A stretch of 60,797 nt of DNA. Source: a virus (taxonomy: Duplodnaviria > Caudoviricetes). Each line of letters begins with the position of its first letter. Within the stretch, counting starts at the first letter, position 1. Shown here in pieces: positions 1-60,797 of this stretch. Where the stretch lies: IMG/VR virus record IMGVR_UViG_3300037357_000143, positions 1 to 60,797 of that record. One strand, 5' to 3'. Below the pieces are notes generated by a model, which was not told the DNA's origin, ran no database searches, and saw nothing but the letters and a program-made list of their open reading frames with translations. The translations under genes and the position numbers were made by a program.

Positions 1-78
1 GTGGAATTTGAAGATGCTGAAAAAGTAGCGGGTAGGTTACTTTAATTTTTATTTTTTTTTAAAAAGTTGGTGATTTAA

Positions 79-444
79 ATGCAAGAACAAAATGAAAAAA
101 GAATTGTAATAACCACAGGAGAAAATAAAGACAAAATTTTAGTTAGTTTTAAAACAGAGAATTTATCAAATGCTACAAAAATAAAAGAAATATTAAATAA
201 AATGAATTTAAATCTTTCTAATTTTGAAATAAAAGGTAAATATTATGTATCTAGTGTAACTAAATTATGTGATTATAAAAACAAAAAAGAATATAATATA
301 ATTGCAAAAAAAATTATGAAAATATTTGGAGAATTGAATTTTAATATAGAAATACAAAAAAGTAAAACTCAAGCTTTACGAGCAAAAAACCCAGATAAAA
401 TATATAATGAGCGTTTACCTTCTGATTACGCTTGGATGGATTGA
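79..444 (+). CDS. hypothetical protein (basic)
   Basis: ORF with GGTGA RBS upstream. Confidence 0.7.
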   Translation: MQEQNEKRIVITTGENKDKILVSFKTENLSNATKIKEILNKMNLNLSNFEIKGKYYVSSVTKLCDYKNKKEYNIIAKKIMKIFGELNFNIEIQKSKTQALRAKNPDKIYNERLPSDYAWMD

Positions 445-665
445 TAAACATGTCTATAAGGGTATTTAAAGAAAATAAATATAGTACAGATGTAGAAACT
501 ATAACTCCAATAATGAATATTGAAGAAATAGAAGAATTACTTAACTCTAAAGATACATTAGGAGTTAATTCTGGAAGCGATTGGAGTGATACACAAATAG
601 AATTTTATCATATAGTAAGCAAAAAAATCGATCAATTATTGGAGTTATTAGATTATGAAACATAA
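432..665 (+). CDS. small acidic hypothetical protein
   Basis: ORF; true start probably ATG at 450. Confidence 0.6.
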   Translation: MDGLINMSIRVFKENKYSTDVETITPIMNIEEIEELLNSKDTLGVNSGSDWSDTQIEFYHIVSKKIDQLLELLDYET

Positions 666-825
666 ATTAAACAAAAATTATATATCAAATAAGGATAAAA
701 AAACTTTTAAGATGTTTATTAAAATTAAATATATAATTTATAGCTTGAGTATTATCTTAAACTATATCATATTTGGGAATAGTATCAATGAAAATAATAA
801 AAGAAAATGGAAATTTTAAGGTAGG

Positions 826-871
826 TTTATATATATTAAATTATATAATTATATATAAGGAGTTATAAAAA
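826..871 (+). promoter_or_regulatory. archaeal TATA promoter + RBS cassette (copy 1)
   Basis: TTTATATA box and AGGAG RBS; 41/46 identical to 6165-6210. Confidence 0.65.
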
Positions 872-1438
872 ATGAAAGAAGAAAAAAAAGTTATTCGAGA
901 AATAAAAAAGGTATATGGAATTGTAGAAGAACAAGAAGCCCAAATTATGAAAATAAAATTATATGAGGACAATACATATAATATAGAGGGTGAAATAATT
1001 GATACTCCAATAACAGAGGATGAAGCCGAAATGGAAATGGAAGATAGCTTAGATGATGACGATGAACTATGGAAAATAGCAGTAAAAAGTGGAAATACAT
1101 TATCAGGATTTGAAGATTGGAAGGAAGAAGTAAGGAATGAGTACGATCCAATATCCTATTTAGACCTACAAGACTATAACACAACCTATCAAGATGAAGA
1201 TATATATTGGAGGTGGTCTTGTATAGGTTGTGTAGGAGAATGTATTGATCCTATAATTAAAAAATTAAACAAACTTCAAAAAACCGTTACAATCAAAGGG
1301 GAAAAATATAATAGACAACCGAAATATCCTAAAATATATAAAAATATGGTTGCTATTCAATTAATTAATAAATTAGGTGAATCCGAAGATGTTACTGAAA
1401 GATTAAACGAAATATGCAAAGAAATAAAGGAATGGTAA
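872..1438 (+). CDS. acidic hypothetical protein
   Basis: 188 aa ORF directly after the promoter/RBS cassette. Confidence 0.8.
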   Translation: MKEEKKVIREIKKVYGIVEEQEAQIMKIKLYEDNTYNIEGEIIDTPITEDEAEMEMEDSLDDDDELWKIAVKSGNTLSGFEDWKEEVRNEYDPISYLDLQDYNTTYQDEDIYWRWSCIGCVGECIDPIIKKLNKLQKTVTIKGEKYNRQPKYPKIYKNMVAIQLINKLGESEDVTERLNEICKEIKEW

Positions 1439-1439
1439 T

Positions 1440-2249
1440 ATGCAAATGGAAAAAACCGAAATTAAAAAATTAATAGATAATGCAAAAAATGTATATATCG
1501 AAGAGCAAAAATATCGTATTGGTAGAGAGCGAGAAAGTTATTATAATACCAACGATACATTATATGATAGACTACAAGACGATCCCGATTGTATTGAAAT
1601 GGAGAAATACGAATTTCCAACGAAAGACATAGAAAACTTTAAAAAAGGAATAGGTGAAGGTATAAATCCTAATATAACAGCTGGACGGATTCAAGACTTA
1701 TTATGTCTATATAGCAACACTTATGATGAAGATTGGAAATTAACAGTTGAAGATTTAGAAACTGAATTTGAAGACCTAGAAGAAAAAACCCAGAAACTAA
1801 TTATTAAAACACTTGAAAAAATTACAAGAGAGGATTTAGAAGACGCTAATTTTTACATGATAAACGACGGTGCAGAATTATTTAATGTGGATGAAGATTG
1901 GATATATGAATGGGATAATGAAGAAGGATTCGATTCACTTGCCTATTGGACGGCATTTTTTAAACCTCATTATGACAACCTAGATATAGCTTTAAAGTGT
2001 CGTCTAGTCCCATTTTATTATGATGACGAACTTTATCTAGCTTTAGGTGGTTCTGGGATGGATTTATCACCTAAATTAGATGCCTATATAGTCTTATGCA
2101 GTGGTAGTCTTCCAAGTGATTCAATTCTAACAAAGGATATAAACAATGAATACTTTAAATATGTCGTAGGTGATGAGGTCTTTAAAGAGGTAATGGAAAA
2201 AATCACATTAGATAAACCTCATTATATAGTGAGTTTCGACGGTGTTTAA
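1440..2249 (+). CDS. acidic hypothetical protein
   Basis: 269 aa, D/E-rich, LALGGSGMDLSP motif. Confidence 0.8.
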   Translation: MQMEKTEIKKLIDNAKNVYIEEQKYRIGRERESYYNTNDTLYDRLQDDPDCIEMEKYEFPTKDIENFKKGIGEGINPNITAGRIQDLLCLYSNTYDEDWKLTVEDLETEFEDLEEKTQKLIIKTLEKITREDLEDANFYMINDGAELFNVDEDWIYEWDNEEGFDSLAYWTAFFKPHYDNLDIALKCRLVPFYYDDELYLALGGSGMDLSPKLDAYIVLCSGSLPSDSILTKDINNEYFKYVVGDEVFKEVMEKITLDKPHYIVSFDGV

Positions 2250-2495
2250 AATGAGTGTATTAAATATTAAAACAACACATAGAAATGAATTATTAAATAG
2301 AGTAGTTAATGATTTAGCTAACAGTAATTTAAATGAAGAAGAAGTAAGCCAAGAAATAGAAAACTTTTTAGAAGTGTTAGGTGATGATATATACAATTTC
2401 TTTTTAGAGATAAGAAAGTAAATAGTTTTATATATAACAAGCTATAAAAATATAAATGTAGTCAAGTAACTACGAAATATAAATGAGGTATAAAA

Positions 2496-2936
2496 ATGAA
2501 TATAGAAGACATAAACAAAGAATGTAAAAAATTAAGTGAAAAACAAAGCTATATTAAAAAAACATTAGAAGATTTTTTTAAAAATGTAAATAAAGAATTA
2601 GATACAAACAATGCAGATATAAGTCTGCATATTGGTTTATCAGCATGGGAACAAAGCCCTAACTATCCCTACGATTTTGATGGCGAATTTGATAATCAAT
2701 ACTACTTAACTCTTGAAGATGGAGAATTTAAACTGCAATTAGACGACACCGAATATTATAACCAAACCGGCACGATAGATTATGAAGATGTTTTATTCGG
2801 TGATATAACAGCACCGAAAGCACGAAATATATTAATAGCATTACCGGACGCTTTTAAAACAATATTACAGAAATTACAAAACTTAAACGCAAATTATGAA
2901 AACGCTGAAAAAATTGCAGAAAAAATAGGGGATTAA
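2496..2936 (+). CDS. acidic hypothetical protein
   Basis: GAGGT RBS; TATA box near 2426. Confidence 0.8.
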   Translation: MNIEDINKECKKLSEKQSYIKKTLEDFFKNVNKELDTNNADISLHIGLSAWEQSPNYPYDFDGEFDNQYYLTLEDGEFKLQLDDTEYYNQTGTIDYEDVLFGDITAPKARNILIALPDAFKTILQKLQNLNANYENAEKIAEKIGD

Positions 2937-2965
2937 CCCTATTTTATTTTTAGAGGTGATTAAAA

Positions 2966-3613
2966 ATGCAAGTTGAAATATTAAATTCCATACATCCCGG
3001 ATTTTATGAAAGTTGGATAAATCCTATGAATAATGGGTTAGAAGAAATGGCAATAGAAGATGCAATAGATGAAGATGAAGGATATATCAAACACAAAAAA
3101 GGCGATCACTACAATGTAGAATATGACTTCAAAGAATATACAAAAGAAGTGAGCAGTAGAATAAACGATCTCTTTTTAAATAAAATCAATGAGATAGTCG
3201 CAAATATTCAATTTGAACCGAAAATTAAAAAACTATTTACAAAAGTTTCGGAAGAACTAGATAGCCCTAGAGAGTACAATTTTAGCACCGATAGAGCGTT
3301 TATAAAAGTAGAAGTCAGTAAAAATAACCTTATAAAGGTTATTCAATGGATATATGAGAATTACTATGATGAATTAAAAATAGCTATCAAAGAAGATTTT
3401 ACTAATTACGATGGTTTTTTATCCTTTTATCCTAATGATATTGATATATGGATGAATAAAGATATAATAAAATTAGATCATAACGAGTTATCTACTATAT
3501 TCGATATATTAATCGACGATGGAGAAGATTTAACAAATGACATGATCGAAATATCAAACGAAGTCTTTTATGAAATGGATTTAAAGGTAGTGAAAGAATG
3601 TGGAACTTTATAG
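2966..3613 (+). CDS. acidic hypothetical protein
   Basis: GAGGTGA RBS; GFYES and SPREYNFSTDR motifs resemble a viral hypothetical family. Confidence 0.8.
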   Translation: MQVEILNSIHPGFYESWINPMNNGLEEMAIEDAIDEDEGYIKHKKGDHYNVEYDFKEYTKEVSSRINDLFLNKINEIVANIQFEPKIKKLFTKVSEELDSPREYNFSTDRAFIKVEVSKNNLIKVIQWIYENYYDELKIAIKEDFTNYDGFLSFYPNDIDIWMNKDIIKLDHNELSTIFDILIDDGEDLTNDMIEISNEVFYEMDLKVVKECGTL

Positions 3614-3789
3614 CAGAATTTGAAAATAAAATTTTTGTGTTTTGTGAAAGTATGGAAGACGCTATTAAGGATCAAAAGAAATTAATTAAAGGTGGTATCT
3701 TTAGCAATATGAGTACAGAATATACGGAATTATGGACGCTAGAGATACCATATAATAACAAAGAAAAAGTATTAGAGGTGTTAAAATGA
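3598..3789 (+). CDS. hypothetical protein
   Basis: overlapping operon ORF. Confidence 0.6.
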   Translation: MWNFIAEFENKIFVFCESMEDAIKDQKKLIKGGIFSNMSTEYTELWTLEIPYNNKEKVLEVLK

Positions 3790-4007
3790 AATATGATAGA
3801 CTAACTATATCAATAGAACCAATGGTTAATAAACAACTCCGTTTTATTGATCTTGTAGAGAATGGAGTAACTTCAAGAACTTTAGGTAAAACTATTGAAA
3901 AAGCATTAAGTGAATATATCGAGAATCATAAAGAAAACGCAATAGAAATATTCACAAAACAATGGGGATTTAAACTTCCAGAAATATATAAGGAGGTGAT
4001 AAAATGA
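3786..4007 (+). CDS. putative ribbon-helix-helix DNA-binding protein
   Basis: N-terminal RLTISI beta strand, then two helices (TLGKTIEKALSEYI). Confidence 0.55.
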   Translation: MKYDRLTISIEPMVNKQLRFIDLVENGVTSRTLGKTIEKALSEYIENHKENAIEIFTKQWGFKLPEIYKEVIK

Positions 4008-4092
4008 AAGATCAAATAATAGAAATAAATATAACCGAGATAGCAAAAGAAATCGTTAAAGATTTGAAGAATTAATAGAACTAGGTGATTAA

Positions 4093-4365
4093 ATGTTAAT
4101 AAAAAATAAAGGTATGATACTAACCGATACTAAAGAAGATTTTATTAAAACTTTCGGATTAGAAGATGAATTATATAATCATTTTAATACAACAATCGGA
4201 CACATGAATGAAGATATAGGAAATGACTATTCATTTGAAGAATTGATCGTTTATTTCCTTGAACTCTTAGATCAATACTATGTAGTACAATACGACGAAA
4301 GTTACAACGCATTCATGATAATCGAACTAAGCATTAAAAATATTGGTGGGAATATATGTTATTAA
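4093..4365 (+). CDS. acidic hypothetical protein
   Basis: GGTGA RBS. Confidence 0.7.
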   Translation: MLIKNKGMILTDTKEDFIKTFGLEDELYNHFNTTIGHMNEDIGNDYSFEELIVYFLELLDQYYVVQYDESYNAFMIIELSIKNIGGNICY

Positions 4366-4511
4366 TGGATTTTTTATTTAAAATCTTTAAATTATACCCT
4401 AATACTAGAAATAGTATTTATGTAAAAATCAATGAAAACAAAACAGCAGTTACTGGTGTTGAAATAGACGAAAAAGGAGATATTATTATCGAATCTTTTG
4501 AGGTGGATTAA

Positions 4512-4844
4512 ATGTTTTACAATGCAAAGAGGTTATTAAACCATTATATTCAATTATGTATGAAAGAGCAAGGTTTAACAGTTAATGATGATACAACAGC
4601 AGAAATTGATTATATATTTGAAAGTATGGAAGATGATCTAAGAGATATGATGAAGGAAGAAATTGAAAAGATATTAAAAAGTGGAGTAATAGTAGATCAA
4701 GTAAATGAAGACTACCCTCTGAGTTATATAGAAGAACAAGCCGATAAAGTGGACGATCTGGAAAATCAAATTGAAGATTTAAAACATGATACTGAAAAAA
4801 TAAAAGACGACATATACGATTTAGAAAACCCAAAAGGTGATTAA
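4512..4844 (+). CDS. acidic coiled-coil hypothetical protein
   Basis: GAGGTGG RBS. Confidence 0.7.
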   Translation: MFYNAKRLLNHYIQLCMKEQGLTVNDDTTAEIDYIFESMEDDLRDMMKEEIEKILKSGVIVDQVNEDYPLSYIEEQADKVDDLENQIEDLKHDTEKIKDDIYDLENPKGD

Positions 4845-5141
4845 ATGAAGAAAAGTGTAAGTAATTTATTATATGTAAAAAAAGAAGAGAAAGCAACATG
4901 GGAAGATGTAATAGATGAAATGTGTATCGGTGATATATACGCCGAAAGGGTCGATAAAATTGAAATAGAATTAAGAACGAAAGACTGGCTAGAATTAATC
5001 GAAGGTGAATCAGATGAAAATAAAGCAGAAATTCTATTAGCTATTGAAAACGGAGATTATAAAGCAGAATATTATCAAGGTGATAATCCTAGTAAAGATA
5101 TGGTACTTCTTACAGTATGTGGATATGATTTTAAATTATGA
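4845..5141 (+). CDS. acidic hypothetical protein, likely paralog of 8407-8592
   Basis: GGTGA RBS; ILLxIExGxY...GYxFxL shared. Confidence 0.7.
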   Translation: MKKSVSNLLYVKKEEKATWEDVIDEMCIGDIYAERVDKIEIELRTKDWLELIEGESDENKAEILLAIENGDYKAEYYQGDNPSKDMVLLTVCGYDFKL

Positions 5142-5150
5142 GGTGATAAA

Positions 5151-5384
5151 ATGATTGAAAGAAAATTTGCCCCCTATATAGGTTTAGATTTAGACAAATT
5201 ACCGTTAAAAAAAGTAATAGGATTAGTCAAATTAAAAGAACAACTGATTAAAGAATTAGACTATGATATTAAAGATTTCAATAGATATATATTTAAACGA
5301 AAATTAGATAATATGAAACCACAATTAAATCCAAAAGAAGAAATTAATAGAATGTTATATGAACAATTAAGAGATGATTTTTGA
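5151..5384 (+). CDS. hypothetical protein
   Basis: GAGGTGA RBS. Confidence 0.7.
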   Translation: MIERKFAPYIGLDLDKLPLKKVIGLVKLKEQLIKELDYDIKDFNRYIFKRKLDNMKPQLNPKEEINRMLYEQLRDDF

Positions 5385-5393
5385 GGTGGTTAA

Positions 5394-5630
5394 ATGCAAC
5401 TAGTAATATCAAAAGACGAACTTAGAGATTTAGTTGATAATGATTATGCAGATGGATTAATAAGTGAAACAGATAAAAAAGAAGTTTTAAATGATATTAA
5501 ACATGGAAATATTAAAACTATGTGGATTGAAGATGAAAATGTCTTAATTGATTTCACATATTCAACTGTAACTCTAGTATATTATATAGGAAATGTAAGA
5601 TACGAAGCAGATTTAAGTATTGGTGATTAA
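5394..5630 (+). CDS. acidic hypothetical protein
   Basis: GAGGTGG RBS. Confidence 0.7.
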   Translation: MQLVISKDELRDLVDNDYADGLISETDKKEVLNDIKHGNIKTMWIEDENVLIDFTYSTVTLVYYIGNVRYEADLSIGD

Positions 5631-5876
5631 ATGATATCATTAAAAAATGCAATTTCGATGAAAGAATATTTAAAAAGTATTGGATTTAAACCCGATCAAA
5701 TTGATCCTATGAACATGGTAGTACACTCTTTAAAACATTTTGATAATATTAAATCAAATCTTTTTACTGGTTACTACTATGAACAGTTAGAATTTACAAT
5801 AGGATATCATAATTTTGTAATTGATATTACTATTGATGAAGATTTAATAGTAGATGAAGGATATAGAGAGGTATAA
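5631..5876 (+). CDS. hypothetical protein
   Basis: GGTGA RBS; abuts upstream stop. Confidence 0.7.
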   Translation: MISLKNAISMKEYLKSIGFKPDQIDPMNMVVHSLKHFDNIKSNLFTGYYYEQLEFTIGYHNFVIDITIDEDLIVDEGYREV

Positions 5877-5884
5877 GTGATAAA

Positions 5885-6070
5885 ATGAAACAAATAAAAA
5901 TATTTGGAGGTATAAGAGCAGAAAAAGAAATTAATACATTTTTGAAAACAAACCAAAATAAATATGATTTAATAGATATAAAAGTCTATTCATTAAATGA
6001 TTTTTATGAAGATGGCAGAATTTGTAATCAATGGATAGAATATGTTGTAATATATGAGGCGATAAAATGA
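5885..6070 (+). CDS. small hypothetical protein
   Basis: operon ORF with RBS. Confidence 0.6.
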   Translation: MKQIKIFGGIRAEKEINTFLKTNQNKYDLIDIKVYSLNDFYEDGRICNQWIEYVVIYEAIK

Positions 6071-6164
6071 ATAAATATGACATTATCAATATCATTATGC
6101 TGATAGGTATGAGTTATGTAGTAGGTTTTTTTAGTGCCTGTATAATATTTGGTATAATAAAACC

Positions 6165-6210
6165 TTTATATATATGAACTTATATAACTATACATAAGGA
6201 GGTATAAAAA
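6165..6210 (+). promoter_or_regulatory. archaeal TATA promoter + RBS cassette (copy 2)
   Basis: AAAACCTTTATATA BRE-TATA and GGAGGT RBS; 41/46 identical to 826-871. Confidence 0.65.
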
Positions 6211-6575
6211 TATTATCAACAATAATAGGATGGGATATATGCTTTCAATCAGACAAGAAATTTCATGAATTTCTAATTGAGAGCGTGAAAATAGAAGAGA
6301 TGGCGAGTAAACCAGATAAAATTCACGACATATACGAACAATGCCCTATAAGAAAAAAAACCTATTATCTAATAGATGACGGTGGAAAATTAAGGGTACA
6401 TCTATATAAAGTACAGCACGAACTTTTTGGAAAAGAAAATTGGCTACCATTCCTAGCTCGATATGTTGAAGGTGAATTTAAGGTTGAAGGTGATCAAAGC
6501 TATGACAAGTGGGGTGCTAGGTTCAATGGAAAAGGGGGATATAAGGATTTACAAGTTATAGAGGAGTGGAAATGA
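6210..6575 (+). CDS. hypothetical protein (probable ATA start; ORF track uses GTG 6285)
   Basis: frame is open back to ATA at 6210, 6 nt after GGAGGT. Confidence 0.6.
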   Translation: MLSTIIGWDICFQSDKKFHEFLIESVKIEEMASKPDKIHDIYEQCPIRKKTYYLIDDGGKLRVHLYKVQHELFGKENWLPFLARYVEGEFKVEGDQSYDKWGARFNGKGGYKDLQVIEEWK

Positions 6576-6805
6576 ACCTTAGAGAAAAAGCAATTGAAAT
6601 ACGAATTGAAAAAGATTGCATCTGTTTTGTTTTATCGGATGAAGATTATGAGGAGTGGTGGGTAAAAGAGGCAGATGACTGTGAAATCGAAGTTTGCGAC
6701 GATTACGATAGATGTTTCTATACAAATATCAGCGACGCTATCGAAAATTACTTAGATGAAATAGGAATAGTTGTTGGAAGTAAAAGTATGTATGAGGTGA
6801 TTTAA
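6566..6805 (+). CDS. acidic hypothetical protein
   Basis: overlapping operon ORF. Confidence 0.65.
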   Translation: MEMNLREKAIEIRIEKDCICFVLSDEDYEEWWVKEADDCEIEVCDDYDRCFYTNISDAIENYLDEIGIVVGSKSMYEVI

Positions 6806-7252
6806 ATGGGTTATACACATTATTGGTATAGGAAGAAAATAATAGATGAAGATATATTTAAAAATATTGTAGATGACTTTAAAAAACTATTAAATAAAAC
6901 AAATATTCCAACACTTTTAGCTGATTGGAATGGCGACGGTGAACCAGATATTGATTACACCGAAGTTAGATTTAACGGTAAACAACCAGAGGATGACCAC
7001 GAAACATTCGTATTCGAACAAAATATGGATATAGAAAATAAAATATCTAAGGAAGGTAAATATTTTGTATTCTGCAAAACAGCACGAAAACCTTACGACA
7101 TAGCAGTAACGACTTTCTTACTTATAGCAAAATATTATTTAGGAGATGATATAAAAGTCAGTAGTGATGGAATCAAAGAAGACTGGAACGAGGCTGATGT
7201 TTTAGTACGACACATCTTAAAATATGACGTATTAGAGGAGATAGATTTATAA
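6806..7252 (+). CDS. conserved hypothetical protein (GYTHYW...FCKTARKPYD family)
   Basis: motif pair I recall from mobile-element and viral hypothetical proteins; GAGGTGA RBS. Confidence 0.75.
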   Translation: MGYTHYWYRKKIIDEDIFKNIVDDFKKLLNKTNIPTLLADWNGDGEPDIDYTEVRFNGKQPEDDHETFVFEQNMDIENKISKEGKYFVFCKTARKPYDIAVTTFLLIAKYYLGDDIKVSSDGIKEDWNEADVLVRHILKYDVLEEIDL

Positions 7253-7267
7253 TAGGGAGGTGAAAAA

Positions 7268-7591
7268 ATGGTTCAAGTAATTAAAATAGAACAAGATGGA
7301 TTCTGTTATGGATGTAAATATCGTGGAAAAGTTGAAGGTTCTGCTCACAGCAACTGCAACAACCCACAAGTAAAGAAGTTAATAGCTAGGAGTAGTGAGC
7401 TAAAACAATTCCTAGTAGATTTATTAGCTAGAAATCAAATCGACAATCAATATCTATACCCTATGGAAATTACAGTTACAAAAGAAACAATGGATACATA
7501 TAACCCAATAGCAAATGGTTGGTTTAATTTCCCATTTAATTTTGATCCCGGATGGATTGACCATTGTAACGGTTTTGAGAAAGATGAGTAA
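7268..7591 (+). CDS. Cys-rich hypothetical protein
   Basis: CxxC...HSxC, GWFxFPFNFDP motif; GGAGGTGA RBS. Confidence 0.7.
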   Translation: MVQVIKIEQDGFCYGCKYRGKVEGSAHSNCNNPQVKKLIARSSELKQFLVDLLARNQIDNQYLYPMEITVTKETMDTYNPIANGWFNFPFNFDPGWIDHCNGFEKDE

Positions 7592-7847
7592 CCCAAAATT
7601 AAGACAAAAATGCGAAGCCCAACGCAAAGAATCAGAGAAATATTACAAAAATCTTCTCGAAATTGACGATGCTTGTATGGTCATTCTCGAAAATTCCGAA
7701 TCTATCAGAGATACTGGCTTCTCCTCTTACTCGCCTAATGGCTCAATGATAATAGAAGGAGCAAAAGAAAGTGTAAAAAGTTTCTATTTCCTGCACAAAT
7801 TCTTAGATATGTGGGAGAAAAATCAAATAAAGGTGGAGATATTATGA
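7584..7847 (+). CDS. hypothetical protein
   Basis: ATG overlaps the end of the upstream ORF. Confidence 0.6.
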   Translation: MSNPKLRQKCEAQRKESEKYYKNLLEIDDACMVILENSESIRDTGFSSYSPNGSMIIEGAKESVKSFYFLHKFLDMWEKNQIKVEIL

Positions 7848-8104
7848 AAAAATATTTTATATTAGATGCAGATACCAACGACGATATGTTAATCACAATG
7901 GAACACCCTGATCCAAAATTAATAAATAATGTAGTAGAAGATTTGATTGAACCAACCCTACCTAATAATTGTGGTATATATGAAGTAGAAAGTGAATGGA
8001 AAGCCATACAACAAATACTAGGTAAAAAAGCAGTGAATACAGCAATTGAAGAAGGAGCAACTACGGAATGTATAGAACAATTAGAAAGAGCGTATGAATT
8101 ATGA
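7844..8104 (+). CDS. acidic hypothetical protein
   Basis: GGTGGAG RBS; ATGA overlap. Confidence 0.65.
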   Translation: MKKYFILDADTNDDMLITMEHPDPKLINNVVEDLIEPTLPNNCGIYEVESEWKAIQQILGKKAVNTAIEEGATTECIEQLERAYEL

Positions 8105-8127
8105 GAAATCATGAAGAGGTAATATTT

Positions 8128-8319
8128 ATGGAAAAAATAAAAGTAAATAAAATAAAATGTAGATTGTGTGGTGATGTGATTGAATCCACCCACAACCATG
8201 ATTTTAAGCGTTGCAAATGTGGTGCTGTCGCAGTTGATGGTGGACATGATTATTTGCGAAGATTAGGAAATCCCAAAGACTGTGAAGAATTAAGTGAGGT
8301 AGAAGAAGATGAAGAATAG
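8128..8319 (+). CDS. small zinc-finger protein (CxxC...CxCG..VDGG family)
   Basis: NKIKCRLCGDVIES...CKCGAVAVDGGHDYLRR. Confidence 0.75.
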   Translation: MEKIKVNKIKCRLCGDVIESTHNHDFKRCKCGAVAVDGGHDYLRRLGNPKDCEELSEVEEDEE

Positions 8320-8406
8320 GTTTACATTAGCGTTATTACATATCGATGGGATAGTTAGAAACAAAAAAGATTTAGATCAAAAAATAAGTTATGGAGAAAA
8401 ATTTGC

Positions 8407-8592
8407 ATGATCTTAATTCAAGATTTGGGATGGCTCGAAGGAAAACTGCTCGATTTGAAAGAGTTTAGTGTAGAGGAAATAGATGATATTCTACTCGAAA
8501 TTGAAGACGGTGAATATACTGTAACCGAGCTATCACCAAACCAACTCGAAATGAAAACAAACTCAGGATATGAATTCGAACTGGTGATTTAA
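8407..8592 (+). CDS. small acidic protein, likely paralog of 4845-5141
   Basis: shared ILLxIExGxY...GYxFxL. Confidence 0.65.
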   Translation: MILIQDLGWLEGKLLDLKEFSVEEIDDILLEIEDGEYTVTELSPNQLEMKTNSGYEFELVI

Positions 8593-8901
8593 ATGAATGA
8601 AAAGGTTAAAAAATATAATGCATTAAAAGAAATAGTGGATAGTGAATATAAGAGTATAAAAAATATAGTTTTTGAAGTAATGAATAAAATAATAAACGAC
8701 GAAAATCAAATTTATATGGTTAGTAATATTAAATTATCTAATGGGAATCTAGAATTTCGGATAAGCGAAAATGCTGGAGTTGATTTATATATTACATCCA
8801 AGCAGTTAAACAAATTAAAAGAAAAATTCGGTTATGATGATTGCAAAGTATATCATTTCACTGGATCACTAGGGTTAGAATTTTTTGATGAGGGTGGCTA
8901 A
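8593..8901 (+). CDS. hypothetical protein
   Basis: GGTGA RBS. Confidence 0.7.
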   Translation: MNEKVKKYNALKEIVDSEYKSIKNIVFEVMNKIINDENQIYMVSNIKLSNGNLEFRISENAGVDLYITSKQLNKLKEKFGYDDCKVYHFTGSLGLEFFDEGG

Positions 8902-9181
8902 GTTTAAAGAAAAATCATTTTCTTGTATATGTAATAATTGTGGAAAAATTATTAGGTGTAAAAAAACAAATATAGAGCATCACTATTGCGAAAAATGTTG
9001 GTGCATCTCAAAAAATCAAATGCATTATCGGACTCCAGAAAAGAGAAGGGAAAGAAGAAAGAAAACATTTTGTGAATTAACAGGAATGAGTAGAGAAAAA
9101 TATTTAGAATTAAAAGAATTCATGGGAATAGGAGGGGAGAATTATAGCAAATCCATACGAAAAAGCAAAAAAACTCAGTGA
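8885..9181 (+). CDS. basic zinc-finger protein
   Basis: CxxC...CxxC, K/R-rich. Confidence 0.6.
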   Translation: MMRVAKFKEKSFSCICNNCGKIIRCKKTNIEHHYCEKCWCISKNQMHYRTPEKRRERRKKTFCELTGMSREKYLELKEFMGIGGENYSKSIRKSKKTQ

Positions 9182-9665
9182 AGCTGAAAAGAAAAAAATG
9201 AAAGAAGACGCTACTTACCGATTAAAAAAAGCCGATAGTTACAGTAAAAGTGCATTTAAAAGGTGGGAAGACCCAGAGTATAGGAAAAAACAAATAGAAG
9301 AGCGTCAAGAAAGAGGCAAAGACCCAGAATATAGGGAAAAAATGAGTAAGTCGTGCCAAAAAAATGCCAAAAACAGTAAATGGCGTAAAAAAATATCAAT
9401 GAGCAAAAAGAGATATTTTGATGAACACCCCGATAAGCTAGAAAAACATCGACAAATGATTAAAAATACACAAACGCAACGGAAACAGAAAATGCAAGAA
9501 AACTGGAAAAATCCGGCATTCATATATAAAATGATGGAAGCACGTGTCGGTCATGACCGAGCATTAGAATTAATAGAAGAGAAATTAGGTCGAAGAGAAA
9601 TGAAAAAATTTTATAAAACCTTAAACCACAGAGGAAAAAGAAGAAATAGTGATATTTGGTCATAG
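9141..9665 (+). CDS. basic protein with NUMOD3-like repeats (probable ATT/ATA start; ORF track uses 9198)
   Basis: repeated W/K-x-DPEYRxK units; GGAGG RBS at 9131. Confidence 0.6.
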   Translation: MIANPYEKAKKLSEAEKKKMKEDATYRLKKADSYSKSAFKRWEDPEYRKKQIEERQERGKDPEYREKMSKSCQKNAKNSKWRKKISMSKKRYFDEHPDKLEKHRQMIKNTQTQRKQKMQENWKNPAFIYKMMEARVGHDRALELIEEKLGRREMKKFYKTLNHRGKRRNSDIWS

Positions 9666-9852
9666 ATTAGTCAAATTTGCCTATAAAGAAATTTTGAATG
9701 GTACGTATAAAGATGTTATGTAAAATTTGTGGGGATGTTTGTTTGCCTCGTAGCTACCATTACGCTGATGTGCTGATGTGTTTAGATTGCTATTTATGGT
9801 ACTCGAACGGACACATGGACGACCCGCTGAGTGATTTAATAGGAGAGATAAG

Positions 9853-10221
9853 ATGACTTTTGATGTAAAAAATAAAATGGATGATTTAACCGAAAGGGAT
9901 GATATTCAATATTTAATTGCCATTGACGGTAAGGATACCCTCGAAAAGGTTATTAAAGAATTAAAGAATGTCAATTGTGAACTAGATGATGGAGAGTTAA
10001 TCATTCATATAGGCAAAGCCCTTGTAATATTAGAACATGTAAGCATGTGGGGATACTCAACAGCGGGCGGTTCAGATTGGAGAAAACCCCGTTTTAATAA
10101 AGCTATTGAATATATTGAAGTGGTATATGACGATATTTCTCAATTATGTAACTGTATAAAATTGAAAAATTGTATTAAAATGCTTAAAGTAATTGAAGAA
10201 TATGATCAAGATTGGAAGTGA
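9853..10221 (+). CDS. hypothetical protein
   Basis: AGGAG RBS. Confidence 0.7.
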   Translation: MTFDVKNKMDDLTERDDIQYLIAIDGKDTLEKVIKELKNVNCELDDGELIIHIGKALVILEHVSMWGYSTAGGSDWRKPRFNKAIEYIEVVYDDISQLCNCIKLKNCIKMLKVIEEYDQDWK

Positions 10222-10225
10222 TAAA

Positions 10226-10561
10226 ATGGATAGATATTGTTATGAATGCATCCACTTCAGGGTATATGAAGATGGTGATGGGTATAATGAACCTAGAACC
10301 GAAGAAATTAGCTGTAAATATGCCGAAAGTAAAAATAGTCAAACATCGGAAATGGTATTAGATATCATAGATAATGATGGAAATGCGAATGGTTGTCCCT
10401 TATTTGATGCAGGTAAATGTAGAGAATGTGGTAGAAAAATTGGTATGGATGAATCAATAGTGGTGTTGGGAATATATGATAGTAACACCGTATGTAGTAA
10501 AGAGTGTCAAAAAATATGTCAGGATAAGATAGATAAAATAATAAAGGAGGATATATTATGA
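10226..10561 (+). CDS. Cys-rich zinc-binding protein
   Basis: multiple CxxC pairs. Confidence 0.7.
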   Translation: MDRYCYECIHFRVYEDGDGYNEPRTEEISCKYAESKNSQTSEMVLDIIDNDGNANGCPLFDAGKCRECGRKIGMDESIVVLGIYDSNTVCSKECQKICQDKIDKIIKEDIL

Positions 10562-11061
10562 ATGCGTTAGAGAAAATTAAAAATTATATAACACAAAATA
10601 TAGACCTTACTTGTGATGAAGTGGAATTTAATACCGGTTTTATAACGGCGTTAATTTTATTTTATGCCCACAAATATATGTTCAACATGACAGGTTACGA
10701 TGACGATCTGCGGTTATATGGGGCGACAGATCATTTATTTGATATGGAAATACCAGAAAATTTAACCCCTGAACACAAAGAGCGGGTAGAAAACCTTAAA
10801 GAGTCTGCTTTAGATTTAAGAATGGAAATAATTAAACGAACTGATGGTGATAAAATATTTGCTGAATGTGAAACTATTATAAAAATGATAGCAGATGAAT
10901 TACCTGAGATTGACAAAGCATGTCTATATTTAATCTTCGATGACCAGGATAATTATGAGATTATAAAAGATGGCAGTGTATCAAAAAAATGGATAGAACT
11001 CCTTGTGAAAATAGACCAAGAACAATTTGGAATAGAAAAAGTATGTGTGAATTATCCTTGA
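10558..11061 (+). CDS. hypothetical protein
   Basis: GGAGG RBS. Confidence 0.75.
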   Translation: MNALEKIKNYITQNIDLTCDEVEFNTGFITALILFYAHKYMFNMTGYDDDLRLYGATDHLFDMEIPENLTPEHKERVENLKESALDLRMEIIKRTDGDKIFAECETIIKMIADELPEIDKACLYLIFDDQDNYEIIKDGSVSKKWIELLVKIDQEQFGIEKVCVNYP

Positions 11062-11062
11062 G

Positions 11063-11257
11063 GTGGAAAAAATGGGATATTTCAGTGTAAGTGAAAACGA
11101 ATTAGTCAAAATAGATTTAGATATTACTAGAAGAAAGGTAATGCTTGAATTTGCAGGTATAATCAATAAATTAGACATAAACGAACATGATATTACAGTA
11201 AAGGATATTATGAGGTTAAAAAAAATATATGATGGACTAAATATAGTGATGGGGTGA
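11063..11257 (+). CDS. hypothetical protein
   Basis: operon ORF. Confidence 0.6.
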   Translation: MEKMGYFSVSENELVKIDLDITRRKVMLEFAGIINKLDINEHDITVKDIMRLKKIYDGLNIVMG

Positions 11258-11618
11258 TTTAGAATGAAAGAAGACAGAGGAATGGAATGGTTTTATAATG
11301 AAGTATGTAAAAATTGCGAAAGTTATTTGACTAAAAATAGTTGTCCCCAAGACATTAAAGCTTGTATCGACGCAGAAATGTTAAGGGAATTTCAGCTCGT
11401 CACAAAATGGATGCCCGTAGGATGAGAGAATGCACAATGTGTACTAAATTAGGCATTATGCACGAGGGTGATGACCACAAAAAACCTATTACTTATATAT
11501 TTTGCAAAGACTCTCATAATAAAGTAGAATGCGAGGGCGATTTAGAAAAATGTTTAAAAGAGTTAAATAAAAATTGTTCATTAGTTTGATATTATTAAAA
11601 AAAAGGAGATAATAAAAA

Positions 11619-11747
11619 ATGAATAAAGAATTGTTAAATGAGATTTTGAATAAATATAAGATTTTTTGTGGAATTTTAAGTGAAGTAAATATAAATGAGG
11701 AAGATTTGAATAAACTCGAAGAAGCTTTAAAAAAAAGGAAGATTTGA
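11619..11747 (+). pseudogene. short paralog of 11789-12010, C-terminus altered by a 38-bp tandem duplication
   Basis: MNKELLNE...ILNKYKI...DLNKLEEALKK matches the next ORF; not in ORF track (42 aa). Confidence 0.55.
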
Positions 11748-11773
11748 ATAAACTCGAAGAAGCTTTAAAAAAA
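11699..11773. repeat. 38-bp tandem duplication
   Basis: GGAAGATTTGAATAAACTCGAAGAAGCTTTAAAAAAA(A) twice. Confidence 0.9.
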
Positions 11774-11788
11774 GAATGGTGATCATGG

Positions 11789-12010
11789 ATGAAAAATGAT
11801 AAAGAATTGTTAAATGAGATGGATATTGGTATTGAAGAAAAATATGAGGATTCTATTACGATAAGTGAAGGTGTTTATCCGATGGATTTTGATGAAATAA
11901 TCACTATTCTTGATAAATATAAAATTCAACGCTCAGGGATTTTAAGAGAAACTAGTATAAATAAAAAAGATTTAGATAACCTTGAAGAAGCTTTAAAAAA
12001 AGAATGGTGA
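11789..12010 (+). CDS. hypothetical protein
   Basis: GGTGA RBS; 36-bp 5' region 35/36 identical to 12722-12757. Confidence 0.7.
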   Translation: MKNDKELLNEMDIGIEEKYEDSITISEGVYPMDFDEIITILDKYKIQRSGILRETSINKKDLDNLEEALKKEW

Positions 12011-12028
12011 TTGACTAAGAGTTTGGAT

Positions 12029-12068
12029 GAAACCTTTTTAAAGGTTTCCAACTTTTTAAAAAAGGTTG
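12029..12068. repeat. two tandem AAACCTTT-N-AAAGGTTT-type palindromes
   Basis: GAAACCTTT-TT-AAAGGTTTC followed by CAACTTTTTAAAAAAGGTTG. Confidence 0.75.
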
Positions 12069-12087
12069 ATCAAAAGTGAGGTGATTA

Positions 12088-12411
12088 TTGATGGATAAAT
12101 GGAACAGATTAAAAAAATTATATAAGTGGAAGGTAGAATCGTTTAAAGACAATGAAGACCCTACATCACTGGATAAATACGATGATCTATGTAATAAACA
12201 TGTTTTAACTGAAATGAAAAGAATAGATGATAATTTTGATTATAATATCAAAATGGCGGGAATTTTTGTTAATGCAAGTAACGATTCCATTATAGATTAT
12301 TTGGAGAATATAATGCCTATTCATCCAGAATGGAACTTGAGGACTCATGCTGAAAATATAGGGATTAGAATTGCACAAATTGAAGATGAATTAAGTAACA
12401 AAGAGTTTTAA
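12088..12411 (+). CDS. hypothetical protein
   Basis: GAGGTGA RBS. Confidence 0.7.
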   Translation: MMDKWNRLKKLYKWKVESFKDNEDPTSLDKYDDLCNKHVLTEMKRIDDNFDYNIKMAGIFVNASNDSIIDYLENIMPIHPEWNLRTHAENIGIRIAQIEDELSNKEF

Positions 12412-12447
12412 TTAAACTTTTTAAAGGTTTCAGGGGATGAATAAAAT

Positions 12448-12651
12448 ATGTTCGATATAAATTTAACTTCAGCACCCACACCAGATATGATTATGAAAAA
12501 CCTTGTAGATGCTTTAAATAACCCAATATGCCCTAAATGTCATAGTACAATGGTTAAACAGTTCATAGGTTATAATGTCAATGGTGGGAGTAGTTTAAAG
12601 AAATCTACTTTTGGATGTCCTAACTGTGGATATTATATTCCACCTAAATAA
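12448..12651 (+). CDS. zinc-ribbon protein
   Basis: CPKC...CPNCG. Confidence 0.65.
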   Translation: MFDINLTSAPTPDMIMKNLVDALNNPICPKCHSTMVKQFIGYNVNGGSSLKKSTFGCPNCGYYIPPK

Positions 12652-12737
12652 AAAAATTGTGAATCATGACATAAAACTAAATATTAACAATTAGAACATA
12701 AACTAAAATGTAGATGTTCGTAGAATGGTGATCATGT

Positions 12738-13034
12738 ATGAAAAATGATAAAGAATTTTGGGAATGTTATGATAAATTAGGTGATGATATGATGGGTACA
12801 TTTGCATTTATGAGATTACCTAATGCCTCTGATATTTGTATGATGTGGAATAAAAAAGAACACCCATATAATTCTGAAAAAGATTTACCCAATTATCATC
12901 AAACTAAAACTTGTTTCAACTGCAAATATAGTGATAAAATGAGTTGTGGAAGCCATATCGAATGGAGTTGCGGGTTAACTTATGAATTTGTAAATGATTA
13001 TGATTGTGTTTGTGATTTACATGAATGGGATTAA
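12738..13034 (+). CDS. Cys-rich hypothetical protein
   Basis: CxxC...C...CxxH; GGTGA RBS. Confidence 0.65.
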   Translation: MKNDKEFWECYDKLGDDMMGTFAFMRLPNASDICMMWNKKEHPYNSEKDLPNYHQTKTCFNCKYSDKMSCGSHIEWSCGLTYEFVNDYDCVCDLHEWD

Positions 13035-13041
13035 TTTTTAA

Positions 13042-13064
13042 TTAAACTTTTTTTAAAAGTTTAA
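13042..13064. repeat. palindrome of the same family (possible terminator)
   Basis: TTAAACTTTT-TTT-AAAAGTTTAA just after a stop codon; related copy at 12413-12431. Confidence 0.65.
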
Positions 13065-13093
13065 AACATTAATTTAAATATAGGTGATAGAAT

Positions 13094-13369
13094 ATGGTTA
13101 GAATTGTTATAGATACAAAAAAAATAAAATTAAATATTGAAAACCTTTTTGGAGAATTATTACTGGATATTAAACAATTCTTGAAAATTAAGAATAAAGG
13201 CCGTTATGTTGTAATTGAAGAATCAAAAATGGATGGGTGTCCTCGCTGTCATTCACACCATATAAAATTTATTAAAATATCTCCAAATGGGATATGTAAT
13301 GGACAAATAAACGAATGTAAAGATTGTGGACAATGGTTTAATATTGTAGCAGATTATGATAAATGGTAA
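13094..13369 (+). CDS. zinc-ribbon protein
   Basis: CPRC...CKDCG; GGTGA RBS. Confidence 0.7.
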   Translation: MVRIVIDTKKIKLNIENLFGELLLDIKQFLKIKNKGRYVVIEESKMDGCPRCHSHHIKFIKISPNGICNGQINECKDCGQWFNIVADYDKW

Positions 13370-13384
13370 AAGGAGATGATATAA

Positions 13385-13597
13385 GTGATAAAAAAAATAT
13401 TAGATGAAATTGAGAATATCAATTATGAGGACATGTGGGAATATAAAGAAGAAATGGAAGGGATTTATATAAAAGCACTCAAGTCCGGCTCTAAAACAGA
13501 TTTATTTAAAGCCACTCAAGCACTTGAAAAAGCAGAGTTTCTTCTGGAAATTTGTGGTAGTTTTTTAAATGATGCTATGGAAGAAGAAATAGAGTAA
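13385..13597 (+). CDS. acidic hypothetical protein
   Basis: GGAG RBS; GTG start. Confidence 0.65.
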   Translation: MIKKILDEIENINYEDMWEYKEEMEGIYIKALKSGSKTDLFKATQALEKAEFLLEICGSFLNDAMEEEIE

Positions 13598-13604
13598 CTA
13601 TAAT

Positions 13605-13868
13605 TTATCCGAACATCACCTTGTGGTGTTCACTCTTTTCCTCCATCCCTCTATTTAAACCCAAATCAATTTGAGCTTCCTGAAGTTCCATTGATATTGC
13701 ATTTAACATCTCGTTTTTCTCATCCTTATCAAACTCGGGATTGTTGAGACTTACAAAAATTAATTCTTTAAGAACATCAGTAGTAAACATAATAGCTTCA
13801 CTTAATTGCATATCAGATATAAGCTCACCGATAATATTTTGTACAATTGATTGCGTTAAAGTTGTCAT
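13605..13868 (-). CDS. hypothetical protein, probably leaderless
   Basis: TATA-like box about 22 nt upstream of ATG; no RBS. Confidence 0.65.
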   Translation of the reverse strand: MTTLTQSIVQNIIGELISDMQLSEAIMFTTDVLKELIFVSLNNPEFDKDEKNEMLNAISMELQEAQIDLGLNRGMEEKSEHHKVMFG

Positions 13869-13887
13869 GCTGATAATAGAAAGTTGA

Positions 13888-13905
13888 GGATTAATAAAGG
13901 TTATG
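13888..13905 (-). promoter_or_regulatory. BRE/TATA-like promoter identical to 28449-28466
   Basis: CATAACCTTTATTAATCC on the minus strand. Confidence 0.6.
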
Positions 13906-14143
13906 GTGATTGACCTGATATTTCACAATCTGTACTACACCAACTTACAGTTGGTGTATCACAAGTTATGATTGGTGGATTATATGTCGGAACAATTCTA
14001 TCTGGATACCAATAATAAGGTCTATTCCTCAATTCTACCATTTGACCTTCAAGTCGAGCTATTTTTTCTTTAAGATCACTTATTTCTTTTAAGTGTTCAA
14101 TTTCTTTTTCAAGTTGAGTTATTTTATCTTCTTCATTCATCAA
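13901..14143 (-). CDS. coiled-coil hypothetical protein
   Basis: heptad N-terminus, Pro/Tyr-rich tail. Confidence 0.65.
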   Translation of the reverse strand: MMNEEDKITQLEKEIEHLKEISDLKEKIARLEGQMVELRNRPYYWYPDRIVPTYNPPIITCDTPTVSWCSTDCEISGQSP

Positions 14144-14325
14144 GAATCGCCTTCTTAGCTAACGCTATTTTTAGAAAAAAACAATTTCGGGATCTAAATC
14201 TAATTTTTTTCTAATCTTTCCAAAAAGAAAATTTCTTTCTAATTTATCAATAACATCAAGATTATAAAGTTTATCAATAAGAATTGCCTCTTCTGTTAAT
14301 TTTTCGAACCATTCAACATCGAATC

Positions 14326-14484
14326 TCATAAATAACACCTTGTATTTGTTGAATTAGATTCAATTCCAAATTCTTCTTTTAACCTTTGTTGTTTTTTAAG
14401 CATTCGTTCGGCTTTAATAAATTTTTTCGCCAATTTAATTTTCTTTTTAGCGTCAGCGATCAGCTCTACATTTTCCAAGTTCAT
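14326..14484 (-). CDS. small basic hypothetical protein
   Basis: GGTGA RBS before ATG 14484; ORF-track start 14553 lies in the promoter. Confidence 0.55.
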   Translation of the reverse strand: MNLENVELIADAKKKIKLAKKFIKAERMLKKQQRLKEEFGIESNSTNTRCYL

Positions 14485-14571
14485 TTTATCACCATAGGGT
14501 AGAGGTGTTTTTAACCTCTTTATTGCCCTATAGTTTATATAATATAAAGTCATAATATATAAGCTTTGTGG

Positions 14572-14587
14572 TATAACGATCGTTATA
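14572..14587. promoter_or_regulatory. 16-bp palindromic operator TATAACGATCGTTATA
   Basis: perfect palindrome beside the leftward TATA box; variants at 14622-14637 and 15266-15281. Confidence 0.7.
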
Positions 14588-14679
14588 ATTTATTGGAAAA
14601 AAAGGAACCTTATTTCGGTTTCATAACAATCGTTATAAAGTAGTAATACTTTTGATTTTGACCGGAAGACGATGTCTGG

Positions 14680-14767
14680 TCAAAAAAACTGACCCGGTCA
14701 GTTACAGAAACGATGGAAAATGCTTAGAATCCCTTCTAACTTACATGTCAATTAGAAAGGAACGCTT
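14680..14767. repeat. left arm of an ~88-bp imperfect inverted repeat
   Basis: matches the reverse complement of 15133-15222 in blocks (TCAAAAAAACTGAC, AGTTACAGAAA, GGAAAATGCTTAGAAT, TAACTTACATGTCA). Confidence 0.85.
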
Positions 14768-15132
14768 AATATTCTTTCTTTTATTATAATACATTGTAAT
14801 ATAGTTCAAATAATATAAAATTAAAAAAATAGAAAAAGGGTGTCTGTCATTATATTTTTAGTAATACTTTGTATAAAATAAGCGTTTAAATAGAAGAAGA
14901 AAGTAAAATTTCAAGAGATTTTTGATTTTTTAGAAAAAAACATTAATGATATTTTTATGCATAATATACTATATAAATGTATCGTAGGAAGAGAGTTTCC
15001 GGTATAAACATAAAGTAATACTTAACATCACAGAAATATAGAGAAGATCGTAAAAGGCAGGGGTCGAAATTTTTTTTGATCAAAAAAATGGAGTTACGAC
15101 CTCTCAGAGTCTCTCTTATCAAAGTGACCCCA

Positions 15133-15222
15133 AAGCGTCCGTATTTTCTAACTGACATGTAAGTTACAAGCAATTCTAAGCATTTTCCGCCATTTCTGTA
15201 ACTTACATGTCAGTTTTTTTGA
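15133..15222. repeat. right arm of the ~88-bp imperfect inverted repeat
   Basis: see 14680-14767. Confidence 0.85.
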
Positions 15223-15265
15223 ACAAAAATTTTAAGCAAGAAATTGCCCAGTAATACTTCCCGCA

Positions 15266-15298
15266 TATAACGATCGTTATGCACAAGTTTTATATACT
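15266..15298 (+). promoter_or_regulatory. operator palindrome plus rightward TATA promoter
   Basis: TATAACGATCGTTATG followed by AAGTTTTATATA. Confidence 0.7.
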
Positions 15299-15331
15299 AA
15301 TAGAAATATACTTTTATACAGGAGGTAGAGT

Positions 15332-15511
15332 ATGGTAATGAAAACAATACGTTTGACAAAAAAACAAATGGAAAAATTAAAAGAAATCAGTGAGATGATA
15401 AATAAAAATAATAGCTATTGTTCAACGACACAACTTATCCGAGACAGTATAGATCTTTTTCTTGAAAAGGATAAAAAAGAAATAGTTGAAGAATATAGTA
15501 ATTTATATTAG
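15332..15511 (+). CDS. ribbon-helix-helix (CopG/Arc/MetJ-like) regulator
   Basis: 59 aa, below the ORF-track cutoff: MVMKTIRLTKKQMEKLKEIS...STTQLIRDSIDLFLE; GGAGGT RBS. Confidence 0.7.
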   Translation: MVMKTIRLTKKQMEKLKEISEMINKNNSYCSTTQLIRDSIDLFLEKDKKEIVEEYSNLY

Positions 15512-15562
15512 GAAACATATATAAGTCAAAAGAAACAGACATATAAATAGGAGGAGATACGT

Positions 15563-15922
15563 TTGAAGGAAAAAGAAGTGTTAAAGAAAATAGATGAAAT
15601 TGGTGAAAAATTAGTGAGGTGCGAAGATCTAAGTAAAGAAGATGAAGAATTTCTTGAACAAGTGACTATTGATTACAATTTACCAGAAGCTTTTATTCAA
15701 AATAAAAAAATTTATGTGGAAATATTGTCCTTTTTTTCTGATTTAACAAAAATTTACAGTGTCGCATTAGTTATGACATCTCTAAGTGAAGTAATAGCTA
15801 ATATAATTAAAATAGATATGGAAGAAGTAGATAAACCTACGCTTCTCCATAGTGTACGTACATTTTTGAGTCCAGAATATCGATTAGATTTTGTTTTAGT
15901 GGAAAATAAAAAGGAGGGATAA
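15563..15922 (+). CDS. hypothetical protein
   Basis: GGAGGAG RBS; TTG start. Confidence 0.7.
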   Translation: MKEKEVLKKIDEIGEKLVRCEDLSKEDEEFLEQVTIDYNLPEAFIQNKKIYVEILSFFSDLTKIYSVALVMTSLSEVIANIIKIDMEEVDKPTLLHSVRTFLSPEYRLDFVLVENKKEG

Positions 15923-15924
15923 AA

Positions 15925-16347
15925 ATGGATAATTGTGAAATTTTACAAGTGATTAAAGAAAAATATCCATCGGCGGTTAGTATAGAACATGCAATTCCAT
16001 GTCCAATATTAAATGATCTTCCTCGTTTACGAGTGTTCTTCTTTAATAAAGAAGAAGCCGATTGGTTTGAGAAAGACTGTTTGGCACAAACTAGTACTGA
16101 CCCTAATTGGATGAGCAGAATATATAACAATTGTTATTATATTGTAGAATTTTTTAAAGAAGATATAGAAGAAATAGTCAAATTTTATCATGGAAATAGT
16201 GAACCTATTTTCCCAATGAGATTACCTATACTAAACGAAAAAAAGAGATTATATAGGAAAGTTGAAGAACTTAAAAGAGAAAATAATTGTTATAAAAAAC
16301 AAATTGATTGTTTAAAAATGAGGTTGGAAAATGTTCAAAAGAAATAA
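15925..16347 (+). CDS. hypothetical protein
   Basis: GGAGG RBS. Confidence 0.7.
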   Translation: MDNCEILQVIKEKYPSAVSIEHAIPCPILNDLPRLRVFFFNKEEADWFEKDCLAQTSTDPNWMSRIYNNCYYIVEFFKEDIEEIVKFYHGNSEPIFPMRLPILNEKKRLYRKVEELKRENNCYKKQIDCLKMRLENVQKK

Positions 16348-16873
16348 CGCAGAAGAAGAATATTATAAATGTAAATATGATTATACAAATGAAGAAAATA
16401 AAAAATTACTAGTGGAAAATACTCATTTAAAATATAAAATGTCAAGTTATGACTGCCAAGAAGCCGAGATTAAAAAATTAAAACAAAAAAATAACAAATT
16501 ACTAGTGGAAAATACTCATTTAAAATATAAAAAATGGAGAGCATATACGACGATCATTAAAAAATTAAAAGAAAAAAATAGCAAATTAGTAAAGGAAAAT
16601 GGATTTAAAGAAATTGAGAAAGCAAATTTGATATTTGAAAAAAGAAATTTAAAAGCAGAAATTAAAAGGATAAGAGAAAATAAAAAAGAACATCTTAGAG
16701 ATATGAGAATTAATGGTTTCAAAAATTATTGCCCTAACTGTGGAAATCGGGGACAATTGTATTATGATGATGAGGATGATAATATAATATGTGTACATTG
16801 TCTTCAAACATATTTTAAGAACAGTGGAGCAGGAATTAGCGGTTATAAAGACCTAGAAATGCCAGGGTGCTAA
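16331..16873 (+). CDS. coiled-coil protein with C-terminal zinc ribbon
   Basis: CPNCG...CVHC; identical 37-bp internal repeat at 16403-16439 and 16496-16532. Confidence 0.7.
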   Translation: MFKRNNAEEEYYKCKYDYTNEENKKLLVENTHLKYKMSSYDCQEAEIKKLKQKNNKLLVENTHLKYKKWRAYTTIIKKLKEKNSKLVKENGFKEIEKANLIFEKRNLKAEIKRIRENKKEHLRDMRINGFKNYCPNCGNRGQLYYDDEDDNIICVHCLQTYFKNSGAGISGYKDLEMPGC

Positions 16874-17944
16874 ATGATAATAGGAAGATACGACGAGAAA
16901 TTCCATTTCAAAGAGGTATTTAATACTGAGACTGGTTTCTCTGTCCGAACTGGAATATTAGATGAAAATGGTGAAGAGACGGAAGAAAACCCCTTCCAAT
17001 CTTCTTTCCCCCCACTCCTTGATATAGGCGTATGTGGAACGTGTAATACTGGTTTAAACGGCAAATGTAATGTTAAATGTTATCAATCAGGAAATGTCAA
17101 GCAAGAACCTAATATGAGTCTAAACGATTTTCGTGAGATTATATGCCAAGCAGAAAAGGGAGGAACTTTTCAAATAGCTATCGGGGGCAGAGGTGACCCC
17201 AATAAACATGAAGACTTCGAGAGATTGCTCCGTTATGCCCGGCGTAGTAATATTGTGCCAAATTATACTACCAGTGGATATGAATTAACAGACCGTGAAG
17301 TCGAAATAACAGGGAAACATGTGGGCGCAGTGGCAGTAAGTGAACATTTTGCTCAATATACTAGAGAGGCAATCGAAAATTTCGTAGCTGAAGGTGTGAA
17401 AACGAATCTACATTACGTTTTAAGTAACGACACAATCGGTAATGCTATAGAAATGTTGAAGAATGATGGTTTTGATAGGGGACTAAATGCAGTAATATTC
17501 CTTCTTTATAAACCAGTTGGGCTACAAAAAACTCTCTCTTCTATTTTAACACCGGATGATCCGATGGTAAAGGAGTTTTTCCAATTGATAGATAAGGAGA
17601 GTTATGATTTTAAAATAGGGTTAGATTCTTGTTCAACTCCTGGGGTTTTTAATTTCACCAAGAACATAAATAGAGACAGTATAGATGGTTGTGAAGCGGG
17701 TTTATTTTCCGCTTTTGTCACTCCTGATATGTTTTTACTACCATGTAGCTTTGAGCAAGACCGAAAGTATGCAGTTAATCTTCGAGAATTTACAATTCAA
17801 GAAGCATGGGATAGTCCAGAGTTTGAAGATTTTAGAAGTAAATTAAAAAAACAATGTCCAAAGTGTGAAAATCACGAAGATTGTAGTATATGCCCAATTG
17901 TACCAGAAATAACATTATGTAACAGAACTGAAAAGGAAATTTGA
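16874..17944 (+). CDS. radical SAM/SPASM domain protein with atypical Cys spacing
   Basis: CGTC-x7-C-x3-CYQ cluster motif, GGRGDP, NYTTSG; SPASM CEAG...PCSF...CxxCx5CxxC. Confidence 0.9.
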   Translation: MIIGRYDEKFHFKEVFNTETGFSVRTGILDENGEETEENPFQSSFPPLLDIGVCGTCNTGLNGKCNVKCYQSGNVKQEPNMSLNDFREIICQAEKGGTFQIAIGGRGDPNKHEDFERLLRYARRSNIVPNYTTSGYELTDREVEITGKHVGAVAVSEHFAQYTREAIENFVAEGVKTNLHYVLSNDTIGNAIEMLKNDGFDRGLNAVIFLLYKPVGLQKTLSSILTPDDPMVKEFFQLIDKESYDFKIGLDSCSTPGVFNFTKNINRDSIDGCEAGLFSAFVTPDMFLLPCSFEQDRKYAVNLREFTIQEAWDSPEFEDFRSKLKKQCPKCENHEDCSICPIVPEITLCNRTEKEI

Positions 17945-17963
17945 ATATTTGGAGGAATAAAAA

Positions 17964-18479
17964 ATGAGCAAGTACAAGTTGGATTTTGTCACGAATAGTA
18001 GTAGTACGTGTTATGTGTGCGAAATAACCGGAGAAAGAGAATCAGGAATGGACGCAGATGCCGAAGATTTAGGTTTTTATTTATGTTCAAATGGGCATGA
18101 ATATTTAGAAAAATACCGGCTCGACCATAAGAAATTTTTCCCTAAAGAAAAGGCAATAGAATTTTTAGAAGAAATAATAAAAGAAAGTAAGTGCACAGAT
18201 AAAACAGGGCGTTATAAAGAATACTTAGAAAAACTAAAAATAGATAATGAATTCGCAGATGAAATAATTGGAGATTTAACGGAAGAAAGAAGCTTCGGCC
18301 GATGTTCTGATGGTGATGGCTCGACGATTCTTTGTCCAATTTGTCAAATGGAATACATTCGAGATAAAGATATGCTTAAATTTTTCTTAAAATTAAATGG
18401 CAAAAGGGAAGATGTTGTTAAATTAATGAAAGCGCAATACCCTACTTACGAAGATATGAGAAGGGATTTAGATGGATAG
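17964..18479 (+). CDS. DFVTNSSS-motif protein 1 (with zinc-ligand motifs)
   Basis: DFVTNSSSTCY at residues 7-17; CxNGH and CPIC. Confidence 0.8.
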   Translation: MSKYKLDFVTNSSSTCYVCEITGERESGMDADAEDLGFYLCSNGHEYLEKYRLDHKKFFPKEKAIEFLEEIIKESKCTDKTGRYKEYLEKLKIDNEFADEIIGDLTEERSFGRCSDGDGSTILCPICQMEYIRDKDMLKFFLKLNGKREDVVKLMKAQYPTYEDMRRDLDG

Positions 18480-18849
18480 TGACCCTCCTCTATGGATTAA
18501 AGAATATGCACGGAGAGCGATAGAAGCTCACATAAGTCGTGGGTTCTTTGTTGATATGGGACAGAAACAATTAATTGAATTCATCAATGAGAATTTAGAA
18601 CATGGTTGTAATTATTGCGGTTGTGAACTTAAATACATTGATACCAATTCATCTAAAATAAAACCGTGGGATATTGACCCACATTGCATAAGCCTTGATA
18701 TTATTAATCCCAAGAACCGTAGTTTAAATAGAAAAAATATTCAACTTCTATGTCATGAGTGTAATCTAACTAAAGGACACCATAATCATCAAGAACATAT
18801 AAAATATTGCAGAGATTTGGCGGTTAGATTTGGAGAAGCGTGGGGATAA
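18472..18849 (+). CDS. HNH/His-Me finger-like protein
   Basis: CxxC...SLDIINP...NIQLLCHECNLTKG. Confidence 0.65.
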   Translation: MDSDPPLWIKEYARRAIEAHISRGFFVDMGQKQLIEFINENLEHGCNYCGCELKYIDTNSSKIKPWDIDPHCISLDIINPKNRSLNRKNIQLLCHECNLTKGHHNHQEHIKYCRDLAVRFGEAWG

Positions 18850-18899
18850 TTTTAAATAACATAAAAAACAAATAATATAATAGTGGAGGTTAGATGTAA

Positions 18900-19115
18900 A
18901 TGTATATAAAAGAAGAAAATAACAATTGTAAGTGTTGTGGGGGAAGAGGGACACAATTTAATCATAAAACTGGTTTAACAGTTCATTGTCCTTGTTGCCT
19001 TGGAACTGGGAAAGAGAATAATTTCAAAAAAGATCGAATTATATGGGAAGGAAAACCGCTTACTGGGAATTTGATGGAATATGGTGCGAGTGAAAAGAGA
19101 TTTTGTTACAAATAG
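18900..19115 (+). CDS. DnaJ-type zinc-finger protein
   Basis: two CxxCxGxG motifs. Confidence 0.65.
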   Translation: MYIKEENNNCKCCGGRGTQFNHKTGLTVHCPCCLGTGKENNFKKDRIIWEGKPLTGNLMEYGASEKRFCYK

Positions 19116-19437
19116 TAGCTCAACATGTTATATAATTACGAATAAAACAAATAAAGATCTTGAGTTAGAAGAATTTGTAAAAGAAAACCCTCAATTATTA
19201 AAACAATTTCTTAGAGAATATAATTGGTATGCAAGGGAAAAAGAATTTAATCCTGAAATGATGATTTCTTGTGCTAAAAAAAGAGAACGGCTAAAATCAG
19301 GAATTAATTACAGGGAATTTGGAGATCATAATGATCCAGTAGATAATGATGTTCTTGGCCATGTGTTTGATTATATTTTACGCAAAAATGGAGAATCAAA
19401 ACGATTTAAATGGGAATTTGATTATTTTAATAGGTGA
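19081..19437 (+). CDS. DFVTNSSS-motif protein 2
   Basis: identical DFVTNSSSTCY at residues 7-17. Confidence 0.8.
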   Translation: MVRVKRDFVTNSSSTCYIITNKTNKDLELEEFVKENPQLLKQFLREYNWYAREKEFNPEMMISCAKKRERLKSGINYREFGDHNDPVDNDVLGHVFDYILRKNGESKRFKWEFDYFNR

Positions 19438-21227
19438 TAAGAAAGATGTATGTAGAATTATACGACTCAGATACAATAGATGGTTGGATTGATTGCCCAT
19501 TTAAATATGATGAGGAACTGGTAAATATATTTAGGAAGCAACCTAAAAGAACTTATGATGGTGCTCGTCGTATTTGGTCTATCCCAAAAGATGGTGTAAG
19601 TCATCTTATAGCTGATTGTAAAAAGGCAAGTATAGATGTTATAGATAAACGTGGGAATGGTGAAAAAGCAAACCATAATATGGCCGTTACTATTCGGAAC
19701 GATGGTTTTATCACTAATTTTGGTGAAGTTAAAGTACGTCCTGAAATGAGTCGTATGTATTACCTCAAAAGACCTCGTGATGGATATAGGGTTGCTGAAA
19801 TTCTAAATGCCGAAGGGTTTAAGGTTAAGGTTAAAGATAAAGTAAAAAATAATCCAATTAAGATGCATCCAAACGTTCAGTTATATCCATTTCAAGAAGA
19901 ATGTATGCAATTCTTACGCCAAAATGATTATAACGGTTTAGTTGCCCTCGATATAGGTTTAGGAAAGACAATGGTGTCCTGTAAGGCTATTGAAGAAATA
20001 GGAAAGGGCCCAGTCCTCGTGGTTGCGCCCTCCTCTCTATTATATCAATGGAAAGAGGAAATGGAAACTAAATTCAGTTATATGAATGCGACAGTAGTAA
20101 CAAGTAAAATAAAAGCGGAAGATAGATTAGAAGCAGTAGAACGAGCACTTAAAGGCGGGATAATGATAACTAATTATGAATTTCTTCGCACCATTCCTAT
20201 TAAATTCCAAGTAGAACTGTTAATTCTTGACGAAGCTCATAGAGTTAGAAACTGGAATACAAAGACTGCAAAAGTGATAGGAAATATTCCTGCACGTCAC
20301 GTAATTGGCCTTACTGGGACTCCAATAGTTAATCATTTGAAAGAATTATATCATATAACAGATCAGATAAAGCCGGGATTTTTTGGAACTATGAAGAGTT
20401 TCTATGGGAAATATGTGAATAAAGATGGGTATAAATCAACATATAAAGATTTAGAAGGTGTCTATGAAAGATTAAATGACTTGATGTATCGTAAAAGAAA
20501 ACAAGATGTATTAATGCAATTGCCTAAACGCATTACACAAACAATATATGTTCAGCTTACAAAACAAGAGAGAGATTTTTATGAAGATATGTTAGCTTCC
20601 CAACCTCATATTTTAGCAGCGATTTCAAACGCGAAGGTATTTGGTGTGTCTTCAACACTTAGGATTGAGAAGTTAGATATGTCTTCAAAAGAAAAAGAAT
20701 TAATGACTGTTTTAAATGAATTACATGGACAAATTATATTATTTTGTGAGTCTAAGACAGAGGTTAAACGATTAGGAGAAATGGATTTAAAAAGAGAATC
20801 ATTTGTATTACATGGTGATTCAAATAAAGAACAGAGAGAAACGGTGAGAAAGAAATTCCGTGATTCATCAGATGGAATTCTTTTAATGACCGAGATAGGA
20901 ACAGAAGGTCTTAATTTACAATATGCAGGTAATCTTATTAATTTTTCAATACCCTGGACTTATTCAGCATTGGAGCAAAGAATAGGTAGAATTGAAAGAT
21001 TAGGAAGCGACTTCGATACGGTAAATGTGGTTAATATGCTTACAGATAATACGATCGATAATCATGTTTCGGAAGTTGTGGCGGACAAAGCTCATTTATT
21101 TAATATGACAGTGGATGGAGCAAAACAAGAAGTATCGAGGAAATTTGCTAGTGACTTATTCAGCATGGGTATAAAAGTCAATAGCGATGGTTTCTTAAGT
21201 AGAGTTAAGGAAAAGGTGAAAGCATGA
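19434..21227 (+). CDS. SNF2-family helicase/ATPase
   Basis: DIGLGKT, DEAH, LTGTPIVN, EGLNLQ, QRIGRIERLG motifs. Confidence 0.9.
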   Translation: MIRKMYVELYDSDTIDGWIDCPFKYDEELVNIFRKQPKRTYDGARRIWSIPKDGVSHLIADCKKASIDVIDKRGNGEKANHNMAVTIRNDGFITNFGEVKVRPEMSRMYYLKRPRDGYRVAEILNAEGFKVKVKDKVKNNPIKMHPNVQLYPFQEECMQFLRQNDYNGLVALDIGLGKTMVSCKAIEEIGKGPVLVVAPSSLLYQWKEEMETKFSYMNATVVTSKIKAEDRLEAVERALKGGIMITNYEFLRTIPIKFQVELLILDEAHRVRNWNTKTAKVIGNIPARHVIGLTGTPIVNHLKELYHITDQIKPGFFGTMKSFYGKYVNKDGYKSTYKDLEGVYERLNDLMYRKRKQDVLMQLPKRITQTIYVQLTKQERDFYEDMLASQPHILAAISNAKVFGVSSTLRIEKLDMSSKEKELMTVLNELHGQIILFCESKTEVKRLGEMDLKRESFVLHGDSNKEQRETVRKKFRDSSDGILLMTEIGTEGLNLQYAGNLINFSIPWTYSALEQRIGRIERLGSDFDTVNVVNMLTDNTIDNHVSEVVADKAHLFNMTVDGAKQEVSRKFASDLFSMGIKVNSDGFLSRVKEKVKA

Positions 21228-21409
21228 GAGTAAAACCTCTTAGTGATTATGAAAATGAGCATTTAAAATTAGTAGCACAATTTGGAACAGATGATGATTT
21301 TTTAGGATATACTGAAGAATTAAGGTTAAAATATAATTTGTCAGATAAAATAATTGATTATTTGTTTGATATAACAGATGAGATTAGGAATCCAAGGGTG
21401 TTTGGATGA
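21224..21409 (+). CDS. hypothetical protein
   Basis: GGTGA RBS; ATGA overlap. Confidence 0.6.
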   Translation: MRVKPLSDYENEHLKLVAQFGTDDDFLGYTEELRLKYNLSDKIIDYLFDITDEIRNPRVFG

Positions 21410-21434
21410 ATAGAAGAAATATAGGAGTGAAAAT

Positions 21435-21743
21435 ATGAAACGTGGAGAAAAAGGTTATTGGTTAAATACAGAAAAGAGGATTTGGCAGGATATAGTTAAA
21501 CCTTGTAAACTTTGTGGTTTTTGTCCTTATGGCCAACTTGTTGAAGAATTTCCGTTGTATCCGTACAGACCAGAGGGTGCAGACTTGAATGAATTAGCAA
21601 GAGAGGGAAAATTAGATACAAAATATTCCTGTCAGGTTTTTGGACATGACTGTCCAGTGTTTTATCACGCAGAACCGTTACATGAAGATAATGATTTGAC
21701 ACAAGAAGATATAGACGCAATGGATAAGGAATTAGGTGATTAA
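21435..21743 (+). CDS. Cys-rich hypothetical protein
   Basis: CxxCxxCPYGxLVE...CxxFGHDCP. Confidence 0.7.
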   Translation: MKRGEKGYWLNTEKRIWQDIVKPCKLCGFCPYGQLVEEFPLYPYRPEGADLNELAREGKLDTKYSCQVFGHDCPVFYHAEPLHEDNDLTQEDIDAMDKELGD

Positions 21744-22310
21744 ATGGAAATACCATATATACAAGTACCAGAATATAGTAAAATAAATATACCTAAAATA
21801 AAACCCTGGTTACCCTCAGAAGGTTTAACAAGGGCAGAACAACAAGAAGAATATGATAAATGGCATTTCACATGGCAACAATTAAATGGTATATTTAATG
21901 TAATTGATAATTATTTAAAACCTAATATTATTATAGAAAGAGATAAACTAATTTTAAATTGGTTTAAAGATTATGAATCTCATCCATTAAAGTATAAAAA
22001 TGTTGAATTAAGAGAATTAAATTTTCCTGGTGGATCCTCTATTTGTTTAATATTATATCCTCCGCAAGCTACCTGTTTTGAAGAGAATATAATAATAACA
22101 ACTATTTTAAATAGTATATGTAGATGGGATGTTTTGAAAGATATTTTAGAACATTATATGGGAACAAATATAACTCCAACTTCTCACCTAGAAATAGAAC
22201 AACAAATACAATCTCATTTGTACGATATGAGTAATAGATTAGGAATAGATTGGAAGGAATGGCTTAAGCGGAAAATAGAAATTGAAGGATATCATGTATG
22301 TGAGGAGTAA
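21744..22310 (+). CDS. hypothetical protein
   Basis: GGTGA RBS. Confidence 0.7.
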   Translation: MEIPYIQVPEYSKINIPKIKPWLPSEGLTRAEQQEEYDKWHFTWQQLNGIFNVIDNYLKPNIIIERDKLILNWFKDYESHPLKYKNVELRELNFPGGSSICLILYPPQATCFEENIIITTILNSICRWDVLKDILEHYMGTNITPTSHLEIEQQIQSHLYDMSNRLGIDWKEWLKRKIEIEGYHVCEE

Positions 22311-22312
22311 AA

Positions 22313-22606
22313 ATGGATTATGAAAATTCCTTTACACACAGAAGATCATTGATGGATTATTATATGGTTCATTATCCTTTGACCCGTGTAAAGTTCGATG
22401 CCGAAGTAGATGCTGGATATTATGATTATTGTGGAGCCAATGGCGATATCCACATTTTAATAACTGGTAAACATTGGAAGAAAGGCAAATATTATCATTC
22501 TAGAGAAATGGATGCGTGGCTTGTTGTCTTCGACTATGATAAGGATGGTGGTTTACTTGGTATCGAAATCATATGCAAAGCTGAATTGGGGGATTTGAAA
22601 GAATGA
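22313..22606 (+). CDS. DUF2283-like protein
   Basis: FDAEVDAGY...FDYDKDGGLLGIEI pattern. Confidence 0.5.
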   Translation: MDYENSFTHRRSLMDYYMVHYPLTRVKFDAEVDAGYYDYCGANGDIHILITGKHWKKGKYYHSREMDAWLVVFDYDKDGGLLGIEIICKAELGDLKE

Positions 22607-22873
22607 ATTATGAAAGTTGTTGTACTTGTGCTGAGCGGGAATCTCATTATTGTTGCATAAATTGTGAAAGATTATATGAAGATATTGGGAAGAAAAAAGG
22701 ATGTGTACACTGGATTGAAGGAATTGAGATAGGAGATGATTAAAATGGATGATAACACTACATTAGTATTAATTATAGGAATTATCCTCTTGTTCCTTCT
22801 AGGAATTGCTTTAATTGCAGTATATAGTCATTTCTCGCCCCCACAATATGTAACAGTGCCAGTACATAGTTAA

Positions 22874-23323
22874 ATGGTGATTAAAATTAGAGAAATAAAA
22901 TTCAGAGCATGGAATAAAACAGATAAGAAAATGATTTATAAACCAGAAGATAAAGAAGAAGGGAATCAAACGGTCACAGATTGTGACCGGTTGAAAATGC
23001 CTGCTGCTGATGGTAAAATGAGATTAACTGACGTAGCTAGTACAAAACAATTATTAAGATTAATTCAATCAATACCATCCCCTAATGCCGAACCTTTTAA
23101 ACTATGGTTAGCCGAAGTTGGTAAAGAAAGACTTGATGAAATAGCTGACCCCGAATTAGCAATTGAAAGAGCTATGAAAACTTATAAAGCCAAAGGTTAT
23201 TCAGATAATTGGATTAACCAACGATTAAAAACAATTGAGATGCGGAAAGAATTATGTGATGAATGGCAACGATGTGGTGTTGATGAAGGTTTTGAATATG
23301 GAATTTTGACATATATCAAATGA
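22874..23323 (+). CDS. chimera: YopX-type N-terminus fused to an internal fragment of a Bro-N/antirepressor-like protein
   Basis: REIKFRAW then LKMPAADGKMRLTDVA...QSIPSPNAEPFKLWLA...GYSDNWINQRL. Confidence 0.7.
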   Translation: MVIKIREIKFRAWNKTDKKMIYKPEDKEEGNQTVTDCDRLKMPAADGKMRLTDVASTKQLLRLIQSIPSPNAEPFKLWLAEVGKERLDEIADPELAIERAMKTYKAKGYSDNWINQRLKTIEMRKELCDEWQRCGVDEGFEYGILTYIK

Positions 23324-23331
23324 GGTTTAAA

Positions 23332-23354
23332 TGAAACCTTTTCTAAAGGTTTCA
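23332..23354. repeat. palindrome TGAAACCTTT-TCT-AAAGGTTTCA
   Basis: 10-bp perfect stem; same family as 12029. Confidence 0.75.
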
Positions 23355-23388
23355 AAGAAGGTTAAAATACTTTTAATCGAAGATTTAG

Positions 23389-23688
23389 GTGATTAAAATA
23401 TCTGGAAATCCAGTTTGCCATAAGTGTTCTAGAAAAATAGTACTAGGTTACTCTGTTAAAGATGAATTATGGGCTAAACTCCCAAAAAAATGGAATTCTG
23501 GGAGTGTCTTGTGTTTAGAATGTTTTATTGAAGAAATTGAAAAGAAGAATCCTACTCAAAAAATAACACTAAATGATTTCTATTTTTTAGCCATAATAGG
23601 AGATTATGATCACAATGATTTTGGAGGAATGATTTTAGAAAGTGATTTTAGAAAAAATAGAAGAATTGAACCGTTGGATGGTGATTAA
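23389..23688 (+). CDS. zinc-binding hypothetical protein
   Basis: CxxC...LCxxC. Confidence 0.65.
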   Translation: MIKISGNPVCHKCSRKIVLGYSVKDELWAKLPKKWNSGSVLCLECFIEEIEKKNPTQKITLNDFYFLAIIGDYDHNDFGGMILESDFRKNRRIEPLDGD

Positions 23689-23690
23689 AT

Positions 23691-23930
23691 ATGGATCATA
23701 ATAAATATAAAGAACATCTTATCAAATGGACTAAAGAACAACTCTTAAAATATGAAAAACGTTCAAGGTTAGGTGGTTATGATGAAGCTGGTTTTGCATA
23801 TCAAGAGGGCCATGTTCATGCTTATACTAAAATACTCAGAAAATTAGATGTAAATAATGAAGAAATAGAAAGAATTCTTGTTTTAGCTACAAGTGAGTTG
23901 ATAAAAAATGGAGATGAATGCAAAAGTTGA
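23691..23930 (+). CDS. hypothetical protein
   Basis: GGTGA RBS. Confidence 0.65.
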   Translation: MDHNKYKEHLIKWTKEQLLKYEKRSRLGGYDEAGFAYQEGHVHAYTKILRKLDVNNEEIERILVLATSELIKNGDECKS

Positions 23931-24023
23931 TATTGGTTGGGATGGGATAATTAATATAAAATTAAAAGGTGAAAGAGAATTAAAACAATATATCGGTCAT
24001 GTGAATTTGATATTCATGGAGCT

Positions 24024-24242
24024 ATGATGGATGCAAATCTAGGGAATTATGGAGAAATTATTCTTGGTTTATTAGAAGAAGGTTACGGATTTAAATCGGA
24101 ACATTGGGATAAAGGTAAGAAATGGATTGTTAAAAAAGAAAGAAATAGTTTAAAGCCAGATGAACTTTTAATTACGTTGAATAAAGCATTGACTCTCATT
24201 TTTAAATTATTAAATGATTATAAAAATGAAATTACGAAATAA
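24024..24242 (+). CDS. hypothetical protein
   Basis: ORF only. Confidence 0.5.
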   Translation: MMDANLGNYGEIILGLLEEGYGFKSEHWDKGKKWIVKKERNSLKPDELLITLNKALTLIFKLLNDYKNEITK

Positions 24243-24301
24243 ACGTTTAGCATTTTAAGATTCGTGGGAAAAAAATTTGAAATAGTTTGTGGAGGAATTT
24301 A

Positions 24302-25099
24302 ATGGAAGCGAGGGAAAGAATAGAATTGATAAATTTTTTAAAGAATGAAGTACATAATAGAAATGGTATACTCTTAAATGTGTGTATAAGTGGAAGCCAT
24401 TTATATGGGTGGGAATCAGAAGATTCAGATGTTGATATACGTGGGACTTTCGCTTTAAACCATCGGGAATTTTTTAAACTCTGCACTAACGGCTTACCAA
24501 GATCTAAGCGGACCATGCATATTAAAAATCACCCCAATCCAGACTATGATATTGAGTTTTTTGAATTAGGGAATGCCACCGAAAAAGCTCTCAAAAGTAA
24601 CTGCACAATTCATGAGATGTTACATGCCCCGCAGATATATCAAACAAAAGAATTTATAGATTATTTGCCAACTGTTAGAAATATTTGGGGTAAAACGATT
24701 CACTATAGTTATAAAGGGATGACTATGAATAACTATGAGGATTTTATTTGTAAAGGTAGGGCTACAGCTAAAAAGTGGCTTTATGTGTTTAGGGGTATTC
24801 TCGCAGGTCTTTATGCGCTTGAACAACATGAAATTGAACCGAATATGAATATTCTGGCTAAATATTACAGAACGCCTGGAATTAAAAAAATATTAAAGAT
24901 CAAAAAAGAAGGGAAAGAAGATGAACCATTTCATGATTCAGACACAGGTGAAATTGATGCGCTTTATAATAAATTGTTAGATAAATTCGATAAAGCATAT
25001 GAAAAAAGTGATCTACCTTACGGCCCGACAAAAGAAGAGAAAAATAAAGCATGGGATATGGTGGCTACCATCAGACAGGAATTGGGGATGAATAGATAA
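24302..25099 (+). CDS. Pol-beta superfamily nucleotidyltransferase (YcgL/RlaP, T4 NrdC.11-like)
   Basis: SGSHLYG-x5-SDVDIRG motif; KKWLYVFR. Confidence 0.85.
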   Translation: MEARERIELINFLKNEVHNRNGILLNVCISGSHLYGWESEDSDVDIRGTFALNHREFFKLCTNGLPRSKRTMHIKNHPNPDYDIEFFELGNATEKALKSNCTIHEMLHAPQIYQTKEFIDYLPTVRNIWGKTIHYSYKGMTMNNYEDFICKGRATAKKWLYVFRGILAGLYALEQHEIEPNMNILAKYYRTPGIKKILKIKKEGKEDEPFHDSDTGEIDALYNKLLDKFDKAYEKSDLPYGPTKEEKNKAWDMVATIRQELGMNR

Positions 25100-25284
25100 C
25101 TATTTATATAACAAAAAGGAAGTAATATTATGAATTCGTTTGCGGAATTTGTATTTACTGTATTTACAATACTTATCATTATTGGAGTGGTTATATTTGC
25201 ACTCGCTATAATAATCGCATTTCCTTGGTTATTTATTTTAGTAGTATTATTCGCACTGGTGTATATTTTGTTAGGAGGTAAAAC

Positions 25285-26400
25285 ATGATTTATGCCGATA
25301 AAATAGGAAGTGAATTGATATTCTGGAATGATGAAGGAAAAAAGTACAGTTATGATTTTAAAGATAAAAATTTTTGGTCATACAACGTGGGAAAAGTTAG
25401 GAAAAAAATAAAAAGTATAAATAGATTTTTAGTCAAAACTCCTGTATATAAAGTTAAATGGGTTAATAAGGCTTATGGAAGTTTTATTGAGTGGATTCGT
25501 CGTAATGAAGGGCGTTGCTCAAATATCGGGACGTTCATTAGTAGAATGGAATCTTATATTCATTTAGAAGCCTATTTTCTGTTGGGGTTTAAAATAAAAG
25601 ATATGATGGGAATAACAAAACCTCCGGAATTTTATAATAAAAAAGTTCTCAAAATGCTCATTAAACACCAAATACCAATCACTGCTAAATTGGAACGAGC
25701 ATTCAAAAATAATTATGATTTTTTAACAGATGTATTTTTCTGTTTAGATGCACTTTATGACGAGACTAGAGAAAGTCGGTTTTTTGATGAAGAACTATTT
25801 AATATAATATATTATGGGAGTGATTTAAAAGAATTAACTGTTGAATATAGATATGATATGAAACATTTACTCACCTATTTGTGTTATCTATCAGATTATG
25901 AAGCTATGAATCTTGGAAATGGGATAAGAAATTTACGAGATTATGCGCGTATGATGAGTACTATGCAAGACAAATACCTAAAATATCCCCGTAATTTACA
26001 CACGACACACGATATTGTTGTTAGAAATTTTAACAATGCCAAAAAAGAACATAATAATGAACTGTTTAAAAAATCAGTAGAAACACAATATAAATATGAA
26101 TGGAAATATAAAGATTATATTATATTAGTTCCTGAATCTACAGAGGATGTTCAAAGTGAAGGTTGTAATTTGCGGCACTGTGTAGGAGGATATATTGATT
26201 CTATTATTATGCAAAGAACAAAAATATTATTTTTGCGAAAAATTGATAATTGGGAGGAATCATTAGTTACGTTAGAGGTAAGAGATGAAAAATTAGTAGA
26301 AGCTAGAGGTTTTGGAAATCGATATGCAAATGCAGATGAAAAAAATATGTTAGAAAAATGGTGTAAAGTAAAAAATATAGAATATAGGACTAGGAGATGA
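25285..26400 (+). CDS. PcfJ-like protein
   Basis: C-terminal EGxxLRHCVGGY...LFLRK...TLEV...ARGFGN. Confidence 0.8.
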   Translation: MIYADKIGSELIFWNDEGKKYSYDFKDKNFWSYNVGKVRKKIKSINRFLVKTPVYKVKWVNKAYGSFIEWIRRNEGRCSNIGTFISRMESYIHLEAYFLLGFKIKDMMGITKPPEFYNKKVLKMLIKHQIPITAKLERAFKNNYDFLTDVFFCLDALYDETRESRFFDEELFNIIYYGSDLKELTVEYRYDMKHLLTYLCYLSDYEAMNLGNGIRNLRDYARMMSTMQDKYLKYPRNLHTTHDIVVRNFNNAKKEHNNELFKKSVETQYKYEWKYKDYIILVPESTEDVQSEGCNLRHCVGGYIDSIIMQRTKILFLRKIDNWEESLVTLEVRDEKLVEARGFGNRYANADEKNMLEKWCKVKNIEYRTRR

Positions 26401-26404
26401 TAAA

Positions 26405-26686
26405 GTGGAAATAATTAATAAAAAGAGTGGGAAATTAGAGATAAATGAATTAAACGAAAATGAGATTAATATAACTAATATAGATGACGAAATTTTTGAT
26501 GTAACAGTTAAATTTGAGGATAAAGGAATAGAAAATAAATGTTGGGCAAGAACTTTGCATATCAATAAAAAAGAAAATTCTATAAAAATGTGGGAGATGG
26601 ATATAATTTTAGGTACGCTGGTCTCAGATTTGGATACAACAATAAATGTATATGAAGATAGAGTAGAGGTAGAAGTAACAGAATGA
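26405..26686 (+). CDS. hypothetical protein
   Basis: GTG start after RBS. Confidence 0.6.
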   Translation: MEIINKKSGKLEINELNENEINITNIDDEIFDVTVKFEDKGIENKCWARTLHINKKENSIKMWEMDIILGTLVSDLDTTINVYEDRVEVEVTE

Positions 26687-26911
26687 AAAACTATTTATAT
26701 AAGTTAATATAAAAATTATTTGGAGGTGAGAATATGGCAACAGCAGTATGGGTAAAATATATAACTCGTGGTGAAACTAATGATGCAGATTTGGCAGCAA
26801 TACAAGCAATATCAGATGATTATTATGAACAGGGTTATACTTTACAACAATATTCAATGGGAGTTAATTCTATACAACATATGGAGCATGTAATGTGTTT
26901 CCAAAAATAAT

Positions 26912-27178
26912 ATGGGGGTGGTAGATATGGTAGATATAGATTTTGTTGAAGGTAAAATGAAAAAAGTTTTAGATTCGGATTTTAAAACGCAATTAACTCC
27001 TGAAGTATATGAGCAATTTATTCAGGTTGTTAATCTTAATTCAACAGTAACAAAGCTTTGGATACATGTAATTGATAATCTCTTTTTAGAACAAGAAGAG
27101 AAAATTATTGATTTAACAAATCAAATAGAGACATTAAAAGAAGAAATAGAAGAATTGGAGCAAGAACTTGAGGAATAA
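26912..27178 (+). CDS. coiled-coil hypothetical protein
   Basis: acidic heptad C-terminus. Confidence 0.65.
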   Translation: MGVVDMVDIDFVEGKMKKVLDSDFKTQLTPEVYEQFIQVVNLNSTVTKLWIHVIDNLFLEQEEKIIDLTNQIETLKEEIEELEQELEE

Positions 27179-27586
27179 TCTCCTTATTTTTTTATAGGTG
27201 ATAAAAATTAAGACAAAGGAGAATGATATTTATGGAACATCCTATAGTACAAATTGAAAAAATAAATTATGAATATAGAAAACAATTTAAAAGACTTGTG
27301 TTTGCCCAATTAACTGATAGTATTTGTGTTCCTTATGGTTCTTTAGAATCTTTAGGAGTGGAAAGAATATCTTATTGTGTAGGGAAACATACGAGATAAT
27401 AAGAATGGGGAAATGATTAAATGAATATAGAGAAAATTGAAAAACAATTAGATACAATTAATACAATAGTAGATTATGCATTTGATGATTTAAATGGAAA
27501 TGCGGTTTTTGAAGAACATGCAAAAAATATAATAGATATGACTGAAGCGATAAGAGAAGAATTGAAAAAATAAAGGGGGAACAAAA

Positions 27587-27829
27587 ATAAAAATAACGTG
27601 GTCTAAAATACTCAAATATTTAAAAGAAAATAATGATGACCCAGATAAGTGGGAACCTGAAATAGATAATTGGGATGAAGTTCGGCAGCATATCCAGGAA
27701 ATGAATCGAGCAAGTTTAGAAGATGAACCAGAATTACTAAAGGAACGTGCTAAAAAAGATGCTTGGGTTTCTAAAATGCTAGGAACTCGAGAATGGATTG
27801 AAAAATCTAAAAAGCGAAGTGAAAAATAA
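27587..27829 (+). CDS. hypothetical protein with probable ATA start (not in ORF track)
   Basis: 80-codon open frame directly after a GGGGGA RBS. Confidence 0.5.
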   Translation: MKITWSKILKYLKENNDDPDKWEPEIDNWDEVRQHIQEMNRASLEDEPELLKERAKKDAWVSKMLGTREWIEKSKKRSEK

Positions 27830-27832
27830 AAA

Positions 27833-28426
27833 TTATTTTTTGTTTTTGCTTTCTAAAATTAAGTCTTCAAATGAATGAGATACATTTATCTCTTGTCCAT
27901 TCTCAAGTTCATAAATTTTAACTAATGTGTCACGATACGAATCAATAGCATCGTTTTGAACACGCCACATTTCATTACGATTGTTTTCTATTTCAGCGCC
28001 ATTAATTACTCTTGCTTTTTGCATTGTGGCTAATTCTCGAAGCATATCAATAGGGTCAAATCCTTCTTCCCGCATGATAAGAATTTCTCTTCTTTCATCT
28101 TCTGTCCATTTCTTTGTAACTGTGGTAATGAGTCTGCTTGGGGTAGTCCCCATCTCATATTGACCTTCGCGTCCACTCTGTTTACTTCGGGTAAAAGCAG
28201 GGTCTTTATAGACTCTTAATTCATGAGCTAATCGTTCAACATCTTCTGTTGATATAAGAAATTGCTTAGCTAAAATATCATTCTCAGTCATCGAATAAAG
28301 TTTTTTGAATAATTGCCGTTCCTTTTCCGTTAATGTTTTCTCAGTTCTATTTCCCGAAATAGCTTCCTTTTTTATTATGTTTTGCTTAATTTGAACAGGA
28401 CTAAGATCAATTTTCTTTAGTGTCAT
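27833..28426 (-). CDS. HTH-containing protein, possibly terminase small subunit
   Basis: N-terminal HTH-like region, helical middle, EINVSHSFEDLI tail; TerS call is weak. Confidence 0.35.
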   Translation of the reverse strand: MTLKKIDLSPVQIKQNIIKKEAISGNRTEKTLTEKERQLFKKLYSMTENDILAKQFLISTEDVERLAHELRVYKDPAFTRSKQSGREGQYEMGTTPSRLITTVTKKWTEDERREILIMREEGFDPIDMLRELATMQKARVINGAEIENNRNEMWRVQNDAIDSYRDTLVKIYELENGQEINVSHSFEDLILESKNKK

Positions 28427-28448
28427 ATAAAGATAGAACTATTTGCAC

Positions 28449-28466
28449 GGATTAATAAAGGTTATG
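28449..28466 (-). promoter_or_regulatory. BRE/TATA-like promoter identical to 13888-13905
   Basis: 18/18 identity; 23 nt from the ATG. Confidence 0.6.
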
Positions 28467-29283
28467 TATTATTTCTATATCGTAAAAAATCAATAATTTC
28501 TATAAATTTGTCGTGTTTCCTTCCAAGATATAATTTATTTTCTAAAGTATAGTCATCGTAAAAGTAGTTGTATAAATCTTGCCAGAAATTGAGTTTTCTA
28601 GATTGTTTAGTGATCCCGAAACTATTCTTTTTTTGTTTATATTTTCTAATTTTATTATTAGAAATTTTTAAAACTTCATCTCTAAAATTCTTACATATTT
28701 GTTCATTACCGGTTAAATTTATGTCTGGGGTAAGATATCCCTTATTATCCCAATTTCCTATTGAACCATCTCCTTCCCAGACACCACGCCAGAAATGGGA
28801 CATTAATTCCTCTGGTAAATTTAAAGGTTTTACTATATCTGATTTTTTACCACGGGGGATACCTAAGTTCACAAGATCATTAACTAAGATTTTTCCACCA
28901 AAATTTAAATTACAAACTTCAACATCATATTTATATTTTCTAACTTTTGTCTTTTCAAATTCTTGTGAAATCCGTTTTAAAACATTAATGTCTTGAATGC
29001 CTAACTCAAACTTAATGGTATTATCTCTCTTACTTATATGCCCGTCACTTACTATCCACCCTAAGATCCAGGCCTGTTCAGGTTTGGTAATTTCTGAAAA
29101 GTAATTTTCGTAAGGCTTATCTACTTTAAATGTCCAGTGAGGTTTTCTCCCAAATTCGTTTAAACATCTTCGAATAGATTCTCTACTACAATTTAATTTT
29201 TCTCCAATTTTTTTTAAAGATAAACCTTGATTATAATAAAGATCACAAATTAAATCAATATCTAAAATTAGTTTTTTTGACAT
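28462..29283 (-). CDS. free-standing LAGLIDADG homing endonuclease with N-terminal HTH
   Basis: AWILGWIVSDG and FWRGVWEGDG motifs. Confidence 0.85.
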   Translation of the reverse strand: MSKKLILDIDLICDLYYNQGLSLKKIGEKLNCSRESIRRCLNEFGRKPHWTFKVDKPYENYFSEITKPEQAWILGWIVSDGHISKRDNTIKFELGIQDINVLKRISQEFEKTKVRKYKYDVEVCNLNFGGKILVNDLVNLGIPRGKKSDIVKPLNLPEELMSHFWRGVWEGDGSIGNWDNKGYLTPDINLTGNEQICKNFRDEVLKISNNKIRKYKQKKNSFGITKQSRKLNFWQDLYNYFYDDYTLENKLYLGRKHDKFIEIIDFLRYRNNT

Positions 29284-29743
29284 AATCTTCCACAATATCA
29301 CAATCTCTCTCTATTTCTTCGATTCTTGTATGATTAATCATGGAACTCCTTTTTAAAAGTATTGAAACATATTTTGGTATTGTAATTCTCCTCTCAAATA
29401 GCCCATCTTGATTTTGTGGATGTTTATATATTTGATTTTTTACTTTGAAAGCAAAGGCGATACTTTCATATTTTCCTCCATATTTTGTTTCTATTAATTT
29501 TTGTAACGCCTTTCCAAATCTTTTCTTTTTTTCTTTAGGATCTACAAAAAATCTTATAGTTGCTTTTTTTTCTTCTCCGAGTTTAAATTCACAATATTCT
29601 ATAAGTTCCTTTATTAAATCTGGAGAAATTTGGTATTCCATTTCCTCACATAAAGATAAGATGTTTTCGCCACCTTCTAAAAGGTATATTTTTTGAAGAA
29701 AATCATAGTCTTCATCACTTATAATAAAATTTCCGTTTGACAT
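29255..29743 (-). CDS. hypothetical protein
   Basis: 162 aa; TATA box about 25 nt upstream on the minus strand. Confidence 0.65.
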   Translation of the reverse strand: MSNGNFIISDEDYDFLQKIYLLEGGENILSLCEEMEYQISPDLIKELIEYCEFKLGEEKKATIRFFVDPKEKKKRFGKALQKLIETKYGGKYESIAFAFKVKNQIYKHPQNQDGLFERRITIPKYVSILLKRSSMINHTRIEEIERDCDIVEDYVKKTNFRY

Positions 29744-29838
29744 AAAAATAAATTGGTTTTTATAATATATAAACTTTGGTAAGTTAGCAACCGATTCATT
29801 TATATAGTAAAAAATTCTATTGTAGATAGTGACTTAAA

Positions 29839-30144
29839 ATGATTGACAAAATAAAAGATAAAATGTTCAAAAAAGAAATCAAGAAACCTATAGATGTTAC
29901 TGACGAAGAAATTAGAGAGAAAATATTTGAGCGTGCAGAACAGATAAGGGAACTCCAGGATGAAATAAACCCAGTATTAGAAGAGTATGGTGATCTCCTG
30001 CCTGGTACCATTATAGGAGCCCTAATAGGGTTAGCTTTAAGTGCAGTCGAAATAGTATATGATGAAGATGAAGAAGAAGGTAAGATGTTAAGGAGGGTAG
30101 CTATAAACGTATTTGAAATGTGGAGAGAAGAAAATGGGATTTAA
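29839..30144 (+). CDS. hypothetical protein
   Basis: first gene after TTTATATA at about 29799. Confidence 0.7.
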   Translation: MIDKIKDKMFKKEIKKPIDVTDEEIREKIFERAEQIRELQDEINPVLEEYGDLLPGTIIGALIGLALSAVEIVYDEDEEEGKMLRRVAINVFEMWREENGI

Positions 30145-31426
30145 ACAATTTATAGATGATTATATCAAACTCTCTGGAGAAATTTCGATTGATAATGAGA
30201 TGATGAATGGCACTCTTTTCTTTGCTGTGATGGGAGCTCTTTTAAATAGGAAGGGAATTACTATACAATATAATTTGAGTGAGTTTTCTCCATTAATTCA
30301 TGTCCTTCATATTCAAGATTCAAGAACTGGGAAAGGAATCTCTTTAAAAGTAATGAGGAATTTTGCAGGTAGTTTCACAGAGATGGATGAGGAAGGGGAG
30401 ATAGTAGAACTTCTTGAGACTAAAATTATAGGAGAAGCAACTGATGCTGGTCTGGTTGGGACAGTAGATCCAAATATACACCAAAGGAATTCAAATAAAG
30501 GTCTTCTTCCTGGGGATGAGGATTTCTTAAATCCAATTACTTATGGGGCATTAGCAACAAAAGATCTTATATGCTTCCCTGAAGCAGAAGAAATGTTTAT
30601 GACAGGCCCTCACAAAGAAGGAAGGATGAAAACCTTCCAACTCGCTATTGATGGAATAGTCAGTAAAACATTAGGTGCATCTACAATTGAATATGATTGC
30701 AATGCTACTATAATAGGGACTAGCTATTTTTTAAAAGAATTTGAAAAAATGGTATGGGAACGTGGAATTTTTCAACGGTTATATATTACCAATCTAGATT
30801 TAACTCCTGAACAAGTTTTCGAAAGGAATAGAAAACTTACTAAAGGGAGTGGGAATCCTTCTAAAAAAGAGGAAGTTAATGCAGATTTAGATAAACTTGC
30901 CAAAAAGATTCTTAAGGTAGTCAATAATTTTAATTCAAATACTATTCTTTCTTTGAGTGAAACAGGAGAAGATGCGTTGTTAAATATACTCGATGAACGG
31001 GAAAGCTATGTTTTAAGAGATTTTATAGGAAAAGAACTTAGACTTGTTTTGAGTTATATTTCTGCTATTAATGTTTTATATGTAAAAATGGGAGCGATTG
31101 CAGCGGTTTTGAATGGGAGAGATATAATAACCCATGAAGAAATCGAACAGGTTGATCCTTATGTTCGTTTGTATTGGAAAAGTGTAGTAATGGATATTTT
31201 ATCTCGGATCCAAAATAGGTCTCTTGAAGATATAAGGAAAAGTATATATACTATGTTGGGAAATAAAGAAAACAAGGAAGGATTGTCAGAAAAAGAACTT
31301 AAAAATACAGTAAAAATTAAGTTAAAATGCTCTAGTCGTTCCGTAAATAAAGTGGTTGATGATATGAAGAAAAATAAAGAACTTTTAACAAAAAAAGATT
31401 TTGTGAAATTAAATTCTAAAAGGTGA
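30134..31426 (+). CDS. MCM-like AAA+ ATPase, putative replicative helicase
   Basis: QDSRTGKG (Walker A), TDAGLVGTV, GALATKDLICFPE (MCM GALxLADxGxxxIDE-like), IFQR Arg finger, C-terminal wHTH-like region. Confidence 0.6.
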   Translation: MGFKQFIDDYIKLSGEISIDNEMMNGTLFFAVMGALLNRKGITIQYNLSEFSPLIHVLHIQDSRTGKGISLKVMRNFAGSFTEMDEEGEIVELLETKIIGEATDAGLVGTVDPNIHQRNSNKGLLPGDEDFLNPITYGALATKDLICFPEAEEMFMTGPHKEGRMKTFQLAIDGIVSKTLGASTIEYDCNATIIGTSYFLKEFEKMVWERGIFQRLYITNLDLTPEQVFERNRKLTKGSGNPSKKEEVNADLDKLAKKILKVVNNFNSNTILSLSETGEDALLNILDERESYVLRDFIGKELRLVLSYISAINVLYVKMGAIAAVLNGRDIITHEEIEQVDPYVRLYWKSVVMDILSRIQNRSLEDIRKSIYTMLGNKENKEGLSEKELKNTVKIKLKCSSRSVNKVVDDMKKNKELLTKKDFVKLNSKR

Positions 31427-32589
31427 AAACTTTGAACGAAAAGAAAATAAGAGAAATTATAAATGGCCTTGCTAAAAGGGCTAACATGAAAGAAGAAGAT
31501 TTGAAAAAGCTATATAAAAAATTTGAGTATGAAGAAAAAAGCTATGGTTGTCCTGACGATGAGCTAGAAGAAGCTGTCCTTGTCGATATGGAGGCATTCT
31601 TACGTAAAAAGTTCCTCGTTGGTGGAAATACAGTCGCTGTGACTGGAACTATTTTCGGCCGAAGTAATGCAATAGACCGGGCAAAAAACCTTCATGAAAA
31701 AGCTGAAAAATATATTGAAGCTGAAGGAACTGGGAAAGCAATCGAAGATGGTTATGCAAAGTATGTACCTGATCTTCCCGAAAAAACTGAAGAAAATAAA
31801 GGGGAACTCAAAAAAATTCACGAATATATTAGCGAACATGGCGAAGACAAAGCAATGGAAGATGACATTCTCCCTAAAAAACTCGTACACCTCTATACCA
31901 GCGATCAATTTAATGACAAATATAACCGAACCGGAACCCCTATCCCAGAATTCGATTGGCAGGCTGATGGTTTCGGTGTTGTAAATTATCAGCAAAAAGA
32001 AGGTGTTGACGATATTAGATTCGCAGATATTAAATTTAAAGGTGTAGCTGCGACCGGTCCCCTCCCTCTATTTAAAGAAGTTTCAATGAAAGCTTTTGTA
32101 ACCGATAAGAAAAATGAGAAAAAATATCGATTCACGGTTTCTCGTGCTCCCGAACTAATTGACGATGAGTATGATAACTTTAGAGAAATGATGCCTTTAA
32201 TCAAAAAAGCATACCCTAACCGAGTATTATCTTTTGCAGAGGTAGAAGACTTCTTTGAAGATGCTGAAAGTAAGTTTAACCTTTGGTGTCTTGTCCAAGG
32301 TGTTATCACTGGTGTTAGTGGAACTAAAAAGGGTGGTTCTATTGTAGATGTTCACGATATGGAGATGGATGTCAGTGATGGTAGTTCAGAAAGAATTATT
32401 TTTGCCAGAGAATCTGAACTTGATTTAACAGAAGGGGCACAGGGTTATTTCTTTGTTAATCCTTCTCGAGATAACGAGGGAAGAATGTCATTTTTCGGTT
32501 TAGGATATTGGGTACCAAGTTACAAACGTGTACACAAAGAATTAATTAGTGATGAAGAAACTCCAGATGTAGAAAAAGGATGGGGTTAA
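31423..32589 (+). CDS. putative ssDNA-binding (OB-fold/RPA-like) protein
   Basis: beta-rich segments, acidic tail ending in WG, position between helicase and RecA-like ATPase; inference. Confidence 0.35.
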   Translation: MKTLNEKKIREIINGLAKRANMKEEDLKKLYKKFEYEEKSYGCPDDELEEAVLVDMEAFLRKKFLVGGNTVAVTGTIFGRSNAIDRAKNLHEKAEKYIEAEGTGKAIEDGYAKYVPDLPEKTEENKGELKKIHEYISEHGEDKAMEDDILPKKLVHLYTSDQFNDKYNRTGTPIPEFDWQADGFGVVNYQQKEGVDDIRFADIKFKGVAATGPLPLFKEVSMKAFVTDKKNEKKYRFTVSRAPELIDDEYDNFREMMPLIKKAYPNRVLSFAEVEDFFEDAESKFNLWCLVQGVITGVSGTKKGGSIVDVHDMEMDVSDGSSERIIFARESELDLTEGAQGYFFVNPSRDNEGRMSFFGLGYWVPSYKRVHKELISDEETPDVEKGWG

Positions 32590-32613
32590 TCCCCTCCTTT
32601 ATAACGTGGTAGA

Positions 32614-32784
32614 ATGAAATATAAAATCACTTTTGAATTAATTACAGCTTCCAAATCTATAGAAGTAGAAGCAGAAAATTTTACTGAAGCAGAAGATAAA
32701 GCATTAGCCCAACTCTCAACCGATTCAACTCCTGATGAAGAGATGTCTGAGTGGATGGTAACAGACGTAGAAGAGGTAGAATAA
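32614..32784 (+). CDS. small acidic protein (not in ORF track)
   Basis: 56 aa; TAATG coupling to the next gene. Confidence 0.55.
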   Translation: MKYKITFELITASKSIEVEAENFTEAEDKALAQLSTDSTPDEEMSEWMVTDVEEVE

Positions 32785-33668
32785 TGGCACTTTTTAAATC
32801 CAAAACCGAAAACGATAAAATAGAAGATAAAAAAGCTGCACTTAAGCGTATGACTGAAAGATATACTAAACATGAACCATTGCCTGAACGTGCGTTTCTT
32901 TGTTCTTTATTCACTGGAGATAACGGCACAGGAAAAAGTGGTATAGCAACTTCATACTTAAATTTATTAGAACCTGACGAAAAAATATTTTATATTGATC
33001 TCGAAGTTGGGAATTATGAAAATATAATTGAATATTGGCGTGAGGCATACGAAAGAGATCAAATTATATATGAGACGTTAAAAGATCTTATCTGGGAAGA
33101 AGATTTATCAAAAGACACTCGAAAAGTTTATATCAACTATGATAAAGCAATGGAAGAACTAAGACGTATTGCTATGTGGCTAGACGAATATGCTGATAAA
33201 CTCAAAATTAGAATGGTGGCTCTTGATGGACTTAGTAAATTCAAAGATTATATAGAATACCAGATGAAACTTGAGAAAAATATAGATCTTGCTGGAGATC
33301 CTAGTAGGAAATTTTGGAGAGAAAGAAATAAAGAATTTATGGAGACCCTCGAATTATATAAAGCTCTTCCAATAGATGTAATATTGATTGGAAGTTCCAT
33401 TTTTAATAAACCTCCAGCGGAACAAAATGCTATAGACCGAGATATAAACAATATGGTATCTCAGAAGGTAGTATTTGAAAAAGATACCTCGGATGGAATT
33501 ACACAATTCACAGCACAAGTTAAAAAAAGTCGTCAGAATTCTAAGAAAAATGAAAGTAAAATCCCTTTTGGTAAAATAAATCCTAAAAAAGAGGAAGCAT
33601 TTTTAGATGGAGAAAAAGTATTTAATGCTATAATTTCAAAAAAAGATAAAGACAAATCAGGGTTTTAA
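32784..33668 (+). CDS. RecA-like P-loop ATPase (Sak4/AAA_24-like)
   Basis: GDNGTGKS, YIDLE, VALDGLS. Confidence 0.75.
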   Translation: MALFKSKTENDKIEDKKAALKRMTERYTKHEPLPERAFLCSLFTGDNGTGKSGIATSYLNLLEPDEKIFYIDLEVGNYENIIEYWREAYERDQIIYETLKDLIWEEDLSKDTRKVYINYDKAMEELRRIAMWLDEYADKLKIRMVALDGLSKFKDYIEYQMKLEKNIDLAGDPSRKFWRERNKEFMETLELYKALPIDVILIGSSIFNKPPAEQNAIDRDINNMVSQKVVFEKDTSDGITQFTAQVKKSRQNSKKNESKIPFGKINPKKEEAFLDGEKVFNAIISKKDKDKSGF

Positions 33669-33670
33669 AA

Positions 33671-34081
33671 ATGGATCTATATCTTGAGATGTGTGAGGCG
33701 GCTAGAGAACTTTTGTGGGAATTTGCTGATGAATTTTTGAACGGGGATCGTTTATATAGGAAATATTCAAGGCTTGATAATCTTGAAGGAATTTTTTATT
33801 GCGATCCCCTTTTTAGTTATGCTACAAAAGAGGATTTAGTACCCTACCCTACTCAAAATCAAATTCAGCGGTGGCTTAAAAAGTATTTACCAGAAGAGCA
33901 AGCGATGTTTTATGGATTTCAAAGTTTTTTCTTAAAACGTTGGATGATTAAAAATATTTATTCTTTTGATGAATTATGGCTCATGTTTTTTTTATATTAT
34001 GTCCACAATCTTTACTGGGATCAAGTAGATTACGAATGGAAGGAAATTCCAGAAGAGAGAAGTTATCGGATAAGTAGTTAG
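33671..34081 (+). CDS. hypothetical protein
   Basis: operon ORF; PTQNQIQ...ELWLMFF motif. Confidence 0.7.
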   Translation: MDLYLEMCEAARELLWEFADEFLNGDRLYRKYSRLDNLEGIFYCDPLFSYATKEDLVPYPTQNQIQRWLKKYLPEEQAMFYGFQSFFLKRWMIKNIYSFDELWLMFFLYYVHNLYWDQVDYEWKEIPEERSYRISS

Positions 34082-34092
34082 GAGGAAAAATT

Positions 34093-34539
34093 ATGAATAA
34101 AACGATGGATGAATTCATCCAAGAATATTTCAGGGGAAGAAAAAGTGTTCCTGTTAAAAAAATAAATTTGGATACAGGGGAAGAAGAGTATATCGATACA
34201 GAGACAGGAACTGGTAAGCTTTCAAATAATGAAACAATAGTGTTTCCATTAGGCCATGCAGATTCAAACGGTCAACAATTATACCAAGGAGATATTGTTG
34301 TTGTTGAGATAAGCGCAAAACATGGTAATTTCTGTCGGTGTGGGGTCATTAGAACTGAAGGATTTTTTGTATGTGGTATAGACTATTTTGATGATTATAA
34401 CAATATTGAAGAAGAAGGAGATTATATCGATGACCCATATATTGACAAAATAACACGGGTTGGAGATGTTTTTAAAATAAATTTACAAACTCAATTCAAT
34501 TGGAGAGACTTAATAGAAATTGAAGATGAAGAAGGATGA
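34093..34539 (+). CDS. YopX-like protein
   Basis: GHADSNGQQLYQGDIV...RVGDVF resembles the YopX core. Confidence 0.55.
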   Translation: MNKTMDEFIQEYFRGRKSVPVKKINLDTGEEEYIDTETGTGKLSNNETIVFPLGHADSNGQQLYQGDIVVVEISAKHGNFCRCGVIRTEGFFVCGIDYFDDYNNIEEEGDYIDDPYIDKITRVGDVFKINLQTQFNWRDLIEIEDEEG

Positions 34540-34543
34540 TTAG

Positions 34544-35332
34544 ATGTTAGCAATTCAAGGAAGAACTCTTGAACTAGTTTGGCCGCAAATTATCAAAGCC
34601 ATTATGAAGAAAGGAGAAGAGGTTATTGACCAACGTGGTTCAAAAACAAAAGAATTGACTAATGTGGTATGGACGATAAATGATCCTGAAGCTTCAGGAA
34701 TTCCAGAGGGGAACCCTTTAGGCCCTAATGCTCTTGAACAATATAAAAATCAATTTCTTGACCCAGAATTACATGATTTTATTTACACATACGGAAATAG
34801 ATTAAATAAATATGAGATATTTTACCCAATTTTAAGTAAAGAAAAAGAAGAACTTTTTAAAAAGATAAAAGAAATGAAGTTTCCAAAAATTGAAAAAGAC
34901 AGTAATCTTACTTCAGAAGAAAAAATAGAAAAAATTCGTGATAAAAAATTAGAAGAATTTCATAAAGTAATGTTAAATGGAAGATATTATTTTTTGAACC
35001 AAGTTAAACAAACGATTGATTATTTAAAAGAAAACCCCAATACTAGACGGGCAATTATGATAACGTGGAAATTTCCTGTAGATTTTCTTGTTGAGGAAGT
35101 ACCTTGCTTAATTATGGTTGATTTTTTAATAAGAGAAGGGAAACTTTTAACGACGGCGGTTTGGAGAAGTCATGACGCTTTCGGAGCCATGACAGCGAAT
35201 TTTATGGCACTTAGAGAATTATCAAGACATGTTGCTGAAGAAGTAGGGATTTCTGTTGGTCCTATAACTATTCAAAGTATTAGTGCTCACATTTATGAAT
35301 ACAATTTTGAAGAAGCTAAGGGTGTTTATTAA
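34544..35332 (+). CDS. thyA: thymidylate synthase, archaeal type
   Basis: YTYGNRL, TRRA, VPCL (catalytic Cys), RSHD, AN, SAHIY. Confidence 0.85.
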   Translation: MLAIQGRTLELVWPQIIKAIMKKGEEVIDQRGSKTKELTNVVWTINDPEASGIPEGNPLGPNALEQYKNQFLDPELHDFIYTYGNRLNKYEIFYPILSKEKEELFKKIKEMKFPKIEKDSNLTSEEKIEKIRDKKLEEFHKVMLNGRYYFLNQVKQTIDYLKENPNTRRAIMITWKFPVDFLVEEVPCLIMVDFLIREGKLLTTAVWRSHDAFGAMTANFMALRELSRHVAEEVGISVGPITIQSISAHIYEYNFEEAKGVY

Positions 35333-35751
35333 TGAAGACTGATATGTATTATAGAATCCATCATCCCAATGTATGGAAAAAGGAACGATTTAAACAAGCA
35401 TTAAAAACTGCACGTAAAATTAGGGAAAGGAGAAAAACTCTCGAAGATCTTCTTTCTGGGGATTGTGTCAGTAAAGCATTGGAAGCTATAGGAATTGCCA
35501 TGAGTAATCTTGGGGCAATAACAAACCAAGTTGTAGAACAAATGGCCGAAGCTGCGCGACAAATTAATGTTTCTTTTGGAATAAATCCAACCAATAAGGA
35601 GATAGAAAATCAAATAATTTATGGTACACCCTACCCTAAACAAATTCATCATTATAATCTCAAGCCTAAAACGATTGAATATTATACATCTTATTTGAAC
35701 CCTTATTTTAAAGCGGGGTGCCCAGGAGGATTAATATGGAAAAGCCAATAA
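35332..35751 (+). CDS. hypothetical protein
   Basis: TAATG coupling. Confidence 0.6.
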   Translation: MKTDMYYRIHHPNVWKKERFKQALKTARKIRERRKTLEDLLSGDCVSKALEAIGIAMSNLGAITNQVVEQMAEAARQINVSFGINPTNKEIENQIIYGTPYPKQIHHYNLKPKTIEYYTSYLNPYFKAGCPGGLIWKSQ

Positions 35752-36602
35752 TTATATGTATTGTTGGAGAGAGTGGAAGCGGTAAAACTTTAATGACCGA
35801 ATGGGTTGAATATAAATATGATATTCCAATGATTCAAAGTTATACAGATCGTTTAAAACGAGATGAAAAGGATATTGGGCATACATTCTTAACGAAAGAA
35901 GAATATGATAAATTAAAAGAAGAAGATATGATTGCTCATACCCAATGGGGAAAACATAGATATTCTTGTTTAAAACAAGATGTTAATAAGCCTATAATGA
36001 CTTATGTTCTTGATGAGCATGGTTTGTTGTATTTAAAAGAACATTTCAAATTTGATTATAAAATTGTCGCAGTTCGTGTTTATCGGGATGAAAAAGAAAG
36101 ACTCAAAACGGTAGGTGAAGAACGTGTAGGCCGTGATGAAGGTAAATTTAATTTATGGGACGATTCTTATAATTATATTCTTTATAATGATTCGACAGGA
36201 GATTTTTTCATAGAGATAGACAAAGTTATAAATAAGATATTAGGAAGATACCAGGTTTGTATATATGTAGCAGGAAAACTTAATAGTAAATCAGCTCCCT
36301 ATCTTAGGAATGTTCATAAAATGGTTAAATATGCTGAAAAAATTCGGAAATTAGGATTTTGTGTTGTAGTTCCGGGCAATGATCTAATACATGGAATAAT
36401 TTGCGGGGAACATGAATATTCTGATTATTTTAACAACAATATTGAAATTATGAAAAGATGTGATGCTTTAGCTCTTGTTGATAATTGGAAAGAAAGTGAA
36501 GGGACCAAACGAGAAATTAAAGAAGCAAAAGAACAAGGGCTTCCTGTTTTGAAGACTTTTGGAGATGTATTAAGATATAAAATATTGATGAAAATACATT
36601 AG
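35736..36602 (+). CDS. guanylate-kinase-like NMP kinase fused to a DUF4406/nucleoside deoxyribosyltransferase-like domain
   Basis: GESGSGKT, SYTDR, HTFLT; C-terminal IYVAG...CDAL...WKESEGTKREI. Confidence 0.75.
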   Translation: MEKPIIICIVGESGSGKTLMTEWVEYKYDIPMIQSYTDRLKRDEKDIGHTFLTKEEYDKLKEEDMIAHTQWGKHRYSCLKQDVNKPIMTYVLDEHGLLYLKEHFKFDYKIVAVRVYRDEKERLKTVGEERVGRDEGKFNLWDDSYNYILYNDSTGDFFIEIDKVINKILGRYQVCIYVAGKLNSKSAPYLRNVHKMVKYAEKIRKLGFCVVVPGNDLIHGIICGEHEYSDYFNNNIEIMKRCDALALVDNWKESEGTKREIKEAKEQGLPVLKTFGDVLRYKILMKIH

Positions 36603-36620
36603 AAGGAGGAAAATTTTTAA

Positions 36621-37310
36621 ATGTTATATGGCTATATTTATGTAATTCAAAATCAAATTAATGATAAATATTATGTTGGACAAACTACTCAAAGGAACCC
36701 TTTGTCCCGTTTTAAACAGCATTCTTATGTTGATGAAAATAGGTTTTCAGCTATTAATAACGCGATTAAAAAATATGGTTTTCATAATTTTACGTTCACT
36801 ATAGTTGATTCAGCAAAAAATCAAGAAAATCTTAATCTTCTTGAAGAATCATATATTTGTTTGTTTGGTAGCAAAACATCAGTTAATGGTTATAATATTC
36901 GAGATGGTGGGAGCAGAGGACGACAATCTGCTGTAACTCGAATAAAAATGTCATGGGAAAATCATCCTAACTTTCTGGGGTTGGATAGTAAAAAAATAGT
37001 TCAATTATATACTAAGGATCGATTAAGTGCTCCAAAAATTGCTAAAATACTAGGATGTCACAAAAAAACAATATATAGATATTTAGAAAAAGAAGGAATT
37101 AAACGGAGAACCAATTCAGAATCTCAGCAAACTGGTGGGTTTTTGGGTTTTATTGGTATATATTATAGAGTAAAACACATTAAACCGTGGAAAAGGGTAT
37201 GGAATTCAGTGATCCATTTAAATAATTATTGTACAAGTTTGGGTGTTTTTGAAGATCCGTTTAGTGCAGAATTAGTATATAAATTAGTTTGGACAGAAAT
37301 TTATAGTTAA
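36621..37310 (+). CDS. GIY-YIG homing endonuclease
   Basis: GYIY...YVGQT...R...E...GYN; C-terminal HTH and AP2-like segment. Confidence 0.85.
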   Translation: MLYGYIYVIQNQINDKYYVGQTTQRNPLSRFKQHSYVDENRFSAINNAIKKYGFHNFTFTIVDSAKNQENLNLLEESYICLFGSKTSVNGYNIRDGGSRGRQSAVTRIKMSWENHPNFLGLDSKKIVQLYTKDRLSAPKIAKILGCHKKTIYRYLEKEGIKRRTNSESQQTGGFLGFIGIYYRVKHIKPWKRVWNSVIHLNNYCTSLGVFEDPFSAELVYKLVWTEIYS

Positions 37311-37333
37311 AAAAATAATGAAGGTGATGTGAT

Positions 37334-37555
37334 ATGTATAATGAAAATGAAAAGAATTATGAAGGGGTTCACCGGGAGATCATGGACAAGGGTTTTCGCT
37401 TAAAGTTTCAGCGCGAACATCCAACTTACAGGCCTACTTGTTGCGGTAAAGAGGATTTTATTGTGTTATTAGACCAAAGAAAGTATGTTTGTAAGCATTG
37501 TTCCCAGATGTACGATATAGATGTGTGGATTGAGAACTTCGGGCCACAAAATTAA
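37334..37555 (+). CDS. zinc-ribbon protein
   Basis: CCG...CKHC; GGTGA RBS. Confidence 0.65.
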   Translation: MYNENEKNYEGVHREIMDKGFRLKFQREHPTYRPTCCGKEDFIVLLDQRKYVCKHCSQMYDIDVWIENFGPQN

Positions 37556-37567
37556 AGGAGATATTTT

Positions 37568-37846
37568 ATGATTGATGTAATGAATAATATTTTATTTGGT
37601 TTTTCGTGGCTTTTTGGCTATCTTCTCGCCTTTATGGTCTTTATCTTTTTCATAATGCTAGCCTATGTAGTTTTTATAACCATAACTATGTTGATAGGTG
37701 AAAAAGGGTTAGAGAAAGAACGTTCCAGTCGTATGGATATTCTTGAAAAATATGGTGAAGGCGGTTCTCCAGAAGAATTAACACGAGAAGAGCCAGTTGC
37801 AAAAACCTCGGAAATTTTAAAAAGGGCCTGGAAAAAAGAGGAATAA
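37568..37846 (+). CDS. membrane protein
   Basis: long hydrophobic N-terminus. Confidence 0.65.
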   Translation: MIDVMNNILFGFSWLFGYLLAFMVFIFFIMLAYVVFITITMLIGEKGLEKERSSRMDILEKYGEGGSPEELTREEPVAKTSEILKRAWKKEE

Positions 37847-37849
37847 AAA

Positions 37850-38080
37850 ATGGATTGTAGGGTTTGTGAGAATTATAAAAATTGGGAATTTGATTGCACA
37901 GTTTATTGTTCGGATCCTCCAAAAATATGTAATGATTGTAAATATTTCTTTAGTGATTGTATGGGAGAGGAAGGAGGATTCGAAGTTTGTGAACATCCTG
38001 CTTATTATAGAAAAGTATATATAAGAAATGGAATTTCTAATACGTGTCCTTTAACAAAAGAATATTGGTATGAAGAATGA
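37850..38080 (+). CDS. Cys-rich small protein
   Basis: multiple CxxC. Confidence 0.6.
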   Translation: MDCRVCENYKNWEFDCTVYCSDPPKICNDCKYFFSDCMGEEGGFEVCEHPAYYRKVYIRNGISNTCPLTKEYWYEE

Positions 38081-39549
38081 AAGAACTAATCCAGCAGATA
38101 AAAAATTGTAAATTATGTGCGATTGAATCCAACACCAAAAATAAAACCATTGGAAAAGGTTCATTTGACCCGAAATATCTCTTCATAGGTCTTAACCCAG
38201 GAAAAGAGGAAAACGAGGTTGGCGTTCCATTCATTGGACCTAGCGGTAAGCTTCTCGACAAATGGATAGAATTTTTAGGTTTAACTAAAGATGAATATTC
38301 AGTTGTTAATATAATTAAATGTTTCACTCCAGACGAATCCGGATTAAATGGTGACGAAGCCGACAATTGTCTCCCTTTTCTATTAAAACAAATCGAGTTA
38401 TTGAACCCTCAATACATTTTTACTTTAGGAGCGATACCAACTAAAAAACTATTGAATATGGAAGGCATAACATCATTAGCTGGTAAGCATTTCAGAAAAG
38501 ATGGTATAATTTATTTCCCTTTTCCACACCCATCCTTTTTTTTGAGACAAGGAGGTTTCGGTTGGCAAGAGCCTTTGGGAATAATAAAACAATTTATTCA
38601 CGATGAGGAATTCCAACAACAATCCCCACTCAAAAAACTTGAATTAATTGATCCTGGTTTAATTAACCCTAAACTTTCTACTCATTCTAAACAATCTTAT
38701 ATTCCTCTTCATGTCCATACTACCTATTCTATCGGAGATTCTCCTTTAAAAATACCTGATTTAGCAAGGGATGCTAAAGATATGGGCTTTGATACGCTCG
38801 CATGTACAGATCACGGCACAGTTACAGGGTGGTTTGAGTTTCAACAAGAATGTGAGAAGGAAGATATTAAACCCATTTTGGGAGTAGAATTTTATATCGC
38901 AGATAATTATGAGGAAAAAACAAAAAATCGTTATCACCTCGTAGCTCTTGCGAAAAATAATGAGGGTATGCACAATATTCTTAAGCTTGTAGATATCTCG
39001 AACCGTGTTGGATATTATTTTAAACCTCGGATAACCTTAGAGGATTTGTATAAATATAAAGAAGGTCTCGTTGTTTTAACTGCATGTGTCGAAGGGGTAA
39101 TCGCTAAGAGGTTATTGCACGATCAGAAAGAAAAAGCGGAAGAAGTGTTAGCAAAACTGAAAGAAGAGTTCGGAGAAGACGTGTATCTTGAACTCCAACC
39201 TCACGATTTTCCGATGCAAGCTGAACTGTCTCCTATGCTTGTGGAATTATCAGAGAAATATTCTGTCCCGCTGGTTATAACAACCGACGTTCATTTCATC
39301 AAAAAGGCAGACTATCGTATTAAGCAAGCTCTTAACGCTATCGCTTGGGGAAAAACCCTAGAAGATTCAAAAACATATGGAGCTCCAACTAATTATCTCA
39401 TGGAAACAAATGAAATGCTACAATACCCATATGTAACTGAAGAAGTGATTAAAGAAGCGATGGCAAACACCGTTAAAATAGGGGAGAAGTGTAATTCGCG
39501 ACTGGAAAAGTATGTGGATGCACTTCCTCTCTTTGAGATGAAAGAATGA
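38077..39549 (+). CDS. family-4-like uracil-DNA glycosylase fused to the PHP domain of DNA polymerase III alpha (split DnaE, N-terminal part)
   Basis: CKLC, GLNPG, PFIGPSG, IKC, HPSF (UDG); HVHTTYS, TDHG, GVEFY, H, C, TTDVHF (PHP); ends at the LPLF linker. Confidence 0.9.
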   Translation: MKELIQQIKNCKLCAIESNTKNKTIGKGSFDPKYLFIGLNPGKEENEVGVPFIGPSGKLLDKWIEFLGLTKDEYSVVNIIKCFTPDESGLNGDEADNCLPFLLKQIELLNPQYIFTLGAIPTKKLLNMEGITSLAGKHFRKDGIIYFPFPHPSFFLRQGGFGWQEPLGIIKQFIHDEEFQQQSPLKKLELIDPGLINPKLSTHSKQSYIPLHVHTTYSIGDSPLKIPDLARDAKDMGFDTLACTDHGTVTGWFEFQQECEKEDIKPILGVEFYIADNYEEKTKNRYHLVALAKNNEGMHNILKLVDISNRVGYYFKPRITLEDLYKYKEGLVVLTACVEGVIAKRLLHDQKEKAEEVLAKLKEEFGEDVYLELQPHDFPMQAELSPMLVELSEKYSVPLVITTDVHFIKKADYRIKQALNAIAWGKTLEDSKTYGAPTNYLMETNEMLQYPYVTEEVIKEAMANTVKIGEKCNSRLEKYVDALPLFEMKE

Positions 39550-39813
39550 AAGCCGAAGTTGAAGGTACTATTACAAAATGGCATTGGGGAGAATGGATAC
39601 GAGATTCAAATGATCCATTAAATAAATGGATAAGAATTAAAATAGTTGATAAACTTAATATAACAGGGGTTTCTTATGTCCCATAAAACTTGTGATTGTG
39701 GTGGAGAAATTTATAAGCTCAAACCTTCAGTCCAAGAAGTTTTAGGTATGAATCCAATTGAATATAAATGTAGTAAGTGTGGAAAAGTATTTATTAATTG
39801 GGTGAAAAAATAA

Positions 39814-40437
39814 ATGTTTGATAAACAATTATCACGAGAACCTTGGGATAAAATAACAGACCTAATACTTAAGGCAGCGAATGATGGGCATAAGAGGAAA
39901 AAGGATACCCATGCTTGGATTGGTGTGCAGGGTAAAAAGTATGAGTATAGTATAATAGTGTCGTTTGGTTCTTGTGTGGAATGGAGGAACGAAACGACAT
40001 ATGATCATGAGGCCATCCACTTATTGCATAGTATTGGTAGAAATGGGTTGCATAAGGCTCCTGATGATTTGATAAATGCAATAATAGAGGATTTACCTAA
40101 TATATTAGATAAAATAAGAAGAGAGGGAGTTAATTCAAGAAGTCAACTTCAAGAACAAAACAAACAGGAAAGGGAAAGAATAATAGCAACATGTAAGAAA
40201 AAAAATAAGCAATACGAAGCAATTAATCAATATGGGTTGGAGGGGGAAAGTATAGGAAGAGGATTGAATTTGGATGAAAGAAGGATAATAGAGCGATTTT
40301 TACTCTTCCCTAAAACCATAAATGGAGAAACCAGATGGTTGAGGCGTGTTAAAATGAGTCAGAAAGTGGGGAATAAAGAAGATATAACAGGTCATTTTCA
40401 GCCCTATTGGTATGATGAGATGTGGATTGATGATTAA
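39814..40437 (+). CDS. hypothetical protein
   Basis: 207 aa; C-terminal RFLLFPKTINGETRWL motif. Confidence 0.7.
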   Translation: MFDKQLSREPWDKITDLILKAANDGHKRKKDTHAWIGVQGKKYEYSIIVSFGSCVEWRNETTYDHEAIHLLHSIGRNGLHKAPDDLINAIIEDLPNILDKIRREGVNSRSQLQEQNKQERERIIATCKKKNKQYEAINQYGLEGESIGRGLNLDERRIIERFLLFPKTINGETRWLRRVKMSQKVGNKEDITGHFQPYWYDEMWIDD

Positions 40438-40700
40438 TGGTCGGAAGCGACGACGAAGGGTTGAACCCATATCGCGGTAAAACTCCCTCTAAGAAAAACA
40501 ATGGGGAAGTAACGACTTTAAACGCTTATAAATTGGGTTGTAAGTTTTGTCCATACCTAGGATATAGATATAATTGGTTTATATGTACACATCCGGATTC
40601 AGTTAGAGATTACCCTATACGTTGGCTCAGCCACAGAGAGGAACCAAGAAAAGTTCCAAAGGCGTGCCCATTGAGAGAGGAAGAAAATGAAAAGAATTAA
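40437..40700 (+). CDS. Cys-containing hypothetical protein
   Basis: CKFCP...C...CPL. Confidence 0.6.
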   Translation: MVGSDDEGLNPYRGKTPSKKNNGEVTTLNAYKLGCKFCPYLGYRYNWFICTHPDSVRDYPIRWLSHREEPRKVPKACPLREEENEKN

Positions 40701-41355
40701 ACTGACTCAAAATCAATTCACAAAAGTTGATGATGAAGACTATGAATGGCTTATCAAATGGAATTGGCAAGCAACACAGGATAAAACTGTTAAACATAAA
40801 AAGCAATATTATGTTAGAAGACGAGAGTTTCAAAAGGTAGATCCTATACGTCCTACAATAAGAATGCATCGCGTGATTATGGAAGAGTTTTTGAGACGAA
40901 AACTAGAATCATGGGAACAAATTGATCATATTGATGGTGATGGCTTACACAATGAAAAAGAAAATTTAAGAGTTGTTAATAATAGAGAAAATTGTCAAAA
41001 TCGACATTGTTTTAAAACTTCAAAATATCCTGGAGTTTGTTGGAATAAAAGAGAACAAAAATGGCAAGCTCAAATTCGAATAAATGGGATAAATAAATAT
41101 TTAGGTTCTTTTTATAATGAAATAGAAGGTAAAAAAGCCTATGAATGGGCAAACAATGAATTAAAAAAAGATAATCCTATCCCAAATTTAAGAATAAAAA
41201 CAAGTAAATATAAAGGAGTTTTTTGGGATAAGGAAGTAAAAAAATGGAGAGTTGAAATTACTAGAAATGGGAAGCGAAAATATTTAGGACGTTTTAGTGA
41301 CGAGCAAAAAGCAGCAGAGGCTTATTTATATGAAAAGGAAAAATTATCTAGTTAA
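40687..41355 (+). CDS. HNH endonuclease with two AP2 domains
   Basis: RMHR, IDHIDGDGLHNEKENL; two TSKYxGVxW...YLGxF repeats. Confidence 0.9.
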   Translation: MKRIKLTQNQFTKVDDEDYEWLIKWNWQATQDKTVKHKKQYYVRRREFQKVDPIRPTIRMHRVIMEEFLRRKLESWEQIDHIDGDGLHNEKENLRVVNNRENCQNRHCFKTSKYPGVCWNKREQKWQAQIRINGINKYLGSFYNEIEGKKAYEWANNELKKDNPIPNLRIKTSKYKGVFWDKEVKKWRVEITRNGKRKYLGRFSDEQKAAEAYLYEKEKLSS

Positions 41356-43804
41356 TTTATGTCAACTTCGGGCAGTTAAGAAAGGGATAGATTTAGAAGA
41401 TAAAGATTATAAAAAAAGATTTAATTATGAACTTTCAGTTATAGAACAAAAAGGATATATTGATTATTTTTTAATCGTATCTAACATAATAGATGATGCT
41501 AGAGAGAAAAGAATTGAAATGGGATATGGACGTGGAAGCATTGGCGGCTCATTAATTGCCTTTCTTTTAGGGATTACTGAAATAAATCCTCTTAAATATA
41601 ATTTGCTTTTTGAACGTTTTTTAAATATTTCCAGAAATGAGCCACCAGACGCGGATATAGATTATCAAAAGTTTCGACGTGAAGAGGTAATTGAATATAC
41701 TCGAGAAAAATATGGAGAAGCAAATGTTTGCAATATTGTTAACTTTTCTAGATTTAAAGCAAAGAATACAACAAAAGATGTTTCTCGTATATTTGGAATT
41801 TCTTTTAAAGAAGTGAACAAAGTTACTGCCTTAATCGATAAAAATATGAGTTTAGATGATGCAATCAATAAAATTCCAGAAGTTAAAAATTTCTATGAAA
41901 AATATCCTGAATTAAAAGAAATTGCTTATTCTCTTGAAGGAGCTATTAGAGGTCTATCTAAGCATGCTGCCGGCATATTAATCACTAGAAGAAAAATTTC
42001 TGATTATATATCAACGGTTAAAGTAAAAGGAACAATTTGTTCTTGTTTTGATAAAGATGGGATAGAAGATTTAGGTTTACTTAAATTTGATTTTCTCGGA
42101 CTAAGAAGTTTAGATGTAATCGCTAAGACGAAAGAATTGATTGGTAAAGATATTAAGTTACCAACGGAGTTTGACGATCCTGAAGTTTATAAAATTTTTC
42201 AAAATGATGCTGCTTTTACTTTTCAATTTGATACTTTATTACTGACGAATATGGCTAGAGAGATGCAAATTTCTGATTTTAAAACCTTGTGTGCGGCCAC
42301 AGCATGTGTTAGACCAGGAATTCAAAATTCAGGATCGGCTAAAAGATATATTGATAGATTATTAGGTAGGAAACCAGTTAAATATTTACATGAATCTTTA
42401 AAACCATATTTAGAAGATACTCTTGGAGAAATATTATTTCAAGAGACGATAATGGCAATAGCTAATGAACTGGGTGGTATAGAATTATCACGTTCATATC
42501 AAATGATTAAAGCAATATCTAAGTCAAAGGGTATCGATGTTATTAATAAATATAGAAATGAGTTTGTAGAAGGATGTTTTGAAAATAAGATCCCAAAGGA
42601 TATTTCTAATAAGATATTTGACATTATTCAGGAATCAGGAGCTTATTCATTCAATAAATCGCACGCTGTGGGTTATTCGGCTCTTTCTTACATCACTGCA
42701 TGGCTTAAAACATATTATCCCAAACAATTCCTTATTGCTACTATTCATTATCCAAAAGACGGTAAAAAAGAAGAAAAAAGAGAAACACTTATTCAAGCTA
42801 TTCGAGAATTACGGAAAATTGGATATGAAGTTCAAGTCCCCGATATTAACTTGTCTATTGATTCAATCAGTATCGCAGAGAATGGAGGCATCTATATGGG
42901 ACTATCTGATGTCGCGGGTGTCGGCAAAGAAGCAGTCAAAGAAATTTTATTGTACCAACCCTACGGGTCTTTCGATGAATTCGTGGGAAAAGTACAAAAG
43001 AGAAAAGTGAAAAAGAACATCCTTCTCAACCTCATTCAAGCAGGTGCCTTCGATAAGTTCGAAAGACGTGATGAATTGTATTCGAGAATTACAGAAGAGC
43101 CATACCGAGTATGGGAAGATGTGGAAATGTTAACGCGTCAGATGACTGTTCTTGATCTTCCTTCTGCCAAACCAATTATTGATTATTATGAGAACAAATA
43201 TGAGGGTTATGTTAACATAACCCTGATTGAAGATATTGATCCAAATGTAAACGAAAAAGAAATTTGGGTGCGGGGAATTATATCTGATTATAAAACTCGA
43301 AGTATCGCGTCCAAACTTAGTGAATCTCTAGGAATCGAAAAGAAAATTGCTCTTTTTACTGTTGATGATGGGACCAAACGGTTAGAGTGTTCCGTCCCTC
43401 CTGAAATTTATACTTTTAGTAAAGAACTTTTAAATGATGGAGAACCTGTTGTATTAAAAGGGCATACTTATAATTCTAGATTGTATGTCGACGGTATCTT
43501 GAATTTGACTCAGAACAACGATGAAATCTTAGAGAAATATATTTATACTCATGGCCGAGAAAAGGAGATAGAAGATTTAGAATCGCAGCCTGGTCATAAT
43601 AATGTCAGCGTCATTGTATCATTAAATTATAGGCTCTCTAAAAACGGAAATCAGTACGTACAGATCCATGATCAAAATGGAGAAAGATTGATGTGGTTTG
43701 GCAGAGGGCAGGCCTTTAAAAATCTTAAACCAGGCAAGATAATAGTTTGGAATAAGAGTGACGATAGTAAACCATTTATTAATATGGAGAAGGTGATAAG
43801 TTGA
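41330..43804 (+). CDS. dnaE: DNA polymerase III alpha catalytic core (split DnaE, C-terminal part)
   Basis: GRGSIGGSL, FERFLN, PDADID, SKHAAG, KFDFLGL, FNKSHAVGY, OB domain; ATG 41330 preferred over GTG 41297. Confidence 0.92.
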   Translation: MKRKNYLVNLCQLRAVKKGIDLEDKDYKKRFNYELSVIEQKGYIDYFLIVSNIIDDAREKRIEMGYGRGSIGGSLIAFLLGITEINPLKYNLLFERFLNISRNEPPDADIDYQKFRREEVIEYTREKYGEANVCNIVNFSRFKAKNTTKDVSRIFGISFKEVNKVTALIDKNMSLDDAINKIPEVKNFYEKYPELKEIAYSLEGAIRGLSKHAAGILITRRKISDYISTVKVKGTICSCFDKDGIEDLGLLKFDFLGLRSLDVIAKTKELIGKDIKLPTEFDDPEVYKIFQNDAAFTFQFDTLLLTNMAREMQISDFKTLCAATACVRPGIQNSGSAKRYIDRLLGRKPVKYLHESLKPYLEDTLGEILFQETIMAIANELGGIELSRSYQMIKAISKSKGIDVINKYRNEFVEGCFENKIPKDISNKIFDIIQESGAYSFNKSHAVGYSALSYITAWLKTYYPKQFLIATIHYPKDGKKEEKRETLIQAIRELRKIGYEVQVPDINLSIDSISIAENGGIYMGLSDVAGVGKEAVKEILLYQPYGSFDEFVGKVQKRKVKKNILLNLIQAGAFDKFERRDELYSRITEEPYRVWEDVEMLTRQMTVLDLPSAKPIIDYYENKYEGYVNITLIEDIDPNVNEKEIWVRGIISDYKTRSIASKLSESLGIEKKIALFTVDDGTKRLECSVPPEIYTFSKELLNDGEPVVLKGHTYNSRLYVDGILNLTQNNDEILEKYIYTHGREKEIEDLESQPGHNNVSVIVSLNYRLSKNGNQYVQIHDQNGERLMWFGRGQAFKNLKPGKIIVWNKSDDSKPFINMEKVIS

Positions 43805-43954
43805 AAATAGAATGTTATTTTAAAGAAAATGGGGAAAAGATTCCAGTGTTCAGGCTTATGCTTGGTCCATATGGTCGTATAATAGCAGTGGAAGATTCTG
43901 AAGGTGAATTATATAATAAAGAAGATTTTGAAATAACAATAACTTGGTGATAGA

Positions 43955-44326
43955 ATGAAGTTAATATTGACAGGTGATGGATTAAAATTACCGAAAGTAG
44001 AACAAGATAAAGATGGTGCCTTAACCAAGATAATATTTGACGCGCCTTTTGTTTTAACTCAAACACCCGATAGGACAGATAGGGAAGACATTATAATTCC
44101 TGTTCGGATGCAAGAAAAGATAAAATGTGAAGGTCCTTGTGGACAGATGAGAGAAAGAAATGAATTCCAACTTTCTAAGACAAAACGGACAGGTTTACAA
44201 GGCTACTGTATCATATGTAGAAAATATACTGAAAGAGAACGTAGAAGGAAAAGAGATATGGGAGAAGATCAATATGTTCCAAAACCTTTTTACGAGTGGG
44301 TAGAAGAGGAAGGGATTGAGTTATGA
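43955..44326 (+). CDS. zinc-finger hypothetical protein
   Basis: CxxxC...GLQGYCxxC. Confidence 0.6.
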   Translation: MKLILTGDGLKLPKVEQDKDGALTKIIFDAPFVLTQTPDRTDREDIIIPVRMQEKIKCEGPCGQMRERNEFQLSKTKRTGLQGYCIICRKYTERERRRKRDMGEDQYVPKPFYEWVEEEGIEL

Positions 44327-44574
44327 GTTTTGCAAAAGAAATTAAGAGCTATCAAGAAGAATTTGGAGCAAGAGTTTTTGAATGGATAAAAGAAAATATA
44401 GACAAATTATATTCGGAAAAAATGATTAAAGCTCAAGTAATTCTTTTGACTCCTTGGGATTATAAATTTTTGAATGAGTATTCACCTCCTATAATAATTG
44501 ATGGTGAAATTAAAACAATTTTTGGTGTTAGAATTTATAAAATAGATTATTTAGATGAATCGAGGGTGTATTAA
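44323..44574 (+). CDS. hypothetical protein
   Basis: coupled operon ORF. Confidence 0.6.
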   Translation: MSFAKEIKSYQEEFGARVFEWIKENIDKLYSEKMIKAQVILLTPWDYKFLNEYSPPIIIDGEIKTIFGVRIYKIDYLDESRVY

Positions 44575-45329
44575 TGGGAAAACAAATTCGTTTGAGTAAA
44601 TCGGCAATCACAAAATTCAATGCTTGCCCTTATGATTTTTTTGTAGATTACATCCTTGGGGAAAGACATAATAGACCTGACCCTCCTAAAGGGAGTCCTA
44701 TGGCTATTGGTACAGAGGTGCACCAGATATTCGAGGACTATTATTCGCTACCGGCGGCGAAGGATGTCGAAGAACCTTATAACGAAACAATATTAGACCT
44801 TTTAATGACGCTTCCAAATGGTAAAGATCATCCTGTCCACATGATGAATTTTGCTGGATGGAATGCTAAAATCATTGAAGAAAAAGGAATCGAAAATTAT
44901 TTTCCAATCGAAACAGAAGCCAGTTATTATGACGAAGAGTTAAATGTCATTGGAATCATAGATAGGGTGGATGAGTGTTCGGATGGATTAAGAGTTATTG
45001 ATTATAAAACTGGAAAAGATAAAGTGATTCTTAGTAAAAAAAGAGATGGGACTCTTGTTGATAACCATTACTTTGAATTAGCTTTTTATGCTCTTCTTTA
45101 TGAGAGGCAAACTGGAAAAGTGGTCAATGATGCTGGTATTTATTTTTCTAAGACAAATAAGCTTAGAGTAATGCCGATCACTGATATTGATCGTGAGTAC
45201 GGATATGAAAAAATTAGAGAGTGCCGGGAGGCGATAACGCGGGATGAATATTTTACAAATCCAAATTATCTTTGTAAATGGTGTGAAAATGGGAACATTT
45301 GTGAAGAAAATACAGAGGCATGGTTTTGA
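44574..45329 (+). CDS. PD-(D/E)XK RecB-family exonuclease
   Basis: LSKS...CP, GTEVH, GIIDRVD, VIDYKTG, C-terminal CxxC...C. Confidence 0.85.
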   Translation: MGKQIRLSKSAITKFNACPYDFFVDYILGERHNRPDPPKGSPMAIGTEVHQIFEDYYSLPAAKDVEEPYNETILDLLMTLPNGKDHPVHMMNFAGWNAKIIEEKGIENYFPIETEASYYDEELNVIGIIDRVDECSDGLRVIDYKTGKDKVILSKKRDGTLVDNHYFELAFYALLYERQTGKVVNDAGIYFSKTNKLRVMPITDIDREYGYEKIRECREAITRDEYFTNPNYLCKWCENGNICEENTEAWF

Positions 45330-46321
45330 TGATTTTCGAGAATACCAAAATTTTTCAAATAGCTAATCCTGTAAGGATCACTTTTCCATTAAATGAAGAT
45401 GGAATTGAACGTGCTCAAAGATTAGTAAGGACTCTCAACGGTCGCGTTAATGTTTATAGAAGTATTTATAATTTTTGGGAAAGACCTTCCTACGATAAAG
45501 CTTTTATAGATAAAATATTTTTTGATTTCGATAAAGATGGCAACGGCACCGAATTGAAAGATACCAGAAAACTTCACTCCTATTTAATTGATAATCAAAT
45601 AACTCATGCCATTTATTTTTCAGGGCGCGGCTTTCATTTATTTGTAAAAACCAAATCTCTCGCTTCCTGGGAAATCCAGAATCCTGTAATGGCTATAAAA
45701 AATGCGTGGAATAGAATTAGTCAAGAAGCAAAAGTAAATCCTGACCCCGCTACTAAGGATATTTTAAGGATCGCACGTCTCCCCAATTCTTTAAATATGA
45801 AGAGTGGATTATTTTGTATTCCTTTGAGCTATAATGATATAGAATCATTGGAACGCGAGGAAATAGAGAAGTTGGCGGAGAGACAGAGATTCAAGAACTA
45901 TCACACAAAAGAGAAAGAGGTTCTTGATCTTACTGAGTTTGATTGTAACTCAGATGTATTTCAACCCCGAGAAATATGTAGAAATAAAGATTTAGATGAG
46001 AAACGTTTGCAAGAGCGTTTACCTGAGTGTGCTAAGGCTTGTTTGGAAGCTGAATATGCAGGATTTGAAGGGAGATTTATAACTATTTTAGCTCTTAAGG
46101 AATTAAATTATTCTGTTGGAAATACAAAAAAAATACTTGAAAAATACCTTTCTAATAATTTTAAGAAGGGACGTGATGAGAGCGAATATGACCACTGTAT
46201 CAATGAAAATCAAGTAGAATATCTTTATCAACGGGATTTTTTCTGGCCCAGTTGCGAAAAAATAAGAGCGGATGGTCTGTGCTGCGAAAATTGTGATGGA
46301 CCAACTATTTATTTAGAATAA
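45320..46321 (+). CDS. archaeo-eukaryotic primase, PriS fused to a PriL-like C-terminal domain
   Basis: FFDFD, FSGRGFH, RIARLPNSLN; C-terminal LPEC...PSCEKIR..GLC...C. Confidence 0.8.
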   Translation: MVLMIFENTKIFQIANPVRITFPLNEDGIERAQRLVRTLNGRVNVYRSIYNFWERPSYDKAFIDKIFFDFDKDGNGTELKDTRKLHSYLIDNQITHAIYFSGRGFHLFVKTKSLASWEIQNPVMAIKNAWNRISQEAKVNPDPATKDILRIARLPNSLNMKSGLFCIPLSYNDIESLEREEIEKLAERQRFKNYHTKEKEVLDLTEFDCNSDVFQPREICRNKDLDEKRLQERLPECAKACLEAEYAGFEGRFITILALKELNYSVGNTKKILEKYLSNNFKKGRDESEYDHCINENQVEYLYQRDFFWPSCEKIRADGLCCENCDGPTIYLE

Positions 46322-46355
46322 GGAGGATGTAATTATTGATAGTGAACCTAAAATT

Positions 46356-46637
46356 ATGAAGAAAAATAAAAAAAACATTACGGAATATTGTATTTTTTAC
46401 TTAACTAACATTAGTAAAGAGGCTACTTCAAAAGAAATATGTTCTCACCTCTTTGAAAAGAAATTAATTAATAGAAGTTTTTCAATTAATCCTTCAACTT
46501 TGAGTCACTATATGAAGGATAATTTATTTAAAAGAACAAAAACAAATAAAGGGGTATACAAATATCGATTAAATCACAAAAAATTGTTTAGTTTCTTTAA
46601 AAAAGATTTGGAAGGTTCTAATGGCAATAATTTGTAG
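46356..46637 (+). CDS. putative winged-helix protein
   Basis: basic; TSKEI helix and YKYRL wing. Confidence 0.5.
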   Translation: MKKNKKNITEYCIFYLTNISKEATSKEICSHLFEKKLINRSFSINPSTLSHYMKDNLFKRTKTNKGVYKYRLNHKKLFSFFKKDLEGSNGNNL

Positions 46638-46714
46638 CGGTGTATTAAGTTATATATTAACTAAGAATATTTCTTCTGCTATGAAGTCTGAAGATTTTGG
46701 TTATAAAAAGATAA

Positions 46715-47533
46715 ATGGCCGAGGGTATTGGTATGACTCATAATAATTTTAATCGTTCCTGGTTCAAAGAATTAAATACCCCTGAAAAAGTTTATTTTGC
46801 CTTTTTTATTTTAGGTGATGGGCATTTGACGAAAGAAGGATATAGAATTCAAATAAATCTTGATGATGAAGATGAATATATTTTAAAAAGATTAATCGAT
46901 GAAATCGATGGGAATTATTCTTTTTTAAGACATAATCAAACTCATTCAAACATTGTTCATCTTGATTTGAATTCAAAAGAAATGGTTAAAGATTTGGAAA
47001 ATTATGGAATGATTAAAGGCTGTAAAAAATATACTGCAAAGTGGTTAAAAATCGATAAACAATTTGAATTTCATGCTATCCGTGGAATTTTAGATAGTGA
47101 TGGCAATATTCAAGAAAGGAGAAAAAGGAAAAGACCAAGTTTTTTATTTAGAGTAATTGGAACAGAGAATATTTGTATTAATGTTAGTAAAATTTTAGGT
47201 TATAATGGAAATTATGTTTATAAAAAAGAACCTAATTCTAAGGGGGGTTTTACTTATATTTTTGTTAAAAGCTATTCCCATTATAAAGATATGAAAGAAC
47301 TTTATGATAAATTATATCCAAACAAAATGATCCCTTGTTTAGTTCGTAAACAAAAACGAATTGAAGATATTATGAATAAAGCAAAGTATTTCGAAGAAAA
47401 AGAAGATAATAAATTGAAAAATATAATTGATAATTTAATAGGAAAAGGATTAAATTATCAAGAAATTGGTAAACTATTAGATTTAGGAACAACAACAATT
47501 TGCAAGAAACATTTAAGTCAGAGGATAAAATAA
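46715..47533 (+). CDS. free-standing LAGLIDADG homing endonuclease
   Basis: YFAFFILGDG and AIRGILDSDG; C-terminal HTH. Confidence 0.85.
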   Translation: MAEGIGMTHNNFNRSWFKELNTPEKVYFAFFILGDGHLTKEGYRIQINLDDEDEYILKRLIDEIDGNYSFLRHNQTHSNIVHLDLNSKEMVKDLENYGMIKGCKKYTAKWLKIDKQFEFHAIRGILDSDGNIQERRKRKRPSFLFRVIGTENICINVSKILGYNGNYVYKKEPNSKGGFTYIFVKSYSHYKDMKELYDKLYPNKMIPCLVRKQKRIEDIMNKAKYFEEKEDNKLKNIIDNLIGKGLNYQEIGKLLDLGTTTICKKHLSQRIK

Positions 47534-48159
47534 TGTCTATTATAGTAGATGACAGAGAACCTAAGAGCGTTCAAAATGCTCTTCGTAAATATTTTCCTGA
47601 TTTGATAGTCAGACGGCTTGATTATGGAGATGTTATAGATACTGACAAAAATGCGTGTGTGGAAAGAAAAAAGGACCTCGATCTATCTTCAAGTATTGAT
47701 GATGGTCGATTGTTAAATCAAGCAGAAGGAATGAAAGAAAACTTTGAACACGCAATTATAATAAAAGTAGGAAATTATGAGAATGTTCGAAGAAATCGCT
47801 ATCATAAAAGAATGACAATTCATCGCTTTATTGGAGGAGAGACAGATTCTCTATGTTATTATGGGATCCCCATTGTCCAATGCGAGAATGAATCTCAATT
47901 TTCAAGATATGTAGATAGTTTTTTTCGAAAAATAGGGGGAAAGAGACCACAAAAAGCAATAAAAAGAAAAAATAAGAAAAAAAATGATGATAAAATTTCT
48001 TGTCTTCTGGGAATTCATATGCTTGGAGAGAAACGTGCACGTGCACTTTTAAAACAATTTACGTTCGGAGAATTATGTAAAGCAACAGAAAAAGATTTAA
48101 TGACTGTTGTAGGGATAGGGCGGAAGCATGCGAATAGAATAAAACAGGTTTTTAATTAA
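47533..48159 (+). CDS. XPF/ERCC4 (Hef-type) structure-specific nuclease
   Basis: IIVDDRE, GD, VERK..DL..SI.DGRL..Q; HhH GIG. Confidence 0.88.
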   Translation: MSIIVDDREPKSVQNALRKYFPDLIVRRLDYGDVIDTDKNACVERKKDLDLSSSIDDGRLLNQAEGMKENFEHAIIIKVGNYENVRRNRYHKRMTIHRFIGGETDSLCYYGIPIVQCENESQFSRYVDSFFRKIGGKRPQKAIKRKNKKKNDDKISCLLGIHMLGEKRARALLKQFTFGELCKATEKDLMTVVGIGRKHANRIKQVFN

Positions 48160-48172
48160 GGAGAGATAAAAA

Positions 48173-48565
48173 TTGATAAAAGAATTTTTTAAAAAGATTG
48201 AAAATTTTATTTTAAGAAGAAAAGCGATTGAAAATAAAATAGTATTTGAGAATTATAATAGAAATAATAGATTAATAAATAAGGTTGAATTTTTAGAATT
48301 TGATAATCCAGTGCTGAATGAATTTTTCGAAGCTTTGGAACATTTTAATCAATCTGGGGTTATGGTTAGAGAGAATGAAGATGGAAATATTATAATCAAT
48401 TTCACACGAAATCCATTTAATATCAGGGTTGACGGGTTCTGGATCACTGAATGTGTTAAAATTTATTTCAATAGGAAAGAAAAAGTAGTTTTATTTAATT
48501 CTAATCCTACTGATTTTATAAATAATTATGATTATTCTGAGATAAAAGAAATTACAATTGAGTGA
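48173..48565 (+). CDS. hypothetical protein
   Basis: AGGAG RBS; TTG start. Confidence 0.6.
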   Translation: MIKEFFKKIENFILRRKAIENKIVFENYNRNNRLINKVEFLEFDNPVLNEFFEALEHFNQSGVMVRENEDGNIIINFTRNPFNIRVDGFWITECVKIYFNRKEKVVLFNSNPTDFINNYDYSEIKEITIE

Positions 48566-48804
48566 TTGAAATGCAAAAATGGAAACCAGATAAGGAACAA
48601 TTAGAACAATGGGTGAACATTGATCAAAAGAGTTTTCGTGAAATAAAAAAAATTTGTGGTTATAGCATTACTACTATTAGTAATTGGCTTACAGAATATG
48701 AAATAGAAAAACCTTCTGTAGGACGGAAGAAAGGTTATAAAGCTTCAGCAGAAACGCGCAGAAGAATGTCTCGAGCGGCTTATATGGACAGGAATGAAGG
48801 GTAG
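48562..48804 (+). CDS. small HTH + NUMOD3-like DNA-binding protein
   Basis: SFREIKKICGYSITTISNWL; KASAETRRRMS. Confidence 0.55.
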   Translation: MIEMQKWKPDKEQLEQWVNIDQKSFREIKKICGYSITTISNWLTEYEIEKPSVGRKKGYKASAETRRRMSRAAYMDRNEG

Positions 48805-48812
48805 GAGGGATT

Positions 48813-49172
48813 ATAATCGAGGACTGGGTAGTAAGTAATTTTTTCAAGGTATACTTCGTGGGTGTTAAAGATGTGGAATTTTGGACCTTTAAAAGGACAG
48901 ATACGCGTCAAATGCTGATTACTTTTAACAACGAAGAGTCATGGGACGCTAGCTTGACAAAAGATCATTTACAAGTAATGAGACATATGTTTCTTATGGA
49001 TAGAGCGAGATTAGAAATTTTAGCTGAAAGAGATGCACTAGAAACTGTGATGTGGTTTACAGCGCAAAGTGCAGCGGCAGAAGAAGCTGCGCGTCAGTAT
49101 ATGGCTTTAAATCAGGTACAAGCTCAAGAGCCAGAGGAAGTAATAAAATTAATCAAAGAGAATAAAGAATAA
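48813..49172 (+). CDS. hypothetical protein (probable ATA start; ORF track uses GTG 48858)
   Basis: frame open back to the GGAGG RBS at 48804. Confidence 0.55.
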   Translation: MIEDWVVSNFFKVYFVGVKDVEFWTFKRTDTRQMLITFNNEESWDASLTKDHLQVMRHMFLMDRARLEILAERDALETVMWFTAQSAAAEEAARQYMALNQVQAQEPEEVIKLIKENKE

Positions 49173-49345
49173 AATAAAGGGTGTTTATAATGTATCAAAA
49201 TAAATTAGATATAGCAATAAAAGAATGGGCTGTTTCATCGCCTTATAATGATATGGAACATCCAAATGAAATGACAAATGTGGTATTTAATCCTGAATAT
49301 TGGAAGGAAGGAGATGTCTTTATTAGCTTTGATAGGGTGTAAAAA

Positions 49346-49687
49346 TTGGAAACTCAATTAAAAAAACTTAAAAATTGGTTTGATATTTTAGATGATTATA
49401 AAATTATTATTAAACATGAACATCATGATTTTCCTACTGCAATTATTCATCCAAATAAAATATCAGAAATAGAACCTGGTAAAGTTGTTATGGTAATTAA
49501 AGCAAATAAGCCTTCTCTTATCCGCTATGCTTTAATTGATCTGATCTGTCATGAAATTGCTGAACATCGCTTTTATGAAGAGTATCCTAATTATAAAGGG
49601 AATAGTCATAAACATAAAAAATTTCAAGAAATTGAACGGGCATTAAGAAAAAATATTGAGAAAAAAATATATGAGGAACACGGATGA
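49346..49687 (+). CDS. hypothetical protein, possible zincin-like motif
   Basis: LICHEIAEH...HKHKKF. Confidence 0.5.
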   Translation: METQLKKLKNWFDILDDYKIIIKHEHHDFPTAIIHPNKISEIEPGKVVMVIKANKPSLIRYALIDLICHEIAEHRFYEEYPNYKGNSHKHKKFQEIERALRKNIEKKIYEEHG

Positions 49688-49834
49688 AAAGAATGTTGAG
49701 CCGGATGGAAACGATAGCTAGGCTTTTCATCGACATTGCTCGGTTGGAAGAGAAAGAAAAAGTAACTGGGGAACTAGACCCCACAGTAAATAAAAAATTA
49801 GAACAAATATGTAAACTTTTGGAAGAGGAAATAA

Positions 49835-50521
49835 ATGACGATTGAGAATAAATATGGGGATTATATAGTTAAGAGATATGTAGAAGATAGGGTTGGTTCT
49901 CCTACAATAGCGAAAGAGATTGGGTGTCATCATGTAAGTATTTTAGAAATATTAGAAAAAAGAGGAGTATCTAGACGTTCATCAAGTGATTATAAACATA
50001 AGCATTCTAAAGAAACTCGAGAAAAAATTTCTAAAAATAACGCTTGTTATTGGAAGGGAAGAACTAAAAGAATCAAAGTAAATTGTGAATATTGTGGAAA
50101 AGAGATAGAGAGAGTTCCTTCAGAAATAAAACGAGGAAAATATTTTTTTTGTTCTAGAGAACATAAAGATATATACCAGAAAGGAGAAAATCATCCTAAT
50201 TGGAATAATGGTTCATCTTTTGAACCTTATTGTATTCTTTTCAGTAATGAATTTAAAGAGCGTGTCCGTGAATTTTGGGGAAGGAAATGTGTAATGAGTG
50301 GAATAACTGAAGAGGAACATGGGTCGAAACTTTCAGTTCATCATGTATCATACGATAAAGAAACTTGTTGTAATATTACCCCTCCATTGTTTATTCCAGT
50401 AACTAAAGGATGGAATGCAAAATTTAATGAAAATAGAGAATATTGGGAAGAATATTTAACTAATTATATAATGATCTGGTTTGATGGTGAATGTTATCTC
50501 CCAAAGGAGGATATATTATGA
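49835..50521 (+). CDS. HNH-like homing endonuclease (HTH, NUMOD3, zinc finger)
   Basis: HSKETREKIS, CEYCG...FCS, GENHPNW, LSVHHV. Confidence 0.7.
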   Translation: MTIENKYGDYIVKRYVEDRVGSPTIAKEIGCHHVSILEILEKRGVSRRSSSDYKHKHSKETREKISKNNACYWKGRTKRIKVNCEYCGKEIERVPSEIKRGKYFFCSREHKDIYQKGENHPNWNNGSSFEPYCILFSNEFKERVREFWGRKCVMSGITEEEHGSKLSVHHVSYDKETCCNITPPLFIPVTKGWNAKFNENREYWEEYLTNYIMIWFDGECYLPKEDIL

Positions 50522-52542
50522 GTCAAATTTTCGTAAATACTTCTCATGATTCATGTGAAGTTTTTAAAAAACGTAAAATTGTTGATTCTTTATTAAATGA
50601 AACAGATGTTAAAGAAGCAGAAGCAATGATGATTGCAAGGTCAATTGAGCTACAAGTGAAGAAAAATAAAGACCAATTAACAACTACGTCACAAATAAGA
50701 GTTTTGATGAACGCCCAATTATATATGAGAGGAGATGTCAAGGCGGCACGAGAATCAGAAAGAGTAGGAATTCCCACAATTGAGATTGATTATTTAATTA
50801 ATAACCATGTAAATGATAATGCAAATTTATTAAGAGCTCCTCGAACTGTTGAAAAGTTTGTTGCAGATTCAGCTTTAAAACAATATGCCTTAAATAAACT
50901 CCCTTCTGATATTGCATTAGCTCATAATAAAGGGGATATTCGACTTCATGATTTAGATTATTTTGCCACGAGACCTGGAAATTGTATGCAGGCAGATGCT
51001 CGTTGGTTTATTAAAGAGGGACTTAAAATAGATGGGACAGGGAAACACTCTTCGGTAGCAGGTCCTGCTAAAAATTTAATGACATTGGTGAATCAAATTG
51101 GAGAAGTTTTATTATCTCAACAACAAAATTTAAGTGGCGGGCAGGGCCTTCCTTTAATGAATGTATTTTTAGCTCCTTTTGCCCGAGGTTTAAAATATAA
51201 TGAAATAAAACAAGGAATGCAGATGTTTATATATAATATGAATAATGCATATGTAGATCGTGGTTCGCAAACTATTTTTGGTTCTGTTGGAATCGAAATG
51301 GGTGTCCCTAATTTTTTAAAAGATTATGATGCTTATGGTCCTAATGGAAAGAGAGTTGGAGTTTATGAAGAATTTGAAGAAGAAAGTAGGCAATTACAAA
51401 GAGCTTTTACTGAAGTGATGAATGAAGGAGATTTTTTAGGTAAGGCTCATATTTTTCCTAACTCTTTATACAATTTAAGAAAGGAACACATGAAAAAAGA
51501 ATTCGATGAGGATTGGTTAAAAGTACATCAGCTTTCTTCAAAATTTTCAGTCCCCTATTTTATCAATCAAGAAATTGGTTATAATGGGGTTACAAGCTCA
51601 ACTATGGGTTGTCGTACTTCTTTAGGGTCTAATTTTACTGGAGACTGGGAAAAGGATACATTAAGAACAGGAAATCTTGCATATTCGACTATTAATCTTC
51701 CGCGGCTTGCATACAAAACAAGTGATTTATCAGAATTTTTAGAAGAATTAGAACAAATAATGAATATAGTAGAGGAATATCTTTTGTTAAGGAGAGAAAG
51801 GGTTGAAGCCTTGTTAAATAAAAAGAATCTTTTGCCATTTTTATTTCAAAAAAATAAGGAAGGAGAAACTTATTATAGAATTGATACGACTTCACTTGCT
51901 TTTGGATTTGTCGGAATGCATGAAACTTTATTAGCAATGGGAATTGAGGATGGGGTTATTTCTAAGGATGGACAATCTACTACAAAAATTATTTTACAAG
52001 CAATGAATGATCGAGTAAAAGATTTAAGGGAGGAAACAAATTATCGTTGGGGTGTTTTCCAAACTCCAGCAGAATCTGCGGCTAGAGATTTTGCTCTTTC
52101 TGATTTAAAATATTACCCAAAACAGGCTATTATAAATGGGGATAAAGATTCAGCTTATTATACTAATTCCAGTCATGTCCCTGTTAGCTCGGATATTTTA
52201 TTACCTCAAAGAATAAAGATTGAATCACAATTTCATCCTTATACGGGTGCAGGTGCGATTATGCATGGGTGGTTAGGGGAAGAACGTTCAAGTCCCGAAG
52301 GTCTTTTGAGTTTAACTAAAAAAATAATGAATAGTAAATGTAGTTTTTTCACATATACTTCTGCTTATACTCATTGTTTTAGTTGTAACACTCGAATGGC
52401 TGGAATTCAAACAGAATGTTATGCTTGTGGAAGTAAAGAAATAGAATCATATGATAGAGTTACCGGTTATATGCAGAAGATTTCAGGCTGGAATGCAAGC
52501 AAACAAAGAGAACAACAAGATAGATATAGATATGAGGTGTGA
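50518..52542 (+). CDS. nrdD: anaerobic (class III) ribonucleoside-triphosphate reductase
   Basis: N-terminal ATP cone, HDLDY, SGGQG, MGCRT, TPAES, YTNSSHV, CxxC..CxxC, glycyl-radical RVTGY. Confidence 0.93.
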   Translation: MSQIFVNTSHDSCEVFKKRKIVDSLLNETDVKEAEAMMIARSIELQVKKNKDQLTTTSQIRVLMNAQLYMRGDVKAARESERVGIPTIEIDYLINNHVNDNANLLRAPRTVEKFVADSALKQYALNKLPSDIALAHNKGDIRLHDLDYFATRPGNCMQADARWFIKEGLKIDGTGKHSSVAGPAKNLMTLVNQIGEVLLSQQQNLSGGQGLPLMNVFLAPFARGLKYNEIKQGMQMFIYNMNNAYVDRGSQTIFGSVGIEMGVPNFLKDYDAYGPNGKRVGVYEEFEEESRQLQRAFTEVMNEGDFLGKAHIFPNSLYNLRKEHMKKEFDEDWLKVHQLSSKFSVPYFINQEIGYNGVTSSTMGCRTSLGSNFTGDWEKDTLRTGNLAYSTINLPRLAYKTSDLSEFLEELEQIMNIVEEYLLLRRERVEALLNKKNLLPFLFQKNKEGETYYRIDTTSLAFGFVGMHETLLAMGIEDGVISKDGQSTTKIILQAMNDRVKDLREETNYRWGVFQTPAESAARDFALSDLKYYPKQAIINGDKDSAYYTNSSHVPVSSDILLPQRIKIESQFHPYTGAGAIMHGWLGEERSSPEGLLSLTKKIMNSKCSFFTYTSAYTHCFSCNTRMAGIQTECYACGSKEIESYDRVTGYMQKISGWNASKQREQQDRYRYEV

Positions 52543-52544
52543 AA

Positions 52545-52655
52545 ATGACTAAATGTTATCCATTGGATCAATGTTGGAAATGTCCGAGCTATGATGCCGG
52601 AAGTCTTTGTACGGAAGATGAGCCTGGTAGTGAATATTATGGTAGTTATTTTTAT
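52545..52655 (+). pseudogene. 5' part of a small Cys-rich gene interrupted by the IS; 3' part at 54330-54374
   Basis: joining the flanks gives an in-frame 51-aa ORF. Confidence 0.7.
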
Positions 52656-52759
52656 CTCGGATCTGAAAGAATACTATGACTTCTTATAAGTCATAGATGA
52701 ATTTCAGACTAATACTTAAACGGAAAGGTTAAATACTATAAAAACAGATATAATACATA

Positions 52760-53164
52760 ATGATACAGAATTTAGACAAAAACCAACATTCAGTATACAC
52801 ATTGACATACCATTTAGTGCTTGTTACAAAATACCGTAAACAAATCATAACACCGGAGATATACTCTAAATTAGTGGAAATCTTCCAAAATATTGGAAAA
52901 AATTATAATATCCATTTACAAGAAAGCAACTATGATTTAGAACATTTACACTTCCTTTTTAAAGCTAAACCCGATACAGCACTGTTAAAATTCATCAATT
53001 CTTATAAATCAGCAAGTAGTAGGTTAATCAAAAAAGAATATCCTGAAATCAAGAAGAAACTTTGGAAAGAAGCATTCTGGAAAATAGGGTATTTCATCTC
53101 TACAACAGGTGGAGCAAATATTGAAACAATACGGAAATATATCGAAAGGCAACAGAAAAAATGA
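52760..53164 (+). CDS. tnpA: IS200/IS605 HUH (Y1) transposase
   Basis: YHLVLVTKYR, HLH, YIERQ. Confidence 0.93.
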   Translation: MIQNLDKNQHSVYTLTYHLVLVTKYRKQIITPEIYSKLVEIFQNIGKNYNIHLQESNYDLEHLHFLFKAKPDTALLKFINSYKSASSRLIKKEYPEIKKKLWKEAFWKIGYFISTTGGANIETIRKYIERQQKK

Positions 53165-54324
53165 GAACAGTTAATAAATCATACAAATATCGAATATATC
53201 CAAATAAAAAACAACAGGATGTATTAGAATTTAACATGAATAGTGCACGCTTCGTTTTTAACCATATCAAAGCAACATATGAACTCTACAGAAAACAGGT
53301 CAAAGAATATGGATTCACATTATATGCTAATAGAAAACTATTCAATGCCATATTAAATGATTTAAAAAAATGTTACCCATTTTTAAGAGAAGCTAACAGC
53401 ACAGTTCTCCAAAAAGCATATGATAACCTCATAGCTGCATACCAAATGATAGGCAAAGCAGGTAATGGATGGGTAAAATTCAAATCTAGCAAAAATCCTA
53501 TACAATCATTTCGCACATTAAACACTAAAATTATTGAGGGTAAACTGAAACTACCCAAAATCCATTCATTAATACAGATGAAATATGGCAAAAAGGTGAA
53601 AGGAGATATATTAACTTCAACAATTAGTAAAAACAATTCTAATCAATATTTTGTTAGTATTAATGTTAAAAACAGTCCTGTTAAACCTATAGAAAAGACT
53701 AAACAGAAAGTAGGGATTGACCTTGGATTGAAAGATTTAGCAACATTCAGTAATGGTTATAAAACAGGTAAAATACTGTTAAAAGAGGTTGATAAGAGAA
53801 TAGGAAAACAAAACCAGATTTTAAGTAATAAAGTTAAAAATGGATGTAATTGGATGAAAGCGAAAACCAAGCTCAACCGATTATACCAGTATAAAAAGAA
53901 TATAATAAATGATTTTCTACATAAAACAACAACCAAAATAGTACGTGAATTTGATGAAATCTATGTTGGAAACGTGAACAGTAAATTAGGATTAAAAAAT
54001 AAATATCTTGCACATACAACCGCTGACCAACACTGGTATGAGTTCAAACGGCAATTAGAATATAAATCTGATTGGTATGATAAATATTTTGAGGTTGTTG
54101 ATGAAAAATATACTTCTAAAACTTGCAGTAACTGTGGATATGTTACAAAGAGTTTAGATTTGAGTATTCGTCATTGGGTGTGTCCTGAATGTAATATGAA
54201 GCATGATAGGGATATAAACGCTGCATGTAATATTCTAACCGTAGGGATTACGGGGATTGCCTTTAGTAAAATCAACAAATTAGTTGGTGGATTAGGAATC
54301 CATGACCTCTACAGGTCATGGTAG
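53161..54324 (+). CDS. tnpB: TnpB RNA-guided endonuclease
   Basis: YKYRIYP HTH, GIDLG, TSKTCSNCG...CPEC...HDRDINAA. Confidence 0.93.
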   Translation: MRTVNKSYKYRIYPNKKQQDVLEFNMNSARFVFNHIKATYELYRKQVKEYGFTLYANRKLFNAILNDLKKCYPFLREANSTVLQKAYDNLIAAYQMIGKAGNGWVKFKSSKNPIQSFRTLNTKIIEGKLKLPKIHSLIQMKYGKKVKGDILTSTISKNNSNQYFVSINVKNSPVKPIEKTKQKVGIDLGLKDLATFSNGYKTGKILLKEVDKRIGKQNQILSNKVKNGCNWMKAKTKLNRLYQYKKNIINDFLHKTTTKIVREFDEIYVGNVNSKLGLKNKYLAHTTADQHWYEFKRQLEYKSDWYDKYFEVVDEKYTSKTCSNCGYVTKSLDLSIRHWVCPECNMKHDRDINAACNILTVGITGIAFSKINKLVGGLGIHDLYRSW

Positions 54325-54382
54325 TTCAAACATGTGATCGTGAATTCAAAAATATAATGAGTATTAGTGATTAGGTGATATC

Positions 54383-54862
54383 TTGAAAGAATGTTCTATT
54401 TGTAAAGAATGGAAGGATGAAAGTGAATTTCATAGAAATAAAAGGGAAAAAGATGGATTAAATTATGAATGCAAAATATGTACGAGTAAAAGGGCTGCCA
54501 AATGGAGAAAAAATAATAAAGACAGAATCTGGGCGAACACAACAATTCATAAACATCGGAAAGCAGGAATAGATATTAGATTAGAAATAAAAGAATTACA
54601 AGATTTTTTTAATATTACTATGAAAAAAGGTTGTAAAATTTGTTCTGCTAAAATGGAACCAGGAGATGGTGTTGTTGGTCCCCGGTCTCCTTCTCTAGAT
54701 ATAAAAAATCCTTTTAAGAAAATTGTTGATAATATTGATGATGTTCAAATAATATGTCATGAGTGCAACAAAAGAAAAGGAAATCGTACAATGAAACAAT
54801 GGTTTGATGATAATTTAGATTTTGTAATTAAATTTCAAAATGATTATCAAAATTGGACATAA
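54383..54862 (+). CDS. HNH/His-Me finger-like protein, related to 18472-18849
   Basis: N-terminal zinc finger; SLDIKNP...VQIICHECNKRKG. Confidence 0.65.
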   Translation: MKECSICKEWKDESEFHRNKREKDGLNYECKICTSKRAAKWRKNNKDRIWANTTIHKHRKAGIDIRLEIKELQDFFNITMKKGCKICSAKMEPGDGVVGPRSPSLDIKNPFKKIVDNIDDVQIICHECNKRKGNRTMKQWFDDNLDFVIKFQNDYQNWT

Positions 54863-54940
54863 CCGCAACCTTTTAATAAAGGTGAAAAAACGATAAGTTT
54901 ATATATAATGTTCGACTTCTTTTAATTATAGGATGATATT

Positions 54941-55168
54941 ATGGATGAAAAACAAGTAGCGAAAATTTTAGCAATAGTCGTAACGATTTTAGGTATAGTT
55001 TACTCGGCATTGAATAATTATCCGATTACCGGTGTTAGTCTTACCGGGGCAGCCTTTATAGTTTCTGTTGTGATTCAGGTTTTACAAGTTGTAGAAACCA
55101 ATTTGGATAGTCAAACAAGAGAACTTAAAGCTGAAATCGAAGTACTCAAAAATATGTTAACGAAATAA
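54941..55168 (+). CDS. small two-TM membrane protein (holin-like architecture)
   Basis: two hydrophobic segments plus coiled-coil tail; own TATA box at about 54898. Confidence 0.5.
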   Translation: MDEKQVAKILAIVVTILGIVYSALNNYPITGVSLTGAAFIVSVVIQVLQVVETNLDSQTRELKAEIEVLKNMLTK

Positions 55169-55235
55169 TTTCTTTAATTTTTTTTACCCAAAAGAAATAA
55201 ACGTTTACTGTGATTGTTCAAAAAGAAATATATGA

Positions 55236-55307
55236 ACTGCCGTAGTCCAACGGAAGGACGGTTGGCTTTGGACCAGCTAATGTCGGGTTCAAGTCCCACC
55301 GGCAGTA
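55236..55307 (+). tRNA. tRNA-Gln(UUG)
   Basis: cloverleaf; loop CTTTGGA; A1-U72 as in archaeal tRNA-Gln. Confidence 0.9.
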
Positions 55308-55309
55308 TA

Positions 55310-55381
55310 TGCGGCGTAGAAAATTGAATATTCGACAGGCTCATGACCTGTAGAGAGTCGGTTTGATTCCGACCGTCGCAA
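55310..55381 (+). tRNA. tRNA-CAU (Met or Ile2)
   Basis: ACAGG-CTCATGA-CCTGT; atypical T loop. Confidence 0.75.
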
Positions 55382-55383
55382 TT

Positions 55384-55456
55384 GGGGCTGTGGTGTAATT
55401 GGCTAGCATGTTGCCCTGTCACGGCATCGATTCGGGATCGTACCCCGGCGGCCCCG
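55384..55456 (+). tRNA. tRNA-Asp(GUC)
   Basis: loop CTGTCAC; G73. Confidence 0.85.
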
Positions 55457-55458
55457 TT

Positions 55459-55555
55459 GTGAGGATAGCTTAACGAGTAAAGCACTTTTAAATAGTCTTA
55501 GTATAGACATATACTTATTTAAAGGAAGATGGAGGTGCAAGTCCTCCTCTGAACA
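55459..55555 (+). ncRNA. tRNA-like RNA with extended anticodon arm
   Basis: D and T arms intact; 31-nt structured insert replaces the anticodon loop. Confidence 0.55.
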
Positions 55556-55559
55556 CTTT

Positions 55560-55634
55560 GGGTCGGTGGCCTAGTCTGATTAAGGCGAGGGACTTTTAAT
55601 CCCTAGATCGGGAGTTCAAATCTCCCTCGACTCA
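55560..55634 (+). tRNA. tRNA-Lys(UUU)
   Basis: AGGGA-CTTTTAA-TCCCT. Confidence 0.9.
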
Positions 55635-55642
55635 CTTTATTT

Positions 55643-55714
55643 GCTATCTTAGTCTAGCAGCAAGGACGACGGACTTTCACTTCGTTAACGAGGGTGCAAC
55701 TCCCTCAGATAGCA
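55643..55714 (+). tRNA. tRNA-Glu(UUC)
   Basis: loop CTTTCAC; perfect acceptor stem. Confidence 0.85.
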
Positions 55715-55717
55715 TTA

Positions 55718-55788
55718 CCCTGCGTGGGAGCGGCCTCCCAGATGGGCTGTAGACTCATCCTCTGCCGGATCGACACCGGTCGTCGGGA
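55718..55788 (+). tRNA. tRNA-Tyr(GUA)
   Basis: loop CTGTAGA; C1-G72, A73, short variable arm (archaeal type); 4-nt D loop. Confidence 0.75.
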
Positions 55789-55832
55789 TTAGCTCCTCCA
55801 ATAATTTTATCAGTGAGGAGGGGCTTTAATTT

Positions 55833-55906
55833 GCCTGCGAGGCCATATTAGAATTGGTGGCAGCCTTGTAAGCTGTTTGTTGTGGGGGCAGATCCCACCG
55901 TAGGCT
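55833..55906 (+). tRNA. tRNA-Thr(UGU)
   Basis: GCAGC-CTTGTAA-GCTGT; atypical T loop. Confidence 0.75.
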
Positions 55907-55911
55907 CATTT

Positions 55912-55983
55912 GCCTTTGTAGTACAATTGGTAGTATGTCAGACTGTTAATCTGAAGATGCAGGTTCGAGCCCTGTCGTTGGCG
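55912..55983 (+). tRNA. tRNA-Asn(GUU)
   Basis: TCAGA-CTGTTAA-TCTGA; two U-U mismatches in the acceptor stem. Confidence 0.8.
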
Positions 55984-55986
55984 CTT

Positions 55987-56071
55987 AACGGAGTGTTAGG
56001 GAGTCTGGTTAACCTTACCGGCTTAAGACCGGTGCTTAGTGCAATCGCGAGTTCAAATCTCGTCTCCGTTA
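55987..56071 (+). tRNA. tRNA-Leu(UAA)
   Basis: ACCGG-CTTAAGA-CCGGT; long variable arm. Confidence 0.8.
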
Positions 56072-56116
56072 TTTAATTAAAAATGAGCAAAAGTATATAA
56101 AGGATCACTCAGATAA

Positions 56117-56347
56117 TTGAGTAACATGAAAGATATTGATGAAGCAATAAATGATTACAATCAAAATAAATTTAAAGATTGGAATCAAGAAGATGTAGTA
56201 ACTTTTGATATTGAGAATGATCTTACTGGAAAAACTATTACAGTTATTTTAAGTGGAGACTTTATCACTGTTAAAAATTGCCGAGATAAAATTCTTCATG
56301 GATTTCATTGGCAGCAAGGTAGTCTAAGAAGAGAAACAATAAAATAG
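56117..56347 (+). CDS. hypothetical protein within the tRNA array
   Basis: AT-rich ORF between tRNAs. Confidence 0.55.
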   Translation: MSNMKDIDEAINDYNQNKFKDWNQEDVVTFDIENDLTGKTITVILSGDFITVKNCRDKILHGFHWQQGSLRRETIK

Positions 56348-56428
56348 GTGCTGTGGTGGAGAGGTCTAACACGTCGGGTTTAGGACCCGAGCATAGCGCA
56401 AACGCAAGTTCGAATCTTGTCAGCACCA
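56347..56428 (+). tRNA. tRNA-Leu(UAG)
   Basis: TCGGG-TTTAGGA-CCCGA; long variable arm. Confidence 0.88.
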
Positions 56429-56527
56429 TTGGTGCAACGAGTTTAGCGGGTTCCTAATTCACCAATCAAAAACAAAAAACTGCGAGGAGCTTAGATATTC
56501 ACCTCTTTAAAAAAGAAAATCACCATT

Positions 56528-56603
56528 GTAGAGGTAGTTCAGTTGCGAGAACGCTGGTTTTGCAAATCAGAGGCCGCGGGTTGGAGTCCCGTCCTTTACA
56601 CCA
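56528..56603 (+). tRNA. tRNA-Ala(UGC) by anticodon; lacks G3:U70
   Basis: loop TTTGCAA; encoded CCA. Confidence 0.75.
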
Positions 56604-56676
56604 GGGCGCGAAGTATCTATGGCGATACACCCGGCTCCAGACCGGGAGGAGGCGAGTTCGAACCTCGTCGGGCCCA
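56604..56676 (+). tRNA. tRNA-Trp(CCA)
   Basis: CCCGG-CTCCAGA-CCGGG; intronless. Confidence 0.85.
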
Positions 56677-56766
56677 TCGGGGTTATTTCGTTAATGGTGA
56701 CCTTTCTCCCCGATCAAAAGAAATGGAACCTGGAGGCGGTAGCCCGAATGAAAATTCGGGCATTTA

Positions 56767-56842
56767 GGGATTGTGGTCTAGTCTGGTTTAGGATTGGGCG
56801 TTTGGAACGCTTAGGTCGCTGGTTCGAATCCAGCCAATCCCA
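56767..56842 (+). tRNA. tRNA-Pro(UGG)
   Basis: loop TTTGGAA; canonical T arm. Confidence 0.9.
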
Positions 56843-56846
56843 TTTG

Positions 56847-56946
56847 TGGTTCAGTGTAAGTCTTATATTAAAACAATGACTTCCTCGGAGAGGTTGGAGA
56901 AGAATATGAGCATTATGAGGGGATGGTTCAAATCCATCCGCCACTC
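56847..56946 (+). ncRNA. tRNA-like RNA (acceptor + T arm, no D arm)
   Basis: GATGG-TTCAAAT-CCATC T arm; GTGGT/GCCAC pairing; long internal stem. Confidence 0.45.
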
Positions 56947-56955
56947 AATCATAAT

Positions 56956-57028
56956 GGCGCATGTAGTGTAACGGTTAGCACTCGAGGTTGTGATCCTCGC
57001 AGACGGAGCTCATCTCTCCGCTTGTGCC
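56956..57028 (+). tRNA. tRNA-His(GUG)
   Basis: CGAGG-TTGTGAT-CCTCG; encoded G-1 opposite C73; atypical T loop. Confidence 0.8.
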
Positions 57029-57037
57029 CTCAATATA

Positions 57038-57109
57038 GAGCCGATAGCTTAACAGGGAAAGTCTGTCGCTGAAGACGGCAAGTCGGTGGTTCAAGTCCTC
57101 CTCGGCTCA
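57038..57109 (+). tRNA. tRNA-Phe(GAA)
   Basis: TGTCG-CTGAAGA-CGGCA. Confidence 0.85.
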
Positions 57110-57133
57110 TTAGGTGATGATTATGAAATAATC

Positions 57134-57298
57134 ATGAAAATCTGTAAAAATTGTAATGGCGAAGGGATTATTAGGATCCCAAGAAGAAAGTATGTTATAA
57201 AACCAGAGCTAGACCCTTGGGATTATAGTGGATATTTTAACGGTAGAAGTTATCATATGAGAGTTTGTAAAAATTGTAATGGTAAAGGTGAAATATGA
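57134..57298 (+). CDS. DnaJ-type zinc-finger protein
   Basis: two CKNCNGxG motifs. Confidence 0.65.
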   Translation: MKICKNCNGEGIIRIPRRKYVIKPELDPWDYSGYFNGRSYHMRVCKNCNGKGEI

Positions 57299-57612
57299 GT
57301 AACTGGGAAATACATAAAGACAATTTTATTTACTGTTTGGCTAATAAAATATTTGAATTGAGGCCATGTGACATTGAATCTATTAACTTTGGATATTTCA
57401 GGGTAAATTTTGATAATTTAGATGAAGTGCAAAAGATATATATAGATGAAATTGAATTAAAGGTAAATGATTTTCATTTAGATGAATATGATTTTAAAGT
57501 TAATGGTGACTTGTCATTATCTGGTGTTCGTGTTGAGCAAATCTATTCATCTGATGGTGAATTAAGGATTACGTTGTATGATAAATTAGGAAATACATGG
57601 GAGATATATTGA
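57295..57612 (+). CDS. hypothetical protein
   Basis: GGTGA RBS. Confidence 0.7.
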   Translation: MSNWEIHKDNFIYCLANKIFELRPCDIESINFGYFRVNFDNLDEVQKIYIDEIELKVNDFHLDEYDFKVNGDLSLSGVRVEQIYSSDGELRITLYDKLGNTWEIY

Positions 57613-57813
57613 ATGAAATTGCCTTCAAAATATAAAATAGATTTGCCGGATATTCCAATAATCGAAAGTCATTTTAGAGATTCTGTTGTGTGTGCAGCTT
57701 GCCACCAATATATATTGGTCGAGAAGAATAATAATTTTACAAACGAAAAACATATATATCATTATGCAGAGATGATTGGTTATGATAGTAGATCTATTAA
57801 AAGGAAAAATTGA
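57613..57813 (+). CDS. hypothetical protein
   Basis: coupled ORF. Confidence 0.5.
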   Translation: MKLPSKYKIDLPDIPIIESHFRDSVVCAACHQYILVEKNNNFTNEKHIYHYAEMIGYDSRSIKRKN

Positions 57814-58093
57814 AGATGAAGATAAAATCTATGGTTGTCTTTATGAGGTTCTTAGACCATGTTGTAACGATATGGATATTGGTTTAAAGTATCATCACAT
57901 TATAAGTAGTGGCATTGAAATGGAGATTCCTGACCATGAAGATAATGATTTTACTAAGCCAATTGAAGGTGGTTTAACTATATCTCATTGTCCTTGGTGT
58001 GGAGAAATAATTGCATGTCTTAACCCTTGGACCCCATTTAGAACGGCTGACATGCTTGATAAATTAGCACCAAAATCGTGTTTCTGGTTGTGA
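57776..58093 (+). CDS. zinc-binding hypothetical protein
   Basis: CC...HCPWCG. Confidence 0.65.
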   Translation: MVMIVDLLKGKIEDEDKIYGCLYEVLRPCCNDMDIGLKYHHIISSGIEMEIPDHEDNDFTKPIEGGLTISHCPWCGEIIACLNPWTPFRTADMLDKLAPKSCFWL

Positions 58094-58584
58094 TTAAAAT
58101 GGTTAAAATCCAATGTGAAAGTTGTAAAGAATTTAGAGAAGATACTATAATATGGAGACATGGAAATTATTGCCCAGATTGTAGTTTTGAGGATTATGAT
58201 ATGATAAAGGAGGAAAAAATGATTAAACCTTACCCTTATGAAGCGTATAGAAAAGCATTTAATTTAATGGTGGATGAAGCTGCCGAAATGTTTGACTTAT
58301 ATGAAGGAGATAAATTTACGATTGGATTTAATGCTTATGCTCCTTGGCAATTATTATACCTACAAGACGGTAATTGGCAACCAACAATTCGAATGTATGA
58401 AGATGATGATAACTTTAAATATTTTTGGGAGATGGCATATAGTGCAACACCTGCTTATGGGTGCTATTTAACTCTCAAAAAAGGAGATAGTCATTTTACT
58501 GAATTTCATGGAGAACGTTGTTATGCTAAGAATAAATATTTTGAATTTATGCCAACATTTATGTTAGAAAATAAAAGTGATTGA
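58078..58584 (+). CDS. hypothetical protein with N-terminal zinc finger
   Basis: CxxC...CxxC; start probably about 58099. Confidence 0.65.
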   Translation: MFLVVIKMVKIQCESCKEFREDTIIWRHGNYCPDCSFEDYDMIKEEKMIKPYPYEAYRKAFNLMVDEAAEMFDLYEGDKFTIGFNAYAPWQLLYLQDGNWQPTIRMYEDDDNFKYFWEMAYSATPAYGCYLTLKKGDSHFTEFHGERCYAKNKYFEFMPTFMLENKSD

Positions 58585-58750
58585 AAATGGATATTGATAA
58601 ATTCATTCTCCCTTATTTCTTTGGTAATCCTGATTGGGATTGTGAAATGGAAGTAAAAGAAGGGAAAAATGATTACGATATTGATATTAATTTTACTTTT
58701 ATTAAAAGAACACCAATTAAAACAATAGAATGCACAATTATAATAGAATA

Positions 58751-58822
58751 GGGCTTATGGTGTAACAGAGAGCATTTAAGCCTTCGAAGCTTACGATCGG
58801 GGTGCAATTCCCCGTAAGCCTA
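58751..58822 (+). tRNA. tRNA-Arg(UCG)
   Basis: TAAGC-CTTCGAA-GCTTA. Confidence 0.85.
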
Positions 58823-58825
58823 TTT

Positions 58826-58897
58826 GCCTCTATGACTGAATGGTAAGGTGCGTGGCTGCAAACCACGATTTCACAGGTTCGATTCCTGTTGGAGGCT
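58826..58897 (+). tRNA. tRNA-Cys(GCA)
   Basis: CGTGG-CTGCAAA-CCACG; U73. Confidence 0.9.
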
Positions 58898-58901
58898 TTA
58901 T

Positions 58902-58975
58902 GGATGTATGGGGTAGTTTGGTAGCCTACTGTTCTGATATAGCAGTCGTCGGCGGTTCGAATCCGTCTACATCCA
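58902..58975 (+). tRNA. tRNA-Ile(GAU)
   Basis: CTGTT-CTGATAT-AGCAG. Confidence 0.88.
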
Positions 58976-58979
58976 TTTA

Positions 58980-59054
58980 GGACGCTTAGCTTAGTTTGGT
59001 TAAAGCTGCGGGCTCATAACCCGACGATCGCCGATTCAAATTCGGTAGTGTCCA
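58980..59054 (+). tRNA. tRNA-CAU (Met or Ile2)
   Basis: CGGG-CTCATAA-CCCG. Confidence 0.82.
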
Positions 59055-59056
59055 TT

Positions 59057-59223
59057 GCCGAGGTGGTGGAGTGGTTTATCATGCCGGACTGCTAAGGTGA
59101 AAGAGTATTATTGAGTAGGCGGCCTTGACGAAGGGTTTAGCTCTTAATTAACGCTTTTTTCACACCGCGGATATCCGGTGCTTTCCTTTAGGGAAGCCAT
59201 AGGTTCGAATCCTATTCTCGGCG
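59057..59223 (+). tRNA. tRNA-Ser(GCU) with 78-nt intron (59095-59172) at position 37/38
   Basis: canonical bulge-helix-bulge: bulges TA^A and AT^A, helix CTGC/GCGG; long variable arm; G73. Confidence 0.88.
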
Positions 59224-59225
59224 TT

Positions 59226-59471
59226 ATGAAAACAACATCAGAAGCATTTGAAAAATTAAATGAATCTATACGTGAATTAGGAAGAGCAATGTTTGAAGAT
59301 ATAGGGTATATTTTATGTGAATCTTCTTTTCGAATAGAAGTGGATGATAAATATTATAATGATAATCTTGACCTTATAAATAATTGTCCTTTATTCATAA
59401 AATTTAAAATATGGTTATCATGGAAATTATATCACTATGGGTGTGAATTCTATGGTAAAGGAATAGAATAA
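59226..59471 (+). CDS. hypothetical protein within the tRNA array
   Basis: ATG immediately after tRNA-Ser. Confidence 0.55.
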   Translation: MKTTSEAFEKLNESIRELGRAMFEDIGYILCESSFRIEVDDKYYNDNLDLINNCPLFIKFKIWLSWKLYHYGCEFYGKGIE

Positions 59472-59475
59472 TATA

Positions 59476-59558
59476 GCCGGCTTGACAGAGTGGTAATGTG
59501 ATGGATTGGAAATCCATGCTTCTTCGGGAGCTCGCTGGTCCGAATCCAGCAGTCGGCG
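59476..59558 (+). tRNA. tRNA-Ser(GGA)
   Basis: ATGGA-TTGGAAA-TCCAT; long variable arm. Confidence 0.85.
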
Positions 59559-59560
59559 TT

Positions 59561-59649
59561 GCGTCGGTGCTAGAATCAGGTTAATAGGCTCGGCTTGAGA
59601 CCGAGAGCCTCGTAAAAAGGGCATCCAGGTTCGAATCCTGGTCGGCGCG
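59561..59649 (+). tRNA. tRNA-Ser(UGA)
   Basis: CTCGG-CTTGAGA-CCGAG; long variable arm; G73. Confidence 0.82.
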
Positions 59650-59658
59650 TTTAAATTT

Positions 59659-59730
59659 TCCCTCGTAGCATAATGGAATTGCTTTCGACTTCTAATCGAA
59701 CGAATGGGGGTTCGAATCCCCTCGAGGGAG
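59659..59730 (+). tRNA. tRNA-Arg(UCU)
   Basis: TTCGA-CTTCTAA-TCGAA. Confidence 0.88.
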
Positions 59731-59734
59731 CTTA

Positions 59735-59807
59735 GCGACCTTAGTTTAACTGGTTAAAACTCCTCATTGCCAATGAGAAGATTTGGGTTCGAGTCCCAGA
59801 GGTTGCA
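59735..59807 (+). tRNA. tRNA-Gly(GCC)
   Basis: CTCA-TTGCCAA-TGAG; GCG start. Confidence 0.85.
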
Positions 59808-59808
59808 T

Positions 59809-59988
59809 ATGTTTGCTATATTGATAGATGGTAAAAATGAATTACTCGAATTAATTGACGATGAAAATTGGGAACTCCATGATTTAATTATTTCCAATGA
59901 CAAATGGTATTATATATTAGATATTGAAAAACTAAGTGAAAATACTGTTAGATATAAAGTCGAAAAAATAGAAAGAGAGAGAAAATGA
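59809..59988 (+). CDS. hypothetical protein
   Basis: ATG right after tRNA-Gly; ORF-track start lies inside the tRNA. Confidence 0.55.
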   Translation: MFAILIDGKNELLELIDDENWELHDLIISNDKWYYILDIEKLSENTVRYKVEKIERERK

Positions 59989-60341
59989 GATTTAGAATGA
60001 GTGATAAACCATTTTCATTTAGAAAAGGGGATACTATCTGGACTTACGATCATTGGTCTATCTATATGATTGATGAGAATGAAGAAAATGTTTTGGATCG
60101 AGAAAAACTTGTGGCTGTATTTATTGGAGGCGATAGGTTTGGAGAGACCCCAAAAGACCTTGCTCCTTTACTTGCTGGCGATTATTGTGAATTTTTGAAC
60201 TCCAAATATTTAGACAAAGAAATGAACGCCGAGTGGGGTAAAGTAGATGTCGAGGCAAGGATTAAATATCATGAGGAGCAAATAAAAATATTAAAGACTG
60301 GAGAATATTATTGGAACAAAAATGGGGACGGAGTAGAATAA
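59985..60341 (+). CDS. hypothetical protein
   Basis: ATGA-coupled ORF. Confidence 0.7.
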   Translation: MRFRMSDKPFSFRKGDTIWTYDHWSIYMIDENEENVLDREKLVAVFIGGDRFGETPKDLAPLLAGDYCEFLNSKYLDKEMNAEWGKVDVEARIKYHEEQIKILKTGEYYWNKNGDGVE

Positions 60342-60368
60342 GTGAAAGTTCAGGGAAGATTTAAACAA

Positions 60369-60441
60369 GCGTGATTAGTGACAATGGTTAACACCCGACG
60401 CTTCCAACGTCGGAATAGGAGTTCAAATCTCCGTGAGGGCA
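60369..60441 (+). pseudogene. tRNA-Gly(UCC)-like sequence with unpaired acceptor stem
   Basis: D, anticodon and T arms intact; GCGTGAT/TGAGGGC mostly mismatched. Confidence 0.6.
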
Positions 60442-60481
60442 TTTATGATATGTACAAAATGTAAAGGAAGAGGTGAAATAA

Positions 60482-60721
60482 TTGATGCGTATGGGTTTTA
60501 GAAGACCAGCATTGAATGTAAAACAAACATTTATTCCCAATGGGCGTTTAAAACAGTTTATTGAGCCAAATAAAAGGTTGGAGAAAGAAGAAATGGCAAG
60601 AGTACCAATACATTGTAAATTATGTGGATATTATGGAAATATAATTGTTAAAGAAAGATTCCGTAATGGTGTTTTATATTATTGTCATGAATGTGATGAA
60701 GATTTTGTAAGAGAAAGTTAA
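60482..60721 (+). CDS. zinc-ribbon protein
   Basis: CKLCG...CHEC; GAGGTGA RBS. Confidence 0.65.
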   Translation: MMRMGFRRPALNVKQTFIPNGRLKQFIEPNKRLEKEEMARVPIHCKLCGYYGNIIVKERFRNGVLYYCHECDEDFVRES

Positions 60722-60724
60722 TTT

Positions 60725-60795
60725 GCGTCTTTGGTCTAATGGTATGATACAGGGCTTCCAACTCTGTGATGGGGGATCGTTACCCTCAAGACGCA
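60725..60795 (+). tRNA. tRNA-Gly(UCC)
   Basis: CAGGG-CTTCCAA-CTCTG; perfect acceptor stem. Confidence 0.85.
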
Positions 60796-60797
60796 TT

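Follow-up and report, generated by a model that had tools for sequence, protein, structure and literature searches.

A viral gene for a radical SAM enzyme followed by two genes whose products resemble each other only at the N-terminus raises the question of whether the common peptide is a substrate sequence for the enzyme. We addressed it for a 60,797-nt stretch of DNA from a tailed virus (Caudoviricetes; IMG/VR record IMGVR_UViG_3300037357_000143), referred to below as the window, which corresponds to a 39%-complete genome and encodes two such "tagged" proteins (Table 1). The original prediction, made from the sequence, regarded the peptide as a recognition or modification tag, and this reading is supported by the linkage of tag and enzyme, by the non-homology of the protein bodies and by co-folding. 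We find it reasonably probable that the radical SAM (rSAM)/SPASM enzyme is a phage protein maturase that recognizes the N-terminal tag and most likely also acts on it.

Table 1. Features of the rSAM/tag locus, in window coordinates
Feature	Position	Strand	Remarks
Radical SAM/SPASM enzyme, rSAM family 1 (phrog_7293)	16874..17944	+	356 aa; phrog_7293 match 4e-26
Tagged protein 1	17964..18479	+	171 aa, starts MSKYKLDFVTNSSSTCYVCE; tag, then zinc-ribbon-like body
Tag of protein 1, residues 2-19, SKYKLDFVTNSSSTCYVC	17967..18020	+	tag logo; hhalign
HNH/endonuclease VII-like ORF	18472..18849	+	125 aa; phrog_1035 1.3e-7, phrog_2214 6.8e-6
ORF, 71 aa, Cys-rich, two CxxCxGxG motifs	18900..19115	+	translation
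Tagged protein 2	19081..19437	+	118 aa, starts MVRVKRDFVTNSSSTCYIIT; conserved ~115-aa family
Tag of protein 2, residues 2-19, VRVKRDFVTNSSSTCYII	19084..19137	+	tag logo; hhalign; co-fold interface

The N-terminal tag and the proteins that carry it

The rSAM gene and the two tagged ORFs were originally proposed to form one operon; all three indeed lie on the plus strand, but two intervening ORFs had been missed. The HNH/endonuclease VII-like ORF (Pfam HNH: 0.043, below the cut-off) is probably a mobile insertion outside the system, and the 71-aa ORF, the 3' end of which overlaps the start of the second tagged gene, has phrog_3931 as its sole PHROG match (0.0086). Scans of positions 15200-21500 for promoters (35 vs 29.0 ± 5.0 in shuffled controls) and terminators (4 vs 2.1 ± 1.3) revealed no excess over the controls, so only gene spacing and contigs from RNA libraries point to an operon structure. 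A blastn search of cultured phages with the rSAM/tag region returned no match.

Both tagged proteins contain DFVTNSSSTCY at residues 7-17 (DNA positions 17982-18014 and 19099-19131), as had been noticed, and a six-frame scan of the window found no further motif of this type. The identity thus stands, but not its extent of 11 residues: the hhalign alignment of the two proteins extends over residues 2-19, i.e. 18 residues are alike. The tag, shown in a logo of 203 ORFs, has the consensus M-K-[IV]-[RK]-x-[DG]-F-V-[TS]-N-S-S-S-[ST]-S-[FY]-[IV]-[IV], with N-S-S-S invariant. In the phage loci retrieved, 606 small acidic ORFs begin with it, and these form 130 sequence clusters. The tag occurs far more widely than expected by chance, since its profile matched 29,580 representative proteins among 1.84 billion, while the strict pattern had no match when 2.5 Mb of reversed sequence served as control. 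Its position is the extreme N-terminus (146 of the 150 best matches begin at residue 1), and its variants track the clade of the enzyme across protein families: D-F-V-T-N accompanies clades A and B of rSAM family 1 as well as family 2, while G-F-V-S-N accompanies clade C, whatever the protein family.

The carriers are diverse (61-279 aa; median charge -10; 94% with a net negative charge), and none of the 130 cluster representatives matched Pfam. Protein 1, with the invariant residues C19, C41, H45, C124 and C127 (alignment A3, 8 sequences), has no Pfam, NCBIfam or PHROG family and no solved relative (best E 0.096). The family of protein 2 exhibits the motifs FxxENPQL, FGDE and VFDYILRDGG beyond the tag, and N11, S12, S13, S14, G81, D82, D97, Y98, L100, R101 and W111 are invariant among 60 relatives. 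The AF2 model of protein 2 (pLDDT 83) predicts residues 1-11 to be disordered (pLDDT <50) and the first strand to span residues 14-21 or, more broadly, 12-21, so that the tag doubles in part as a structural element. A Foldseek search of the PDB with this model yielded no match in fold (best E 0.25), and none emerged when the PDB was searched with profiles of three tagged families (best E 0.096 to 0.18); the ESM Atlas returned matches to unnamed viral clusters only, and tblastn with the 118-aa protein found nothing in cultured phages. For the N-S-S-S sequence we also considered VWA/MIDAS (DxSxS), PP-loop and HAD motifs, intein-like Asn cleavage and pyruvoyl self-processing, all of which were unsupported by any search. 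Tagged genes are located in early and replication regions, and their products are probably host-takeover or anti-defence effectors, a role suggested only by their size, charge, array organization and diversity.

Two readings would make the common N-terminus something other than a module. According to one of them, the tagged proteins form a single, very divergent superfamily, in which strand 1 and the N-S-S-S loop are simply part of the structural or catalytic core (for instance, a site for metal or phosphate to which a later acidic G-D-E loop contributes). The modelled first strand would agree with this, as would an [FY]-G-D-E-[DQ]-G motif common to two tagged families (A2 and A9) and single-linkage BLAST clustering (1e-5, 60% coverage), which merges 238 of 244 tagged proteins. 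We nevertheless rejected this merger as evidence of homology, because the tag itself seeds the matches and acidic sequence extends them with the composition correction switched off; stricter BLAST thresholds and tag-stripped hhalign comparisons separate the proteins. When the 16 largest clusters are compared without their first 20 residues, just 4 of the 120 pairs attain an hhalign probability of 80%, and the other 116 lack profile similarity; full-length homology of the window pair, which was to count against the original prediction, is contradicted by a probability of 0.29% without the tag as compared to 97.3% over 18 columns with it. Moreover, mean column identity outside the tag is ~7%, the most conserved part (the first 11 residues) is the one modelled as disordered, and Pfam recognizes none of the representatives; we therefore regard a common superfamily as quite improbable. 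The tag is a module on otherwise unrelated proteins. Still less credible, and largely refuted by the codon data, is a feature at the DNA level, such as a recombination or cassette-shuffling site or a translation-initiation element, to which the peptide would be incidental. Short genes that are arranged in arrays and alike at their 5' ends do look like shuffling hot spots, and paralogues within a locus use the same codon at a fraction of identical residues (0.50) slightly above the expected 0.39. However, this means that identical residues are encoded by different codons in half of the cases, AGY and TCN codons are both in use at each serine position of the tag although no single synonymous step connects them, and amino acid conservation greatly exceeds nucleotide conservation. 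Selection acts on the tag peptide, as had been concluded for the window pair in place of recent DNA duplication from the synonymous differences at five of 11 codons (GTC/GTT, ACG/ACA, AGT/AGC, AGT/TCA and ACG/ACA), which we confirmed.

The radical SAM enzyme and its linkage to the tag

The translation of the window enzyme exhibits the features ascribed to it originally, namely the cysteine spacing C54-x2-C57-x7-C65-x3-C69, GGRGDP at residues 104-109, and a SPASM domain (Pfam PF13186, residues 273-332, 28.1 bits vs the cut-off of 21.5, E 2.5e-6). In the alignment of rSAM family 1 (A4; 19 sequences, 38 invariant columns) most members possess the canonical CxxxCxxC, the odd spacing being peculiar to the clade of the window; C57-x7-C65-x3-C69 aligns with the canonical motif, with C57 and C69 invariant, which identifies C57, C65 and C69 as the cluster cysteines of the radical SAM three-cysteine motif and C54 as an extra one. 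G104 is invariant as well, and GGRGDP represents the glycine-rich GGE-like motif, the putative SAM binder. The auxiliary-cluster cysteines are C253, C273 and C291, together with the C-terminal CPKCENHEDCSICP (C328-x2-C331-x5-C337-x2-C340, i.e. Cx2Cx5Cx2C), a set one residue shorter than the canonical Cx2Cx5Cx3C-type spacing; these cysteines and the Pfam match indicate a SPASM/twitch domain, of which most other family members have only 4 C-terminal cysteines left (twitch-like). PF04055 (Radical_SAM) does not match the window enzyme at E<=0.1, but two relatives, L017 (34.6 bits) and L010 (31.8), pass the cut-off of 29.5 (a third, L040, stays below it with 19.2), and membership in the superfamily is thus assigned via the family alignment.

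The enzyme does not belong to any of the named RiPP maturase families searched: all NCBIfam scores (PqqE, MftC, SkfB, StsB, PapB, WgkB, YhhB and others) were far below the cut-offs (W_rSAM_matur, the best match: 43.1 bits vs 380; PqqE: 27.5 vs 381; MftC: 29.1 vs 265), and the same holds for its relatives and for rSAM families 2 and 3. The closest solved or curated relatives are peptide or protein maturases (SuiB, SkfB, PqqE and MftC), with SuiB (5v1q, 1.6e-7) as the nearest solved structure and SkfB at 6.1e-6.

For the analysis of linkage, rSAM loci were collected from viral contigs with the sub-alignments A5 and A6, and the tag alignment A8 was searched in genome contigs; many loci lie on related or overlapping contigs, so the following counts are not independent events. 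Among 160 loci picked by the family 1 rSAM alone, 129 have tags within 10 kb (53 of 80 in clade B, where the other 27 lack a tag within the flank, and 76 of 80 in clade C), and 394 of 395 tags share the strand of the enzyme. In clade B the nearest tag is always downstream, with a median gap of 15 bp. The reciprocal check proposed with the original prediction, starting from records picked by a tag-only DNA pattern, revealed a family 1 rSAM in 33 of 47 records and in all eight that are at least 90% complete; the 14 without it are all at most 60% complete. It had also been argued that frequent occurrence of tags without the enzyme would speak against the prediction, yet 49 of 58 tag-bearing contigs possess an rSAM (47 of these within 10 kb), and the sole informative exception is a 78%-complete record (L035/G013) with four tags in which no rSAM was found. 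In five complete genomes, arrays with 5-10 matches to the tag pattern adjoin the enzyme, e.g. six tags between 145562 and 147560 next to an rSAM at 144477-145508.

Two further enzymes occupy the same position. A second rSAM family of 343-354 aa, unrelated to family 1, is encoded immediately after a tagged gene in 12 loci in which family 1 is absent nearby, and a third rSAM/SPASM family is present in 4 loci. All three families are found directly adjoining tagged genes, and the stop codon of one gene often overlaps the start codon of the next. The arrangement typical of RiPP systems, a precursor gene with a conserved recognition sequence adjoining a maturase gene, is therefore found here.

Co-folding, proposed mechanism and alternatives

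Co-folding, suggested together with the original prediction, was carried out for the window rSAM with SAM, three 4Fe-4S clusters and residues 1-45 of the 118-aa protein, i.e. a piece and not the whole partner. The resulting complex passes its controls (ipSAE: 0.80; best of 3 controls: 0.01; three runs: 0.75, 0.80 and 0.82), with a pass mark that 58 of 80 solved complexes attain as against 2 of 110 mismatched pairs, counts which serve only as a rough guide here, as our own alignments were used and small molecules included. The runs share at least 88% of contacts, the pLDDT of the partner is at least 64, and the score may in part be owed to solved rSAM-peptide complexes. The model places the tag in the barrel of the enzyme, the substrate side of the interface being formed by residues 1-25. 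Of the 38 residues invariant in the enzyme family, 27 are within the 69-residue interface, an enrichment that is partly expected of any active site.

We infer catalysis, target residue, product and biological role as follows. The first ~11 residues of the tagged protein, being flexible, would enter the partial TIM barrel of the enzyme from its open side, residues ~15-19 would join the enzyme strand 247-252 as an added strand, and F8-T10 would come to lie over the strand ends where radical SAM enzymes bind SAM. Reductive cleavage of SAM would generate a 5'-deoxyadenosyl radical that takes a hydrogen from a residue of F-V-[TS]-N-S-S-S, with the electron accepted by the auxiliary clusters. Candidate products are an intra-tag crosslink, an oxidized serine (as in formylglycine) or an epimerized residue; the idea that the tag serves to install a cofactor or crosslink on already folded viral proteins, voiced in the original prediction, may be regarded in the same light. 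A single enzyme would serve all tagged proteins of a genome, a very large and fast-diversifying set of small acidic early-region proteins, and its modification would be required for their activity, stability or localization.

Alternatively, the tagged proteins could be interchangeable adaptor or regulatory subunits, whose tag docks on the rSAM without being modified and whose variable bodies deliver different substrates (host proteins, nucleic acids, metabolites) or gate activity. The linkage and the co-folding fit this too, as does a single enzyme beside many different bodies, of which some, like the zinc-ribbon-like family A3, could bind other molecules. However, in the model residues 1-25 lie in the barrel against invariant active-site residues, which is the position of a substrate and not an outer surface, the relatives of the enzyme modify the very peptide they bind, and the invariance of N-S-S-S is stricter than docking alone usually needs; we consider this explanation unlikely. 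Only marginally less likely still is that the tag is a localization, packaging, stability or degradation signal read by other machinery and that the rSAM is adjacent for another reason. Its constant location at the very start of polymorphic small proteins encoded in arrays would suit a signal, and so would the 78%-complete record with tags and no detected rSAM and the tagged genes of phage RB16 (see below), which do not adjoin the rSAM. Against it stand the three different rSAM families immediately beside tagged genes, the presence of the enzyme in all eight near-complete tag-bearing records, the co-folding result, and the correspondence of tag variant and enzyme clade. A signal that acts after modification would be compatible with the maturase interpretation, which we prefer.

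Known systems, cultured phages and implications

The nearest sequence relatives of the phage enzyme are the RiPP rSAM/SPASM maturases (SuiB/StrB of streptide, SkfB and CteB of sactipeptides, PqqE, MftC), with which it has in common the rSAM core, the C-terminal auxiliary-cluster domain, and an adjoining substrate gene with a conserved N-terminal recognition sequence. In contrast to them, it is virus-encoded and lacks an evident RRE-sized domain (its N-terminal extension has only ~50 residues), and it would act not on short peptides with a separate leader but on full-length proteins belonging to at least 130 sequence clusters, in which the conserved part is apparently itself the site of action. 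Because these are whole proteins of 61-279 aa, the word "peptide" in RiPP would not apply. The anaerobic sulfatase maturases (anSME/AtsB) are rSAM/SPASM enzymes without an RRE that modify (C/S)xPxR on whole sulfatases, one enzyme acting on many substrates, and serine is a known target of their chemistry. The phage system would resemble them in the type of enzyme, in the short conserved motif on whole proteins and in the number of substrates per enzyme, but its motif FV[TS]NSSS is at the extreme N-terminus, the tag contains no (C/S)xPxR, the substrates are not sulfatases (Pfam: 0/130), and no anSME model was among the NCBIfam matches of 6 family members. The internal proteins of T4 are likewise polymorphic, otherwise unrelated small phage proteins with a short conserved N-terminal sequence, in their case for capsid targeting, a signal that the prohead recognizes and the prohead protease cleaves; no rSAM is known to be associated with it. 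The tag differs from it in sequence, and the tagged genes lie beside an rSAM in early and replication regions.

A broader proposal, to which we give slightly less than an even chance, is that these proteins represent a worldwide, virus-specific class of modified proteins, in which phage rSAM enzymes from three independently recruited families place a radical-derived modification on a universal tag. We speculate that within such a class the modification could be a crosslinked or cyclized N-terminus or a serine-derived reactive group, that the tag could sit on tens of thousands of otherwise unrelated clusters of small acidic phage proteins, and that large phages could use it for plug-and-play maturation of host-takeover or anti-defence effectors. 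If this is true, radical SAM maturation extends beyond the peptides of bacteria and a small number of enzymes like the sulfatases, and large phages apply it to an entire repertoire of phage-encoded proteins. The tag would then be a one-line rule that places 29,580 representative proteins without known function in a single pathway, a rare handle on viral "dark matter", and the tagged arrays would be candidates for undiscovered host-takeover or anti-defence functions. New radical chemistry would be predicted at the Asn-Ser-Ser-Ser site, and a portable pair of an 18-residue tag and its enzyme might be useful in protein engineering.

The system is also present in a cultured phage, E. coli phage RB16, which encodes the rSAM (RB16p156) and two tagged proteins (RB16p106 and RB16p111), the genes of the latter being located ~20 kb from that of the enzyme; it is thus open to direct bench testing. 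The window enzyme matches phrog_7293, the rSAM family of RB16-like, Slopekvirus and Pseudotevenvirus phages, and RB16p111 belongs to phrog_7397 (5.7e-118), which is matched by 15 of the 130 tagged cluster representatives. Both PHROGs are labelled "unknown function", and in the records of these phages the genes are named "radical SAM protein" or "hypothetical protein". In the literature searched, we found no printed report that links the two PHROGs. The two families co-occur in cultured phages (172 and 175 records), but all these records come from one closely related lineage and count as one observation. A search for tag-less homologues of RB16p106 (query: residues 25-155) retrieved 29 proteins, all of them close relatives. 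The C-terminal part of RB16p106 matches phrog_132, a "head-tail adaptor" family (3.3e-10).

The N-terminal tag and the proteins that carry it

Both small ORFs that follow the radical SAM/SPASM (rSAM) gene of the window contain DFVTNSSSTCY at residues 7-17, with synonymous differences in 5 of 11 codons (including AGT vs. TCA), as originally predicted, and a scan of the whole window found the motif in no other ORF. Beyond the tag, the families of the two proteins show no detectable homology (hhalign probability: 0.29% without the tag; with the tag included, 97.3% across 18 columns). For the 171-aa protein 7 relatives were found, and for the 118-aa protein 60 (~115 aa), all 60 of which start with the motif. 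In the 58 viral loci fetched via the 118-aa family many other ORFs begin with the same N terminus, and the tagged ORFs form same-strand arrays, up to 13 per 20-kb locus. The logo of 203 non-redundant ORFs reads M-K-[IV]-[RK]-x-[DG]-F-V-[TS]-N-S-S-S-[ST]-S-[FY]-[IV]-[IV]; conservation at four positions is partly imposed by the search pattern, which demanded N-[ST]-S-[ST], while M (191/203), K (189/203), F (196/203) and V (182/203) were free of this constraint.

All loci fetched yielded 606 complete ORFs with the tag, which fall into 130 clusters (some loci overlap on the same contigs, hence the 606 include duplicates), with a median length of 131 aa and, beyond the tag, a median net charge of -10 (94% net negative). 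Among the 130 cluster representatives, none matched Pfam, 2 matched NCBIfam marginally, and 15 matched PHROGs, in each case phrog_7397 ("unknown function"). Among 1.84 billion representative proteins, the tag profile built from these representatives matched 29,580 with E<=0.001, of which 525 had E<=1e-10. The match starts at residue 1 in 146 of the 150 best matches; the other four carry two tags apiece and resemble fused neighbouring genes. Several two-tag database ORFs (P0070, P0071, P0073, P0074 and P0076) have an internal tag that also opens with M-K, like two adjacent genes read as one; loss of a stop codon, faulty gene calling or an alternative genetic code could be the cause.

When the 16 largest clusters were compared pairwise after removal of residues 1-20, just 4 of the 120 pairs had an hhalign probability of at least 80%. 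As far as sequences can tell, the tag is a module rather than a family signature. As predicted, it is the peptide that is under selection: AGY and TCN are both in use at every serine position, and where same-locus paralogues have identical residues, the fraction with a common codon is 0.50 vs. 0.39 expected.

The bodies show some features of their own. In RNA-library contigs from related strains, 193 bases midway through tagged gene 1 (18139-18333) are swapped for 196 other bases and an 18-base insertion is found behind 18401; across these strains the 171-aa protein keeps its tag and varies in its body. The 118-aa family and another tagged family (A9), otherwise unrelated, have a common late motif [FY]-G-D-E-[DQ]-G. 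The phrog_7397-type family ends with LEHG...ISHH, possibly a metal site.

Linkage of the tag to radical SAM enzymes

Co-occurrence of tag and enzyme was found in both directions. Among the 58 loci, several of which are near-duplicates, the rSAM family of the window (family 1) is encoded within 10 kb in 35, a second family (343-354 aa, canonical CNLRCDYC) directly follows a tagged gene in 12 others, and a third, rSAM/SPASM family is additionally present in 4. The whole-contig search added an rSAM for L008 and L036, giving a total of 49/58. Eight of the nine rSAM-less loci lie on contigs with an estimated completeness of 2-49%; in L035, from a record 78% complete, four tags and no rSAM were found.

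Loci picked by the enzyme alone have tags within 10 kb in 53/80 cases for clade B and 76/80 for clade C of family 1 (129/160 together), and 394 of 395 tags lie on the enzyme strand; the control, 2.5 Mb of reversed sequence, contained no tag. For clade B enzymes the nearest tag is downstream without exception (median gap 15 bp), and the 27 loci without a tag have different genes downstream of the enzyme. Conversely, records picked by a tag-only DNA pattern (47, drawn from the first 50 loci matched) encode the enzyme in 33 cases, including 8/8 of those at least 90% complete, and 4 of the 14 that lack family 1 show a different Radical_SAM match above the cut-off. Five complete genomes contain 5-10 tag pattern matches each, mostly arrayed next to the enzyme. 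D-F-V-T-N accompanies clades A and B and family 2, and G-F-V-S-N accompanies clade C, a correspondence that shared ancestry could also produce; these comparisons do show that the tag variant goes with the genome rather than with the protein family.

In cultured phages (tblastn, 50,697 records) the enzyme was found in 172 and a tagged protein of the RB16p111 type in 175, with nearly identical genus breakdowns (enzyme/tagged: Klebsiella 109/115, Enterobacter 20/20, Cronobacter 14/14, Citrobacter 11/11, Escherichia 9/9); these phages form one related lineage and are therefore counted as a single observation. E. coli phage RB16 encodes the enzyme as RB16p156, with tagged RB16p106 and RB16p111 ~20 kb off on the same strand. 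RB16p106 has a C-terminal match to phrog_132 "head-tail adaptor" (3.3e-10; RB16, L060/L061), and the two tagged genes are separated by, among others, the gene for RB16p109, a large VWFA-like protein. At least 600 stretches of genome and MAG contigs match the tag pattern vs. ~7 by chance (a rough estimate), and 6 of 10 fetched loci encode the enzyme, including MAG contigs of Faecalimonas and Lachnoclostridium in which it belongs to the clade of the window. A 178,077-base contig assigned to Flagellimonas marina (L222) encodes RB16-type tagged proteins and resembles RB16-like phage genomes in size; it is probably phage DNA in that assembly.

The enzyme and a model of tag binding

The unusual spacing C-x2-C-x7-C-x3-C and GGRGDP are present in the translation, and the SPASM domain, also predicted, scores above the Pfam cut-off. 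Most of 19 family 1 members (28-48% identity to the window protein) have the canonical CxxxCxxC; outside the window's clade a single sequence retains the full C-terminal SPASM cysteine set, the rest having four cysteines. The closest relatives are peptide/protein maturases, all far below family cut-offs, and among the named families compared (RiPP maturases, anSME) the enzyme could be assigned to none.

The enzyme was co-folded by ESMFold2 with SAM, three 4Fe-4S clusters and residues 1-45 of the 118-aa protein, a check proposed with the original prediction. At the level of the model, ipSAE was 0.75, 0.80 and 0.82 in three runs vs. 0.01 for the best of 3 controls; 58/80 solved complexes and 2/110 mismatched pairs exceed the pass mark, counts only approximate for this co-fold because it ran on custom alignments and included small molecules. 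The runs share at least 88% of contacts (partner pLDDT >=64). The interface is formed by tag residues 1-25, of which 15-19 pair with enzyme residues 247-252, while F8 and T10 contact enzyme residues 21, 102, 130, 152 and 154. By the general layout of the radical SAM fold, 100-105, 128-132 and 151-154 would be strand ends lining the SAM/substrate site. The 69-residue interface includes 27 of 38 invariant enzyme-family residues (odds ratio 16, partly expected for any active site). The modeling supports the predicted binding of the tag by the enzyme. In the AlphaFold2 monomer of the 118-aa protein (pLDDT 83) residues 1-11 are below 50 and the first strand spans 14-21.

Altogether, the observation is real, the pattern extends well beyond the window, and its interpretation as a protein-modification system is supported as far as computation reaches. 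The best explanation, and in our view a reasonably probable one, is that the phage rSAM is a maturase for proteins bearing a universal N-terminal tag: it would modify them via their common N terminus, by a logic similar to RiPP maturation and to the action of anSME on sulfatases. The literature word search, judged from the listed entries, returned nothing that describes the motif or connects the two gene families, nor anything under phage plus radical SAM phrases; the word "radical" is absent from PMC5219037.

Gene order and expression in the window

The window (60,797 bases, GC 31.7%, completeness 39% as estimated by CheckV) comprises replication and early genes from a large phage, with a two-piece DNA polymerase, an NrdD anaerobic ribonucleotide reductase, a primase, a SNF2 helicase and 23 tRNA genes. 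A gap of 19 bases separates the rSAM gene from tagged gene 1. The CxxCxGxG motifs of the Cys-rich ORF are of the DnaJ zinc-finger type.

Features of the window
Feature	Position	Strand	Remarks
rSAM	16874-17944	+	356 aa
Tagged gene 1	17964-18479	+	171 aa
HNH/endonuclease VII-like ORF	18472-18849	+	overlaps end of tagged gene 1
Cys-rich ORF	18900-19115	+	71 aa; two CxxCxGxG motifs; overlaps tagged gene 2 start in another frame
Tagged gene 2	19081-19437	+	118 aa
SNF2 helicase	from 19434	+	next gene in order; start overlaps end of tagged gene 2
RlaP-type nucleotidyltransferase	24287-25099		
Thymidylate-synthase-like protein	34544-35332		
Guanylate-kinase + nucleoside 2-deoxyribosyltransferase-like fusion	35718-36602		
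DNA polymerase, split	38077-39549 and 41297-43804		phrog_405; two ORFs
PD-(D/E)XK nuclease	44574-45329		
LAGLIDADG match	46715-47533		weak
NrdD-like anaerobic ribonucleotide reductase	50491-52542		phrog_487, 4.7e-81
Transposase-like ORF	53161-54324		phrog_506, 1.7e-95; just upstream of tRNA array
tRNA array	55236-60796	+	23 genes, all same strand; most amino acids covered

DNA near-identical to the window is present in many peat metagenomes, and four peat RNA libraries yielded contigs for portions of the rSAM-tag region: three (17327-18139, 17744-18139 and 17745-18005) span the enzyme stop into tagged gene 1, and one covers 18442-19472. As RNA libraries can contain DNA and the contigs lack transcript ends, they lend weak support to transcription of the region. 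The NrdD-like gene is in keeping with an anoxic (peat) host and with radical enzymes that are sensitive to oxygen. The polymerase is split by a 1.7-kb insert with three ORFs, including an HNH-AP2 homing-endonuclease-like gene (40687-41355).

Follow-up and report, generated by a model that had tools for sequence, protein, structure and literature searches.

A putative two-subunit family C DNA polymerase encoded by a virus of Methanobacteriaceae

Analyzing the window, i.e. the whole 60.8 kb stretch of DNA, we found that it encodes a family C DNA polymerase in two genes, one joining a uracil-DNA glycosylase (UDG) to the DnaE PHP domain and one for the DnaE core (Table 1). From gene content, motifs, synteny, the host link and phylogenetic placement, we consider it rather probable that the window belongs to the genome of a large tailed virus infecting Methanobacteriaceae, kin to Methanobacterium virus PhiF1, with a replication/recombination module built on a two-subunit family C polymerase. 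In such a module DnaE would be the viral replicase, its halves would form one enzyme and each partner would take the role proposed below. Split DnaE in a methanogen virus is already on record, as it is annotated in the GenBank entry of PhiF1 (MK994522.1; host Methanothermobacter thermautotrophicus); a family C polymerase beside archaeal-type replication genes is hardly treated in print, though one sequenced methanogen virus has it.

Table 1. Features of the window, with the evidence for each.
Feature	Position	Strand	Evidence
P-loop ATPase, candidate replicative helicase ("MCM-like")	30134..31426	+	QDSRTGKG, FPEAEE, GIFQR conserved in 4 sequences
Possible OB-fold single-strand DNA-binding protein, lead only	31423..32589	+	Atlas feature matches 0.79-0.83 to archaeal RPA/Ssb-like OB-fold clusters, under the tool's trust level
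AAA_24/KaiC-like (RecA-fold) ATPase	32751..33668	+	Pfam AAA_24 E 1.2e-5, just under cut-off
Methanogen-type thymidylate synthase (ThyA)	34544..35332	+	NCBIfam TIGR03283 thy_syn_methano 218.7 bits (cut-off 174.55)
Nucleotide kinase fused to DUF4406/deoxyribosyltransferase-like domain	35718..36602	+	phrog_1815 guanylate kinase E 2.7e-25; Pfam DUF4406 E 2e-12
GIY-YIG homing endonuclease	36621..37310	+	Pfam GIY-YIG E 1.4e-8; phrog_314 E 5.8e-21
Polymerase subunit 1, family-4 UDG fused to DnaE PHP domain	38077..39549	+	Pfam UDG E 6.8e-27, PHP E 5.6e-44; NCBIfam Arch_udg E 2.8e-31
Five ORFs in a chain, inserted between the polymerase genes and ending in an HNH-AP2 homing endonuclease (40687-41355)	39546..41355	+	Pfam AP2 E 2.2e-12, HNH_3 E 5.5e-7; phrog_99 E 5.2e-43
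Polymerase subunit 2, DnaE core (palm, fingers, HhH, weak OB)	41330..43804	+	Pfam DNA_pol3_alpha E 3.7e-79, finger E 3.8e-31, HHH_6 E 3e-18
Small endonuclease VII/HNH-like protein	43955..44326	+	phrog_1035 E 3.8e-6
PD-(D/E)XK (Cas4/RecB-like) exonuclease	44574..45329	+	Pfam PDDEXK_1 E 1e-26
PriS-like archaeo-eukaryotic primase (AEP), Cys-rich C-terminal region	45320..46321	+	NCBIfam PriS NF001641 E 3.8e-11 (partial); phrog_16345 "primase" E 1.7e-10
LAGLIDADG homing endonuclease, between primase and nuclease genes	46715..47533	+	phrog_4645 E 2.7e-25; Pfam LAGLIDADG_2 E 7.6e-6
ERCC4-HhH2 (XPF/Hef-type) nuclease	47500..48159	+	Pfam ERCC4 E 5e-13, HHH_5 E 9.5e-9; Hef NF010337 E 1.5e-26, Arch_Xpf E 1.5e-13
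Anaerobic ribonucleotide reductase NrdD	50491..52542	+	Pfam NRDD E 8.5e-141
IS200/IS605 element (TnpA + TnpB), host marker	52760..54324	+	Y1_Tnp E 9.5e-40; OrfB/Cas12f-like domains
tRNA gene array	55236..60796	+	23 tRNAs by ARAGORN without intron search
78-nt bulge-helix-bulge (BHB) intron, position 37/38 of tRNA-Ser(GCU) (gene 59056-59224)	59095..59172	+	ARAGORN intron call

The window derives from a virus of Methanobacteriaceae

The host is a member of the archaeal family Methanobacteriaceae, because the window combines a BHB intron in tRNA-Ser(GCU), a methanogen-type ThyA, an IS200/IS605 TnpB of high identity to proteins of this family and a gene order in common with PhiF1; the archaeal nature of the element, claimed in a preliminary description of this DNA, is thereby confirmed. 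TnpB shares 75-79% identity with proteins of Methanobacterium and Methanobacteriaceae (78% with a copy on a 2.72-Mb Methanobacteriaceae chromosome), and thyA has about 69-70% nucleotide identity to that of several Methanobacteriaceae genomes. Of the two routes to the host that had been suggested, the IS match thus led to Methanobacteriaceae, while a search of 314 Methanobacteriaceae genomes, with two candidates scored per genome, gave no CRISPR-spacer-like match.

Among 50,697 phage records, the top match of the DnaE core was PhiF1 (35% identity, E 3e-124). Eight window proteins matched PhiF1 with their order kept, making it the sole locus of 81 with at least three window proteins, and a contig of a Methanobacteriaceae genome bin (G127:C145) carries nine genes in window order, ranking first among 33 loci tested. 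The ordered module common to window and PhiF1 comprises the AAA_24-like ATPase, methanogen ThyA, UDG-PHP protein, DnaE core, PD-(D/E)XK nuclease, PriS-like primase, ERCC4 nuclease and NrdD. The two viruses differ in that their proteins are 27-44% identical and that PhiF1 has a 74 kb genome whose record lists no tRNA genes, whereas the window virus is larger and carries about 25 tRNAs and many homing endonucleases.

The contig (IMG/VR virus record G000, CheckV completeness 39%, i.e. about 39% of the genome) is metagenome-derived and without terminal repeats, properties that would fit a chimeric assembly fusing phage with archaeal DNA. Such a fusion, a caveat of the preliminary description, is scarcely conceivable, since base composition and strand bias are even along the whole window and 8-9 genes recur in unchanged order both in the genome of an isolate and on an independent contig, a synteny that refutes it. 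One might also take the element for an ordinary phage that infects a low-GC bacterium and shows archaeal traits by chance, given that family C polymerases, AEP primases, ERCC4 nucleases, homing endonucleases and tRNA arrays are all known in bacteriophages and that NCBI places PhiF1 in "unclassified bacterial viruses". This reading is largely refuted and exceedingly improbable: the closest isolate infects Methanothermobacter, the BHB intron is present, ThyA exceeds the cut-off of the methanogen model, the IS and thyA resemble Methanobacteriaceae at the DNA and protein level, and the syntenic contig sits in a Methanobacteriaceae bin.

The tRNA array also holds the intron-bearing tRNA-Ser(GCU) and a tRNA-Thr(UGU) at 55833-55906, about 25 tRNAs in all, together with one tRNA-like gene of unassigned type (55459-55555). 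The BHB intron that had been described proved to lie in tRNA-Ser(GCU), which matched the Rfam tRNA model with 39.9 bits over 59057-59223. The intron folds into a canonical BHB with a 3-nt bulge, a 4-bp CUGC:GCGG helix, a second bulge and a GGUG:CACC helix, a geometry regained in 119 of 200,000 intron shuffles. Motifs of ribosome binding sites (GGTG or GGAG/GAGG at -18..-4) were found at 33 of 58 ORFs vs 10% of random positions, and the promoter motif TTTAWATA occurred 55 times vs 39 +/- 6.7 expected. Both signals, described as archaeal, are thus enriched, but the former does not discriminate between domains and the enrichment of the latter is weak.

The polymerase is split at the PHP/palm boundary

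Jointly, the two halves span positions 36-330 and 337-1096 of the 1190 positions of phrog_405. The ORF of the core is open from 41297, and the ATG at 41330 agrees with the starts of its relatives. It carries the PDADID and KFD motifs, with D118, D120, D122 and D265 invariant in 23 aligned cores, while its OB domain matched Pfam below cut-off (E 0.0011). Among NCBIfam models, the replicative equivalog PRK05673 scored 537 bits and the error-prone DnaE2 model PRK05672 326 bits. In the N-terminal half, the PHP residues H212, H214, D221, D245, H246, E271, H287, C337, D404 and H406 are invariant in six sequences. The UDG domain has Cys at 11, 14, 82 and 98 and the motifs GLNPG and HPS; motif A reads GLNPG in the window and PhiF1 vs GEAPG in relatives, and its glycosylase activity is therefore uncertain. 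The family C polymerase with three catalytic aspartates that had been reported is thus real, as Pfam and motifs indicate, but it is encoded by two genes rather than one.

Alignment to the fused relatives P0244 and P0247 showed a clean split at the PHP/palm boundary, and PhiF1 is cut at the identical point. Given that at the junction both ORFs hold polymerase sequence only, with nothing extra relative to phrog_405, the two proteins probably remain separate and unspliced. Cyanobacterial DnaE is likewise a family C polymerase from two genes, but there each half bears a piece of a split intein and splicing yields a single protein, whereas the window ORFs are without intein pieces and the cut is at the PHP/palm boundary. 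In PhiF1 the halves overlap by 80 nt without insert, and the core is longer by about 340 residues that match Hint weakly and probably form an intein.

In the window the gap between the halves is 1.78 kb, and no group I intron matched Rfam at gathering score. The preliminary description mentioned neither the split nor the homing endonucleases inserted around the polymerase.

The split form recurs in PhiF1 (ORF58/57) and in L192 and L195, two contigs binned with Methanobacteriaceae genomes, and a split DnaE from the clade of these polymerases also lies on the chromosome in two Methanobrevibacter genomes. Of 268 related proteins, 51 had a BLAST match to neither the UDG nor the PHP query. That the split gene is decaying, broken by homing endonuclease insertion and without function, is very unlikely: although a homing endonuclease lies between the distant halves in the window, and the L195 junction likewise holds small ORFs, the frames of both halves are open over their full length, no catalytic or metal-binding residue is lost, the split is maintained over relatives 32-57% identical, and the L192 genes are separated by 11 nt, without insert.

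Companion genes of the polymerase

The presence of an AEP primase and an XPF nuclease, both listed earlier as archaeal-type replication proteins, was borne out by profiles (Table 1) and motifs. The primase conserves DFD, SGRGFH, D..R.AR.PN and four Cys in three sequences; its profile matches PriS of PDB 1zt2_A (E 4e-4), and Pfam DNA_primase_S gave 15.3 bits, below cut-off. The ERCC4 nuclease carries the GD...ERKxxxD motif, and the two genes, which flank the LAGLIDADG insert in the window, are neighbours in PhiF1 and L192. AEP primases and ERCC4 nucleases are, however, also common in bacteriophages and therefore not in themselves "archaeal".

The P-loop ATPase had no Pfam, PHROG or PDB sequence match, the Pfam MCM model being nil as well. 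Its AF2 model is of low confidence (pLDDT 63.6); in Foldseek the top rows were nearly all MCM subunits, with a best E of 1.8e-3 and none at or below 1e-3, followed by MoxR-like proteins and BchI. Similar clusters in the atlas are viral, 11% of their members carrying DUF3987. The earlier label "MCM-like" agrees with the Foldseek rows but, given their E values and the Pfam result, remains weak overall.

Several companions are syntenic elsewhere: the OB-fold candidate has a homologue at the matching position in L192 (E 1e-7), homologues of the AAA_24 ATPase occupy the corresponding place in PhiF1 (ORF60) and L192, and the PD-(D/E)XK and NrdD genes correspond to PhiF1 ORF56 and ORF51, respectively, and are syntenic in L192.

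Pfam models for PolB (PF00136), PCNA_N (PF00705) and the beta-clamp C domain (PF02768) had no matches in the window, nor, together with the GenBank annotation, in the complete 73,979-bp PhiF1 genome; the search proposed for PolB and clamp genes beyond the DnaE region thus found none in either. DnaB_C did not match in the window, nor was a DnaB found in PhiF1, and Pfam scans of window ORFs of at least 90-100 aa detected no DnaG, in agreement with the preliminary description, which had noted the lack of beta clamp, DnaB and DnaG. No clamp-binding motif was seen; QNALRKYF, the sole perfect PIP-like string, was rejected as one, as by reading it sits within the nuclease fold of the ERCC4 protein. 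With about 39% of the genome in the window, PolB, PCNA or RFC could be encoded elsewhere in this virus.

Proposed working of the module

Subunit 1 would be a proofreading 3'-5' exonuclease, because every PHP metal ligand is retained, and subunit 2 the palm-fingers-HhH(-OB) core with three catalytic aspartates, the two proteins associating non-covalently. The PriS-like primase with its Cys-rich tail may lay down primers, the P-loop ATPase and/or the RecA-fold AAA_24 ATPase may serve in DNA opening or loading, the PD-(D/E)XK and ERCC4-HhH2 nucleases could process flaps and recombination intermediates, and NrdD, ThyA and the nucleotide kinase would supply dNTPs. Bacterial Pol III alpha (DnaE1) shares with the window polymerase the PHP, palm, fingers and HhH domains, the complete set of PHP metal ligands and the replicative DnaE models as top NCBIfam matches, and an active PHP exonuclease is reportedly present in Mycobacterium tuberculosis DnaE1. 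DnaE1 is, however, a single polypeptide, not known to carry a UDG fusion, whose partners are beta clamp, clamp loader, DnaB and DnaG; no such partner was found for the window polymerase.

Alternatively, the DnaE pair would be an accessory enzyme for repair, translesion or recombination-dependent synthesis only, bulk replication being left to host PolB/PolD or to a polymerase in the unseen 61% of the genome. The window's incompleteness, the wealth of recombination/repair genes (AAA_24 RecA-fold ATPase, PD-(D/E)XK, ERCC4, UDG), the failure to find a clamp, clamp loader or firm helicase, and the Methanobrevibacter chromosomal copy, which is an extra beside the replicases those cells keep, all fit an accessory role. 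We nevertheless hold it to be unlikely, given that PolB had no match in the complete PhiF1 genome, that primase, NrdD and ThyA in the module are typical of self-replicating viruses and that replicative DnaE equivalogs score best.

Origin of the polymerase

In two trees, all five methanogen-linked rows fell in one clade (39 of 110 rows, SH-like support 99; 22 of 60 rows, SH-aLRT 98). The clade joins long DnaEs fused to UDG and viral DnaEs of IMG/VR, with viral DnaEs as the nearest outgroups in both trees and named bacterial DnaEs outside; the trees carry no root, and the link to viral DnaEs, with support of 85-91, is not starred. The fused P0244 and P0247 nest within the split subclade, and the history of the split is therefore not simple. 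The phylogeny suggested in the preliminary description thus supports, at the level of sequence, its proposal of a cross-domain capture of DnaE, probably via viruses; the lineage would derive from viral (phage-type) DnaEs fused to UDG and not from an archaeal ancestor.

Bacteriophage DnaEs (PHROG 405; Streptomyces phage Coruscant, Bacillus and Staphylococcus phages) have the identical domain set and 30-33% identity, but the named phages have bacterial hosts. The 78 DnaE frames extracted from IMG/VR differ in being 758-1154 aa, mostly about 1090-1150 aa, the length of an unsplit PHP plus core, some shorter frames sitting at contig ends; none of 80 IMG/VR loci had at least three genes in common with the window.

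As for the UDG domain, PMC4889955 describes the poxvirus polymerase holoenzyme, whose processivity factor includes the uracil-DNA glycosylase D4. There, as in the proposed window enzyme, a UDG is physically linked to a viral replicase without its own ring clamp, but the poxvirus polymerase is of the unrelated family B and its UDG is a separate protein bound via A20; the parallel is an analogy only.

The family C polymerase of the window is encoded as two genes

The preliminary description reported a bacterial family C polymerase, DnaE, with all of its catalytic aspartates among archaeal-type replication proteins. We found that the polymerase is real and that the aspartates are present, but that it is not a single gene: it is encoded as two ORFs, a UDG-PHP half (N-half) and a core (Table). 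The UDG domain of the N-half matched PF03167 (E 6.8e-27) as well as the NCBIfam model Arch_udg (E 2.8e-31). In addition to the palm, the core matched the fingers (PF17657, E 3.8e-31) and HhH (PF14579, E 3e-18) models, with a weak OB-fold match under the cut-off (PF01336, E 0.0011). Aligned with the 1190 positions of phrog_405, the N-half covers positions 36-330 and the core positions 337-1096, with nothing lost or added at the break. The core carries the motifs PDADID and KFD, its residues D118, D120, D122 and D265 being invariant among 23 aligned cores, and a simple regular expression for a beta-clamp motif of the QL[SD]LF type found none in it. In the PHP domain, H212, H214, D221, D245, H246, E271, H287, C337, D404 and H406 are invariant among six aligned N-halves; we take these residues to be the full metal-ligand set of PHP domains acting as exonucleases.

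Family-4 UDGs carry four cysteines for an Fe-S cluster, a motif A of the form GE(A/G)PG and the motif B HPS. The UDG part of the N-half holds four cysteines (residues 11, 14, 82 and 98) and an HPS motif. For motif A, the window shares GLNPG with Methanobacterium virus PhiF1 (GenBank MK994522.1); three relatives, the contig L192 and the proteins P0244 and P0247, have GEAPG. The Asn of GLNPG recalls the GINPG of MUG/TDG enzymes, and the activity of the UDG domain may differ.

An intron or intein at the split was considered and rejected: the gap holds five chained ORFs, no Rfam group I intron model matched in it at the gathering score, and the two ORFs consist of polymerase sequence only. We read the halves as two separate genes with insertions probably acquired later, not as the product of an intron or intein. 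Homing-endonuclease-like genes are unusually many in the window (GIY-YIG, HNH-AP2, two LAGLIDADG and several HNH/endonuclease VII-like), and two such insertions, at the DnaE junction and at the primase/ERCC4 boundary, mark points where the genes of PhiF1 and L192 adjoin.

Features of the window and of related loci (window positions unless another record is named)
Feature	Position	Remarks
Radical SAM/SPASM protein	16874-17944	
Homing-endonuclease-like genes	18472-18849, 28462-29301(-), 36621-37310, 40687-41355, 43955-44326, 46715-47533, 49835-50521, 54383-54862	
SNF2-family helicase	19434-21227	597 aa
RlaP-type nucleotidyltransferase	24287-25099	
PcfJ-like protein	25285-26400	
P-loop ATPase ("MCM-like" in the preliminary description)	30134-31426	conserved Walker-like motifs
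Possible OB-fold RPA/Ssb-like protein	31423-32589	weak hints
AAA_24/KaiC-like RecA-fold ATPase	32751-33668	just under Pfam cut-off
UDG-PHP half of DnaE	38077-39549	490 aa; family-4 UDG Pfam E 6.8e-27, then PHP PF02811 E 5.6e-44
UDG motif A	38185-38199	N-half residues 37-41
Insert between polymerase halves	39546-41355	1.78 kb; five tightly chained ORFs, the last an HNH-AP2 homing endonuclease
DnaE core	41297-43804	ATG at 41330 the likelier start; palm PF07733 (DNA_pol3_alpha) E 3.7e-79
PD-(D/E)XK nuclease	44574-45329	E 1e-26
Divergent PriS-like AEP primase	45320-46321	phrog_16345 E 1.7e-10
ERCC4-HhH2 nuclease	47500-48159	PF02732 E 5e-13, HHH_5 E 9.5e-9
IS200/IS605 element	52760-54324	TnpA + TnpB; inside the virus
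tRNA array	55236-60796	23 tRNAs by ARAGORN, plus tRNA-Ser(GCU) and tRNA-Thr(UGU)
tRNA-like gene	55459-55555	
tRNA-Thr(UGU)	55833-55906	
tRNA-Ser(GCU)	59056-59224	78-nt intron at 37/38
PhiF1 core, ORF57	25648-29178 of PhiF1	1176 aa
Chromosomal PHP + core pair, L193 (G220:C10)	9310-12621 of the contig	Methanobrevibacter
Chromosomal PHP + core pair, L194 (G219:C33)	about 9296-12595 of the contig	Methanobrevibacter

The split is conserved among relatives

Instead of the single polypeptide of a family C polymerase, two ORFs were found in the window, in PhiF1 and in L192 and L195, contigs binned with Methanobacteriaceae genomes. The two ORFs overlap in PhiF1, lie 11 nt apart in L192 and have small ORFs between them in L195; judging from these gene arrangements, the split is conserved among relatives. 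We collected 268 related proteins from two large searches and sorted them by BLAST with UDG and PHP queries: 198 matched PHP but not UDG, 18 matched both, one matched the UDG query alone, and the remaining 51 matched neither and are core-only proteins, some being fragments. The fused proteins P0244 and P0247 (~1260 aa) align straight over the break and nest within the split subclade in both trees described below, and the split has therefore arisen more than once or been reversed.

The PhiF1 core is longer than the ~824 aa of the window core. The ~340 additional residues, at roughly 93-440, break up the palm domain and are probably an intein, as they match Hint models weakly (E ~0.009).

Companion proteins and missing partners

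The AEP primase named in the preliminary description has the motifs of the family but falls short of the cut-offs of the PriS models. The catalytic motifs I-III of AEPs are DxD, sGxGxH and hD, and the window protein carries DFD, FSGRGFH and D..R.AR.PN, invariant in three sequences, as are four C-terminal cysteines. It matched NF001641 (PriS) partially, at E 3.8e-11 and 42.6 bits where the cut-off is 326, and scored 15.3 bits with PF01896 (DNA_primase_S), whose cut-off is 26.8, while the three-sequence profile matched Sulfolobus PriS (PDB 1zt2_A, E 4e-4). By its sequence, the protein is a divergent AEP and not an orthologue of cellular PriS. Polyubiquitin chains at the top of the PDB profile search were dismissed as spurious, being sums of repeated weak matches (i-Evalue ~0.14 each), and an AF2 model made from a two-row alignment was unusable (pLDDT 41.1).

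XPF was borne out as an ERCC4 nuclease with a C-terminal HhH2, nearest to the nuclease end of euryarchaeal Hef (NF010337, E 1.5e-26). The XPF/Hef motif is GDxnERKx3D, and this protein carries GDV...VERKKDLD. Its residues 25-32, the sole perfect match to a PIP-box regular expression, were set aside, as we read them as the first helix of the nuclease domain.

The identity of the P-loop ATPase as MCM found weak support: the family model PF00493 gave no match at E <= 1, and no other Pfam or PHROG family matched the protein. Its predicted structure had a pLDDT of 63.6, with the ATPase core (residues 135-241) below 50. Foldseek with this low-confidence model returned MCM chains in nearly all of the top rows (best E 1.8e-3, TM 0.26-0.43), followed by MoxR-like proteins and BchI. 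On the basis of this model we call the protein a putative AAA+ ATPase of the broad MCM/MoxR/BchI clade and a helicase candidate, not MCM. Three further genes would supply nucleotides: one for NrdD (E 8.5e-141), one for a nucleotide kinase fusion, and one for a ThyA of methanogen type, which scored 218.7 bits with TIGR03283 (cut-off 174.55).

As reported earlier, no beta clamp, DnaB or DnaG was found in the window: the Pfam models of PolB, PCNA_N, the beta-clamp C domain, MCM and DnaB_C matched nowhere in it, Pfam scans of the ORFs showed nothing resembling DnaG or a clamp loader, and the beta-clamp model PF02768 matched neither in the window nor in PhiF1. The window is the entire 60,797-bp IMG/VR virus record, linear, with a CheckV completeness of 39%, a GC content of ~30% and nearly all genes on the + strand. 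It holds no terminal repeat, and no virion gene was detected when its ORFs were scanned with Pfam and PHROG, which makes it a fragment with replication, nucleotide-metabolism and tRNA genes. The main alternative to a viral replicase is that DnaE is accessory, bulk synthesis being carried out by host polymerases or by genes of the virus that lie beyond the window. PhiF1, at 73,979 bp the one complete genome of the group, carries no other recognisable polymerase or clamp. A predicted complex between a host PCNA (genome G001) and core residues 430-835 scored 0.00 in a run without controls and carries no weight either way.

Several independent lines point to a Methanobacteriaceae host

An archaeal host had been proposed, and several independent lines of sequence comparison point to Methanobacteriaceae. 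Among 50,697 phage records, PhiF1, whose host field names Methanothermobacter thermautotrophicus, was the best match of the core (35% identity, E 3e-124), the other listed matches being 30-33% identical. Eight window proteins match PhiF1 with gene order kept; in window order these are ORF60 (ATPase), ORF59 (ThyA), ORF58 (UDG-PHP), ORF57 (core), ORF56 (PD-(D/E)XK), ORF55 (PriS-like), ORF54 (ERCC4) and ORF51 (NrdD). Of the 81 loci listed, PhiF1 was the only one with at least three window genes, none of the 80 IMG/VR loci listed having as many in common with the window. A single-protein scan found no close relatives in IMG/VR and JGI metagenomes, and in alignment scans, where generic DnaE motifs made up the matches, the loci among the matches listed were all <=39% identical; proteins P0001-P0009 were 45-57% identical. 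The eight syntenic genes, together with a place in the same supported DnaE clade in both trees, put the window in an informal group of PhiF1-like methanogen viruses, a grouping that rests on replication genes, structural genes being absent from the window. The 16.1-kb contig L192 (G127:C145) has nine genes in common with the window, in the same order.

When 314 Methanobacteriaceae species genomes were searched, the core found a match in 10. Four of these are PHP-less frames, three of them complete at ~800 aa and one (in G038) of 380 aa and cut by the contig end; the frame of L192 is among the four. The other six (G183, G184, G186, G194, G239 and G282; loci L184 and L186-L191) have frames of 655-1333 aa, mostly of full DnaE length. 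One of the six groups with Thermodesulfovibrionales DnaE in both trees, and the six are probably bacterial contamination of the bins.

The insertion element likewise links the virus to this family: its TnpB shows 75-79% identity to proteins that bear the names Methanobacterium sp. or Methanobacteriaceae, and a Methanobacteriaceae chromosome of 2.72 Mb carries a copy with 78% identity. The viral thyA shows ~69-70% DNA identity to thyA of many Methanobacteriaceae genomes, and the HNH-AP2 gene has ~70% DNA matches in them. A shallow search for CRISPR spacers, comparing window positions 28001-48000 with the 314 genomes and scoring two candidates per genome, gave no spacer-like match, only gene-level matches of 66-81% identity. 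The archaeal ribosome-binding sites and promoters of the preliminary description are weaker signals: of 58 ORFs, 33 have a Shine-Dalgarno word ahead of them, and there is a slight excess of TATA-like words, but neither separates the domains. Identical TnpB was also found on eight contigs; the longest, of 194,245 bp, may be host chromosome or else a more complete copy of this virus.

A tRNA array with a bulge-helix-bulge intron

In BHB introns, two 3-nt bulges hold the splice sites, with a 4-bp helix between them and helices flanking. The BHB intron claimed for a tRNA of the window was confirmed in tRNA-Ser(GCU), which is 91 nt by ARAGORN once the intron is removed and scores 39.9 bits with full coverage of the Rfam tRNA model. 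The intron is flanked by the anticodon stem, an AU|A bulge, a CUGC:GCGG 4-bp helix, a UA|A bulge and a GGUG:CACC helix, both bulges being of 3 nt; this geometry was reproduced by only 119 of 200,000 intron shuffles. By this definition the predicted fold is a canonical substrate of the archaeal splicing endonuclease. No tRNA-Val was found in the array. In the tRNA-like gene within it (Rfam 31.1 bits), the anticodon arm contains a stretch of 35 nt and the acceptor stem two mismatches; neither an anticodon nor a BHB could be read, and it may be a pseudogene or carry a non-canonical intron. About 25 tRNAs in 39% of a genome are notable beside the 36 of HGTV-1, which a preprint calls the record for archaeal viruses.

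The polymerase was probably captured from a phage-type DnaE

Of the 268 proteins and 88 locus frames, we selected 110 rows, leaving out short fragments and most near-duplicates, for a FastTree phylogeny of the core region, and used 60 of these rows for a quick IQ-TREE phylogeny (LG+G4). In both trees the window, PhiF1, G127 (the genome of L192) and the two Methanobrevibacter rows belong to a single well-supported clade, which comprises 39 rows (SH-like 99) in the first tree and 22 rows (SH-aLRT 98) in the second. Its neighbours, at a support of 85-91, are two further clades, one of long DnaEs with a UDG fusion and one of viral DnaEs from IMG/VR. The bacterially named DnaEs (eleven in one tree, eight in the other) fall outside this grouping. 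This placement supports the cross-domain acquisition of DnaE suggested previously. With unrooted trees and viral neighbours of unassigned host, capture from a phage-type DnaE is the best reading and not a proof.

Among the 329 genomes examined from the phylum, two, both of Methanobrevibacter (G219 and G220), have a gene of 301 aa for PHP only, lacking UDG, beside an 800-aa core of the same clade. The pair lies on contigs of up to 135 kb, is flanked in L193 by cellular genes (FmdE, FecCD ABC transporter, SSF symporter and POR) and is named "DNA polymerase III subunit alpha [Methanobrevibacter sp.]" in RefSeq (WP_439780756.1, WP_432644508.1); the catalytic aspartates are invariant in the clusters nearest to these copies. 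This setting suggests that the viral enzyme was captured into the chromosome, and such copies point to a viral route for moving replicases between domains.

Proposed working of the module and its significance

In gene content, these genomes show an archaeal virus lineage that keeps an intact two-gene family C polymerase beside primase, nucleases, ATPases and dNTP-supply genes. We propose that the UDG-PHP and core proteins together would form the viral replicase, with PHP as its proofreader and the PriS-like enzyme making primers; the nucleases and the RecA-fold ATPase could serve in primer or flap removal and in recombination-dependent replication. The UDG domain may remove or sense uracil ahead of synthesis. 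Archaeal PolB and PolD sense uracil themselves whereas the bacterial-type enzyme is not known to, a gap that a UDG fusion would fill.

The full reading, which we hold tentatively and rate somewhat below an even chance, is that a lineage of Methanobacteriaceae viruses took a family C polymerase from bacteriophages and, in archaeal cells, replicates with it as a two-subunit enzyme that proofreads itself, using archaeal PCNA or no ring clamp, with the fused UDG possibly a uracil sensor or processivity aid, and that the split polymerase passed to some Methanobrevibacter chromosomes. In that case viruses can act as vehicles that bring a replicase family over the bacterial-archaeal divide and into cellular genomes. 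Bacterial replicative polymerases are unrelated to the archaeal and eukaryotic ones, and how this came about is a long-standing question; here viruses whose archaeal hosts possess histones and PCNA combine a bacterial-type replicase with archaeal-type partners. As PhiF1 and its host are both cultured, it can be tested whether a family C enzyme runs in an archaeal cell, which clamp it uses and whether the split matters.

According to a 2016 survey of dsDNA virus replication (PMC4889955), C-family polymerases are confined to bacteriophages; the window, PhiF1 and the related contigs are a natural exception to that statement. In the literature passages searched, neither a family C polymerase of archaeal viruses nor the gene content of PhiF1 is discussed, although the main survey of methanogen viruses, Medvedeva et al. 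2023, may already describe the module; the passages citing PhiF1 in PMC9796341 and PMC8540584 mention only its 1993 isolation. In the GenBank record of PhiF1, ORF57 and ORF58 are already annotated as members of the DnaE superfamily, ORF58 with a UDG domain, which tempers the value of the find: a split DnaE in a methanogen virus was therefore known, if barely described, and the window adds another case. PhiF1 is filed under 'unclassified bacterial viruses' (NCBI taxid 2609788) despite its archaeal host, so that surveys of archaeal viruses may overlook it.
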